This document shows, in pieces, positions 1 through 64,000 of a DNA stretch of 64,000 bases (its first letter is position 1; each line of letters opens with the position of its first letter). Location: the NCBI GenBank assembly GCA_964035545.1, contig OZ037767.1, positions 16,548,581-16,612,580 on the forward strand. The letters are read 5' to 3'. Origin of the DNA: Bugula neritina (lineage: Eukaryota; Animalia; Bryozoa). Under the pieces are notes generated by a model. That model saw only the letters and a program-made list of their open reading frames with translations, was not told the origin of the DNA and searched no databases. A program made the translations under genes and the position numbers.

Positions 1-1092
1 CAGCTGGTCCCATAGAGAAACGGGGCTGCCCATTACTTCGACTACTAAAATGAGCTATATACGTGTGATAAATACTCAAGGCTTTAACTTTATAATTTTT
101 GCATTCAAAGCCTTTTTCTGACATATTTTTTAATTTAACCTAATGCACCAATAAACGATGTCAATAGATAAAAAGGCTCCCAGTATAGCTGTGAATGTTT
201 ATATCTTAAGAAACTTGCTGCATACTACATACAGTTTATGGTTAAATAATTTACCAACAGCAAAATATAGGACAATGTATTTACTAAGAGTAAAAATGCC
301 TTGCAATGATCTTGATTTTTTCAGTTTTATTCATAAAATAACATCTTAATAAAAATAGTAACATCTGGCAATGATGAATAAATCAAATTAAAATGTAGGC
401 GGGCAATATACAATAGGAGAGCGTTGTATGTTGCACAACGTCATAGATATTCTACTACAAATAAATAAAATATATTCTATAATATATACTAGAGAAGAAT
501 GTTTAGTAATTTACCCTTTGAGCAGTCATTTAATGAAATTTGAATAAGAAACGTTGATGCCAGAGCGAAAATTTATAAGTTTAGCACTCCTAGAAAAATA
601 ATTTAATATGCACTCCAAAACTGTATAGCCTTGTATTTAATAAAACACATCCTAATAGCATAAGAAATATATAAAATAATAGCTCTGAGGTACAACACAA
701 AATGAGAAAAAGACGGCATGAAACGAGCTCTCTGATTGGTGAGCACAGAAAATGATTAACAATAGTAGTGATAAGATTGCTAAAGCTGGACGGACATAAA
801 CTGCTTAGCTAATTGTTATAATAATCATTAAAAAAAACATTTTATTTAATTACATCACGTGTTAAGAATACATGTTCTTTACAAACTGGAACTTTGTATA
901 TAATGTACTTATAAAACATGACAGCAGCTAGACAAGCAGAGCATGTGCTTGCAAGGTGCTTCAGAATACATGGTAACACTGCTAGCGTACTCCACCAATC
1001 ACCATCTGCCTGACAATCATTAGTCTTATCAGAACGAGTGACACAGGATGAGGGGAAATTTTATTGTCATGGTAACACAACTTTTCCACGTG

Positions 1093-4000
1093 TTAGGCGC
1101 CACTCAACTCCCTCACCATCGCAACAAGCTGAGGGTTCGAGTCCGGGGCACTCGAGCAGTACTCAAACAGGGCCGGACCCATCAGGCCGTACAGGTTCTT
1201 GATGTAGTCGGCGACGGCCTCCCGGAGGACGGCGGTGGAGCCAGTGGCAGAGAGAGAGCGTACCAGGTTCCACGCCAGCGGTAGACCGTGCAGAGTTACT
1301 TGCTTCGGCTTTGCAGAATACACTTTCTTAGCCAAATCTACAACCGAATATTGTATGCATAGGAATATCTGCAGAAAATAAAGTAACACGGTAATGGAGG
1401 GTATCTGCAACAGTAGGCATTTACAGCAGGAAGAAACAGCAGGTAAAGTGATATAGACTGAGAGTAACAGCATGTAAAGTGATATAGACTGAGAGTAAAC
1501 TGGTCTACTTACAGGAAACTCTGTCGATGATATCTGGCTTAGTCTTGGCTGTTGCGTTAACAGTGACTTGAACAAACGGATGAAACAACTGCACGTGGTC
1601 TAAAACACAACATTTACACATTCAACAGTGTCAGCTATACGCTGTCAAGAGTGTCAGCTATACGCTGTCAAGAGTGTCAGCTATACGCTGTCAAGAGTGT
1701 CAGCTATACGCTGTCAAGAGTGTCAGCTATACGCTGTCGACAGCACCAATTATACACTGGTCAACAGCATCAACTGTACGCTGTCGAAAAACTAAAGTGG
1801 GCGGAGTCTCTTACCGAGGTTATTGATGAAAGCATCCAATAGGTTAGAAGCTTTCTTGTACATTTCCGCGTTTTTAGATGCGAGTCCAGCGGCCGTGTTT
1901 TGTACGAGGAGAGTGAGTGATGCGAGGCTGATTTCCTGTTTGACGTCAACCAAGATGGATGCCAGAGTGTCCAACGCGTGCAACGCCACCTTCGAGTTGG
2001 AGTCCTTCACCAGCATGGCATACTTGTCAAATATCTAAACACAAGACAAACATTTCTCCATCATATTAGACAAGGGTACATCCTTTAATTTCTTTCATAA
2101 TGAAATTTTCCAGTTCAATTTATTTGACCCATCAAAGTCACAATACAGTTACTTAAATAAATGATCAAATGATGTAAGCATGTATTGTAAAATGACTAGA
2201 AAGACAACTGCTACAACTATTGCACACCTTGATGGGCTGAGCCGCTAACACCTTGGGCCTGTGATGTACGACCTCCACCAGGTCTGATATACTCTTGTTT
2301 CTCTCGCTCCACTGGGTGGAAGACATTTTCTTTATCAGCTGAGTGGCTTCCTCTGAGGCCTGAGCGCTGACAGCTGACTTCCTGGATACCACGCTGTAAA
2401 ATGTAGAGGTCAGTGTGTAGTGTAGAGGACAGTGTATAGTGTAGAGGATAGTGTATAGTGTAGAGGATGGTGTATAGTGTAGAGGATGGTGTACAGTGTA
2501 GAGAGCAGTGTATAGTGTAGAGTATAGTGTAGAGGATAGTGTATAGTGTAGAGGATAGTGTATAGTGTAGTGTATAGTGTAGAGAGCAATGTATAGTGTA
2601 GAGGACAGTGTATAGTGTAGAGGATAGTGTATAGTGTAGAGGATGGTGTATAGTGTAGAGGATGGTGTATAGTGTAGAGGATAGTGTATAGTGTAGAGGG
2701 TAGTGTAACACATAGAGGATAGTGTAACACGTAGAGGATGGTGTATAGTGTAGAGGATAGTGTACAGTGTAGAGGGTAGTGTATGGTGTAGACTGTAGAG
2801 GGTAGTGTATAGTGTAGACTGTAGAGGGTAGTGTATAGTGTAGAGGATAGTGTATAGTGTAGAGAGCAGTGTATAGTGTAGAGGATGGTGTATAGTGTAG
2901 AGGATAGTGTATAGTATAGTGTATAGTGTAGAGGATAGTGTATAGTGTAGTGTATAGTGTAGAGGATAGTGTATAGTGTAGAGGATAGTGTATAGTGTAT
3001 AGTGTAGAGGATAGTGTATAGTGTAGAGGATAGTGTATAGTGTAGAGGATAGTGTATAGTGTAGAGAGCAGTGTATAGTGTAGAGGATAGTGTATAGTGT
3101 AGAGGATAGTGTATAGTGTAGAGAGCAGTGTATAGTGTAGAGGATGGTGTATAGTGTAGAGGATAGTGTATAGTATAGTGTATAGTGTAGAGGATAGTGT
3201 ATAGTGTAGTGTATAGTGTAGAGGATAGTGTATAGTGTAGAGGATAGTGTATAGTGTAGAGGATAGTGTATAGTGTAGAGAGCAGTGTATAGTGTAGAGG
3301 ATAGTGTATAGTGTAGAGGATAGTGTATAGTGTAGAGGATAGTGTATAGTGTAGAGGATAGTGTATAGTGTAGAGGATAGTGTATAGTGTAGAGGGTAGT
3401 GTATAGTGTAGAGGATAGTGTATAGTGTAAAGGATAGTGTATAGTGTAGAGGGTAGTGTATAGTGTAGAGGATAGTGTATAGTGTAAAGGATGGTGTATA
3501 GTGTAGAGGATAGTGTATAGTGTAGAGAGCAGTGTATAGTGTAGAGGATAGTGTATAGTGTAGAGGATAGTGTATAGTGTAGAGAGCAGTGTATAGTGTA
3601 GAGGATGGTGTATAGTGTAGAGGATAGTGTATAGTATAGTGTATAGTGTAGAGGATAGTGTATAGTGTAGTGTATAGTGTAGAGGATAGTGTATAGTGTA
3701 GAGGATAGTGTATAGTGTAGAGGATAGTGTATAGTGTAGAGAGCAGTGTATAGTGTAGAGGATAGTGTATAGTGTAGAGGATAGTGTATAGTGTAGAGGA
3801 TAGTGTATAGTGTAGAGGATAGTGTATAGTGTAGAGGATAGTGTATAGTGTAGAGGGTAGTGTATAGTGTAGAGGATAGTGTATAGTGTAAAGGATAGTG
3901 TATAGTGTAGAGGGTAGTGTATAGTGTAGAGGATAGTGTATAGTGTAAAGGATGGTGTATAGTGTAGAGGATAGTGTATAGTGTAGAGGACAGTGTAGAG

Positions 4001-7000
4001 AATAGTGTATAGTGTAGAGGACAGTGTATAGTGTAGAGGATAGTGTATAGTGTAGAGGATAGTGTATAGTGTAGAGGATAGTGTATAGTGTAGAGGATAG
4101 TGTATAGTGTAGAGGGTAGTGTATAGTGTAGAGGATAGTGTATAGTGTAAAGGATGGTGTATAGTGTAGAGGATAGTGTATAGTGTAGAGGACAGTGTAG
4201 AGAATAGTGTATAGTGTAGAGGACAGTGTATAGTGTAGAGGATAGTGTATAGTGTAGAGGATAGTGTATAGTGTAGAGGGTAGTGTATAGTGTAGAGGGT
4301 AGTGTATAGTGTAGAGGATAGTGTATAGTGTAGAGGATAGTGTATAGTGTAGAGGACAGTGTATAGTGTAGAGGATAGTGTAGAGGATAGTGTATAGTGT
4401 AGAGAGCAGTGTATAGTGTAGAGGATAGTGTATAGTGTAGAGAGCAGTGTATAGTGTAGAGGACAGTGTATAGTGCAGAGAGCAGTGTAGAGGATAGTGT
4501 ATAGTGTAGAGGACAGTGTATAGTGTAGAGGATAGTGTATAGTGTAGAGGATGGTGTATAGTGTAGAGGATGGTGTATAGTGTAGAGGGTAGTGTATAGT
4601 GTAGAGGATGGTGTATAGTGTAGAGGATGGTGTATAGTGTAGAGGGTAGTGTATAGTGTAGAGGATGGTGTATAGTGTAGAGGGTAGTGTATAGTGTAGA
4701 GGATAGTGTATAGTGTAGAGGACAGTGTATAGTGTAGAGGATAGTGTATAGTGTAGAGGATAGTGTATAGTGTAGAGAGCAGTGTATAGTGTAGAGGACA
4801 GTGTATAGTGCAGAGAGCAGTGTAGAGGATAGTGTATAGTGTAGAGGACAGTGTATAGTGTAGAGGATAGTGTATAGTGTAGAGGATGGTGTATAGTGTA
4901 GAGGATGGTGTATAGTGTAGAGGGTAGTGTATAGTGTAGAGGATGGTGTATAGTGTAGAGGATGGTGTATAGTGTAGAGGGTAGTGTATAGTGTAGAGGA
5001 TGGTGTACAGTGTAGAGGATAGTGTATAGTGTAGAGGATAGTGTATAGTGTAGAGGATAGTGTATAGTGTAGAGGATAGTGTGTAGTGTAGAGATTGCTG
5101 TGCCGAGACACCCTCACCTGCTGGCACCAGACACGTTAGACTCAGCGCTGTTAGTCCGAGAACCCCGAGTCATAGTCCCAGTTCTACGAGCGCCAGTAGC
5201 GCTGGGGGTGTCGTTGGGCATTCCACCCAGCCCCTTCAACCTGAGATTCTCAACTATCTGCTTGACCTCTCTGAAGTCAGTGGAGGTCGTGTACTTGGCT
5301 AGCATCGACTCAAACTCCGGGTGTTCGCTGATGGACAGCAGAATCTTCCGTGCATACCATCTGTAAAGTGACAACATATATCATACGTATTATAACATAT
5401 ATCATACGTATTACAACACATATCATACATATTACATCATACGTATTACATCATATGTCATACATATTATAACAATGACTAGAGCAGGTAAGTGTATAAA
5501 GGAGACATGCAGGTAAACCCCGCCCCTACCTGGCCTGTTGCGAAGGATCCCGACACATTACTGCCAGAGCCGGGATAATCTTATCCGTCAAGTCCTTCAC
5601 ACCACTCAGTAGCTTGCCCGGGCCAAGTTTATCACACAACGCAGACATGTGCTGTGCTGTGACCTTGCGTACCTGGACGATCTTGTGTCTGTAAGTACGT
5701 ATGTACTCAGTGAACGTATTGAAGTACTGAAGTGGTATACTATATATACTGTGTAAGTACTGAAGTGGTATAGTGTATATACACAGTGTAAGTACTGAAG
5801 TGGTATACTGTATATACACAGTGTAAGTACTGAAGTGGTATACTGTATATACACTGTGTAAGTACTGAAGTGGTATACTGTATATACACAGTGTAAGTAC
5901 TGAAGTGGTATACTGTATATACACAGTGTAAGTACTGAAGTGGTATACTGTATATACACAGTGTAAGTACTGAAGTGGTATACTGTATAAACACTCACTG
6001 AGAGCCTCCAGCAATGAAGGCAGCGAGACAGCGCTGAGGCGTCGAGTCACTGATCATAGCACTGAGAGTTTTCTCCAACTCGGCGCGGATAAACTCGTTG
6101 GACTCGCCATTCTTCTGCAGCAGAACTTTGGCGCACGTCTCCAGCTCCTACAAACAGGAAGTGGTAACAGACACAAAGGACACCAGAGGAATAAATGCAG
6201 GAAACTCCTAAAGGAAATAGGCGAGACACTCACGGGGTCCATTGATCTCTTCAGAGTGGAGAACATGTCCGCCAGGGTGATGATGGCGTATCGGGCCACC
6301 TGGCTTCGCAGATTCTGCACCTCTGATATCAGGGCCAACGTAACGCTGTGGACAGAGGCCATTAGCACGTCTGTATGGTGGTGAGCCAGACGCCTGATCT
6401 TAGTCATGGCTTCTATCTTGTTCGACCTTTTAGCAGCAAAGAAAAATGACAATACTACATTTATAGCAAAATTACAAATAATAAACCAGAATAAATAAAA
6501 AATTGAAATGAACTAAAATTCAGAATGTACTAGAAGAATAGCCAGCTACGAAACAGGATATGAGGTGGAGATGTGACTGACCAATCACTGTCAGCTATGA
6601 GTCGCATGGCATCCTTGAAGACTAAGGAGGGTTTGGTGAAAGGTCTAAGCTCCTCTTCTATAGGAGCATACTGCGAGTGAGCTGATAGGACAGGAGATCT
6701 CGTCCGCGACCTGGCCGGGTCTGTAGCAGACGTCGATGACGACTTGCCTGGTGCGTTCCCAGCTGTAAGACACCACCAAGTTAGACACACGAAATCAACT
6801 TACGGAAGAGTTGAAAAAGAAACCATCTATGAACTCCGTAAGACTGACCTATTATAAGTTCTGGGTCAAAGTCAGCATTTGTCTCCTCGTGTTTCCGTCG
6901 CTCTGCCAACTCCCTTCTACGCTCCGCAGCTGCTTCCTGTTGTTCTCTTCTCTTTCGCTTCTGTTCTTGTTCCTGTAATGTACTCTACTTCACTTACTAC

Positions 7001-10000
7001 TGTATTTCCTGTACTACTCTACTGATAGTGACTCACGCATTCTACTGACAGTGACTCATCTTCTAACAGTAACTCATGTACTCTACTCATAGTCACTCAA
7101 GTACTGATAGTGACTCCACTACGGGTATTACCAACCTGCTCTACTCTACGCTGTTCCTCGGCAGCCTGCAGCGCCTCCTCCTTCTCTTTCAGCAGACGTC
7201 TAGCGGCAGCAGCTTCTTCCTGTTTCTCTTTCTTCTTCAACTGAGCTCTCTCCTTAAGACCTTTCGACATCTGCAGGCTATCAACTTCCTGTACGAGATG
7301 ACGCGATGTTTACCAACACGATTCATGTAACAAACTAGGTACTACATCACACATACTAACTACACTACATACTAACTACACTACATACTAACTACACTAC
7401 ACACTAACTACACTACATACTAACTACACTATATACTAACTACACTACACACTAACTACACTACATACTAACTACACTACATACTAACTACACTACGTAC
7501 TAACTACATTACGTACTAACTACACTACATACTAACTACACTACATACTAACTACACTACACACTAACTACACTACATACTAACTACACTACATACTAAC
7601 TACACTACACACTAACTACACTACATACTAACTACACTATATACTAACTACACTACATACTAACTACACTATATACTAACTACACTATATACCAACTACA
7701 CTACACACTAACTACACTACATACTAACTACACTACATACTAACTACACTACATACTAACTACACTACATACTAACTACACTACATACTAACTACACTAC
7801 ATACTAACTACACTACATACTAACTACACTACATACTAACTACACTACACACCAACTACACTACATACTAACTACACTACATACTAACTACACTACACAC
7901 TAACTACACTACATACTAACTACACTACATACTAACTACACTACATACTAACTACACTACATACTAACTACACTACACACTAACTACACTACATACTAAC
8001 TACATTACATACTAACTACACTACACACTAACTACACTACATACCTCATCCGACTCCTTTGAGAATTCACTAATCTGCTCCTTGAGCGTTCCGTAACCAG
8101 ACGACATTGATTTGCTGAGAGAGTTGGACCTGTCGGTTCTCCTGTTGATGGAGTTAGACCTTTCTCTCTCTTTCACCGAGTCTCCGTCAAACACACCTAA
8201 AGAGTGGTGCAGGACATAGTAACAACACTATGACACGTAATGTCAGGTGTTGAAGGGAGAAGGAACCGAGCAAATATCTTGTATCAATTTCAACGATTTC
8301 TAAAGCTGTAGATAAGATCAGGGCTACCTCAACTATAGGTAGAGTTACTAAATGCTCTTTTGTCATAAAACACGAGGTAGCAGCAGTGATGGAAACAATA
8401 ATGTATAACCAATAATGCAAACACACCCTAAGACTAGAGCAGCTTTTTAAAAAGCAAGTAAGAGTCATAATGGCTACGGCCCTGGCACCATGGGGTGAGT
8501 CACCATATGATGAGGGGGTGAGTCACCATATGATGAGGGGATGAGTCACCACATGAGGGGATGAGTCACCTACCTTTACCAATCACTGTGACCAGCTCTG
8601 AGTCATCATCTAAAGGAATCATGCCAGGAGCGGAGCTAGCGGACACACCGAGGGGGGACAGGGAGTTGCCAGTGTCTTAGAACACATACAGAACAGCAAA
8701 CATGTGAAGCAAGAAACGCATACGGCGGTATTCACAGCATTCAAGTGACACTACACTGTACACAAGTGTTTACACATAGCATACATGTGTCTACACATAG
8801 CATAAACCAGGTATGGCAAGTGTACAAATGTGAGGCAGTGACACAACGTAAAGGTTGTACATTGTGATACAAACACAACACAGAATAAACAATATTGACT
8901 GTAAACAAGACTTGCCAACTCAACTCAATACAGGGGCAGACGACTCACTTGCTTTCTGTGGGCGTGTCCGTTTGACAGAAGGCTGTTTGGGCGGAGTATC
9001 AGCGTGATCGTCACTGTACCCCCGACCAAACACCGCCACGGGATCCTCCTGGTCTGCTGCCACGTTGGAGGTGCTGCCAACTGAGCTCCTGCTAGACGAC
9101 TGCTTAATTTTACTCACCAGACTGTCCGACTTCACCAGCCCTTCAAATCAAATCAAGAGACATAGTGAGTCACATGAGAGCCATATGAGGCAGTGAGTCA
9201 CATGACACAGTGAGAGTCACATGACATAGTGAGTCACATGACATAGTGAGCCACATGAGAGCCACATGAAGCAGTGAGTCACATGAGAGCCACATGATAT
9301 AGTGAGTCACATGACACAGTGAGAGTCACATGATATAGTGAGAGTCACATGACACAGTGAGTCACATGACAGTGTGAGTCACATGACACAGTGAGAGTCA
9401 CATGATTTAGTGAGAGTCACATGACACAGTGAGAGTCACATGACACAGTGAGAGTCACATGACAGTGTGAGTCACATGACACAGTGAGAGTCACATGATA
9501 TAGTGAGAGTCACATGACACAGTGAGAGTCACATGACACAGTGAGAGTCACATGATATAGTGAGAGTCACATGACACAGTGAGTCAAAGGACACAGTGAG
9601 AGTCACATGACACAGTGAGAGTCACATGACACTGAGTGTGAGAAGATGAACTTGGGGAAAATGGTGGATAAAGAAACTGTGAAGAGGTGTGCATACTTAA
9701 TATTAGCTAGCAGTGTTGATGTACTACAGCAATAACAAGGCTAGTAGAGTATATAGCCCTTGAGAGATATATGTATAATATAATATATTCTATCTATAGT
9801 CGTATCTCAACTCACTCAAATCACTGTCCTTCATGCCAGAAAGAGGCTGAACAGCCGGAATTTTCTCAGCACCAGGTCGTCCGACGTCTGAGTTCGTCTT
9901 GGGTTTGGACTTGGCCTGCGAGTTGTGTCTGGCCAACATGGGCTTAGCTTCAAATGGATTCCCTCCCTTAGATGGAGAATGTCTGGAAATTATAGAAACT

Positions 10001-13000
10001 TTAAACCAACTTTCCAAGAATTGGCAGTACATAAATATTGAAGGATTCGCCTGACTGGCTAATGGAGAACCCGAAGAAACATGTCACATCTTACCTTACT
10101 ATGGAAGTACTTACCTTGTTATAGAAGATGCCGGAAGAACTTACCCTGCTATGGAAGTACTTACCTTACTATGGAAGTACTTACCTTGTTATAGAAGATG
10201 CCGGAAGAACTTACCCTGCTATGGAAGTACTTACCTTACTATGGAAGTACTTACCTTGCTATGGAAGTACTTACCTTGCTATGGAAGTACTTACCCTGAT
10301 ATGGAAGATGTCAGAAGAACTTACCCTGCTATGGAAGTACTTACCCTGCTATGGAAGTACTTACTTTGCTATGGAAGATACTAGAAGAACTTACCCTGAT
10401 ATGGAAGATGCTGGAAGTACTTACCCTGATATGGAAGATGCTGGAAGTACTTACCCTGATATGGAAGATGTCAGAAGAACTTACCCTGATATGGAAGATG
10501 CCGGAAGTACTTACCCTGATATGGAAGATGCTGGACTCATCGCAGATGAACTCTCTTGTTTCTCCAACTTCTCAAACAGTTTGTTGAGTTTCTTCTTGGA
10601 GGCGGAGTTTCGAATCTTATTTAGGCTGGCATTGAGCTGTGGAACGTAGAAATACAGATGTCACATGAGTTGAGCATGTCACAAGAGTTGAGTATGTCAC
10701 ATGAGCATGTCACATAATTTGAGTATGTCATACGAGTGAGGTGATATTCAAAAGCAGAAGAAATATAAATTATAATGAATATTAAATAGTAAGAACAGGT
10801 GCAATCAAAACGATTACAGAAACTAACTACACTGTACTAAAAATTACTAGAAACTCATAGCAATTGACAGATGGAAAATGTCGCCATATTGGAAATATTC
10901 AGTTAGGAATCAGTTGGAAACATTGTTTTTGTAGCCTGAGTATCAAACCTGAACACGACAGGCTATGGTAAGACGAATCAAGAGAAGGAATGGGTTGAAG
11001 AGGAACTCAGATATGCAGAAGGATGAAGGTTGAGCAGCAGAAGAAATGGAAGAGATGTGAGAAGAACTAATAACGGAGTAAACTTTACCTCCTTATTGCT
11101 TATTAGCTACAGAATATTACAGTCTGAGTCATATTCATTTTCTATGTTTTATTCTACTTTAGAAAGCATATCTGTCCAATAGAAACTATTGGCTGACTGA
11201 AATAATGAGGTTCACAAATATCAGAAAAAAAGAAGACAAATCCTAAGAGATATTTTCACCACTGATGGACTGCATAGCTGTTTGATGAATGGAAAGGTAA
11301 AATATATATCTGGTACCTGGTTATTGAACAAATATAATAGAATGCTTAGAATAGATAGCAAAGCCATGCAGCTGTTTTATGGCAATATTATGTAACAAGG
11401 ACTGAGTACAGTTAGTGTTGCTATAATACATTACTCTGCTATTGTCTCTAGTCACACAACACAATAACACCATAACAATACCTCAATAGAAGCTATAAAT
11501 GCTGCCTTATAATACCTGCCTGCATTGATTTCCCCTGAAACAATGCCTGGTATGGCCTATTAGTGTTGTATCAACAGAATATCACTGGAGTTAGCGGTTT
11601 TAGTCTAGCACTGTTTTGATTGAGCATTGAGCAATTACACAGAGCAAAGTGTAGGCATGTGCTACCTGCAGTGACCTGCTATGTCAGGCAGCAGCGGCAG
11701 CAGTAGTACCTGCTGTCTGTCTCTTTCAACCCTCACTTATTAGACTCACTACACAACATAAGCATAGTCTCAGATGTGCCCAACCAGCTTACCACTCAGT
11801 CTATAGCTATGCTACCCAACACGCCCACTTGAAACAACCAATCCCGTGACAGCTAACAGCTCGAGTAACAGAGCCAATCAGGCGACAGCTAACAACCAAT
11901 GAACCAATCAACTTCAGTCTCAAGACTCAACAAACCTGAGGAAGCTCTTCGGCCCCGCCTTCTGTGACATCATCTCCAGCAGATGTCGGGCTGTGACTCT
12001 TGGATATGGGAGGTACTTTACTCGGCGGCTTTTTAGACCCAGACTTACGGCCAATAGAATCCGACTTGACGGGAATGCTGGACTGAGAGGCGACTGTAGA
12101 ATAGAGGAACAAATGTGACAGGAGACGCTATGAGAGGTCTTAGCGACACAAACACCCCCTCCCTTTCCCCTACGACAGAGCCAGTTGAAGCCCTGAGGGG
12201 GTGTATTTACACAAACCTACTAGAAATCTATATACTCGAGTGTATGGAATATAATTCAGCAGGTAAAGTGTTGAATAACAGCAGATGTGTCTCAAGTGCT
12301 CCACTTCAACACTTCACTTTGTATAAACCAGTTGTACTGTAGCAGGAGAGAGAGAGATAACGTCACAGCTGTTACTAGTTACTACCCCTTAGTTACTACA
12401 CCCTAATTACTACTATATAGTTACTACCCCTTAGTTACTACACCCTAAGTACTACTATTTAGTTACTACCCCCTAGGCTCTAGTTATTAACCCTAGCTAC
12501 TACTCCCCCAGCTACTACCATCTAGTTACTACTCCTAGTTACTACCCCTTAGTTACTACTCCTAGTTACTACCCCTTACAAGCAGTACTGTCTCTACGCT
12601 GACCCAGGGAATATATATATGTTGAGCCACTCACGCAAACAATATATCACAACTCCAACACAAAATATAACAAACTCAGGGATAGTTTAAGCTTTCTAAA
12701 AACTCTACAAAAAGCAATAGCCTTGAAAACCCACCTTTAGTAGGGGTGGTGCTGCCGTCGTAGCCCCATGTTTGATTGGCCAGAGCAATCACAGACCCTG
12801 TACTGCTGTCAACTAAATAATATCAGAAGGAACCGTGTGTTAAATAATATTCAGTGAAGTGTCCAAGCAGCAAGTGAAGTGAAGAGAATATGAAGTGGTG
12901 AATATAAAGTAGGGAATTGAGTAGGGATACGTGTGAATATTGCCAATGGATATGATATCTCAATATTATGCAATGACAACAAATCTCAAAATGTTAACTA

Positions 13001-16000
13001 GTCAATAAACAAGATAGATAGCAAGTATAGTTGCAGAGGCAGCGAAGTGCGATACGACAGCGTGAATACGACAGCCAGCTTGAGACTGGGCTAACTCATA
13101 AATATTGAATCACGCGACAGATTTCTGACTCAACTCACCAGGGAGGGGGTTGAGTATAGGCTTCCCAGAAATAGACTTGTTTCCCTGGCCAGACAGATCT
13201 GAGGCTAGAGCTTGCTTGGAGGTGTGCTTATGGGGCTTCGAAGAACTTACCTCCGGCTTCAAAGATTTACTGTGTAAAATATAACAGCGGCGTTACTGTG
13301 TAGTAGTCGTAGGGCTGTATCGTGATAATGTGCTATATGAATTATAACTGAGTTATTAAAATCAATATTTCTAAACAGTTGGTTTTTGTGAATAGAAAGA
13401 GATTCTAAAACTTAGCAGTGCAAAAAAACTTGAAGGTGCATAGCATTAGGTAAGGAGATTATCCCCCCTGTCTATTAGACTACACCCTAGCTATTTCTCT
13501 AACTATGTAGTAACAAAACATAATACTACGCTGCAAAGAAAAGAAATATACCTCCTAACACCAAGAGCTGACAAGGTGACCCTAAATGACACATGAGCAA
13601 TGAGTAGACGTATATAGCAACGGTTTAGACAGTTCAGCAGTTTAATCATTATATATCCAAAAAAAATTATAAAAATTATACTGAAGCATTCAATAAAACA
13701 TGAAGTATAAATATGTGACCTTGAAGTCAAGGTGAAACAGATGCAGAAAATAATCACAATGTCAAGGTCACTTGTGGAGCACATCAGCTGCATGAGAGGC
13801 AGCACTTACTTGAAAGGTGGGGGAGGTTTTCCGGCAGACGGAGAGGAAGCTAACGAGCGACTTCCTCCTTCTACTGACAGCAGTTCGGGTTGAGTCGGTG
13901 AGTTACTAGTACTGTAGTTGATACTAGCTGTAAGTATTAATAGTGAGTTACTAGTACTGTAGTTGATACTAGCTGTAAGTATTAATAGTGAGTTACTAGG
14001 ACTGTAGTTGATACTAGCTGTAAGTATTAATAGTGAGTTACTAGTACTGTAGTTGATACTAGCTGTAAGTATTAATAGTGAGTTACTAGTACTGTAGTTG
14101 ATACTAGCTGTAAGTATTAATAGTGAGTTACTAGGACTGTAGTTGATACTAGCTGTAAGTATTAATAGTGAGTTACTAGTACTGTAGTTGATACTAGCTG
14201 TAAGTATTAATAGTGAGTTACTAGTACTGTAGTTGATACTAGCTGTAAGTATTAATAGTGAGTTACTAGTACTGTAGTTGATACTAGCTGTAAGTATTAA
14301 TAGTGAGTTACTGGTACTGTAGTTGATACTAGCTGTAAGTATTAATAGTAAGTTACTAGTACTGTACTAGCTGTAAGTATTAATAGTAAGTTACTAGTAC
14401 TGTAGTTGATACTAGCTGTAAGTATTAATAGTGAGTTACTAGTACTGTAGTTGATACTAGCTGTAAGTATTAATAGTGAGTTACTAGTACTGTAGTTGAT
14501 ACTAGCTGTAAGTATTAATAGTAAGTTACTAGTACCGATACTAGCTGTAAGTATTAATAGTGAGTTACTAGTACTGTAGTTGATACTAGCTGTAAGTATT
14601 AATAGTGAGTTACTAGTACTGCAGAAAATTACCACTGTCAAAACATACTATTCAAGCTCAAGAATTGTGATGTAATGATTTCACCGATTTCAATTCATAT
14701 TGACCAACTGATTCTCACTACATAAACCTTATAGGTAACTTTTTATCAACCACAGACACGCAGACGTAGAGTTCAGACTATTCAATTACCAAGCAGAAGA
14801 TCTTCTCGTTGACGGCTGCCTTTACCAGGTTTTTTCAGAGGAGTATCGGCCGCAGGTTCATCTGCCCACGTCTGCTTTGCCTTCACTGGACTTTCAGAGG
14901 CCTTTGGACTCTATAAACAGGGGGTAGAGAAAGTCAATAGGTGCAGATCTACGAGTCACACAGACAGACCCTAACTCTCAGTGTCACGGTCTGTCAAGTG
15001 GATATTCAACACATAAAGGACAATCAATGTTTACTTTAAGGCAAACAAAGTTATTTAATTATTCAAAGCATGGCAATGGAGAAAGGTGTGATGTGATAGG
15101 ACTGATATGTTGACGGAGTGACTTATATTCAACATATCAATAGCAGAGGTGACTAGTAAAGTAATCAACTTAGGTGAGATGTTGAACTATTAGTGTTTAA
15201 TTACCATAAACCTCTTACACATTGCACACACAGAGAGCTTGCTGCCAACATGCTGTCGGCTGCCCTCACAGGAAATAGATAATTCACGGGGTCATCTTAA
15301 GGTAGCTAAGGTCATTGATTTCTTCTACTTACCGAATACAATATACACTAGAGGTCAATAGCTGTGTACTATGCTAATCATCAATTAAGTTATGTTAACC
15401 TACAGTAAGATTCTCACAGTTGAGGACGAAGAGGTCAATAGATTTCCTATTATTCAATAAGATGCTCCATCAAGTGCAAACAACTCCCTCTAAGTCCAGG
15501 ATATGTCTGTACTTGTCTGATACAGTCTACACTGAACGAGGGAGCTAGAACTGCCTGTGTTACCAGACAGCGCCATGCTTACCTGAGCCTCATCCCACGG
15601 CAGTCTTGACTTGATGCCGGCACTGAGATGGCGGCGGCCATCGATGGAGGCGCTGCTCTGCCGACTGGAACTTTCTAGATCTTCGAGTCTCATGCTCCTT
15701 GCACTCGTCCCTGCAGCCCCGGTGCCGGCCAGTATCCAGTCCACGTCTGCCCCCTGGTGGCCGACTGAGCCGTTCCGGGATGCATTCAGATTAGGGAGTT
15801 GAACTGCGTACTCTGCACATACAGTCATTGTTTAGATTAAATATGAAAATAAATCAGAATATAGAAATAAAAAGAACATAAAAAGAAATCAGAACATAGA
15901 AAGAAATAAGAATATAGAAAAATTGGTTGAACTTGGTAAAAGAGATGGACAGATAAAACTCACCAATCAGATTATCCTCGTTGCGCCTTGGCAGAGCTCG

Positions 16001-17602
16001 TCTAGTAAGACGCGCTTGAACTGCGGACTTTACCCCTTCGCTGTCTTTTCCATAAGATTGCTCTAAATTATCGACAGCAGCGGTGAGTGGTTGTAATTTA
16101 CCTGCGCCTAAACACTGAGCAAGCACGGCAAAACACTCCAGACTAGCGTGACGCACGTTGCGCTTGCTGTCTAAGAGGCAGTACGCCATGCTGGAGCACA
16201 ACGACGGCAAGTCAAACTCATAGGAAGGGAACGTGAGCAGAGCGTTGATGATACAGTTTATAGCCTCAGAACGAACTCTCGGGCTTCTATGGGAGAGGTT
16301 ATCACAAAGCATCAGCAGAACTAACTTTGGCCCTAGGATCTGCATCAACTGTGTGATGACTTTAGTTATTGCTTGTCTAACAAGGTTTTTATTGTCTCCC
16401 ATGCGTTTAGTTAATGTTTGTAGCACTGGTTTCAGATGTGGACGGATTTCCTGTGATGTTTTCTCCACCAATATGCCAATGATGTCTAGAGTGATAGTTA
16501 TGATCCTAAAATTATTGTCCTCGAGCAAAGTGTTGAGCATGGCGAGAAACTCTTTAATGTGAGGTAATAAAGGGTTGATAGAGTGAAGGTTTTCTAAAAT
16601 CAATTTGAGTTGTTCGATTGCTTGACCTCTATTCCTAAAGTTATCATCAGACAGTTGGTTCATTACTAAAGGAGGCACAACGCCGTAGTAGAGCTCAGAG
16701 ACTGAGGGTGACTGAGAGTTTGCTATTTGATGATTGCCATTATACGGGGGCTGGACTGAGCCGCCCGACTGTGGAGAGTCAAAGTGAAAATCGGCTATAT
16801 TGCAGTAGTATTCCCTCAGTTGGGGCTGTAGCTTCAACAAGTATGACTTAAACTTAGCGTCGCCGATGCACACACGAACTTTGTTCAGGGTGCTGAGAGC
16901 GAGGCTCTGCACGTGCTCATCCTCGTCTCGATCAACCAGCTTTTTACACAAACTCGCTATTATATCCGTGAAGTCCTCCGACGCAAAGTCTGAAGTGATC
17001 AGCATGGGAAGGGCTACCGTCGACTCCTTTCTAACTTTAGGGTCGACATTTTGAAAGCCGTACTCTATGTAATACCTCATGAGTAAGGGCATGTCATTGG
17101 TGTGTTTCATGTAAGTGTGTAGGGTTTGTATGACGCCGCGTCGTATCACAATTCTCCCGTCACCTATATTGAAGATGAGACGAGGCAGTATCAAACTCAT
17201 GCAGGCATCCACGTCACTTCGTAAATGAGGAATATAGTCCGAGATCAATGTGATGCATTGTCTTCTAACATCCCAGTTTGTGTCTGAGAGGGCATGATCT
17301 AAGGCTTGAAATAAGCCAATAGTGTTGGAGAAAGGCAGTCGTTGGTGCACACGCACTGCAGCTCTTAGTCGTTCTATAACCTCCACTCTGCCATGAAAAC
17401 CATCTTCAGTCAGTTGTCTGATGACTTCTCTCTCATCAAATGTTTCAACTTCATTCATCACAACATTGAAATCACGCATCATGCTGGATTCAGAGGACCG
17501 AGTTGCATAAGTTGAGTATGACTCTACAGCTGTCCCTGAAACAGAGTCATCAGGTGATGTACAAGACTGACCATTTAAGTTGAACTCAACTAAACAGACC
17601 AT
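1093..17602 (-). CDS. TOGARAM1: TOG array regulator of axonemal microtubules (Crescerin/FAM179B/CHE-12)-like, ~1664 aa. Coding exons: 15964-17602, 15583-15812, 14790-14910, 13810-13870, 13139-13269, 11936-12093, 10515-10636, 9816-9982, 8949-9140, 8574-8675, 8045-8196, 7136-7288, 6849-6972, 6582-6762, 6234-6426, 5999-6147, 5530-5688, 5118-5360, 2228-2393, 1815-2034, 1513-1599, 1093-1337
   Basis: All junctions are GT-AG and phase-consistent, giving a 4995-nt open frame. First exon has HEAT-repeat TOG1/TOG2 (DTNWDVRRQCI; LLEDNNFRII...RMGDNK...SPRVRSEAINCIINALLTFPSYEFDL). Then a Ser/Pro-rich linker with VIGKGVF, TOG3 (LRPFTKPS...DSDW...VQNLRSQVAR) and TOG4 (SSTQWSER...KDSNSKV). Linker exons are the least certain. 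Confidence 0.9.
1628..1786. repeat. Intronic 22-bp tandem repeat (gtgtcagctatacgctgtcaaga-like)
   Basis: About 5 near-perfect copies plus degenerate ones, inside the 1600-1814 intron. Confidence 0.9.
2402..5092. repeat. ~2.7-kb intronic minisatellite, 18-bp unit (agtgtatagtgtagaggat and variants)
   Basis: Fills almost all of intron 2394-5117; variant units recur in higher-order blocks. Confidence 0.97.
5715..5990. repeat. Intronic ~36-bp tandem repeat (gtaagtactgaagtggtatactgtatatacacagt)
   Basis: About 7-8 copies between exons 5530-5688 and 5999-6147. Confidence 0.92.
7345..8044. repeat. Intronic 16-bp minisatellite (actaactacactacat)
   Basis: About 43 copies; on the - strand the array starts exactly at the GTATGT donor of exon 8045-8196. 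Confidence 0.95.
9160..9635. repeat. Intronic 16-18-bp minisatellite (gagagtcacatgacacagt)
   Basis: Tandem copies seen directly. Confidence 0.92.
10090..10532. repeat. 20/30-bp tandem repeat built from the exon end plus 5' splice site
   Basis: On the - strand the units read catcttccatatcagg|gtaagtacttc; the first copy is the inferred functional donor at 10514. Confidence 0.9.
13898..14620. repeat. Intronic 40-bp minisatellite (gtgagttactagtactgtagttgatactagctgtaagtattaata-like)
   Basis: About 17-18 near-identical copies. Confidence 0.95.
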
Positions 17603-18149
17603 GAGTATAGAAAGGCAATGTTACAACTCAGACTGAGCTGAAAGATGATGACACTCATCTATCAGTACTACGAGCATTTCTATTAGTATAAGTATTAGTA
17701 TTACCATTAGCATGTCTATTACTATTACTACTATTACTATTAGTATTAGTAATCTGTTAGATTTATTATTCGGATCAATTTAAATTATAAGTAATTAATT
17801 ACCCTTAGGCTTAGTCCTACCAACTCTTACATCAGGTTAACAGTAAAAATTACAATGACACTCAAACTCTGATTCAGTTTCACTTTTAGCCTTACACTTA
17901 CAGTTCGAGTTACTGTTTGTCACTTAGCGTTAGTGTTACACTCCGACTCTAGCACTCTCACACTCACTGTGAGTGCGACTCAGAATCGGAATGCTACTTG
18001 AAAGTTGTTACTCAGTTACTGTTAGTGCTAGCAGTCAAGTTTTAGTTATTGTTATCAACAATGTTATTAACAATGACAATGTGAATGTTGAACGTAAGGT
18101 TTTACAATCTTAATTTAGTTTTACGATAACGAAATTTATGCACAGGTCA

Positions 18150-18680
18150 ACTTACTCATTGTCAGAATTTTCTAATCATGCTCCAATATCTTAGACAACT
18201 GACAATAAAAATGCTTTCAGAATTGCACATGGTGTTAGAATATAATCAGTAATATTGCAAAATCGTGGTATTCCATAGTTAAGTGCACTGCAGAGCGTCA
18301 ATATGGCTGCCTCACTACCACAGGTCACGTGTGTTATACGTTTGTTGCGGGTAACGTGAAAGGATTTTCTATATGATAAAAAGTAATCACATAGTTTGCC
18401 ACAATGATCGTACTTAGCCAATCTAATCTCGTTTAGTACAAAGTAAAACTGATTAGCGAATCAAAATGTGTATTACAAATATCCAATAAAAACAATTTTT
18501 CAGCGCAGGCGGGATATTCTATCAACTATTACTATAACTATAAGTATAAGTTTGCTTAGGATATTAACTTACAGACACAGTAGCATTAGCTGCAATGGTT
18601 AATATTTATAGTTGAATTGATTCATTCTTAAAGCTTTGTAACTGTAAGTTTGGAGTGGGTTCTCTGATTGCAGGTGAGTG
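18150..18680. promoter_or_regulatory. Putative bidirectional promoter of the TOGARAM1-like and KNL1-like genes
   Basis: Candidate non-coding first-exon donors on both strands (- at 18155; + CAG|GTGAGT at 18673/18674). Motifs: E-box GGTCACGTG 18323-18331, X-box-like GTTGCGGGTAAC 18344-18355, CCAAT boxes near 18418 and 18483, E2F-like GGCGGGA 18508-18514. Confidence 0.5.
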
Positions 18681-20411
18681 ATGGCCACACTGACACTGTT
18701 TTTGCTTTTCAAAATCAATATTTATATTCAATATCAATATGAATATTCATATTGATGTTGAACTAAATATTAATAGTAATACTAAAATAGTAAATAGTAA
18801 ATACTAATAGTAATAGTAATACTAATAGTAATTGAAGTCGATTAATCAAGTTCAATATCAAGTTCAATATCAATTATAATGACTAAGTCTAAAAGTAAAT
18901 AGTAAGACTAAGCAGTAACTGTAAGTGTAACTGTAATGAGTATGACTATGAGACTGAGTACAAGTATAAATTAAAATATAATTAATATTATAAGTATCAG
19001 TTAATCATAATGTTATACTTATAGTTATAGTTATACACGTTAGTCGTTAGAGTTAAACTTATCACTATAACTTAATTTTATATTCATATTATTATTAATA
19101 ATTATAATATTATTATTCATATTCATATCGATATTTATATTCCATTTAATATTCAGATTAATTTTGTAATTCCCATTGTTAAACCTAATCATAATGTTAT
19201 ACTTAAACTTCTACTTTACTTATAATCTGAACTTGAAGGTCGTTAGTTCGATTTTCAGTGTTGAACTTGTCGAGGACTTGATATAATTATATCACTATGT
19301 CTGTTATATGTAGATTGTTAAACTTTAAGTTTATACTTATAGACTTAGACCTCTGCAAACATACAATGTTTCCACTGTAGTGCGTTAGTGTGAATGCAAA
19401 ACTTGTACTTGCTTTATTGTAGCAAAAAGTTAAGTATACTAATGGTTGTAGAAAAGCATAAGATTAAGAATAGCTTGCTGGGTAAGCTTGCTGGAAAAGT
19501 TTATCAATAGTATACAGCAAGTAGTTATTGACTTTGAGTTAAGCTAAATGTAAAACTTACTAATAATTTAAATTATTATAGAATTGATATGAAAATGAAA
19601 TTAAATAGAATAATTATAAAAATAATAAGTATAATATAAATAATAAATATATTTATTCTTAATGTTTTAGTTTTAAAATTAATTTACTTGAATTTAATTT
19701 TCAAGCTTATATAATAAATATCTTTATGAGTGTCTTTATCTTATAGTTATTAATAAAATTACAGACTTTAAGTTATAAGTTGATAAATGATCTTACTAAT
19801 CATAATCATGATATAATTGCATGTAATATTATATCAATATGCTTATACCTAAAGTTTTAATATAGTAATTGTTCAGTTGTATACTTCTGTTATCGTATGT
19901 ACTCATGCTATAAGCAGTGTATATGAATCATGAGTGAGGAGTGATGGTAGACAATAAATAGCAGGTGCTGTATGGTGAATAGTTTAAACAAATAACTTTT
20001 GATTGCTATTACTTTATTATAACTCATAGCATAGGTATAACTATAAGATTTAGCAACTATAATATTAATTATACTGCTAAGACTTGTACGTAGTGTTGAA
20101 CCTGTACTGGTAGCTGTGAGCATAAGTATTACTATAAAGTACAGCACTCAAATTGAAATTAAATGATATTGATATAAACCTTGCTTAAGGCTCTACACTC
20201 ACACTCAACTACAACCACAATAAATTGTTCAAATTATTGTAATTTACAAATTGTAATAGTATTTGGTGTCTCTATCACATAATAGAAATAAGATAAGCTA
20301 AGCATAATACGTTACTAATAGAATTTTCTTATTTTTTCTAATATGTTATCTTATACCAAAACGTGACATCTTTTTTGATGCTCTTTTATTTTTAGACCAC
20401 ATCCTGTTAAG

Positions 20412-23400
20412 ATGGTCGGGAGTCCAGGCAGGCGCCGTTCTCGCCGGCGATCAGCGGTAAAATCTACATCCATCTCTTTGAAAATATGAACTTTGACTTG
20501 ATATTTGCTGCATGATTGTGTGTGTAAGCTTGTCATCCTAGGTAGACTGATTACCTCAGCTTATGCTATGCTGTACTTCTCATTGATGTTCCCGTTTTAT
20601 TATTGTAGCTAAAGGTTCCAGATGCAGAGGTTGTGGAAGGAATGGTAAGGACAAGTATATACTTTCCCATCAAATAGTAAAGATATGTAATATATGTAAT
20701 CTAATAAACCATTAATCCATTTATATCAGACCTAGAAAGGTTTTTTTTTTCAAATATGTGGTACAGATACAATTATTGGATGGTCTTTCTAACATCACCA
20801 ATGGCCTTTACTGGGGTTTGAACTCATGACTTTGTGTTTACTAGGCCAAACGCTGTAACCCCTAAATCTACTGTATGATTAAATAGATAAATAAATTCAT
20901 TTAATAAGCCAAACTTTCTAACCCCTAGACCACAGCTGCTCCTTCGGTAGTTTCCATGAAGGGAGGTTGTAAAAGAAACTATATTAATAGTAGCAATGCA
21001 GAAGAGTTTTATTAAAATTGTTCTGCAAGTTTTTAACAATCATTCTACAGGTTTTATCAAGCTTTAGGAATCAAAAGGTATGCAATGTTTTAGTTCTTTG
21101 AATAATTTTTAGTTAAATCCTTGATTTTTGATATGTAATTTTCATCACCCAATTTACATTGGTTTTATTACATTGCTCTCTATAATATTGTATAGCCTTG
21201 TTTTACTCTTCATTGTGCTGTATTACATTTAACGACATTATGTAACACTACACTATGGTGTATTGCATTCAATAATATTATGGTGTATTGCAGGGTAAAA
21301 AGAGAGTTTCATTTTCCAGGAATTTGGCTGAAGTTCGAAATTTCCGGAACAATCTCTCTGGGAGTGACATGGTAATAAAATTAAGTGTAGAAGTCGGGTT
21401 TTAGGCAGGGAGGGAGCATTGTGCATAGCCTCAGAGTATAAGTGGCAGTGTGCATAGCCTAAGTTTCTACGTATGATATGTGGTGTTTTATACAGACTGA
21501 TCATAGTCAGCATCTAATTGGTTTATATTCTCTACATGCACAGAACTTATTCATTTTTCCTCTGAAGCTATGAGTTGAGAAAATAACCTCAAAGAGTGTA
21601 ATTTCTCAAATATACTAGCTGCTACTCGTGTAGTTATCATATTAGATATAATGTGATAGACATGTAGATATCATTGTTGGTGTTTAGATGAATCACGACT
21701 CTGTGTTACAAGAGTTCATGACAAATGACCAGACAGGTGCTGCCGCCAATCGATCAGGTGCTGCCAATCCTATTTACCCAGGTGAGCCGTCTACTGCCTC
21801 TCAACACGGTGTGTATACGAAGTGGGCTGCCTTTTCCTGCTGACTTTGTGGTCAGCAACAAGGCGCCTGTCTGTGAGTGTCAGGTTGGTCGTCTAAATCA
21901 TCTCGAGGTGGGGAGCTAGGGAGAAGTGGTCACATTATTCTTCACACACTAAATTATTCATTGTTTTTTAGTCCTAATTGCTAATATATCAAGTCTTTTG
22001 CTTAAAACTAACGAAATTTTAGCGAGTCAATAAATATTCTTCAATTTTCATATCTTTTTTTCAAATTTGAATAACCTAATTATAAAAAGTACTGGTCAGC
22101 ATAAGTTTGTGAACTTAATTTTACAATCTACACACAGTGCAGCATTCAATCTTTCAAATGCGAGACCAACTATGATAATGATGGTGCACCTAGTGTTGCG
22201 GGAATGTCTCTTGACATATTTAAAATCGGTATATAGGACTACCACTAAAACAAAGTGAATTCCACAGCTTGGAAAGCAGCAGCTTGGTAATCTATTTTCT
22301 CTGCTGCAGATGACCACACTATTGCGTTCTGTTCGGAGTTCGACGGGAACAGCATCAATCTCGCTGACAACAACACATTCATGTTTGCCAAGAACCTGGG
22401 CTCCTGCAGTACCCCTTCCAGGGAAGCCGACTCCAAGTCTCGCGTCAGTTGAATACTTTCTTACTTGTCGTGTGTGTGTGTGGATATATACTATGTGTCT
22501 TATTTCAGTTGTTAGTGTGAGTTTTATACGCTGTGTGCTCTTTGTTGTAGAGACGTGTTAGCAGGCAACTGCAACCTTCTGGTGAGTAGTATAGCACAAT
22601 TCACTGTATTACACAACGCTGTATAACACTACACTGTATAACACTACACTGTATAACACACTACACTGTAACCTTAGCAACGTCTGCTACAATATCTAAT
22701 AGGTGAAGGTCAACCTGCGGCAGAGGAAACCCTTTGTGACATGGAGACTACACGAGGTGAAGGTCACCACATGACTGAGTGTCACGCTATGGATGTGACC
22801 AAACTGAGACACACGGCTAAAGGCGCCAACCGGAGTTCTGTGATGAGTGTGACTCGGGTTGCTAGGCAACCAAAGAGCTACCAGAGTTCAGCTTTAGTAG
22901 AAGATTCCAGTGACTCCTGCATCATGAGTGTGAGTAGTAGAGAGTTGGTAGAGAGATTGTAGACTGTTAGTAGAGAGATTATAGACTGTTAGTAGAGAGT
23001 TAATAGACTGTTGGTAGAAAGCTTATGGTCACTGCTACTATTGCAGGTTGATGGCTGGGAGGGGAAAGGGGCGGAGGAAAGTGCTGCAGAAATTGGTAGG
23101 CGGGACCCAACCCACCACCAATCCCTCTCCCTCATGGCTCTGGAGAGTAGTATGAGGCCACGCCCATCTCCTCTGAAACCACACCCATCTTCTTTAAAGC
23201 CACACCCATCTCCTCTGAAACCACACCCATCTTCTCAGAAGTCACGCCCATCTGCTTCCCTAAAGCCGCACCCATCTTCTTCTCTGCAACCACACCCATC
23301 TGGTTCTCTGAAACCACATCTCTCTGCTTCTCCTCATGCAGCTTTAGATGTACTCAACGAGATGGAAATGTCATTGAGCACGTCTAACCCAGTTGCAGAC

Positions 23401-25466
23401 GAGCACACTGAGCTCTCCAGGAGGGGCTCCTCATTGACCTCTAGAGCTCTCGTAGTCTCAGACGAAGAGTCTAGCGTATCAGCTGAGGATCTCCAGGATG
23501 CCGAGAGGAAAATTGGCGAGCTGAGCCAAGGTGAGTGTGACTACTCAGTATTTGATTGACTGAGATCCTGAGTGCTTAGTATTGTTTGAGGGGCATTGAG
23601 TATGTGAGTAAAGGAGTGTGCCCTGTATGTTTGGTAGAACTGGTGAGGTTACAGAGGCTACAAGATCTTAAGAGTCTGATACAAAAACAGAAGGCAAAAC
23701 TCAAAACTCTGAAGAAAAGAAAGAATGAAGCGCACAGGTAATGGAGGTGGCAGTTATTCTTCTCTTTTGCGTTCTTTCACACTCTATGTCACATGCTGTC
23801 ACGCTATGTCACGCATACTGTTGCACATTATGTCATGTTATGTAACTTACCACTCATGCTGGAATTTCTTTCGCCCATGTCAGGAAGTTTGAAGAGGTCA
23901 GGGGTGAGATGGACAAATGTTCAGCTGAGATAAAGACTTCCGCTAACAGTCAAAGAAATCGCCAGGATCTGCTGCAGAAAATCTCCGTAATGCAGCAGTG
24001 AGTGTTGATATGTATTCACTGTGTGTGTACTGTGTAGCATATCTGTATTCACTGTGTATACTGTGTAGTATTCACTGTGTATACTGTGTAGTGTATCTCT
24101 ATTCACTGTGTGTGTACTGTGTAGTATATCTGTATTCACTGTGTATACTGTGTAGTATTCACTGTGTATACTGTGTAGTATATCTCTATTCACTGTGTGT
24201 ACTGTGTAGTGTATCTCTATTCACTGTGTATAGTGTGTAGTATATCTCTATTCACTGTGTGTATACTGTGTAGTATTCACTGTGTGTAGATGTGTGCCGT
24301 GGTCTTGGTGTCCTGACGACAATGATATAAACAGTCACATATTCAAGTACTCTGTTGGTACGGAGGCTCCTATTGGTCAGTTACAATTAGAGATCACTCT
24401 CACCTCGTTACAGGAAATGACTGTTGAACACGCCTCGGCCAGTAAGTGTAGATCCTGTCTGTAGTATATACAGTGTGCTATAATATTACATGTATGTGTG
24501 TAGATGTAGCACGTTATAGTAATATAACATGCGAGTGTGTTGTAGTACAGTTGTGTAACGTATGTAGTGGTCTATTCACAGAGTTGGTCAACGTTACACG
24601 TACGGATTCCCTGCACCACCACACCCTTCTACAGACCCGGCAGTTGGCTAGTGATGTATGTGTTGGAGAGGGAGATAACTCCCACATCTCCTCTCTTCTC
24701 TATAAAGTTGCTGATCTGGTTGATAAGACAAACGAGTTCCTCGTCGAGGCGGAGAATATCGTCTTTACAACTCACGGCTCATTCTACCACCAGCCTGATG
24801 AGTACGTACATCGTATGTGGTAATAAATGTCACTGTGTGTCACATGCTACTCCTGTCACTGTGTGTCACATGCTACTCCTGTCACTGTGTGTCACATGCT
24901 ACTCCTGTCACTGTGTGTCACATGCTACTCATGTCACTGTGTGTCACATGCTACTCCTGTCACTCTATGTCACATGCTACTCCTGTCACTGTGTGTCACA
25001 TGTATCTCTACTGCATACAGAATCAAGTTCAGAATACAGAAAGGCTGTGACTGGGCGTGCTATTACAATGTCAGAGGATTTGGCCTGAAGACCTACCCGA
25101 AAGACAGGCTGAGTTTTACATACGAAGTAGACAAGGGAGTTGTCCCCACGAGGTCCGTGTTTTGACTGTCAAATGAGATTTCCTGTTGGAACATCTTCTA
25201 ATAATAACATATTAGTTATTATATTATACTATATATTTATGATATACTATATATTTATTTTACGCTATATATTTATTATATTCTATATAATTATTATATA
25301 TTTATTATAGAATAGTTACTATATATTATATATTTATTATATACTGTATATTTATTCTTTCAGAATGGAAGAGTTGTGTGAACAGCTGAATCGACTGTCA
25401 ACAGGGGGCAGGTACTTCACTCGCTGTTTCCTGTTGATTCACCGAGTCAGGAATGACGAGGAATGA
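20412..25466 (+). CDS. KNL1: Kinetochore scaffold KNL1/CASC5/Spc105-like, compact (~649 aa). Coding exons: 20412-20456, 20609-20644, 21294-21371, 21688-21781, 22310-22443, 22551-22581, 22703-22929, 23047-23530, 23638-23737, 23884-23997, 24290-24441, 24582-24801, 25021-25152, 25364-25466
   Basis: Phase-consistent GT-AG model of 1950 nt. N-terminus has RRRSRRRSALKVP (SILK-like) then GKKRVSFSRNLAEVRNF (RVSF PP1 motif). MELT-like CDMETT, AMDVTK, EMEMS; a coiled coil; C-terminus KTYPKDRL...DKGVV...STGGRYFTRC resembling the KNL1 RWD end. Confidence 0.75.
24005..24285. repeat. Intronic tandem repeat (tattcactgtgtatactgtgtag variants)
   Basis: Fills intron 23998-24289. Confidence 0.88.
24828..25003. 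repeat. Intronic 26-bp-class tandem repeat (gtcactgtgtgtcacatgctactcct)
   Basis: About 7 copies; the same repeat recurs at ~50393-50520. Confidence 0.9.
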
Positions 25467-26414
25467 GTTGGGATTAGAGTGTCATTAGATGATATAGAAA
25501 CTATTTAATAGATAGGACAACACAATACACAGCTCCTCAGTATTCTCAACATTTACTTGTCTTACATTCTATATACTCATCTGTTACTTTCAGCTGCTTG
25601 TATTTTATTATTTTTGTTACATATAATACCATCGGTTGATTAATAGAATTCATAAGTTATGTTTTTACTGCATCATTTTATAATAAAGTTGTTTCAGTTA
25701 GAAACAAGAAATCTTTCTGAGCTTTTATTATATTCCAGTATAAGACCGCTAAATGTGTTTAAAGTGACCATTTCCCATATAAGGATAACTCTCAATGCAG
25801 CTGAAAACTGTGTACATACTATTAGGAGTTGTCACCTTTATACTGTTTCTTATGGGCATGTGTGTGGCTGTATTTTAATATAATATCATATATGCTTTTA
25901 AATTTTACAATCAAGTATATAATATTATAGTTTAATATAATTAATTTGATATATTTTCTTGCAATAATATAGCATAAGATATTAGAACAGGGCAAGGCAT
26001 AGTATGTGTATATTGAAGAAGTATATAATATTATATGATATTATATGATATATGATGTATAGAATAATAACAAATCATATTATAGGTAGCAGATATATAA
26101 AATATAATATGCAGCAATTTTTAAAAAGTATAAAATTTACAATTCTATTGCAACAGCATCTACTATGAGTTATTATAGCAGCGTTTCTACTTCTATATTG
26201 TATCAGCAGAGACTGTATGACTGCTTTATACATCACAAGTTATGTGTCATCACTGAACTCAATACATCACAAGCTGTGTCATCAGTGAAATAAAACCTGA
26301 GTTGTAAGGCATTCTTGGAATATAGTTTAAAGGTTTCTATTATATTGTAAACATAATTTTGTATATAGTTAGTATAGAAGTTTAGACAACATTCTTCATC
26401 TCATTTCCTCTCTG

Positions 26415-29400
26415 TTAACTTGACTGTTGTATAGCCATTTGGCAGATGAAGGCATGATTTAACCAGCACCCATAATCATTAACTTTCCTAACTCCATTCA
26501 CTTTCCACAGTCCAACACATTTTTCATCATCTGTGGAAAGAGTACACAAATAGAATAACCTGAATAACACAGTTAGACATGTACAGTAAGTAGTATTAGT
26601 TATGAAGACTTTTGAGACAAGTGCTAGACCAAAGGCTCCCCCAATAAAATCTATACTATCAATATTATGTCATATGATAATAGTAGTATATTATGTAACA
26701 TATTACTTCCATATCTTGGTTCATCAATGTGCCACAAGTAGTCTGGAATAGAACTGCCATCATTCCATCGGTAATTATTTGGAGAGAATTCTTTACCACC
26801 GAGCCATATGTCTTTAGGAAGATCTGTAGGGAGATACTTTGATATCTAGAGCTCATTACCACCATCATAGTATTAGCTTAGAATACAGGTGTAAGGATAC
26901 ATCGTAATTGTAACTGTAATTGTAATTGGCAAGTTTCCATGTAACTTTAATTCATTACATTCGCCAACCCAACTAGGGATACAAGTGTAGGAATATTACG
27001 AGACACATGTTATACTCACCAGAAAAAGCTTCAAGTTTGTTTAAAAACTCTTGACTTTCTTCCCTGGAACTTGGTATAATAGCGAGTTGTCTCCCCTTTT
27101 GCTCGGCACAGAACTCTTTAGCTTCATCCCAGTTTTTTGTTATATTAGTGTGTAGTGTGTAGAAATTCCTTCCCACCACAAACCCTGCAGTGTCTAGAAA
27201 GTAGTGCATGTGTGTATAGTTAGCAAAGCCGTAGTCAGCTGAAAATATTTTACTTACACCGCATAGAATTCCTCTCATCAGCATTATGAACAAGACTACC
27301 AACTATTAGGAAACAAGACTACCAACTATTATAGGAAACAAGACTAGGAAAACACTTACCACCAAAAATTGCTTCTAAAATATCTTGGACTGGACAATCC
27401 TCTCCTAGAATAAACAATATTTGTGAAAACTCCTGACGTTGCAGTACGTATGAAGGGAAGAATGTTTCAATGTCACATCAAGCTGTTTTTAAAACATGAT
27501 TTTGAGTATGGAAATTCCTTAGTTAACCTGGTAAACCAAATGTAAAATTTTTACCTGATGCTCCTTTGAGTCCAGGAACTCCTCTTGCACCTTTAACACC
27601 AGGAGTACCTGCAGCACCTTTGGCACCGGGTCTACCAACACTACCAGAAGCACCTTTTGCACCTTTAGCACCGGGTATGCCATTAAGTCCAGGTGTTCCT
27701 CTCAAACCGGGTCTACCAACACTTCCAGAAGCACCCATAGCACCTGTAGCACCAGGTAATCCTCTATCTCCTTTTCTTCCAGTGACACCCTGAGCTCCTT
27801 TAACACCAGTTAGACCACTAACCCCTCTGTCACCTGCAAGAAAAGTATTTTAAAAAAAGTTACTTTCCTATAAACATCAGTGGTTGGAAATGCTGTGAGG
27901 TGTTCAAAATTTGCAGATAAATATTAGAAAGGCATTTCCTTTCCTACTCAACCATACTGAGGATTGATTTTTGCATTTGAAAGGATGGCAATTGCAGCTT
28001 CGTTTGAAAAGTAATTTAATGCCATGTCACATGTCAAACTAATAATAGTATGTTCTATTATAAGTAATACACTATATTGCACAATATAATATACGATATG
28101 TAATATAACATACTATTTAGTATAATATTTTTTGTAATAATAAATGATTCACACAATGTACATTATTTGTTCACCTTTGACTCCTTGACTACCAGTGCTA
28201 CCAGAATCTCCCTTCAAACCAGTCATTCCTCTTACTCCAGTCTGTCCTTGTATTCCTTTTGATCCCTTCTGACCAATCATTCCTTTGTCTCCCTGAGCTC
28301 CATGTTGACCTGGCTCTCCTTTAGCACCAGTGTTACCAGGTGCTCCATTTCTTCCATTTTCTCCAGGTATTCCTTTATCACCTTTTGATCCTGGTATGCC
28401 GGCTAAGCCAGAAGTACCAGGATATCCTTTATTACCAGCAATGCCATCTTCACCAGGTGGTCCATTTCTTCCAGACAAACCTTTATCACCTTTCAAACCC
28501 TGAACTCCTTTTTCTCCATTGGTTCCATTTCTACCAGGAGCTCCTTTTTCTCCATGATTTCCAGGGATTCCCTTTTCACCTTTTGCTCCAGGCACACCAA
28601 CTTCTCCATTATTACCAGGTTCTCCTTTTCTACCAGTTCTGCCATCAACACCAGGAAGTCCACTTTCTCCTTTATCTCCTGACACTCCTTTCTCTCCCAT
28701 AATGCCGAGTTCTCCTTTCTGCCCAGTCGCACCATCAATACCTGGATGTCCTTCTTTTCCATTAACTCCTTTTTCACCTTTTGGTCCTTGCCTACAAGCT
28801 ATGGAATGGAAAACCATCATGTGACTCCTGAAAAAAGCAACAAGAACATACTAATTTCATGTTAGCGTAATATTGTTATTACATAATAGATATTATATAC
28901 TTTACCTAGAAGTTCAACAATTTGCTCAGGTAAAGGCAGTTCTGTGTCATCATAGCCCAAAGAACTCTCAATCTTCTTGAATGAAGTGTAGAGTAGAGCA
29001 GTGAGGTCCCCTTCTTCTGTTTTATATTTGTTTCTATTGGCTGAACTACCCCTCTCTGCTGCACTAGCAGGTTCAGATGTACTAGTTCGTTCTGATGTAG
29101 TGGAGCCAAAGTTATTGCCTGGAGTTATCCACTCATTGCTCTCTCTATTTTCATAAAACAGCACCTGCAAGCAATGGAATAGATAACTCTGTATAATTGC
29201 AATTTCAGGTGAGTAAAGAATATATTATTTATCATTACTGCGTTTCATAATATGCTACATCTCACTTCTCCACCAATCAGAAATGGAGATTCACCACTCC
29301 CTGAGTCAGTACTTTCACTCTCAGTCGAGGTGTTAGTCACAATAAACACAGAGCTTGTAGTTACTTCTGGTCTCTCTACTCTCACTTCACTTTTATTCTC

Positions 29401-30128
29401 ATGGGAGACAACCTACAGTAACGTTATTCTATTATATACTAACAAGATCTTGGCTACATTTGTTCCATGTGAATAAGTAAACTAATGATTACCTACTTTC
29501 TCTACCATCTCCTTCCAGAATCTCTTGAAGTTATCATACTGTGTTTCTAGTGAAAACAACTTTTCCTTCAACTCTTTATTTTCTTCTTCTATAATCTTTC
29601 TTTCTCTTTCACTCTCTCTTCTTACACTTCTGATCTCTTCTGTGAGCCTCACTATGAGTTTCTCTTCTACTTCCTGTTTAGTTTGTGTCAAGGTCGCAGC
29701 AGACGGTTTCTCTCTAGCAGCAGATGAGATGCTGTCAATATCTCTGTACACAGAGGAGAACTGAGTCACTGTGTACGTCAGCAATACAAACCAGAGTATG
29801 AGATTAATTAAACAGAGTACCACAACAATCCAGTGAGTACTTCCTCTCAATACTTCCTTCCATGTTGGAGTTGTTGGCTCGTTCTTTATCTGCTTCTCTT
29901 CCTAATAAATATCAGAGTCAACATTTAGTATGGGAAATACAGCATGTTGTGAGTTTCCGTATGTTATGTCCTTAGAGATTTGCAATGATATGGGCTTCCA
30001 CTTAGTAAAAAGTAGAAACATTTTTCTAGTACGAAACACACAGCATTTTAATTAGTTTTTTTTTCATGAAATGTTTCCTCCTCAAAGCCATTTTATAGAA
30101 TACAGAATATAATATCAATACTTACCAT
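26415..30128 (-). CDS. Type II transmembrane collagen/C-type lectin receptor, copy A (~722 aa; CTLD motifs EPR / VND). Exons: 30126-30128 (ATG only), 29497-29901, 29266-29412, 28906-29164, 28175-28798, 27555-27833, 27360-27404, 27020-27193, 26707-26823, 26415-26530
   Basis: [22 protein letters not shown]; coiled coil; ~99 Gly-X-Y triplets; CTLD WDEAKEFC...IWLGG...RWNDGS...DEPRY...CV...VNDYGC...FICQ; the spliced frame is open. Confidence 0.85.
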
Positions 30129-31968
30129 GTTGAAGGAGATGCTGAGAGTTTATCTTATCTAATGATTATTAACTTAGTCTAAAATGCTGCTATGTTTTTG
30201 TCTGCAGTTATGTTTGAATGAAATTGCCAAAAGTAACAAGACTTAGTTGCTGTGAAGAGCGAAAGGGGTGTAAGGGGGTGGAAGAAGTGACACATATAGA
30301 ATATATTGTATATAAATACAAATATAATTATAGTATTTTTCTCAAGACAATTAACTCAGGAGGGGGTCACGTAGTTGCGCCTGAGGTAAAGGAATATGAA
30401 ATCAATTTCTATTTCGCGCATCAAGTCCATAGTTTCATTTCACATTTTCTACTCAATCCACTCCTTTTATTTATCCTCACTTCTCACCAAACTGCTCAAA
30501 GCAAAAAGTCTCTAAAAATAATATTTAGAGATAAAACATTATGTCTATTCTAACAACTAGAGCAGTTTTCATTGTCAACATCATATCACAAGAAGTGTAG
30601 GGGAATACCCTTGTAGGAAGATTTGTCTCAGGGAATGACATTGCAAATTGATCATATCAACATCATTATGTAAATAAAACCACATGATATATATCGTAGC
30701 TTTTGGCAATGGAAGATTTTTAGCAAGTGAGAGAAACCAAATTTCAGTTTCTAGTCATAAGAAACCATGTTTAGAGAACTCAGAGGTTGGAGCACGTGTA
30801 TGATAGGGACTTAGCAATGTTCATAGGAAACAATATTATTTGTACAAAGGTGACAACTCCTGATAATAATTATACAGTTTTCAACTACATCAAGAGTTAT
30901 CCTCACATGTATAATTATTGATCCAGTTACTTGGAGGTATTATGTGAAATATAATAACAATTGAGAAATATTTCTTGTTTCTAACTAAATATAACTTTGT
31001 TATAAATAAACTAATTATGATGAATTATAGTTCATTAATTCACAGATGGTATTATAAATTACGTAATAGTCAAATAGTCAAATTTACAATCAGCTGAGAT
31101 ATGATACCTGTGATACCTTTACAACTCCTTTTGCTACCCAATTACCTTATTCGCAATTTATAAATATACCTTGGAGTTGCATCAGGAAACAGTAACCATG
31201 ACGACGAAACAACGGCATACAATTTATACTATGAAAAGGTAGTATCAGCTGCTCCATATAGTTTTAATATTTCCAACTTTTCAGTCAGAAAGTTAATATT
31301 TCTGTACAAACAACTGAACTGACCAGTAAATCAGTATTCTGTATTACTAGTAGCCATTAGTATACAATGCGATTTATTTTGAGTTTGAAAATTATAGTGT
31401 TTTAATTTCGATTTGGATAATATACTTTTATATAGAAATACAATTTGAATATAGCAGTAGAAAAACAGAATTATAAAAATATATGCGTTATTCAATTAAT
31501 TTAGTACAACCCATAAATTTCAGCGTTATAATAATGGCATTGTATTGTATATTTGGGAATCTCAAACTGACAGCTACTTGGGGAATTTAATAACAATCTA
31601 TGATAACCTTATATGATTGGCTGATATATAATAGTGAGTCATTGTAGTAAATGGGAATATATCAGAATGACAGGGAAAGCAGGTGCCCTTTTTCACATTC
31701 CCACCATATGCAGCTGTCAGATAAGTTGAGATGTGATTATATAACAGTAACTCAAAAAGCAGACATTAGTATTCAATGTAGAACTTATATAGTACTACTT
31801 TTTAATTGATGATGATAATAATATAATATGCTATAAAATAATTCTGGTATTATTATTGTTTTGTTCATTATTTCAAAGTGTTACACAGTTGATAAAAAAG
31901 GACATTATAGTTTCCATTTCAATATAACAATATAACAATATATATATAATATATCATATATATAATAT

Positions 31969-32009
<41 letters not shown>

Positions 32010-32015
<6 letters not shown>

Positions 32016-32430
32016 GTATACGAGAAACATTGTTATTTATTACTTTATTATAGGTAAAGTAATTACACTGATATTTCGGGTACCACTGTACCCATCTTCA
32101 GAGTAGCAATGAATGAAATTCAAAAATTAATATGTTACGTTAGACGTTACGTTACGTTAGTGGTAGAGATGTGTTGATAAATTTTGGAATTGATGTCATT
32201 GCAGTGTTCATGTATCCTGTGTGATAGGCGACGTCCGGTTTCGCCTACATATGTTTGTTAACAGGTAGCTTCAGGGCAGGTTATTTTGTAGACTAGGTTG
32301 TGAATGTGTTCTTTATTGGTTTTATCTTTGAGATTAAAATGTGAACTTAAGGGGGTTCCTTTAAATAAAATACGGGCATTGAGTTCATTTGAAAAAGAGT
32401 CTGTAATTAATTTATGACATTCAATGACAT
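32010..32430 (-). mobile_element. Penelope-like retroelement 3' fragment (GIY-YIG endonuclease remnant plus hammerhead-bearing end)
   Basis: The - strand translates as HFNLKDKTNKEHIHNLVYKITCPEATC*QTYVGETGRRLSHRIHEH, a typical PLE GIY-YIG with an internal stop; it abuts (TA)n. Confidence 0.85.
32066..32105 (-). ncRNA. Minimal type I hammerhead ribozyme
   Basis: The - strand reads tact CTGAAGA t gggtac-agtg-gtaccc GAAA ta TC agtg: intact core, 6-bp stem II, vestigial palindromic stem III. Confidence 0.75.
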
Positions 32431-32614
32431 TCAGTGATTGAGCACTTTCACCATGGTCACAAACTCAAGCTGCTAGCATTTTGCAATGCTCGTGACTCCT
32501 AGGTGACCCCTAGAGTCACTTGAGCTCTTTGGCTTGAGTTTACACACCTTTTAAATATGCTTTTGTAAAACTATAAGTTTTACTATTGCGAAGGTGTGGG
32601 CCATGGTACTCTGT

Positions 32615-32661
32615 TCTGTGCTGATGAGGGGACAAATCCCGAAACAGCTGCTGTCCACAGA
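32615..32661 (+). ncRNA. Type I hammerhead ribozyme
   Basis: tctgtg CTGATGA g ggga-caaa-tccc GAAA cagc-t-gctg TC cacaga: all three stems pair, with predicted GUC cleavage after 32655. Confidence 0.85.
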
Positions 32662-32663
32662 TT

Positions 32664-32666
<3 letters not shown>

Positions 32667-32752
<86 letters not shown>
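32667..32752. repeat. (TA)n microsatellite; a second tract lies at ~31940-32009
   Basis: Seen directly. Confidence 0.97.
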
Positions 32753-32755
<3 letters not shown>

Positions 32756-32934
32756 GCTGTAGAGTTACCAATTTTAATATGGTCAGTTGGTATGCTGGTT
32801 CCAATATATTATATAAGCATATGGCAAACACATATAATATGTGACTGAAAAAAATATGTATAGAAAAAATATGTTTTGTTTAGTTTTAGAAAATAAAAAA
32901 TCAATTAAATTACACTAGTTTATTTTATAGTTGA

Positions 32935-33690
32935 ACTAACAACAAAGTAACTGGTATGATATACTTAGCTTCAAAGTTTTTACCATACAAAGCTTTGATT
33001 TTATTATATAACAGTCTGATAAACAGCAAACTTACATATTGCTTAGAAGCCTGGGGAAATGCCCCTAAAACCCATCTGAACAAGTTGCTTTTAATTCAAA
33101 AACGCATTATTCGCATTATTTTCCACAAATCACCTACTGAACACGTCACCTCTATTTATCAAAGCAGAAATTCTTCCTATTGATCTCTTGTATATCTACC
33201 GCCTATGTCTTCTTGGTCATTCAGCTTATTATACTCCATCTCACACCAAACAACCACCAACTTACCTCACCAGACATTCTGAACTTTCCTTACCCTTACC
33301 TCTCTCTACCTCCGCAGCAGGTCATCGTCAAGTGTCTTACCAGATGTCTAGCAATTGGAATAAACTACCTCTGACTTTAAGACATCATCAAAGCTTTGCC
33401 ACATTAAAAATATTGTTGAAAAAGCACCTACTAAAATCTTTAACTTAATCTGAATAAATAGTTCCCACTATTTTTTCAACTGCCACTTGGGCCCCGCTCC
33501 TTGAATAGCTATGCTACTGAGCACATGGGCCCCCATCTTGACTTCGATTGATATTATATATAAATTGAATTTAGCTCTTTTTGTGTTACTGTTGTATATT
33601 TGTATTTTTTTGTCCTTTTGTTTTTTTTTTGAATTTTGCTGTAAATCTGAAAGAACATTTTTATTTGTTTATAATATTAAATAAATAAAG
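32935..33690 (+). mobile_element. 5'-truncated non-LTR retrotransposon (CR1/L2-like RT C-terminus plus 3' UTR), frameshifted
   Basis: ALILLYNSLINSKLTYCLEAWGNAPKTHLNKLLLIQKRIIRII and ...SNWNKLPLTLR...FATLKILLKKHL; ends in aataaataaa. Confidence 0.8.
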
Positions 33691-34229
33691 ATCAGATGCA
33701 ACAAAATCAGCAAAGTTTCAATATATTTGTTGTGTCCCACCCAGTGGCCCATTCTACCCTCTGTACCGAGGCACAATGAGCCGATTTTTTCATCATGAAA
33801 ATGTCATTATTCTGAAAGTTGTGAGAGAGATAGAAGCAACAAACTGATACCTGTAATAGACAACAGATGCAGCATTAAGACCAGAGCTTATTGAACTATT
33901 AACTTAAAAAACAGACGAATGAGAGAAAAAAGTTCAAAATTTGGCCCGTTGTGCCCTATTACCCCTACAGTTGATAAAAAGGCCTTATAATTTTCATTTT
34001 AATAATATCTTAAGTTTTTCATTAAATTGAGAACGTGTATAATGTACTATACAAATTCAATACTTTTGAAAATTTTATTTATTATGTATATGTGATTGTA
34101 TTCAATAATTATAACCATAATAATCATTATAAAAACACAAACCAAAACATTCTCACTGAACTCAAATATAAACTAACAAAGTCTACTTCATTCAGTATCC
34201 GTCAAATATATGTATAGAATTCTTACTGC

Positions 34230-35284
34230 AGTATAAAATATTATAATAATATCATATTACAGTAGAATATAGTATAGAAATATTATATTATACAGTATTA
34301 TATATAGTCTAATATAATATCACATTACAGTATTATATAGTATAAAATAATATCCCATTACAGTATTATATAATATAATATCCCATTACAGTATTATATA
34401 GTATAATATAATATCATATTACAGTATTATATAGTATAATATAATATCACATTACAGTATTATATATAGTATAATATAATATCCCATATTACAGTATTAT
34501 ATAGTATAATATAATATCCCATATTACAGTATTATATAGTATAATATAATATCACATTACAGTATTATATAGTATAATATAACATCACATTACAGTATTA
34601 TATAGTATAATATAATATCACATTACAGTATTATATAGTATAATATAATATCACATTACAGTATTATATAGTATAATATAACATCACATTACAGTATTAT
34701 ATAGTATAATATAATATCACATTACAGTATTATATAGTATAATATAACATCACATTACAGTATTATATAGTATAATATAATATCACATTACAGTATTATA
34801 TAGTATAATATAATATCACATTACAGTATTATATAGTATAATATAACATCACATTACAGTATTATATAGTATAATATAATATCACATTACAGTATTATAT
34901 AGTATAATATAATATCACATTACAGTATTATATAGTATAATATAACATCACATTACAGTATTATATAGTATAATATAATATCACATAACAGTATTATGTA
35001 GTATAATATAATATCACATTACAGTATCATATAGTATAATATAATATCATATTACATTATTATATAGTATAATATAATATCACATTACAGTATTATATAG
35101 TATAATATAATATCATATTACAGTATTATATAGTATAATATAATATCACATTACAGTATTATATAGTATAATATAATATCATACTACAGTATTATATAGT
35201 ATAATATAATATCATATTACAGTATTATATAGTATAATATCACATTACAGTATTATATAGTATAATAAAATATCATATTACAGT
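34230..35284. repeat. AT-rich ~31-bp satellite (atataatatcacattacagtattatatagta)
   Basis: More than 30 tandem copies in the 3' flank of copy B. Confidence 0.95.
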
Positions 35285-35926
35285 GTTTCTTCAATTCTCT
35301 GCATGTATCTCACAGCTATCCTCTTTGATTTCAATATGATTACTATTTTTATTTTATAGCACATGATGAAATGCTTATAATTTATTTATATTCATTTTAA
35401 GGTATATATATATTCATAGGTTTTGATTTCATTAAATTACATTATATTGAAAATAATCTGCTTCACACACAGGGTGTTAATAAGCTTATAAAATCTCCAA
35501 TTAAACCCAACAATTGAAGCCTGTTTCTCTTTGAGATCAATATAATATATAGTATATAAAGTAATGAGAGTTTATTTAGAAGTTGTGTCACCCTGTAAGA
35601 AGTTATAACTCCACTATATTCTACATACTATAGAGTATAGAGTATAGAAGAAAGAGTAAAAGAGTGTGAGTTATTACACATAGTAATTACCTTCAACAGT
35701 AAAGTTATACACGTAATGGCATGTTTATATACACAATATAACTTATAAACAGTATATAGTATACTGTGCTTTGTATACATTTTCACAGTTACTTTCCTTC
35801 TGACAATTTTATAAAAGAATAATCTTATTATATTTTCAACTTTCAAAATGATTTTACAACACATTCATTACAAATTGTTAATGAGTACATGTATGAAATA
35901 CTAGCATAATATTAATTCAGTCATTG

Positions 35927-38900
35927 TTACATAATTATAGCAGTTTGACAGAGAAATGATCTTTCCTTGTTACAGTAAAAATCATTAAGTTTCCAGACAC
36001 CTTGGAACCATTTCAGCTCAACACAGTTTTCACCGCTTTCTGAAAAATAATGGTGAGACAATTACTAAATTGCAGAATTACATAACTTATAGTATTTATT
36101 TGAAAAGTTGTCTTCCCTGATTAAAAAAGCGAATCTAAAGAAAGTGCTGTACCACAACCCAGATTTAGATCTGCAAACTTATTTCTGGAAATATAACTCA
36201 CAGTTGAGAGTTGAAAGTGTGGTATGTGATATGTAACACAACACGCTAAACACAACATTTGACATGTGTATTTGACAGCATTATATGACATGTAGTACAA
36301 CAAATGATGTTGTGTAACACAGTACATGTAACACAACATAACATGCTACATGTAGCCTACTACTATAGTAACAGCACGTAACGTGTACTACTACAGTAAC
36401 AGCACGTAACGTGTACTACTACAGTAGCAGCACGTAACGTGTACTACTAGCAATTTCATCACCTGAGTCGTTTGGTTCTCCAGAATGCCAGAAAGAATCA
36501 GGAATGGAGCTGCCATCAATCCACCTTTGAACACCAGAAGCTTTTGTTCCACCAACCCAAATATGTTTAATGGCTGTAATTGAAACATACTTTGTAAAAA
36601 GATCTGAAATGAAAGAAAATAATTTCTAATCATTAACATTTTGGTGGGGTTGTCCTAGTATATCTCATTTTAAACACTATTGAAAACTTTTCATAATATT
36701 TTATTTAACCATCCATGAATTCCATGTATTGAGAACGGAAGTAAAATCTTGCAAAAACGAATTTGAGAAAAACTTGGCTAGGAAGAAAAAAACATGTGTA
36801 TTAAATAGCTGTAATATTGAAAACATTTCCACAATTATGAGAATTCTAAAGTCTAATCTGACTCCATGAACTGAAGGCAGTTTAAATCAGTGAATCAATT
36901 CATTCTGTAAAGTTTTTAAAAGTTGTTAAAGTAAAAGTAATATTGATATTTAATTATTTCCTCAGAGCTGACAAGTAATATTAATGTGTATTATGTGATA
37001 CACATTTTGTGACTGTTAGTACTTAGTAGGCATCAGTTCACGTAAGTATAAGGTGTAAGGTGTAAGAATACAGGTGTAGGAATACAGGTGTAAGGATACA
37101 GGTGTATGAATACAGGTGTAGGGATACAGGTGTAGGGATACAGGTATAGGTATACAGGTGTAGAAATATAAAGAGACACACGTTATACTCACCAGAAAAA
37201 GCTTCAAGTTTGTTGAAGAACTCCTGACTCTCGTCCCTGGAACTTGGTATAATAGTAAGTTGTCTCCCCTTTTGCACGGCACAAAACTCTTTGGCCTTTT
37301 CCCAACTTTCTGATACACTAGTGTGTAGTGTGTAGACACTCTTTCCCACCAGAAATCCTGTACCTATATAGTACTATGTGTATAGTTACATTATTTTATT
37401 CAGCTGCATCATACCTTCAAATGATCTTTTTTGAAAATGTAAATTCAATAAATTCCTCTCAACATTTATTCACAGTAACATGACTTCAGGAAGGTGTGTG
37501 TGTGTGCCCGCGCGCGTGCATGGTGTGTGCGTGTGTGTGTGTATGTAGTGTGCGTCTGCAAAGTTGGTGCATGTGAGTGTGTGTGAGCTATAACGTACCA
37601 CCAGTAAACAACTTACCTCCAGTTGATGCTAGTAAAAAATCAACAAGTTCACTGCTCATTGCATCATCTCCTACAATACATTAGACACATCATAATTCAC
37701 ACCATAAAGTGTCTACTGACTGAGAATATCGGACTAACTGAAACACGTATTATACAAAATACAGTTGAGTTGAATAATTGATGATGAATTTTAAATTTAA
37801 TTTATCTGCCTTTTGCAATCACATTTAGTATTGAAATAAACCGAGTTGAGAAGTTGTTTGTACCTGGTGTTCCACCTAAACCGAGTGTTCCGTCTGCACC
37901 TGGTGTTCCATCTACACCAGGTGTTCCATCTATACCATTAGTACCTGGAGTTCCATCTAATCCGGGAGGTCCCCGTAACCCACCTGAGCATAAAGCAGAC
38001 ATTCTATTAAAACATGCTGACAAGTTGTTCCACTTCAACACAGAAGAGAAAACAGACTAATATCAATCTGAGGCTATTCATAATAATGTTGATACAAGAG
38101 TATTTCTGCTCATAGAATAGATGACTCCAATGTTGGCTTCCAGCCAACTTTTGTAGAATGCGGTAACTTGTATAATGCTAGGGTGTGATAAGTAAATACA
38201 TTTATATTTACCTATCTCCATGAGCTCTAGAGTTGTATTATATTATATATTTACCTATCTCCATGAGCTCTAGAGTTGTATTATATTATATATTTACCTA
38301 TCTCCATGAGCTCTAGAGTTGTATTATATTATATATTCACCTCTCTCCATGAGCTCTAGAGTTGTATTATATTATATATTCACCTATCTCCATGAGCTCT
38401 AGAGTTGTATTATATTATATATTCACCTATCTCCATGAGCTCTAGAGTTGTATTATATTATATATTTACCTATCTCCATGAGCTCTAGAGTTGTATTCAT
38501 TATAGTAGATATAACATCTGTAGGAAACAAATCAGGTATCACAACTTCTCTACCATCTTTTCCTGGAAGTCCAGGAGGTCCATTTACTCCCTTATCTCCC
38601 TTTCTACCATCTACCAATACACATAGTATAAGAACAACAAATCATATAGGTAGATACACTGCTGTATATGTAACAAAGCTATTGTTATCTCACCTAATCC
38701 AGGTATTCCAGGTGATCCAGGTGAGCCAGAATCTCCCTTGTCTCCAGTCAGTCCTTGATTACCTGTAACAAAAATATAACCAGTCAAAAGGGAATATCCA
38801 TAAATTGTAATGAAAACTTGGTAAGCAAGACATAAATATAATGATGGCAAATAGTTGTATAACTTGATGATGTCATACTTCAACATAAAATATAACTGAC

Positions 38901-40411
38901 AGTCATAGCAGTAACCTTTTTCACCTCGAACTCCTTGCATACCAACTTTACCAGGATCTCCCTTTAACCCACGAGCTCCTCTCACACCGGGTTCTCCTTT
39001 GATTCCGACTGATCCCTTTTTTCCAGATATCCCCTTGTCTCCCTTTTCTCCAGAAACTCCTGGTCTTCCACGGTTGCCGGGTTCTCCGTCTTCACCATTA
39101 TCTCCCCGCATTCCTTTATCACCCTTCTCACCTTGAGCTCCAGCTGGTCCGGAAACACCAGGCTCACCTTTTAAACCAGTTGCACCATCTATACCTGGAA
39201 GTCCGTGTATTCCATCATCTCCTCTATCCCCCTTTGGTCCTTGTCGACAAGCTACACAGGATCATGTATTGTGAGTATGATAATCTGAGTGACACAACTT
39301 TTATACCAGATTTGACTTTAGACTAGAAAATACTCACCAAGTAGTCTAATAATATCTTCAGGTAGAGGTAGGTTGGTGTCATCATAGCTGGGGTACCTTT
39401 CTTTAGTTGGTAAGGGGGTGTGATGGAAGCCCCTTAAACTTGTCTTCATTATCTTAGGTTCATAGCTATGTTGGTTTCCCTGAGTGATGTTGCGCACTTC
39501 TTCAGTGTTGTAAACACTTTCATTGGTTGATTGTGCAGGTGAGTAGTGAAGCTCACTCGCATTGGTGTCTTCTAGCACCTCTCCACCAATCAGAATTGGA
39601 GATTCACCATTCCCTGAGTCGGTACTTTCACTGTCTATAGAGGTGTTATTCATAATAAACACAGAGCTTGTAGTTACTTCTGGTCTCTCTACTCTCACTT
39701 CACTTTTATTTTCATGGGAGACAACCTACAGTAAAATTATTCTATTATATACCAACAAGATCTTGGCTACGCTTGTTTCATGTGAATAAGTAAACTAATG
39801 AATACATACTTTCTCTACCATCTCCTTCCAGAATCTCTTGAAGTTATCATATTGTGTTTCTAGTGAGAGCAACTTTTCCTTCAACTCTTTATTTTCTTCT
39901 TCTATAATCTTTTTTTCTCTTTCACTCTCTCTCCGTATGTCTCTTATCTCTTCCACTTCCTGTTTAGTTTGTGTCAAGGTCGCGGCAGACGGTTTCTCTC
40001 TAGCAGCAGATGAGATGCTGTCAATATCTCTGTACACAGAGGAGAACTGAGTCACTGTGTACGTCAGCAATACAAACCAAAGTATGAGATTAATTAAACA
40101 GAGTACCACAACAATCCAGTGAGTACTTCCTTTCAATACTTCCTTCCATGTTGGAGTTGTTAGCTCGTTCTTTATCTGCTTCTCTTCCTGATAAATATCA
40201 GAGTCAACATTTAGTATGAGAAATACAGCATGCTGTGAGTTTCTGTGTTATGTTCTTAGAGATATCTGCAATGTGGTGTTTTACTTATTGAAAATTAGAA
40301 ATTTTTTTCTAGTATGAAACGCACAACATTTTAATTAGCTTTTCTTTTAAGAAATGTATTCTCCTCAAAGCTATTTCATAGAATACAGAATATAATATCA
40401 ATACTCACCAT
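35927..40411 (-). CDS. Type II transmembrane collagen/C-type lectin receptor, copy B (~637 aa; CTLD motifs EPN / LND). Exons: 40409-40411, 39810-40187, 39338-39725, 38916-39251, 38694-38762, 38470-38610, 37864-37983, 37617-37670, 37193-37363, 36463-36603 (alternative in-frame acceptor ~30 nt further in), 35927-36039
   Basis: Same TM/coiled-coil exon as A with a 9-aa deletion; interrupted collagen; CTLD WEKAKEFC...IWVGG...WIDGS...WHSGEPNDS...ENCVE...LNDFYC...FLCQ. Confidence 0.85.
38200..38497. repeat. ~43-bp tandem repeat of the exon end plus donor site (7 copies)
   Basis: The - strand unit is acaactctagagctcatggagatag|gtaaatatataatataat; paralog D has only 2 copies (54005-54080). Confidence 0.92.
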
Positions 40412-42020
40412 GTTGAAGGAGATGCTGAAAGTTTATCTTATTTAATGATCATTAACTTTGTCTAAAATGCCGCAATGTTTTTGTCTGCAGTTATATTTGA
40501 GTGAAATTGCCAAAAGTAACAAGACTTAGTTGCTGTGAAGAGAGAAAGGGGTGTAAGGGGGTGGAAGAGGTGACACATATAGAATATGTCGTACTTTAAA
40601 TACAAATATAATTATGGTATTTTTCTCAAGACAATTGACTCAGGAGGGGGTCACATAGTTGCCTGAATTAAAGGAATATGAAATCAATTTCTATTTCGCG
40701 CATCAAGTCCATATTTTCATTTCACCCTTTCTACTCAATCCACTCCTTTTATTTATCTACACCTCTCACCAAACTACTCAAAGCAAAAACTCTCTAAAAA
40801 TAATATTTAGAGATAAAACACTGTACTTATTCTAACAACTAGAGCAGTTTTCATTGTCAACATCATATCATAAGAAGTTCCAGGTTCCAAGTTCCAAGTG
40901 TAGGGGAATACCCTTGTAGGAAGATTTGTCCCAGGGATGACATTACAGATTGGTCACAAACACATCATTATGTCAATAATACCAAGTAATATATTATATA
41001 GTAGCTTTTGGCAAGTGAGAAAAACCAAAGTCCAGTTTCTAGTCATAAGAAACCATGTTTAGAGAACTCAGAGTTAGAGTATTGTTGGAGCATGTGTATG
41101 ATAGGGACTCAGCAATGTTCATAGGAAACAATAATATTTGTATAAAGGTGACAACTCCTAATAGTAGTTATACAGTTTTCAACCACATTGAGAGTTATCC
41201 TCACATGTACAAATATTGATTCAGTTACTTTGAGGTATTATATGGAATATGATAACAATTGAGAAATATTTATTGTTTCTAACTAAATATAGCTCTATTA
41301 TAAAGCATGATGCTGTAGAAACATAACCGATGAATTCTAGTACATTAATTCACAGATGGTATTATAATATGTAACAAATTAGTAGAATTTACAATCAGCT
41401 GAGATATGACACTGTGATACTTTTAAAATTTCTTTTTCTACCCAATTACTTTCACAATTCATAAATATCACCTAGAGTTGCATCAGGAAACAGTAACCAT
41501 GGCGATGAGACAATAACATATAATTTATGCTGTGAAAAGATAGCATCAACTGCTCCATATTCTAAATACATTTTCAGCTTTTCATGCAGAAAGTTGATAT
41601 TTCTGTACAAACAACTGAACTGACCAGTAAATCAACAACTTCTTCATTTTGATGTTGTTTCAGCTTTTGGTATGAGAATTGTATATGCTGTTTTTGGTTC
41701 TTTGTATAAAACCTATTCCTTTTGAGCATTTAGAGTTTGAAAAAGGTGTTTTAACAAATGTCTTGTTTTAATTTTAATTTTGATAATATTGTATATAGAA
41801 ATATAATTTGTATATATAGCAAGCAGTCTAAACACAAGAATTATAAAAATATATGCGTTATTCAATCAAGCAACTACAAACCATAAATTTTAGTGTGTTA
41901 TAATAATAACACTGTATTATATACTTGGGAATCTCAAACTGACAGCTACTTTGGGAATTTAATAACAATCTATGATAAACTTATATGATTGGCTGATATA
42001 ATGATGAGTCATTGCAGTAA

Positions 42021-42625
42021 TAATGAAAAAGTGAGATATCTTGGTGTGTTAGTGGATCAGAATTTGAGATTTCATGAACATGTACAATCAGTAGTTACAA
42101 CAGTATCAAGAAGAATGTATATTGTGAAAAATTTTGCGTATATCTTAGCTCTAAACCTCTAGCAAATATGCTTTTCAAAAGTTTCATCATGTCCCGCATC
42201 GCCTATCGTCTACCTACTATTTTTACTTGTATCTATGCCAGTGATAAAAAAGCCATTCGAAGGATTTTCAAAGATTCTCAAAACTTGGGATTGAGTATCT
42301 AAACATTGGTTTGCACATTCAGAAACTCACTAAAGAACTTTCCATCAAATATATAATAGACAATGACCATTTCATCAATAACTTTCTGAGTCAATGCCTT
42401 TCTGGAAGATATCGAATTATCAAATATAGAGGGGCATGGGGCAGAGATAGCTTCTTGCGACATCTTGTAAATACTTTAAACGAGCTTTTATTTTAAATAG
42501 TCTAACAGAGTTTTGACTTTTTCTCTTAATTTTGTTCATGCCTAGTTATGTTATAATCAGCATTTACACTGAATTTTGCAACGTGTTGTCATGTTTGTGA
42601 TATGTAATAAATCAATCAATCAATC
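42021..42625 (+). mobile_element. 5'-truncated LINE 3' end with (CAAT)n tail
   Basis: VRYLGVLVDQNLRFHEHVQSVV...LFKSFIMSRIAY is RT thumb-like; ends aataaatcaatcaatcaatc; absent from the paralogous flanks at ~31645 and ~57220; possible cagtaa TSD. Confidence 0.8.
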
Positions 42626-44513
42626 AGTAAATATATCAGAATGACAGGGAAAGCTGCAGGTGCTCTCTTTCACATTCCCACCATATGCAGGTGTCAGATA
42701 AGTTGAGATGTGATTATATAATAGTAACTCAAAAAGCAGACATTAGTATTCAATATAGAACTTATATAGTACTACTTTCTCATATTAAGATTAAATATTT
42801 TTTATGTTTTACAATTTATAATTTATAAAATGATATCTATACCAACTTTCAAGTGTATGGTCAAAATCTTTGATTAATTTTTCAACTGTCATTTAACTTT
42901 TACATTGTATTTATACATATAACATATATGATTGTATTTAATTAAATAGTTATAGCCACAATATTAATTATAAAAAGCCAAAGCAAAAACATGCTCATTG
43001 AACGGAAATATAAATAACACAGTCTACTTCATTCAGTATTATTCAAGTATATGCAATGCATATAGGAAAGTATTTGTATCGGTTTTGTGTTAGTGTCTGG
43101 TTGCAAGATATGCTTTAACTACTAGCCAACTTGGCAACAGGTTTTCAAGTTTATTTACTCTCAAATCGTACCCTAGAAAAATGGGAAAAAATATAAATTG
43201 TATAAGTAAGTAGTAACAATATAAATCAAGTCAGAGAAACACTATAAACATCACAGAACCAAACAAATTGACATGAGCTATTATAATTCTAATAAAACTT
43301 ACAATATTGATGCATAGATAAACTTCTTAGCCATCGCAATGTCAAAACCGATAGTTTATTCTCACAAAGAGTGTAAATATTAGAGTCTAACTGTGTGCTC
43401 GTATAATGTTAAAAATGCTCCCCTCTGGCTGTTTGATTATGACACGCTGACTCATGCAGTACAGTGAATTAGCACTAGCCCTGCCAGCTAATAATAGCTT
43501 TGGTGAAAGCTTTAAAGCCTGAAAGCTTTAATGATTGGCGGCCTGCCATTACATCTGGGTGGCATACCAATACAGTATTGTTGCAGCTTTAAGAGTTGTC
43601 AGACCTTGATTTACCATTTCCAACTCAATTCAACATTTCAATTCAATATAGGACTAAACCTGGTAGTTGTGATTTTACCTTTTTTCATAAGTTTCAAAGA
43701 ATAACACATGATGATTGTATACAGAGAGAAATACAGGGAAAGAGTCTAGAATAATTTACCCATAGTGCTGACAGAAAGAAGAAACATTTAGTTCACTACA
43801 TGTATCTTTATAAAACAAAATAAAGACTGGGTAGAGAGGCAGGCAGGTAACTGTTATATTGAACATGTCAGTAGAATGGAAACATTCTATTCTTTTGGTT
43901 TCAATATAAGTACTATTTTCATTCTATCACGTATGATGAAATGCTTATAATTTATTTAATCACTATGGTATGGCCTACTGCTTGTATGATTATATATTAT
44001 TATGAATTTGTTCCACGTAGTGTTTATGAGCTGATACAATGACCAATTTTCTTTCAGTTTAAATTCAATAATTTAAGCCCGTTTCCCACTGAAATCAATA
44101 AAATATAGTATATAAAGTAATGAGAGTTTATTTAGAAGTTGTGTCACCACGTAAGAAGTTATAACTCAACTATATTCTACATACGATAGAAGAAAGAGTA
44201 GAAGAATGTGAATTATTTCACATAGTAATTACTTTCAACAGTAAAGTTATACACGTATAATGACATGTTTATATACACAATATAACTTATAAACTGCGTA
44301 TAGTATATACTGTGCTTTGTATACATTTGTCCTTTATTTCATAGTTTCATTCTTTCTGACTGTTTCTGCATGTATGATGAGAATACAAAATTTTATAAAA
44401 GAATCATTTTATGATATTTTTTGGCTTTAAAATACATGTTTAATAGATATTTTACAAAAATTCACTGCGCACATGTATAAAATGCTAGAATAATATGAAT
44501 GAAGATCATATTG

Positions 44514-45228
44514 TTACATAATAGCAGTTTGACAAAGAAATAATCTTTCAATGTTACAGTAAACATCATTAAGTCTCCAGACACCTTGGTACCATTTTAG
44601 CTCAACACAGTACTCACTGCTTCCTGGAAAATAATGGTGAGACAATTACTAAACTTTCGAACAAAAGAAATGGAACTTATTTGAAGAGTTGTCTCCCATG
44701 CTTGAAAAGCTGATCCAAAAAATATTCATAACAAACAAGATTCAGATCTGCAGAATCACTTCTATAGATGTCACACATGTCACACAATATGTGATTGATG
44801 GTGTGGCTTATGTAACAAATAGCCTACTATACAGTCCTAACCCGTAGCGTACTACTACAGTGACAGCAGGTTACATGTACTACTACAGTGACAGCAGGTT
44901 ACATGTACTACTACAGTGACAGCACGTTACATGTACTACTACAGTGACAGCATGTTACATGTACTACTACAGTGACAGCACGTTACATGTACTACTACAG
45001 TGACAGCACGTTACATGTACTACTACTACAGTGACAGCATGTTACATGTACTACTACTACAGTGACAGCACGTTACATGTACTACTACATTGGCAGCACG
45101 TTACATGTACTACTACAGTCCTATCACATGAGTCATTTGGTTCACCAGAATGCCAGAGAGAATCAGGAAAGGAGCTGCCATCAATCCACTTTTAAACACC
45201 GGAAGTTTTTGTTCCACCAACCCAAATG
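44514..45228 (-). pseudogene. Orphan last two CTLD exons (B-type, EPN/LND), disabled
   Basis: IWVGGTKTSGV*KWIDGS...GEPND has an in-frame TAA at 45192-45194; last exon 44514-44623 reads YCVELKWYQGVWRLNDVYC; no upstream exons are recognisable. Confidence 0.85.
44848..45118. repeat. 25-28-bp tandem repeat (acagtgacagcacgttacatgtactact)
   Basis: About 10 copies; the homologous intron of B (36355-36450) has about 3. Confidence 0.9.
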
Positions 45229-45556
45229 ATACACATAACTTCTTTGTTAAATGAGTTGTTATGAAAGAATTGGGTCAGCAAAGATATAATTAGTTTGCCA
45301 GGACACTGCTGTTGTAATTATTATAGCAAGTCAGTATCACTCTGACAATAATATTAAATATATTCTATGATATCATTATATTATTTTCATGAATGTGGGG
45401 CATAATTGCTGGAATTGTATTCTAATTATAACAAGAATCATAGGATGGATTTTTATTTGAATAACAATATTAACTACTTTTATTGAAATAAACAACTGAC
45501 TGGAGACATTTGACAAATACTTTCACTTTGAGAAGGGTTGGGTGTAAAACTGAAGC

Positions 45557-48500
45557 ATGGTAAGTTCCCAGTATACTTTATGTTTTACGTGGTGTGTGTG
45601 CGTTAATAATTGTACTTATATACTTATTTTATTGTCAGAAGAAATTCACTGGCACTTATAATTATTGCTAATAATAGACAGCCATAGAGTTCAGTGTAGA
45701 AATATAAAATGATGATAGCATTAGAACAGGGAAAAGAGATAGGACAGCAGCTTCTCGGTGCTATATGTACTTACCGTAATTAAATTGATTCTTTATAAAT
45801 TCAAAACGTTGTGAAATTTATGTATTCACTAATTGCTGGGTATTTAAAGTAGTTAGTAATATAGTATTATAATTAGTAATTAATAATTCTGCTGCTTGTT
45901 TAATTGGTAGAAAATATTCGTTTGCATTTGTGGTTGTAGTCTAATAGTAGATAGCCATAGAGTTCAGTGTAGAAATATAAAAAGATGATAGCATTAGAAC
46001 AGGGGATAGGAGATAGGACAGCAGCTTCTAGGTGCTATATGTACTTACCGTAATTTATTCCTTAGAAGTTCATAGCATTAAAACAAGAATGAATGCACTA
46101 TAACTGCATTAGGACATTGGAGTATTCAATTTGCTTCTTTTAAATTTTAAATTTGTATACTTTATTTTAATATATTGAGTAATTCATATGAACTTTGTTG
46201 AAGGAGAAGGAAAAGCAGAGTTCAAGGACATCAGAGACACACAGAGGTGTTCACGGAATATCTTTGGTATTCTGTATTATAAATCTTCTCCTGTGGGTTT
46301 GCTTACTGCTCTACGGTGTATTTGAAGTATCAAACTTGTACAGAGAAGTTGATAGTCTTACAGCTGCTACTAGAGAGAAACCATCTGCTGCGACCTTGAC
46401 ACAAACTAAACAGGAAGTAAAAGAAGAACTCATAGTGAGGCTCACAGAAGATATAAAAAACATACGAATAGAAAGTGAAAAAGAAAGAAATAATTTAACA
46501 AAAAAAGTTGAAGTGTTGGAAGAAAAGTTGCGTTTAGTTGACAACCAATATGATAACTTTAAGAACTTCTGGAAGGAGATGGTAGAGAAGGTAAAGTTGG
46601 CGTGTTGAATTTACTTACTGGCTCCTGTGGTGTAATGATTAGCGCGTCTGCTTACAAGCGGGAGGTCTTGGTTTTGAATCCCATTTTATAAAGTTTATAA
46701 AGTATATTGTGCATGATATGCAGATAACCATATTTTACTCAATTGAAATCGTCGCCACAGAGTAATCTATTTCGTTGCTTACAGGTGCTGATTTATGAGA
46801 ATAGAGAGAGCAATGAGTGGATAACTCCAGTCAGTACTTCTGCCTCAACTACATCCGAAACAACTAGTACATCTGAACCAACTAGTACATCCGAACCAAC
46901 TAGTACATCCAAACCGACTAGCACGGCAGAGCTGGGTAATGGTGAAACTGAGCTGCATTTAACCAATGAGAGTGTTCGATACACACAAAGTTCAGCCAAT
47001 AGAAACAGCTCTAAGACAGAAAAAAGGGACCCCACTGTTCTACTTCATACTTCATCCAAAAATATGGAAAGTTTTTTGGGCTATGATGGCACAGAGCTGC
47101 CTTTACCTGAGCAAATTGTCGAACTTCTAGGTAAATTATATAATATTTATTATGCTATAACTTACTCTAATATCAAATCAGTATGTTCTTATTGTTTTAT
47201 TTAAGATTTACATATTTTTTTCTGTTCTGTAGCTTGTAGACAAGGACCAAAAGGTGAAAAAGGAATTAATGGAAAAGATGGACATCCAGGTATTGATGGT
47301 GTGACTGGAGAGAAAGGAGAACCCGGCATTATGGGAGAGAAAGGAGTGTCAGGAGAAAAAGGAGAAAGTGGACTCCCTGGTGTTGATGGCAGAATTGGTA
47401 GAAAAGGAGAACCTGGTAATAATGGAGAAGTTGGTGCAAAGGGTGAAAAGGGAATTCCTGGAAATCATGGAGAAAAAGGAGCTCCTGGTAGAAACGGAGC
47501 CGATGGAGAAAAAGGAGTTCAGGGTTTGAAAGGTGATAAAGGTTTGCCTGGAGAGAATGGACTGCCTGGTGTAGATGGCATTGCTGGTGATAAAGGAGAT
47601 CCTGGTATTTCTGGCTCAGCCGGCATTCCAGGATCCAAAGGTGATAGAGGAATGCCTGGAGAAAATGGAAGAAATGGAGCACCTGGTAACACTGGTGCTA
47701 AAGGAGATCCAGGTCAACCTGGAGCTCAAGGAGAGAAGGGAATGAGTGGTCAAAAGGGATTAAAAGGAATACAAGGACAGACTGGAGTAAGAGGAGTGGC
47801 TGGCTTGAAGGGAGATTCTTGTAGAGCTGGTAATCCAGGAGTCAAGGGTGAAAAAGGTAATGAATTTAAATGCTTGTTCGATATTGGTTCTTGTTCAAGC
47901 CACAATTTAGTTTAGTTTAGATGCACATTACATGTAAATTATATCCTATAATACAACTTCAGGGCACTATGCTCAAGTAACTTTTTTATAATCATTTAAA
48001 GGCAACAAAGGTTTGCCTGGAGAGAACGGACTGCCTGGTGTAGATGGCATTGCTGGTGAAAAAGGAGAACCTGGTACTTCTGGCTTAGCCGGCATACCGG
48101 GATCAAAAGGTGATAGAGGAATGTCTGGAGAAAATGGAAGAAATGGAGCACCCGGTAACACTGGTGCTAAAGGAGAGCCAGGTCAACCTGGAGCTCAAGG
48201 AGACAAAGGAATGGTTGGTCAGAAGGGATCAAAAGGAATACAAGGACAGACTGGAGTAAGAGGAGTGACTGGCTTAAAGGGTGATCCTGGTAGAGCTGGT
48301 AGCCCAGGAGTCAAAGGTGAAAAACGTGATAAGCAATTTATCTTCAATATTAGTCATTCTAACTTTAACTTTGTTTAATTAAGTTATACCTACATATTTT
48401 AGATTTTATTACACAATAAGTTACATTAAATAGCAAAATATATCAATTATATTCTCATCAGCATTAACATTACCACTAGCATTAGCATTGGCACTTAAAT

Positions 48501-49366
48501 TATTTTTAAAGAGTCCTTTATCCATATCATTTGTGCAGTATTGAATTGTTCACATACATCTCAGCTATCATCTATAAATATAACTTCAGGACAGTGTGCT
48601 CAAGTTTATATATTATATATTATAATAAACAGACGAGAGGACACTATAAAACTAGTATACTAATGATTCTTTGCTGTTGCAGCACTCAGACTAAGCACTA
48701 GGCTGACCTGAATGTATAGAACACAAGCTATACATGTTGCTGAGAGAAATAAACAAATTAAACCACCTGCTAGTATATATGTAGATATTAGGATGGCTAT
48801 AAGTTCAAGACATGTGTGGGCTAAATATACATTCTAAAACCAATATGCTTGAGCGTACTATCGCAGTTGTATTTAGCTGATAGCCAATAAGATGAGTGGT
48901 AATAACTTGATAATGCATAAGTTTAAGGGTCAAACAAGAACAAATGTTTATAATTTAATACGTAATTGCAAAACATACCTATTCTTTCATACAACTCACC
49001 GACTTTTCTATTGCTGAAGCTTATAGAAAAGTAGCCTTTACTCAGCTGCTTATTCCTGCAGGTGACAGAGGAGTAAGTGGTCCAACTGGTGTTAAAGGAG
49101 CTCAGGGTGCCACTGGAAGAAAGGGAGATAGAGGACTACCAGGTGCAAAAGGTGCTTCTGGAAGTGTTGGAAGACCCGGTTTGAGAGGAACACCTGGAAT
49201 TAATGGCATACCTGGTGCTAAAGGTGCTAAAGGTGCTTCTGGTAGACCCGGTGCTAAAGGTGCCACAGGTGCTCCCGGTGTTAAAGGTGCTAAAGGAGTT
49301 CCTGGAGAGAAAGGAGGCAGATTAGGAAGTGTTGGACCTTGGAGAAGGGGAGGGGGGAGGGGATAA
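45557..49366 (+). CDS. Type II transmembrane collagen receptor, copy C, lacking the lectin domain (~659 aa). Exons: 45557-45559 (ATG), 46204-46590, 46785-47130, 47233-47856, 48002-48316, 49062-49366
   Basis: Alternative TM (GISLVFCIINLLLWVCLLLYGVF); coiled coil; PTSTSE repeats; partially duplicated collagen exon; open frame ending GEKGGRLGSVGPWRRGGGRG*; no CTLD exons before gene D. It could be a young truncated pseudogene. Confidence 0.6.
46620..46682 (+). pseudogene. tRNA-derived fragment (Val-TAC-like pseudo-tRNA or SINE head)
   Basis: ggctcctgTGGTGTAATGATtagcgcgtctgctTACaagcgggaggtcttGGTTTTGAATCCC has an A-box, a degenerate B-box and an anticodon-like arm; the 3' acceptor strand is missing. 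Confidence 0.6.
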
Positions 49367-49608
49367 AGTTATCTCTGCCTTCCCTAAGTGGTTTAATCAT
49401 GTTGTTTTCATGAGAAATTTCAAACTGATATACTTATAGTATTAGTTACATATGATCTGTAATAGACAAGAATGATAATTATAATACCAAATTACACAGA
49501 CATTGTGTGACATAGATATAGGCCTACTTGATTATATACAAAACTAAATTAATTATGTAAATACAACTGATATGTTATAAAAGTCCCCAGCAAACTTAGC
49601 TATATTAT

Positions 49609-49804
<196 letters not shown>

Positions 49805-50392
49805 TTGTGATAATGTGCTTATATTAGTAGGGTGTGACTTTTAGCATTGATTCTACCTAAAATTGCATAGCAGGGCTATCTGTTGCTTTCACAGCTCTAG
49901 CTATTCCACTCAAACATTATTGTGTTAAGGAACTCTATAAGTGATAGGCATATAATTGTACACGAGTCATATACACATCACCTCACATATAATAATATAA
50001 CTATTAATATATAATATATATTATATTGATTGCTTGGCCTTAAGAAATTCAACTGATGAACATTAGCAGATGTATTGTATATAATGTTATTCAGCTATTA
50101 TATCTGTTTATTGTAGCTGTTTATAAATCTACAATGTTTTGACTTGATGTCCTTATAATATAAATAGAAAAAAGTCTTTGTAAACAATGAGTTTAAGCTA
50201 ATAAAAAGTGCCACTCTTCATTATGGTCCTAAAAGCTAATATTATTGGCAGCTGAAGTAACCAATCACCTCTACCAGTTGTTTTGACATCTCCAAAATGT
50301 TTGAAACTCTGCCAAAAAGACGGTAATAAAAAAAGACAGACAGACTATAGTTTATAAAAGCAGAAGACTCAGTTACATTAATTAACAATTAC

Positions 50393-50900
50393 TCTCACTG
50401 TGTGTCACATGCTACTCCTGTCACTGTGTGTCACATGCTACTCCTGTCACTGTATGTCACATGCTACTCATATCACTGTGTGTCACATGCTACTCCTGTC
50501 ACTCTATGTCACATGCTATAACTCGTGTCATATTATAGTATTTAATAGATAGGACAACACAATGCACAGCTCTTCAGTATTCTCAATAAATACTTGTCTT
50601 ATATTTTATAGACTCATATGTTACTTTCAGCTGCTTGTATTTTATTATTTTTTTACATCTGCAAATTAATATAATTCATAAGATATGTTTTCCCTGCATT
50701 ATTTATTATTATTTATAATCTATAAATAGCAGCATAATTATTTACATTTTTGTTAAAAACAAGGATATTTCTGTTATTATATTACAATATAATACCACAG
50801 AATGTGTTGCTAAATGATTGGATCAATAACTTCACATGTGAGAATAACTCTTGCTGTAGTTGAAAACTGTGTATTTACTATTAGGAGTTGTCATCTTTAT
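50393..50900 (+). other. Duplicated fragment of the KNL1-like gene's intronic repeat and 3' UTR/flank
   Basis: 50393-50520 matches the 24828-25003 repeat; ~50540-50700 matches ~25502-25675; ~50840-50900 matches ~25785-25845. Confidence 0.8.
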
Positions 50901-52056
50901 ACAAATACTTTATACTTTATAAAATACTAACTGGCTATATGATATCTTACAGACTAGATCCCAAACCTTAAGATTATGCATGTGTTTGTGTTTGTGTTTT
51001 ATCATAATAATTATAATGTTTTACAACTAGCATAAGTTACAAGAGCAGACAAACAATTAAAAAGGAACCATAGTAACAAATAACAGTATATAAAAAATAA
51101 AGCTGTCGGAAGTGATGATGAGGCCCAGTGCGAAATAGCATGGCTGGTGTTACGCGGGCCTAAAGTTGGCCTTACCATATACAAGGTATCACAGACCACT
51201 CAACAGAGTGGAAGTGGTGCCTCAATTCCGTTACAACCATTGCAATTATATTAAAATTATCTACCATAAACTATTTAGGACTCTTTAATTTTCCTTGTAA
51301 TATATTGTGTAATAGTAGACAGCAATAATGCTTCAGATAATATTATTGTTTCTTATGAACATTGCTGAGTCCCTATCATACACGTGCTCCAACAATACTC
51401 TACCTTTGAGTTCTCTAAACATGGTTTCTTAAAACGTAGAAAGTGGACTTTGGTTTCTCTCACTTGCCAATAGCTACTATATAATATATTACTTGGTATT
51501 ATTGACATAATGATGTGTTTGTGATCAATCTGCAATGTAATCCCTGGGACAAATCTTCCTACAAGGGTATTCCCCTACACTTGGAACTTGGAACTTTGAA
51601 CTTCTTATGATAAGATGTTGACAATGAAAACTGCTCTAGTTGCTGGAATAGACGCAGTGTTTTATCTGTAATTAATATTATTTTTACAGATTTTTGCTTT
51701 GAGCGGTTATGTGAGTGGAGAAAATAAATAAAAGGAGTGGATTGAGTAGAAAGGGTGAAATAGAAATAGATTTAATGTTCTGTTAGTTCAGGTAGCTGTG
51801 TGACCTGATGCTATATTATTAATTGCCTTGAACAAAATATCATAACCTATTATACTGCATCTAGCTAACTGACAGCATGTCTTAAATGTGCTACCCCTTC
51901 TACTCTTTTTACTATTTCCCTTTCGCTCTTCACAGCAGCGAAGTCTTGTTTCTTTTGGCAGTTTCACTCAAATGTCACTGCAGACAACAATATTGCAGCA
52001 TTTTATACAAAGTTAATGATCATTAGATAAGATAAACTCTCAGCATCTCCTTCAAC

Positions 52057-54865
52057 ATGGTGAGTATTGATATTATATTCTGTATTCTATGAAATAGCTT
52101 TGAGAAGAAAACATTTCATGAAAAAAACCAATTAAAGTGCTGTGTGTTTCGTACTAGAAATTTTTTTCTACTTTTTACCAAGTGAAAGCCCATATTATTG
52201 CAAATCTCTAAGAACATAACACACAGAAACTCACAACATGCTGTATTTCTCATACTAAATGTTGACTCTGATATTTATCAGGAAGAGAAGCAGATAAAGA
52301 ATGAGCCAACAACTCCAACATGGAAGGAAGTATTGAAAGGAAGTACTCACTGGATTGTTGTGGTACTCTGTATAATTAATCTCATACTTTGGTTTGTATT
52401 GCTGACGTACACAGCGACTCAGCTCTCCTCTTTGTACAGAGATATTGAGAGCCTCTCAGCTGCTACTAGAGAGAAACCGTCTGTTGCGACCTTGACACAA
52501 ACTAAACAGGAAGTAGAGGAGAAACTGATAGTGAGGCTCACAGAAGAGATAAGAAACATACGTAGAGAAAGTGAAAGAGAAAGAAAGAGTATAGAAGAAG
52601 AAAATAAAGAGTTGAAGGAAAAGTTGTTTTCACTGGAAACACAATATGATAACTTCAAGAGATTCTGGAAGGAGATGGTAGAGAAAGTATGTATTCATTA
52701 GTTTTCTAATTCTAATTCTAATTCACGTAGCTGACATCTTTTTGCTATATAATAAAATAATTTTACTGTAGGTTGTCTCCCATGAGAATAAAAGTGAAGT
52801 GAGAGTAGAGAGACCAGAAGTAACTACAAGCTCTGTGTTTATTATGACCAACACCACGACTGAGAGTGAAAGTACTGACTCAGGGAGTGGAGAATCTCCA
52901 ATTCTTATTGGTCGAGAGGTGCTAGAAGACACCAGTACAAATGCAGTTAACTACTCACTTGTACAACCGACCAATGAAAGTGTTGTTTACAACATTGAAG
53001 ATGCAAGCAACATCACTCAGGGAAACCAACATAGCTATGAACCTAAGATGAAGAAGGCAAGTTTCAGGGGCTTTCATCAGATCCCCTTACCAAATGAAGA
53101 AAGTTACCCCAGCTATGATGACACCAACCTACCTCTACCTGAAGAAATTATTGGACTACTTGGTGAGTATTTTCTAGTCTAAAGTCAGATCTGGTATAAA
53201 AGTTGTGTCACTCAGGTTATGATACTCACAATACATGATTCTGTGTAGCTTGTCGACAAGGACCAAAGGGGGACAGAGGAGATGATGGAACACACGGACT
53301 TCCAGGTATAAATGGTTCAACTGGTTTAAAAGGTGAGCCTGGTGCTTCCGGATTAGTCGGAGCTCAGGGTGAGAAAGGTGAAAAAGGAATGCGGGGAGAT
53401 AATGGTGAAGACGGAGAACCCGGCAACCGTGGAAGACCAGGAGTTTCTGGAGAAAAGGGAGACAAGGGAATATCTGGAGAAAAGGGATCAGTTGGAGTGA
53501 AAGGAGAACCCGGTGTGAGAGGAGCTCGTGGGTTAAAGGGAGATCCTGGTAAAGTTGGTATGCAAGGAGTTCGAGGTGAGAAAGGTTACTGCTATGACTG
53601 TCAGTTATATTTTATGTTGAAGTATGACATCATCAAGTTATACAACTATTTGCCATCATTATATTTATGTCTTGCTTACCAAGTTTTTATTACAATTTAT
53701 GGATATTCCCTTTTGACTGGCTATATTTTTGTTACAGGTAATCAAGGATTGACTGGAGACAAAGGAGATTCTGGCTCACCTGGCTCACCTGGATTACCTG
53801 GATTAGGTGAGATAACATTAGCTTTGCTACATATAGCAGTGTATCTACCTATATATGATTTGTTGTTCTTATACTATGTCTATTGGTAGATGGTAGAAAG
53901 GGAGATAAAGGAGCAATCGGATATCCTGGACTTCCAGGAAAAGATGGTAGAGAAGTTGTGATACCTGATTTGTTTCCGACAGATGTTATATCTACTATAA
54001 TGAATACAACTCTAGAGCTCATGGAGATAGGTAAATATATAATATAATACAACTCTAGAGCTCATGGAGATAGGTGAATATTAATGTAGGTATGTACTTA
54101 TCACACCCTAGCATTATACAAGTTACCGCATTCTATAAAAGTTGGCTGGAAGCCAACATTGGAGTTATCTATTCTATGAGTAAAAATACTCTTGTATCAA
54201 CATTATTATAAATATAGCCTCAGCTTGATATTAGTCTGTTTTCTCTTCTGTGTTGAAGTGGAACAACTTGTCAGCATGTTTTAATAGAATGTCTGCTTTA
54301 TGTTCAGGTGGGTTACGGGGACCTCCCGGATTAGATGGAACACCTGGTGTAGATGGAGCACCTGGTGCAGATGGAGAACCAGGTGTAGATGGAACACCAG
54401 GTGTGGATGGAACACCCGGTCGAGATGGAACACCAGGTACAAACAATTACCTAACGCAGTGATTTTTAATACTTGAAGTAGCTACAAAGATGCAGCAAAA
54501 TTAAACTTTACTCGTCATCAATTATTCAACTCAACAGCATTTGTGTATAACACGTGTTTCGGTTAGTCCTATATTCTAAGTCTGTAGACACTTTACGATG
54601 TGACTTATGATGAGTCTATTGTATTGTAGGAGATGATGCATTGAGCAGTGAACTTGTTGATTTTTTACTAGCATCAACTGGAGGTAAGTTGTATACTGGT
54701 GGTACGTTATAGCTCACACACACACTCACATGCACCAACTTTGCAGACGCACACTACATACACACATACACGCACACACATGCACACACACTCACATACA
54801 CACACACTCACATACACGCAAACGCACACACGCACACTCACACAATCACACACACAGCACACACC

Positions 54866-54897
<32 letters not shown>

Positions 54898-54962
54898 CGT
54901 ACGCACCTACACACACGTACGCACCTACACACACGCACGCACCTACACACACGCACGCACGT

Positions 54963-54994
<32 letters not shown>

Positions 54995-55085
54995 AATCAC
55001 ACACACAGCACACACCCACACGCACACACACACACACATGTACGCACCTACACACACGCACGCACCTACACACACGCACGCACGT

Positions 55086-55117
<32 letters not shown>

Positions 55118-55267
55118 AATCACACACACAGCACACACCCACACGCACACACACACACACATGTACGCACCTACACACACGCACGCACACACACACACAC
55201 GTACACACACACTCACGCACCACACAGCACACACACTCACACACACACTCACACACACACACTTACT

Positions 55268-55298
<31 letters not shown>

Positions 55299-56548
55299 AC
55301 GCACACACGCGCACGCACACACACAGCACACACAGCACACACACTCACACACACACACACACTTACTCACACACACACTCACACACACACTCACACACAC
55401 ACACACACTTACTCACACACACACACACACACTCACACACGCACACACACGCACACGCACACGCACACGCACACGCACACACAAGTATAGAGACATGATC
55501 ATTTTGAATAACTTGAACTGTAAGTTTGACTTTATTGGCAATTGTATACAAATAGTATAAAGTTATTTTATTTATTCAATTTCACAATTGTTTTTAAGGG
55601 GACGTCTTTCGGGTTGGCACAACGTATTATAGTTTACATAAGACTCCTAAGACAGACTGGCAAAATGCCAAAACTTTCTGCACACAGAAAACAGGTGGAA
55701 AACTTGCACAGTTACCAACTTCAAGTACAGAACTTCAAAGTTTGCTGAACAAACTGAGATCTTTTAAAAGTTTGTACAAATCATAGAACTATATATACTT
55801 TCACTGAGTTTAACAACCTACAGTTGAGTCTCACTACTTTAACTATCTGATAAACAGAAGTAAAGCATCTGTTGAAAGTATAAAGGATATGGATATAGCT
55901 GATTTGCCTATAACTCATTTAAAAAGATGAAATGGTTTGGCTTTGTTTTAGGTTTGAAGTTTATTCAATTGAGTTCCTTTCATGATTTTACTACATTGCG
56001 TTGTTATACTGAAAGTTTGTTGTCAATTGCAGGCGATTATGATCGTGTTTGGGTTGGAGGAAGTAGATTTTATGGCACTCTTTATAGATGGAATGATGGT
56101 AGTTCTATCCCTAACTCTCTTTGGAATCCTGGGCAACCAGATAATTGGAGTAAGGTTTTTCTCTGTAAGAAATACAGATTAGACAATCTGAGAGTGAAAG
56201 AAGTTATCTTCACATGTTAATAATTATTACGTAATAATATAATAGTTAATAGTATATAATGGTTATAATTATACTGTACCAGATGAACCTGTCATATTTA
56301 TATTAAATATAGAAAACCATTATAATAGAGCAAAGTATAGTTTGCTATTACTCTGCTAAGAAAGGCCAGTCCATATTTTATGGTCCAATCACTGATGCTC
56401 TTAGTAAACTATTGCCCAATAATAACTGATGTACTTTGTTGTTCTAGATAACCAAGAGAACTGTGTTGAATTGTTGCTCAACTCTGGAAAACTCAATGAT
56501 CGTGGATGTATTGGACAGCTGTCGATTCTCTGCCAGATATCAAGTTAG
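52057..56548 (+). CDS. Type II transmembrane collagen/C-type lectin receptor, copy D (~638 aa; CTLD motifs QPDNW / LND). Exons: 52057-52059, 52282-52686, 52772-53162, 53249-53584, 53738-53806, 53890-54030, 54308-54436, 54630-54683, 55599-55769, 56033-56149, 56448-56548
   Basis: Stalk nearly identical to B; [13 protein letters not shown]...VWVGG...RWNDGS...WNPGQPDNW...ENCVE...LNDRGC...ILCQ; the spliced frame is open. Confidence 0.87.
54714..55482. repeat. Compound (CA)n microsatellite in intron 8 of copy D
   Basis: Seen directly; the homologous intron of B (~37495-37590) has only a short tract. Confidence 0.95.
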
Positions 56549-57552
56549 GAACTGAGTCTACACAACAACCAATCAGAATCTAGCTTCTTTCTGTATGAGA
56601 GACATCAGTGTCCTGTAACATGCGTAGAGTAGAGTGTTACAGCCTAATATCTTATTGTGTTATGATACTATATTGTAGGCCTACTGTAATATTATGTTAT
56701 ACTGTCATATTCTAATATGATTTACTTTATTATATCACGCTGTTATATTATGATATTATTATACTATTTTATACTGCAGTAAGAATTCTATACATATATT
56801 TGACGGATACTGAATGAAGTAGTTCAGTGAGATACATTGGCTTGTGCTTTTATAATCTGCATCATGTAGTAAATAGACCCGCATATCTAGTAAATACTAT
56901 TTAAAACATATTGAACTTGTAGTATTATATTATCTGTAAGTTGCCAAACCAATGAAAAATTTATTACATTAACATGGAAATTATATTTTGTCAACTCTAT
57001 TATACTTTGAAAAAAAAAGCAAATAAAATAACTAAATTATTTGCATTATTATCTTCATCAATGAGAAAGTGGTGCTATATAAGTTCTATATTGAATACTA
57101 ATGTCTGCTTTTTGAGTTACTGTTACATAATCACATCTCAACTTATCTGACACCTGCATATGGTGGGAATGTGAAAGAGAGCACCTGCTTTCCCTGTCAT
57201 TCTGATATATTCCCATTTACTACAATGACTCACCATTATATCAGCCAATCATATAAGTTTATCATAAATTGTTATTAAATTCCCAAAGTACTCTGTCAGT
57301 TTGAGATTTCCAAATATACAACACAGTGTTATTATTATAACACTGAAATGTATGGGTTGTAATTGTAGAATATTTCACCCTGGTCAAGGTTTAACTGTGT
57401 TAGATCTTAATTGTGCTAAGTAAAGGGGTCAGTGTGCTGCATGGAGATGCTTCACTGCTCTTTATTGATGATCTAATAGACCCTGAAACCTAGATAAAGT
57501 ACAATTGATAAATTATATCAACACAGAAACAAAATACAAACAAAAACAATAA

Positions 57553-57896
57553 GCCTAGGGCCACACTGTGCGTATTTTCGCATGCGAAAATTGAAATCAC
57601 AAGTAGCAAAGGTGTCCACTGTGCGCGTCGAGAAAACATTCGCACTTGTTGTTCAGCATTTTCAACGCAAGTGCGAATCGTCTCTGTCGTCGTCACCTAA
57701 TTGGCTGGTAGTTATTCAGCGAGCCCAATTTCTTTATTTTAGTGTTACATTCCAGTAAATTTCGTTTTATTGAAAGCGAGTGCGATTTAAAAATGAAAGC
57801 TTTATTTATCACGCATCACTGATGCTACAGTGGACACCTTTGCTACTTGTGATTTCAATTTTCGAATGCAAAAATACGCACCGTGTGGCCCTAGGC
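57553..57896. mobile_element. MITE, PIF/Harbinger (Tourist)-like
   Basis: ~70-bp TIRs gcctagggccacactgtgcgtatttt...aaaatacgcaccgtgtggccctaggc, with TAA on both sides. Confidence 0.85.
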
Positions 57897-59695
57897 TAAA
57901 TTTAGGTGGTGTAAAATAATTATGGTGGAATACAAAGCATAGAATATACAGGACTTTACGAAACAAAATATAAAATTAAATAACTGAAATTCTACTGACC
58001 TTTGGTCTCTTGCTGACGCACCATATTGTTATGCGAAATTTGTGACTTCCGACAACATGGATCTGATAGTGATTATTCACAAAGGCTGAAACTATAAAGC
58101 TATAAGACACGTCTATTATAGTTGGCTCCGATTGTTCATTGAATTATAAGCCGACCAAGCAGGCTGAGGCACAGCAGCATTAAGTCATGCAGCAGGCAAG
58201 TTATAAAATCAAGCCTGAGATCGCCCAAATGTACAACAAGATAACTATTATCTTTACAGTAACAATCTAATTGAATAATTCATATCTACTTTTAAAACCT
58301 ATCTGCACCCACTATAATAAACTGTATGTATTTCAACATCAAATATTGTCAAAATAGGAAATAAAATACTTTTTCAAAATTTAAATGCTCAGAATTAATA
58401 GTTTTGTATGCAAATGATTAAATCAAAAATACAGAATACTAATTTTCCTTGAGAAAGAATTTGAACAGCTGATAAATTATATATATATATATACATAGAG
58501 CAGCTGATGCTATATTTCCATAATATCAATATTGTGTTTCCTCATCGCCATGGATACTGTTTCCTGATTTCTGAATCATGAGAAGGAATTGAGGTAGCAG
58601 GGGTAGGGTTTGGGGTTAAAACAAGGTGGTAGGGTGGAGTAAGTATAAGCTATGACAAAATATAAATGATGTTAACACAAACTAAATTTTACCCTTAGCC
58701 ATGATGCAAATAGAGACAGTATATAACTAACTTGGTTACACTAGATAGGTTCTGAGATTATAGTAGATCAGAGCAAATTATTATATATTATCTCAGAAAT
58801 GAATAGAGAATTACTGAAAAAATAGCATTTATACATTTTAGTTAGTAAAATCAGAAGAATATGCTAAACTACAAGTGATTATATTATTGTATTAGTAATG
58901 TCTATATATAACTGTATATGTAACTGTTTCAAATAATTATAATAGTACTATGTAGTCTATTAGTTCCATCATACTGAGCTTTATTTAAATATTCAGTTAA
59001 AGTTGTATTGCTTGTATGAGAAACTTTACATTTCTATTTATATACATAATAAAATACACAGTATATATATATATATTTATAATAACTTCCACAGATATGA
59101 AACACGTTAAATATATTTTATTAAAAATTAATTAAATTATGTAAAGACTAACTGACACTTTTTTTAAAAAGTTCCCAGCAAACTTAGCCATGTTATCTAT
59201 ATATACGTGTAGATATAATGTAATTCCAATACTCAAAGGCTATCAATATTATAATATTTTCTCTCATGAATTCCTTTTCAAAATAACAGAGTGTCACATT
59301 AACTGGGATTGTATTTAAATTATATAGAGAGAGTAAACTTTGATTTGTGTATAACATTTAAATGAATTTAACATGACTTTTACTTAAATAAGCAAGTGGA
59401 TTGAGTTTTACAGACTGGTGGGGTTTGCAATAATATTATTACATAATTATTTAATCTATTGTCAATTATAAGCCATATCCTTATAAAGATCACTTTTATT
59501 TTTATTAATGTTTTCTTTCAAAAAAGGACAGGGTGTTTGCATTATAATACATTGATATAATTCTTAAAACATAATAAAACTATCATCTCACCCTCCCCTC
59601 CCCGATGTTGTATTGTTTTAGTTCAACATATAAAACAGAAGACTCAGTTACATCTAATAGTTACTCTCACTTTTATTAGAGTGTACACCTTGAGC

Positions 59696-62600
59696 ATGGT
59701 AAGTTCCCTGTATATTTTAGTGTATTTTACTTATACTTTATAGTTTATATAATATATAAAAGTTAAGAAATTTATTATATTTATAAATTATTATTATGGT
59801 ACCTGGGGTAGTTCTAGTTTTCAGTCAATAAAAGAATAGCTGGCTATGATATCTTACAGACTATACCCCAAACCCTTAGGCTTAGGCGATGCATGTTGTT
59901 ATAATTGTTTCAATAACTTCTAGCATTTAAAACAGCTCTCTGTCAAATCTAAATAGTTAACACAATGCTAAGTGAATCTGTTGTTTTTCTATTAGATCAT
60001 TGAAATAACATTATATATCTTGTTTCTGATAAAATTTAGGTGTAATTGATTAATTAAAAGTAGTTAATAAATTTTTTATGTTGTTATGTTAAAAAGACTG
60101 CTTGCAATTATATTAAAAGTATATACCATAAACTATTTAGGACTTTTTAATTTTCCTTATAATATGTGATGGCTCCCGTCAGTTTTGGTCTCTTGGCATT
60201 ATTCGCTATTGTTAGTTATAAGGGGTTTTATCTATAGTTGTCATAAATAGGTCAGTTTTAGCTTTTAGTGTGTAATAGTCAATTAACATGTGCTCTTTCT
60301 AGCTGTCCAATCAGTTTTGTGATATCTGCTATGGTTTATGAATGATTGGTGTTTTAATGAGCCATTCCATGGTTGGCAAGCTGGTCACGTGATTAGAACA
60401 TAATAGCGCGAACTTTAATAATAGTTGAAATAGCGGCGTAGTGTAGAGCGCAACGTAATTAGGTATAATTTGACTGAGAATTGTTACTAATAATAAACAT
60501 GGCGACTGGATCGCGCTGCAAGTTAATAGAAAACATATATTGACAATTTAAAAGAATGTTTCTACATTGAAAATTATGGACAAGGACTGAAGAGTAGGGG
60601 TGATAATAGTAATGATGAACTTAGTGACAACAGTGATGCAAAAAAGTTAGATTTTATTATGAAACCACGTGGCATTATAGTATTAATCTCTCAGGATAAT
60701 CATCAAAATGTTCTCATTATACTGAACTCAACTTTGAAATATTGATTAAGATATTGCAGATATGAATTTTAAATTAATATTTTCATGATCAGCATAAAAA
60801 ACCACCCCTAGTAACTAACTTTTGGGCTGATGGAGCTAATTGAAGACACTGTTGCTAGGTAGATAAACAACGAATTTAGTACAATTTTGAGTCGCCGAAC
60901 TTTGACTGTTAATTACTCGCAATAATAAAAGGCGTTTGTTGTGGACCGCTGTGTGTATAACCTGGCATATTTCTGGTTCTATTTGACTGATTTTAAAAAT
61001 TTAAAGTGCAATGTGATCACAAAGTCCTACTCTATTCATCCACATCAAAAAGTAAAAATCTTGGATGACCCCCAAGAGACCAAAAATGACAGCAGCCATC
61101 ACATATATTGTGTAATAGTAGACAGCCACAATAGTTGATATAAAATTATTATAGCATTAGTACAAGCATTAATGTAATTACCTATAACTTAAGGTATCAG
61201 AGTATATTATGTAATTACAGCAATTCATTTTATATTCATACAAACTTTGTTGAAGGAAGCAGAAAAGAAGAGTTCAAGGACATCAGAGACACACAGAGGT
61301 GTTCACGGAATATCTTTGGTGTTCTGTATTATAAATCTTCTCCTGTGGGTTTGCTTACTGTTCTACGGTGTATTTGAAGTATCAAACTTGTACAGAGAAG
61401 TTGATAGTCTTACAGCTGCTACTAGAGAGAAACCGCCTGCTGCGATCTTGACACAAACTAAACAGGAAGTAGAAGAAAAACTCATATCGAGGTTCACAGA
61501 GGACATCAAACGTGTTCGAAGAGAAAATGAAAGGGAAAGAAAGAGTATAGAAGAAGAAAACAAAGAGTTGAAAGAAAAGTTGCTTTCACTAGAAACACAA
61601 TATGATAACTTCAAGAGATTCTGGAAGGAGATGGTGGAGAAAGTAGGTAGTCGTTAGTTTACTTATTCACATGAAACAAGCGTAGCCAGTCATTTCTTGG
61701 TATATAATAGAATTAGTTTACTGTAGGTTGTCACCCATGAGAGTAAAAGTGAAGTGAGAGTAGAGAAACCAGAAGTAACTCAAGCTCTGTGTTTATTATG
61801 ACTAACACCTCGACTGAGAGTGACAGTACTGACTCAGGGAGTGGGGAATCTCAATTTCTGATTGGTAAAGAGGTGGGATATAGTATATTGTGTTAATGCA
61901 GTAATGATAAATATATATTTTACTTACCTGAAATTGCAATAACAGAGTAATCTATTCCATTGGTTGCAGGTGCTGTTTCATGAGAATAGAGAGAGTAATG
62001 AGTGGATAACTCCAGGCAATAACTTTGGCTCCACTACATCAAAACGAACTAGTACATCTGAACCTGCTAGTGCAGCAGAGATGGGTAGTTCAGCCAATAG
62101 AAACAAATATAAAGCAGAAGAAGGGAACCCCACCGTTCTTCACCACACTTCATTCAAGAAGATTGAGAGTTCTTTGGGCTATGGTGACACAGAACTGCCT
62201 TTACCTGAGCAAATTGTTGAACTTCTAGGTAAAGTATATAATATCTATTATGTAATAACAATATTACGCTAACATGAAATTAGTATGTTCTTGTTGCTTT
62301 ATTCAGGAGTCACATGATGGTTTTCCATTCCATAGCTTGTAGGCAAGGACCAAAAGGTGAAAAAGGAGTTAACGGAAAAGAAGGACTTGCAGGTATTGAT
62401 GCTGCGACTGGGCAGAAAGGAGAACTCGGCATTGTGGGAGAGAAAGGAGTGTCAGGAGATAAAGGAGAAAGTGGACTCCTTGGTGTTGATGGCAGAATTG
62501 GTAGAAAAGGAGAACCTGGTAATAATGGAGAAGTTGGGGTGCCTGAAGCAAGAGGTGAAAAGGGAATGCCTGCGGAAATCATGGAGAAAAAGGAGCTCCT

Positions 62601-64000
62601 GGTAAAAACGGAGCCGATGGAGAAAAAGGAGTTCAGGGTTTGAAAGGTGATAAAGGTTTTCCTGGAAGAAATGGGATCAAAAGGTGATAGAGGAATACCT
62701 GGAAAAATGGAAGAAATGGAGCACAAGGTAACACTGGTGCCAAAGGAGAGCCAGGTCAACCTGGAGCTCAAGGAGACAAGGGAATGATTGGTCAGAAGGG
62801 ATCAAAAGGAATACAAGGACAGACTGGAGTAAGAGGAACGTGACTGGCTTGAAGGGAGATTCTGGTAGCGCTGGTAGTCCAGGAGTCAAAGGTGAACAAA
62901 TAATGTACATTGTGTGAATCATTTATCATTACAAAAAATATTATACTAAATAGTATGTTGTATTACATATCGTATATTATATTGTGCAATATAGTGTATT
63001 ACTTATAATAGAACATACTATTATTAGTTTGACATGTGAAATTGCATTAAATTACTTCTCAAACGAAGCTGCAATTGCCATCCTTTCAAGTGCAAAAATC
63101 AATCTTCAGTATAGTTGAGTAGGAAAGCAAATGCCTTTCTAATATTTATCTGCAAATTCTGAACATCTCACAGCATTTCCAACCACTGATGTTTATGGGA
63201 AAGTAACTTTTTTTAAAATATTTTTTCTGCGGGTGACAGAGAAGTTAGTGGTCTAACTGGTGTTAAAGGAGCGCTCAGGGTGTCACTGGAAGAAAGGGAG
63301 ATAGAGGATTACCTGGTGCTACAGATGCTATGGGTGCTTCTGGAAATGTTGGAAGACCAGGTTTGAGAGGACCACCTGGACTTAATGGCATACCCGGTGC
63401 TAAAGGTGCAAAAGGTGCTTCTGGTAGTGTTGGTAGACCCGGTGCTAAAGGTGCTGCAGGTACTCCTGGTGTTAAAGGTGCAAGAGGAGTTCCTGGACTC
63501 AAAGGAGCACCAGGTAAAAATGTTACATATGGTTTACCAGGTTAACTAAAGAATTTCCATATTCAAAATCATGTTTTAATAACAGCTTATTGTGACATTG
63601 AAACATTCTTCCCTTCATACGTACTGCAATGTCAGGAGTTTTCACAAATATTGTTTATTCAAGGAGAGGATTGTCCAGTCCAAGATATTTTAGAAGCAAT
63701 TTTTGGTGGTAAGTGTTTACCTAGTCTTGTTTCCTAATAGTTGGTAGTCTTGTTCATAATGCTGATGAGAGGAATTCTATGCGGTGTAAGTAAAATATTT
63801 TCAGCTGACTACGACTTTGCTAACTATACACACATGCACTACTTTCTAGACACTGCAGGGAATTTCTACATACTGCACACTAATATAACAAAAAACTGGG
63901 ATGAAGCTAAAGAGTTCTGTGCCGAGCAAAAGGGGAGACAACTTGCTATTATACCAAGTTCCTGGGACGAGAGTCAGGAGTTTTTCAACAAACTTGAAGC
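59696..64000 (+). pseudogene. Transmembrane collectin copy E, pseudogene; runs off the window end
   Basis: ATG|gtaag at 59696-59698 and an intact exon at 61256-61642. Lesions: 1-nt deletion and stop in the exon starting 61727, several frameshifts in the collagen exon from 62336, acceptor AG>GG at ~63231, a 2-nt insertion at ~63272, and a 15-nt deletion in the CTLD exon from ~63850. Confidence 0.85.
60165..61103. mobile_element. Non-autonomous DNA transposon (~940 bp) in intron 1 of copy E
   Basis: 32-bp imperfect TIRs tgtgatggctcccgtcagttttggtctcttgg / ccaagagaccaaaaatgacagcagccatcaca with TA duplication; the empty site is visible in paralogous sequence at ~51290-51325. Confidence 0.85.

Follow-up and report, generated by a model that had tools for sequence, protein, structure and literature searches.

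A bryozoan tandem array of predicted type II membrane collagen-lectin receptors with modules reassorted by intronic recombination

Class A scavenger receptors are homotrimeric type II glycoproteins whose C-terminal domain is exchangeable or absent: SCARA3 ends at the collagen region, and its closest relative, SCARA4, carries a lectin head (PMC3567963). The same study found no member of the class outside vertebrates, and CL-P1/COLEC12 is a conserved gene with vertebrate reports only (PMC3567963). MACITs, which occur in protostomes, are type II membrane collagens whose coiled coil adjoins the membrane (PMC4678570). A 2024 survey that had Bugula neritina among its genomes traced the collagen-plus-CRD 'MBL' back to urochordates only (PMC11312191).

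Here we describe a 64-kb window (the whole stretch of DNA analyzed) of the Bugula neritina genome, the proximal end of a tandem array specific to bryozoans. We consider it likely that the array encodes type II membrane collagen-lectin glycan receptors, restricted to bryozoans, whose modules are reassorted by intronic recombination. These would be candidate receptors in an animal that lives in colonies and whose bacterial symbiont is passed on vertically.

Comparison with described collagen-lectin families

The predicted proteins resemble CL-P1/COLEC12/SCARA4 (SRCL) in having a short cytoplasmic tail, a type II anchor, a coiled coil, a collagen rod, and a C-terminal lectin domain; the CL-P1-like order of anchor, coiled coil, collagen, and lectin domain in the original prediction is borne out by the predicted gene models. 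The CL-P1 head, too, is of the QPD (galactose) type. Unlike CL-P1, the bryozoan family has at least 17 copies in an array, a mucin-like spacer that separates coil from collagen, and no neck between collagen and head. One-to-one orthology with COLEC12 was sought with TM/coiled-coil and lectin-exon profiles and not found: no homology beyond generic domains was detected, 17 TM exons stand against a conserved low-copy gene, and the CL-P1 lectin domain (PDB 2ox9) scored E 0.1 and 0.04, far below domains from the mannose receptor, tunicate lectin, CD23, and DC-SIGN. The TM/coiled-coil profile, run against 1.84 billion protein representatives, returned six matches, all of them short frames on bryozoan-type contigs.

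Class A scavenger receptors bind polyanions and modified lipoproteins. The predicted bryozoan proteins share the type II topology, coiled coil, and collagen of class A scavenger receptors (SR-A1, MARCO, SCARA3, SCARA5), and the headless members C, O, P, and Q beside head-bearing members parallel SCARA3 beside SCARA4. They differ in having no SRCR heads and in an exchange that is recent and between tandem paralogues. This resemblance is probably convergent, and we read the family as a lineage-specific analogue of CL-P1/COLEC12 and class A scavenger receptors. The combination of type II anchor, coiled coil, collagen, and recognition head was vertebrate-only in prior reports (PMC3567963); a protostome family of the same design, apparently independent in origin, would show that evolution can arrive at it more than once as a means of multivalent recognition at the surface.

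Soluble collectins (MBL, SP-A, SP-D, CL-K1, conglutinin) have a similar collagen rod and a lectin head with EPN/QPD and (W)ND motifs, and a one-residue break of the Gly-X-Y register at the third-to-fourth collagen exon junction of gene D recalls the collectin kink. Unlike them, the bryozoan family has a predicted membrane anchor, and its predicted gene models contain no signal peptide, no Cys-rich N-terminal segment, and no α-helical neck between collagen and CRD. The headless members have their nearest analogue in the MACIT collagens (XIII, XXIII, XXV, and C. elegans col-99), which differ in being conserved low-copy genes without a lectin head; no MACIT appeared at E ≤1e-3 in the TM/coiled-coil search, which used a single profile of a region type that diverges fast. 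Invertebrate C-type lectin expansions are mostly secreted single-domain lectins. The array resembles these lineage-specific expansions in its tandem arrangement, fast evolution, QPN and EPR tripeptides, and many pseudogenes, and departs from them in placing the domain on a membrane-anchored collagen stalk and reassorting whole modules.

Content of the array and the predicted protein

The genome contains 17 TM/coiled-coil exons, 15 in an array of ~150 kb and two ~4 Mb away; five of the 17 fall in the window. Genome-wide, gene copies number ~19, counting two 5'-truncated ones; G and M have no TM exon. Where five receptors had been expected, the window holds three open head-bearing genes (A, B, D), one headless gene (C), one pseudogene (E), and one head relic (Table 1). 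The pair E/D is mirrored by A/B at 88–92% nucleotide identity, and such comparisons show an array history of tandem and inverted duplication and pseudogene formation. Six-frame reading recovered the motifs and domains as originally given (EPR/VND in A, EPN/LND in B, QPDNW/LND in D, no head in C). Splice junctions, start codons, gene models, and expression are predictions, since no RNA run contains the locus and a search of protein collections found no spliced product of the family.

Table 1 Predicted features of the array in the window (positions of the window)
Feature	Position	Strand	Remark
Gene A	26415..30128	-	all exons open
A exon 1 ATG	30126-30128	-	predicted
A TM/coiled-coil exon	about 29497-29901	-	
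A spacer exons	29266-29397, 28906-29149	-	
A collagen exons	28175-28798, 27555-27833	-	Pfam Collagen E 2e-37
A lectin exons	about 27020-27184, 26707-26823, 26415-26530	-	
A EPR motif	26714-26722	-	VND in place of WND
Gene B	35927..40411	-	type II stalk, alpha-type EPN head
B exon 1 ATG	40409-40411	-	predicted
B TM/coiled-coil exon	39810-40151 + 36 nt upstream	-	9-residue in-frame deletion
B long spacer exon	39333-39710	-	acceptor AG reads AA at 39711-39712
B collagen exons	38914-39252, 38692-38766, 38546-38614, 37853-37990	-	
(CA)n-rich microsatellite, B collagen-to-head intron	37495..37585	-	
B lectin exons	37182-37358, 36455-36574, 35930-36040	-	
B EPN motif	36470-36478	-	with LND
B-type head relic between B and C	44517..45227	-	without lectin exon 1, without stalk
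Relic lectin exon 2	45123-45227	-	in-frame stop
Relic lectin exon 3	44517-44621	-	open
Gene C	45557..49366	+	headless; collagen reads into stop, no lectin exons
C candidate exon 1 ATG	45557-45559	+	
C TM/coiled-coil exon	about 46222-46590	+	
C spacer	46800-47132	+	
C collagen exons	47232-47849, 47998-48324 (duplicated copy), 49061-49315	+	
C Gly/Arg-rich tail of last exon, then stop	49364-49366 (stop)	+	
Gene D	52057..56548	+	open, GT-AG at every predicted junction
D exon 1 ATG	52057-52059	+	predicted
D TM/coiled-coil exon	52282-52686	+	
D spacer	52787-53167	+	
D collagen exons	53248-53586, 53734-53808, 53886-53954, 54301-54447	+	
Expanded (CA)n-like microsatellite, D collagen-to-head intron	54699..55560	+	~850 bp
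D lectin exons	55598-55777, 56029-56154, 56444-56545	+	
D QPDNW motif	56134-56148	+	with LND
Pseudogene E	59696..64000	+	continues ~1.6 kb past window

The family has one predicted gene plan, with splice sites, intron phases, and exon 1 conserved. Exon 1 ends exactly in the ATG, its only codon, and this ending (ATG/GTRAGT across the junction) precedes the TM exon in every TM-exon copy but O (16 of 17). It is followed by an exon encoding the TM segment and a 67-residue helix, a Ser/Thr spacer, collagen (Pfam Collagen, E 2e-37 to 1e-8), and a C-type lectin domain split over three exons. The last collagen exon is in phase with the first lectin exon, and Gly-X-Y passes directly into the domain. 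AlphaFold2 modeled the TM/coiled-coil exon as two helices (res. 2–50 and 56–122; mean pLDDT 82.5). The predicted trimerizing end of the coiled coil and the start of the collagen are nearly invariant among paralogues, and more distant relatives have in common the TM/coil, a spacer end of LPLPEEII type, and the collagen start ACRQG. Collagen sequence implies trimers. By analogy with collagens, collectins, and class A scavenger receptors, trimers would assemble via coiled coil and collagen, and each would carry its three Ca2+-dependent sugar-binding heads at the cell surface, forming a multivalent receptor for glycans. Such a receptor might serve to recognize microbes or particles, to handle symbionts, or to tell self from non-self.

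The same ectodomain could instead serve as a soluble collectin that opsonizes or agglutinates in body fluid or mucus, with the hydrophobic segment being a cleaved signal or with a protease releasing the ectodomain. MACITs are shed by furin, and basic clusters (RNIRR, RERK) are present in the helical stalk here, but outside the helix a clear R-X-K/R-R site is missing. The domain set past the membrane segment is that of soluble collectins, and invertebrates do have type II membrane collagens, the MACITs (PMC4678570). However, the predicted N-terminus consists of Met and ~20 charged residues ahead of a 23-residue hydrophobic helix, which exceeds the length of a typical signal peptide and continues as helix in the model, and the Cys-rich oligomerization region and helical neck of a soluble collectin are missing. 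We therefore regard secretion or shedding as unlikely and retain the membrane-anchored receptor as the preferred reading.

The heads have the short form of the C-type lectin domain, whose four cysteines (one in lectin exon 1 and three in exon 3) are invariant, as are the WVGG/WVGA motif and the second Trp. Evidence for the domain is exon by exon: Pfam Lectin_C (PF00059) aligned exon 1 to positions 2–36 and exon 3 to positions 78–107 at 15–20 bits each, every match alone being below the gathering score, and profiles of the three exons hit the PDB at E 4e-4, 6e-6, and 2e-3, falling on collinear thirds of the same solved C-type lectin domains. Of the 14 heads, 10 (B, D, G, H, K, L, M, N, R, S) have every Ca2+-site residue (E/Q-P-N/D, Glu before Cys, N-D), which qualifies these 10 as putative Ca2+-dependent sugar-binding CRDs of the EPN/QPD-site group. 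The other four, A and E (EPR), F (LTD), and I (LYN), have an incomplete site without canonical Ca2+ ligands. Head motifs across the genome comprise EPR, EPN, QPD, and QPN, with W, Y, F, or I as the next residue; by analogy, the EPN/QPD(-aromatic) position would set sugar specificity. The heads form a natural mutant series, with Q/E and D/N at the positions that switch between mannose-type and galactose-type binding and the hybrid QPN included.

The incomplete heads also bear on a structural role, in which membrane collagens with lectin-like ends would organize the cuticle or an adhesive or mineralized wall, as do many C-type lectin domain proteins in invertebrate biomineralization. Bryozoans secrete both cuticle and skeleton, and the headless members are membrane collagens with a charged tail. 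Such a role is nevertheless improbable: the complete sugar/Ca2+ site of 10 of the 14 heads has MBP-like spacing (the loop spacing of B and D matches rat MBP-A), and the heads vary at the classical specificity positions and in surrounding loops, which fits sugar recognition and not a matrix scaffold.

Head exchange between paralogues and selection

The stalks of B and D are closely related, introns included, with 88.9% nucleotide identity over 2.8 kb and 76–96% amino-acid identity per exon; the original prediction was right that they are related across introns, but 'almost identical' overstates it. Their heads are, as predicted, very different (38–52% identity). The exception is not D, whose head is of the majority type in the array. 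S, a member at the second locus, is collinear with D through intron and head. D, B, and S all have a (CA)n repeat at the same position of the collagen-to-head intron, the repeats of B and S being shorter; homology of B to D and S stops at 37494, and ~136 unrelated bases run from the microsatellite to lectin exon 1. Because S is collinear with D across intron and head and the homology of B ends at the (CA)n, it is B, on this alignment, and not D that is the recombinant gene. The comparison shows that an ancestral beta-type head was replaced in B by the alpha-type EPN head at the intronic microsatellite, which we read as the recombination junction of the swap. Positions 37491–37555 were skipped as a repeat in the search of reads.

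An orthologue on a contig from a sibling lineage, L022, shows the same chimera, with no exon interrupted, and keeps the spacer acceptor AG. The head replacement, retained in this lineage, is a datable exon-shuffling event. Between B and L022, dN/dS is 0.57 for the stalk and 0.58 for the head, with dS of 0.13–0.18.

Trees of the separate modules conflict. In the head tree, A, E, and B stand apart from the other 11 heads (support 100/100); the TM exon tree groups A, B, D, and S (100/100). By the AU test, a B+D grouping of heads is rejected at p 7e-4 and an A+B+E grouping of TM exons at p 1e-5. This significant conflict, together with a breakpoint that maps to an intron, upholds the original claim that heads are exchanged on stalks between paralogues. 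A itself is a chimera, judging from self-BLAST breakpoints and the TM exon tree: from the 5' end to 29263 it resembles B and D, and over the remaining stalk it resembles C. Trees and breakpoints together show intronic recombination reassorting three modules, the 5' end with the TM segment, the stalk, and the head.

In every module, dN/dS lies between 0.4 and 0.6 (0.4–0.56 among paralogues), which means relaxed purifying selection under weak constraint and not demonstrated diversifying selection. Of the lineage-specific, diversifying system first envisaged, the lineage-specific expansion stands and the diversifying selection does not. That the array is mostly decaying, unexpressed DNA, with frames open only since the duplicates are young, is very improbable. 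In its favor are the evident breakage of E and J, the missing TM exon of G and M, the head relics dispersed over the array, the high dN/dS, and the absence of RNA evidence. Against it, none of the 17 TM exons has a stop codon, dN/dS stays below 1 in every module at dS of up to 0.5, conservation extends to splice sites, intron phases, and the exon 1 that ends in ATG, and B and L022 differ by ~70 non-synonymous and 38 synonymous changes against a neutral expectation of ~82 and 26 (rough chi-square, p about 0.007).

Since the coiled-coil end and collagen start are nearly invariant, mixed trimers of EPN, QPD, QPN, EPR, and headless chains could form, with recombination adding stalk-head combinations. 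Such combinatorial display is a speculative extension of the receptor reading, and we hold it to be doubtful. If true, ~10 to 15 genes would yield many more glycan-binding specificities and valencies, headless chains would be built-in valency tuners, and new combinations might serve symbiont sorting or colony self/non-self recognition.

Headless and degraded members

C is not alone in being headless: together with O, P, and Q it makes up a set of four in which a Gly/Arg-rich tail, similar among them, replaces the lectin head. The first collagen exon of C has one Gly changed to Cys.

Pseudogene E is A-like, inverted, and 92% identical to A in nucleotides, with a C-like TM segment; its EPR/VND head lies mostly past the window end. 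At least six frameshifting indels (near 61781, 62574, 62674 (-71 nt), 62704, 62841, and 63273) disrupt it, comprising a 1-nt deletion in spacer exon 1, changes of +2, -71, -1, and +2 nt in the main collagen exon, and +2 nt in the second collagen exon, and several Gly positions of the collagen are lost. Head relics similar to the one between B and C occur outside the window, on the upstream side of F and K, which are C-like genes.

Gene content and predicted topology

Six-frame reading from 26.4 kb to the end of the window revealed five related genes. A and B run on the minus strand; the other three (C, D, and E) run on the plus strand. In each, a hydrophobic and long charged helical exon (the transmembrane and coiled-coil, or TM, exon) is followed by a spacer of one or two Ser/Thr-rich exons ending in a conserved LPLPE-type motif, then by Gly-X-Y (collagen) exons, and finally by three short exons that jointly form a C-type lectin domain, or head, in A, B, D, and E but are absent from C. 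The same reading gave the head motifs EPR and VND in A, EPN and LND in B, and QPDNW and LND in D, which, together with the headless C, is exactly what the original prediction had described. Its count of five related receptors holds for the genes but not for the products, as E is a frameshifted pseudogene and C has no head: A, B, and D are the window's open genes with heads, alongside the headless C (with one Gly-to-Cys change in its collagen), the pseudogene E, and one head relic.

The spliced gene model was searched one exon at a time, and the domain scores are single-exon values. Collagen exons match Pfam Collagen (E 2e-37 to 1e-8). Lectin exons 1 and 3 align to positions 2–36 and 78–107 of Pfam Lectin_C at 15–20 bits each, below the gathering score for single exons, and per-exon profiles made from all paralogous copies match collinear parts of the same solved domains (E 4e-4, 6e-6, and 2e-3). 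A Pfam search with the TM/coil and spacer exons gave no match above threshold; the best score of an ESM Atlas look-alike search with the TM/coil exon, 0.81, carries no meaning.

No in-frame ATG was found in any TM exon of this genome. An alignment of the regions upstream of A, B, D, and S (a copy at a second locus) revealed a conserved mini-exon ending in CAACATG, directly followed by GTGAGT or GTAAGT and located ~190 nt upstream of a good acceptor. All copies of the other stalk class, type I, except O have an equivalent exon, with ATG next to GTAAGT, 0.4–1.9 kb upstream, and such exons also occur in the fetched copies beyond the window (L001–L015). In almost every family copy, the ATG before GTAAGT/GTGAGT is the sole coding contribution of exon 1; in two contigs of more distant relatives (L020, L021), it is located within the TM exon. 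The predicted protein thus begins with the exon 1 Met and ~20 charged residues, followed by a 23-residue hydrophobic segment. For the TM exon, AlphaFold2 with a five-paralogue alignment yielded a helix at residues 2–50 and another at 56–122 (mean pLDDT 82.5, >90 for the long helix). Since no other signal sequence is present and neither the collagen nor a disulphide-bonded Ca2+ lectin domain can lie inside the cell, a type II membrane orientation is a reasonable reading for the predicted proteins.

All predicted junctions in D are GT-AG with consistent phases, and the Gly-X-Y register carries over the exon joins, with a one-residue break between the third and fourth collagen exons. The last collagen exon is predicted to join the first lectin exon directly, and therefore without a helical neck. 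No spliced product was found in the protein collections searched, where every match was an unspliced frame on a genomic contig. The collagen of D contains the sequence P-G-K-V-G-M, also present at the corresponding position of B's first collagen exon; it resembles the Hyp-Gly-Lys-X-Gly motif with which MBL, ficolins, and C1q bind their serine proteases, and is noted as a lead only.

Coordinates of features in and around the lectin gene array (window positions unless a contig is named; start codons and splice sites are predicted)
Feature	Position	Strand	Remark
Exon 1 ATG, A	30126-30128	-	last three bases of exon
Exon 1 ATG, B	40409-40411	-	last three bases of exon
Candidate exon 1 ATG, C	45557-45559	+	last three bases of exon
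Exon 1 ATG, D	52057-52059	+	last three bases of exon
Exon 1 ATG, E	59696-59698	+	last three bases of exon
TM exon, B	39810-40151		
Spacer exon acceptor, B	39711-39712		AA instead of AG
P-G-K-V-G-M, D	53542-53559		collagen
3' end of C, stop	49364-49366	+	last collagen exon, Gly/Arg-rich tail, stop
B-type head relic	44517-45227	-	lectin exons 2 and 3, in-frame stop
B-type head relic	L001 ~5845-5916	-	lectin exons 2 and 3
B-type head relic	L005 ~3987-4522	-	lectin exons 2 and 3
(CA)n microsatellite, B	37495-37585		~90 bp, collagen-to-head intron
(CA)n microsatellite, D	54699-55560		expanded, ~850 bp, collagen-to-head intron
(CA)n microsatellite, S			~130 bp, collagen-to-head intron
Reverse-transcriptase frame	L002 ~2394-4300	+	upstream of G
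Integrase-bearing element	L024 9629-11918	-	beside family member
HEAT/TOG-type neighbour gene	15854-17602	-	
Tandem arrays by HEAT/TOG gene	2402-5093, 7351-8044, 9171-9632, 13898-14621		
(TA)n / tandem-array tracts	49611-49802, 32583-32831, 34246-35284, 38203-38504		

Family size, head variety, and decay

With D's TM exon as query, a six-frame search of the assembly that contains the window recovered 17 TM exons, none with stops. Fifteen form one ~150-kb array that starts in the window, and the other two lie ~4 Mb away on the same contig; our exon catalogue covered the window, the remaining array, and the second locus. The heads fall into two deep clades, alpha (A, E, B, and three broken relics) and beta (D, F, G, H, I, K, L, M, N, R, and S). 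When the tripeptide of the primary sugar/Ca2+ site is written together with the residue that stands two positions after it, the heads are EPR-Y-G in A and E, EPN-D-S in B, EPN-N-I in R, QPD-N-W in D, G, M, and N, QPD-N-Y in I and S, QPN-N-F in F and K, and QPN-N-Y in H and L. All five canonical ligand positions are kept in 10 of the 14 heads; the exceptions are A and E with EPR, F with LTD, and I with LYN.

Lectin exons are absent from C, O, P, and Q, which end in Gly/Arg(/Glu)-rich tails; collagen exons are duplicated in C and Q. The original prediction was thus right that C lacks a head, and the shared condition of O, P, and Q places C in a headless subfamily rather than making it an accident. 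Each of the C-like genes C, F, and K has a broken B-type relic upstream of it, so the relic was already within the duplicated unit. An inversion parting C from its head and leaving the relic at 44.5–45.2 kb is rejected, since F and K, which have their own heads, are preceded by equivalent relics and C's tail resembles those of O, P, and Q.

E, the inverted counterpart of A (27028–29750 in A against 64000–61389 in E, 92% nucleotide identity in self-comparison), is a pseudogene. Its spacer exon 1 bears a 1-nt frameshifting deletion, its main collagen exon four frameshifting indels (+2, -71, -1, and +2 nt), and its second collagen exon one more (+2 nt), and several Gly positions are gone. B's spacer exon has lost the AG of its acceptor, which is retained in the orthologue on contig L022, and its coil has a 27-nt in-frame deletion removing nine residues, the same nine that are missing in P. 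G and M lack a TM exon, and J contains stops. A non-LTR retrotransposon reverse-transcriptase frame (441 + 193 residues open) occupies the expected place of G's TM exon, and the sibling-lineage contig L024 has an integrase-bearing element next to a family member.

Long (TA)n tracts fill the spaces and introns of the lectin array, together with 33- and 43-bp tandem arrays, and GC drops there to 20–29%. The unrelated neighbour gene contains HEAT/TOG-type repeats (Pfam HEAT, CEP104-like TOG, CLASP_N), with exons probably spread across 1–17.6 kb; downstream on its strand (2.4–14.6 kb), in what are probably its introns, are long tandem arrays of 16–45-bp units.

Module histories and the origin of gene B

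B and D form a second mirrored pair (37494–41138 against 54807–51339). Their stalks (coil, spacer, and collagen) had been called almost identical, introns included; the likeness does extend through the introns, but identity is ~89%. An assembly or haplotype artefact is rejected, as the mirrored copies differ by 8–12% and structurally. Exchange of heads between related stalks, as originally proposed, was borne out by separate phylogenies of the lectin exons and the TM exon, in line with the check then suggested, in which the modules differ in history. A maximum likelihood tree from three lectin-exon alignments sets A, E, and B apart from all other heads (support 100/100), and D's head is closest to those of G and M (90% nucleotide identity); the AU test rejects grouping B with D (p 7e-4) or with D and S (p 2e-5). 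The TM exon tree, in conflict, unites A, B, D, and S (100/100) and rejects A+B+E (p 1e-5). Stalk architecture adds a third pattern: B, D, and S have one long spacer exon and four collagen exons (type II); in A and all remaining copies there are two long collagen exons and two spacer exons, except that C, F, K, and O–R have a single spacer exon. The TM tree and stalk architecture, with self-comparison, indicate that A is B-like from the promoter to 29263, in the first spacer exon, and C-like beyond.

Collinearity of S with D spans the upstream region, the stalk, the collagen-to-head intron, and all three lectin exons, and D's head region, introns too, is homologous to the other beta heads. Homology between S and B ends at 37494, at a (CA)n microsatellite located ~266 nt into the same intron in B, D, and S and absent from type I genes. 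Since S and D are collinear and B's homology breaks at the microsatellite, we conclude from these alignments that B is the recombinant, with its junction at the repeat, and that the pairing of a type II stalk with a beta head predates the one in B. D as the carrier of the swapped head is rejected, because the break lies in B. The search for sequencing runs yielded a single DNA run and none of RNA; short DNA unitigs from that run cover B but skip the repeat at the junction (37491–37555). L022, a public bryozoan-associated metagenome contig, is collinear with B across the breakpoint, with a type II stalk, an EPN/LND head, and all exons open, which argues that this stalk-head combination is no private accident of this assembly.

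Selection and relation to known families

A diversifying system had been proposed, but diversifying selection is not demonstrated: paralogue pairwise dN/dS is 0.41–0.56 for each lectin exon and ~0.44 pooled for the TM/coil exon (0.16–0.55 in single pairs). Ratios above 1 occur in two young pairs with few changes (F-K 1.5, H-L 1.1), and between B and L022 the ratio is 0.57 in the stalk exons and 0.58 in the head exons (dS 0.13–0.18). Amino-acid variety is greatest immediately next to the tripeptide, on both sides, and in the loops flanking the N-D motif. These patterns fit weakly constrained genes with variable positions around a putative binding site. The proposed mixed trimers would be in keeping with the near-invariance of the coil end and of the collagen start.

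The predicted gene models share the domain order of CL-P1/COLEC12 (SCARA4), as originally noted, and of class A scavenger receptors more broadly, where SCARA3 stops at the collagen and SCARA4 has a lectin head (PMC3567963), paralleling the headless and head-bearing copies here. No class A scavenger receptor was found outside vertebrates (PMC3567963), and a 2024 survey with Bugula neritina among its genomes traced collagen-plus-CRD lectins back only to urochordates (PMC11312191). For the lectin exons, CL-P1 is a poorer match than mannose receptor 2, a tunicate lectin, CD23, and DC-SIGN. MACITs, type II membrane collagens, occur in protostomes (PMC4678570); none appeared at E 1e-3 or better in the TM/coil profile search. 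The name 'collectin-12' on mollusc hits is an automatic best-hit label. Full-text searches on Bugula C-type lectins, expansions of bryozoan lectins, transmembrane collectins of invertebrates, and mollusc type II collagen lectins gave no description of the family. We file it as an analogue, a variant of the membrane-collectin/class A scavenger receptor design outside COLEC12.

The original prediction had named 1:1 orthology with a characterised family as contrary evidence; a five-TM/coil-exon profile run against 1.84 billion representative proteins gave six matches, none linking to a known family. A metagenome locus scan with the TM/coil alignment returned 460 pattern matches, of which none was confirmed. 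All six profile matches are unspliced, short frames, located on bryozoan-type contigs from metagenomes or run assemblies. Two JGI metagenome samples supply the closest public sequences, which are ~6–30% different from the window at the protein level. For the three more distant of the six profile matches (~28% identity), this genome contains no closer counterpart. The spacer-end motif recurs in at least the contigs L017 and L018, the latter also sharing the collagen start; the family therefore extends beyond this genus.
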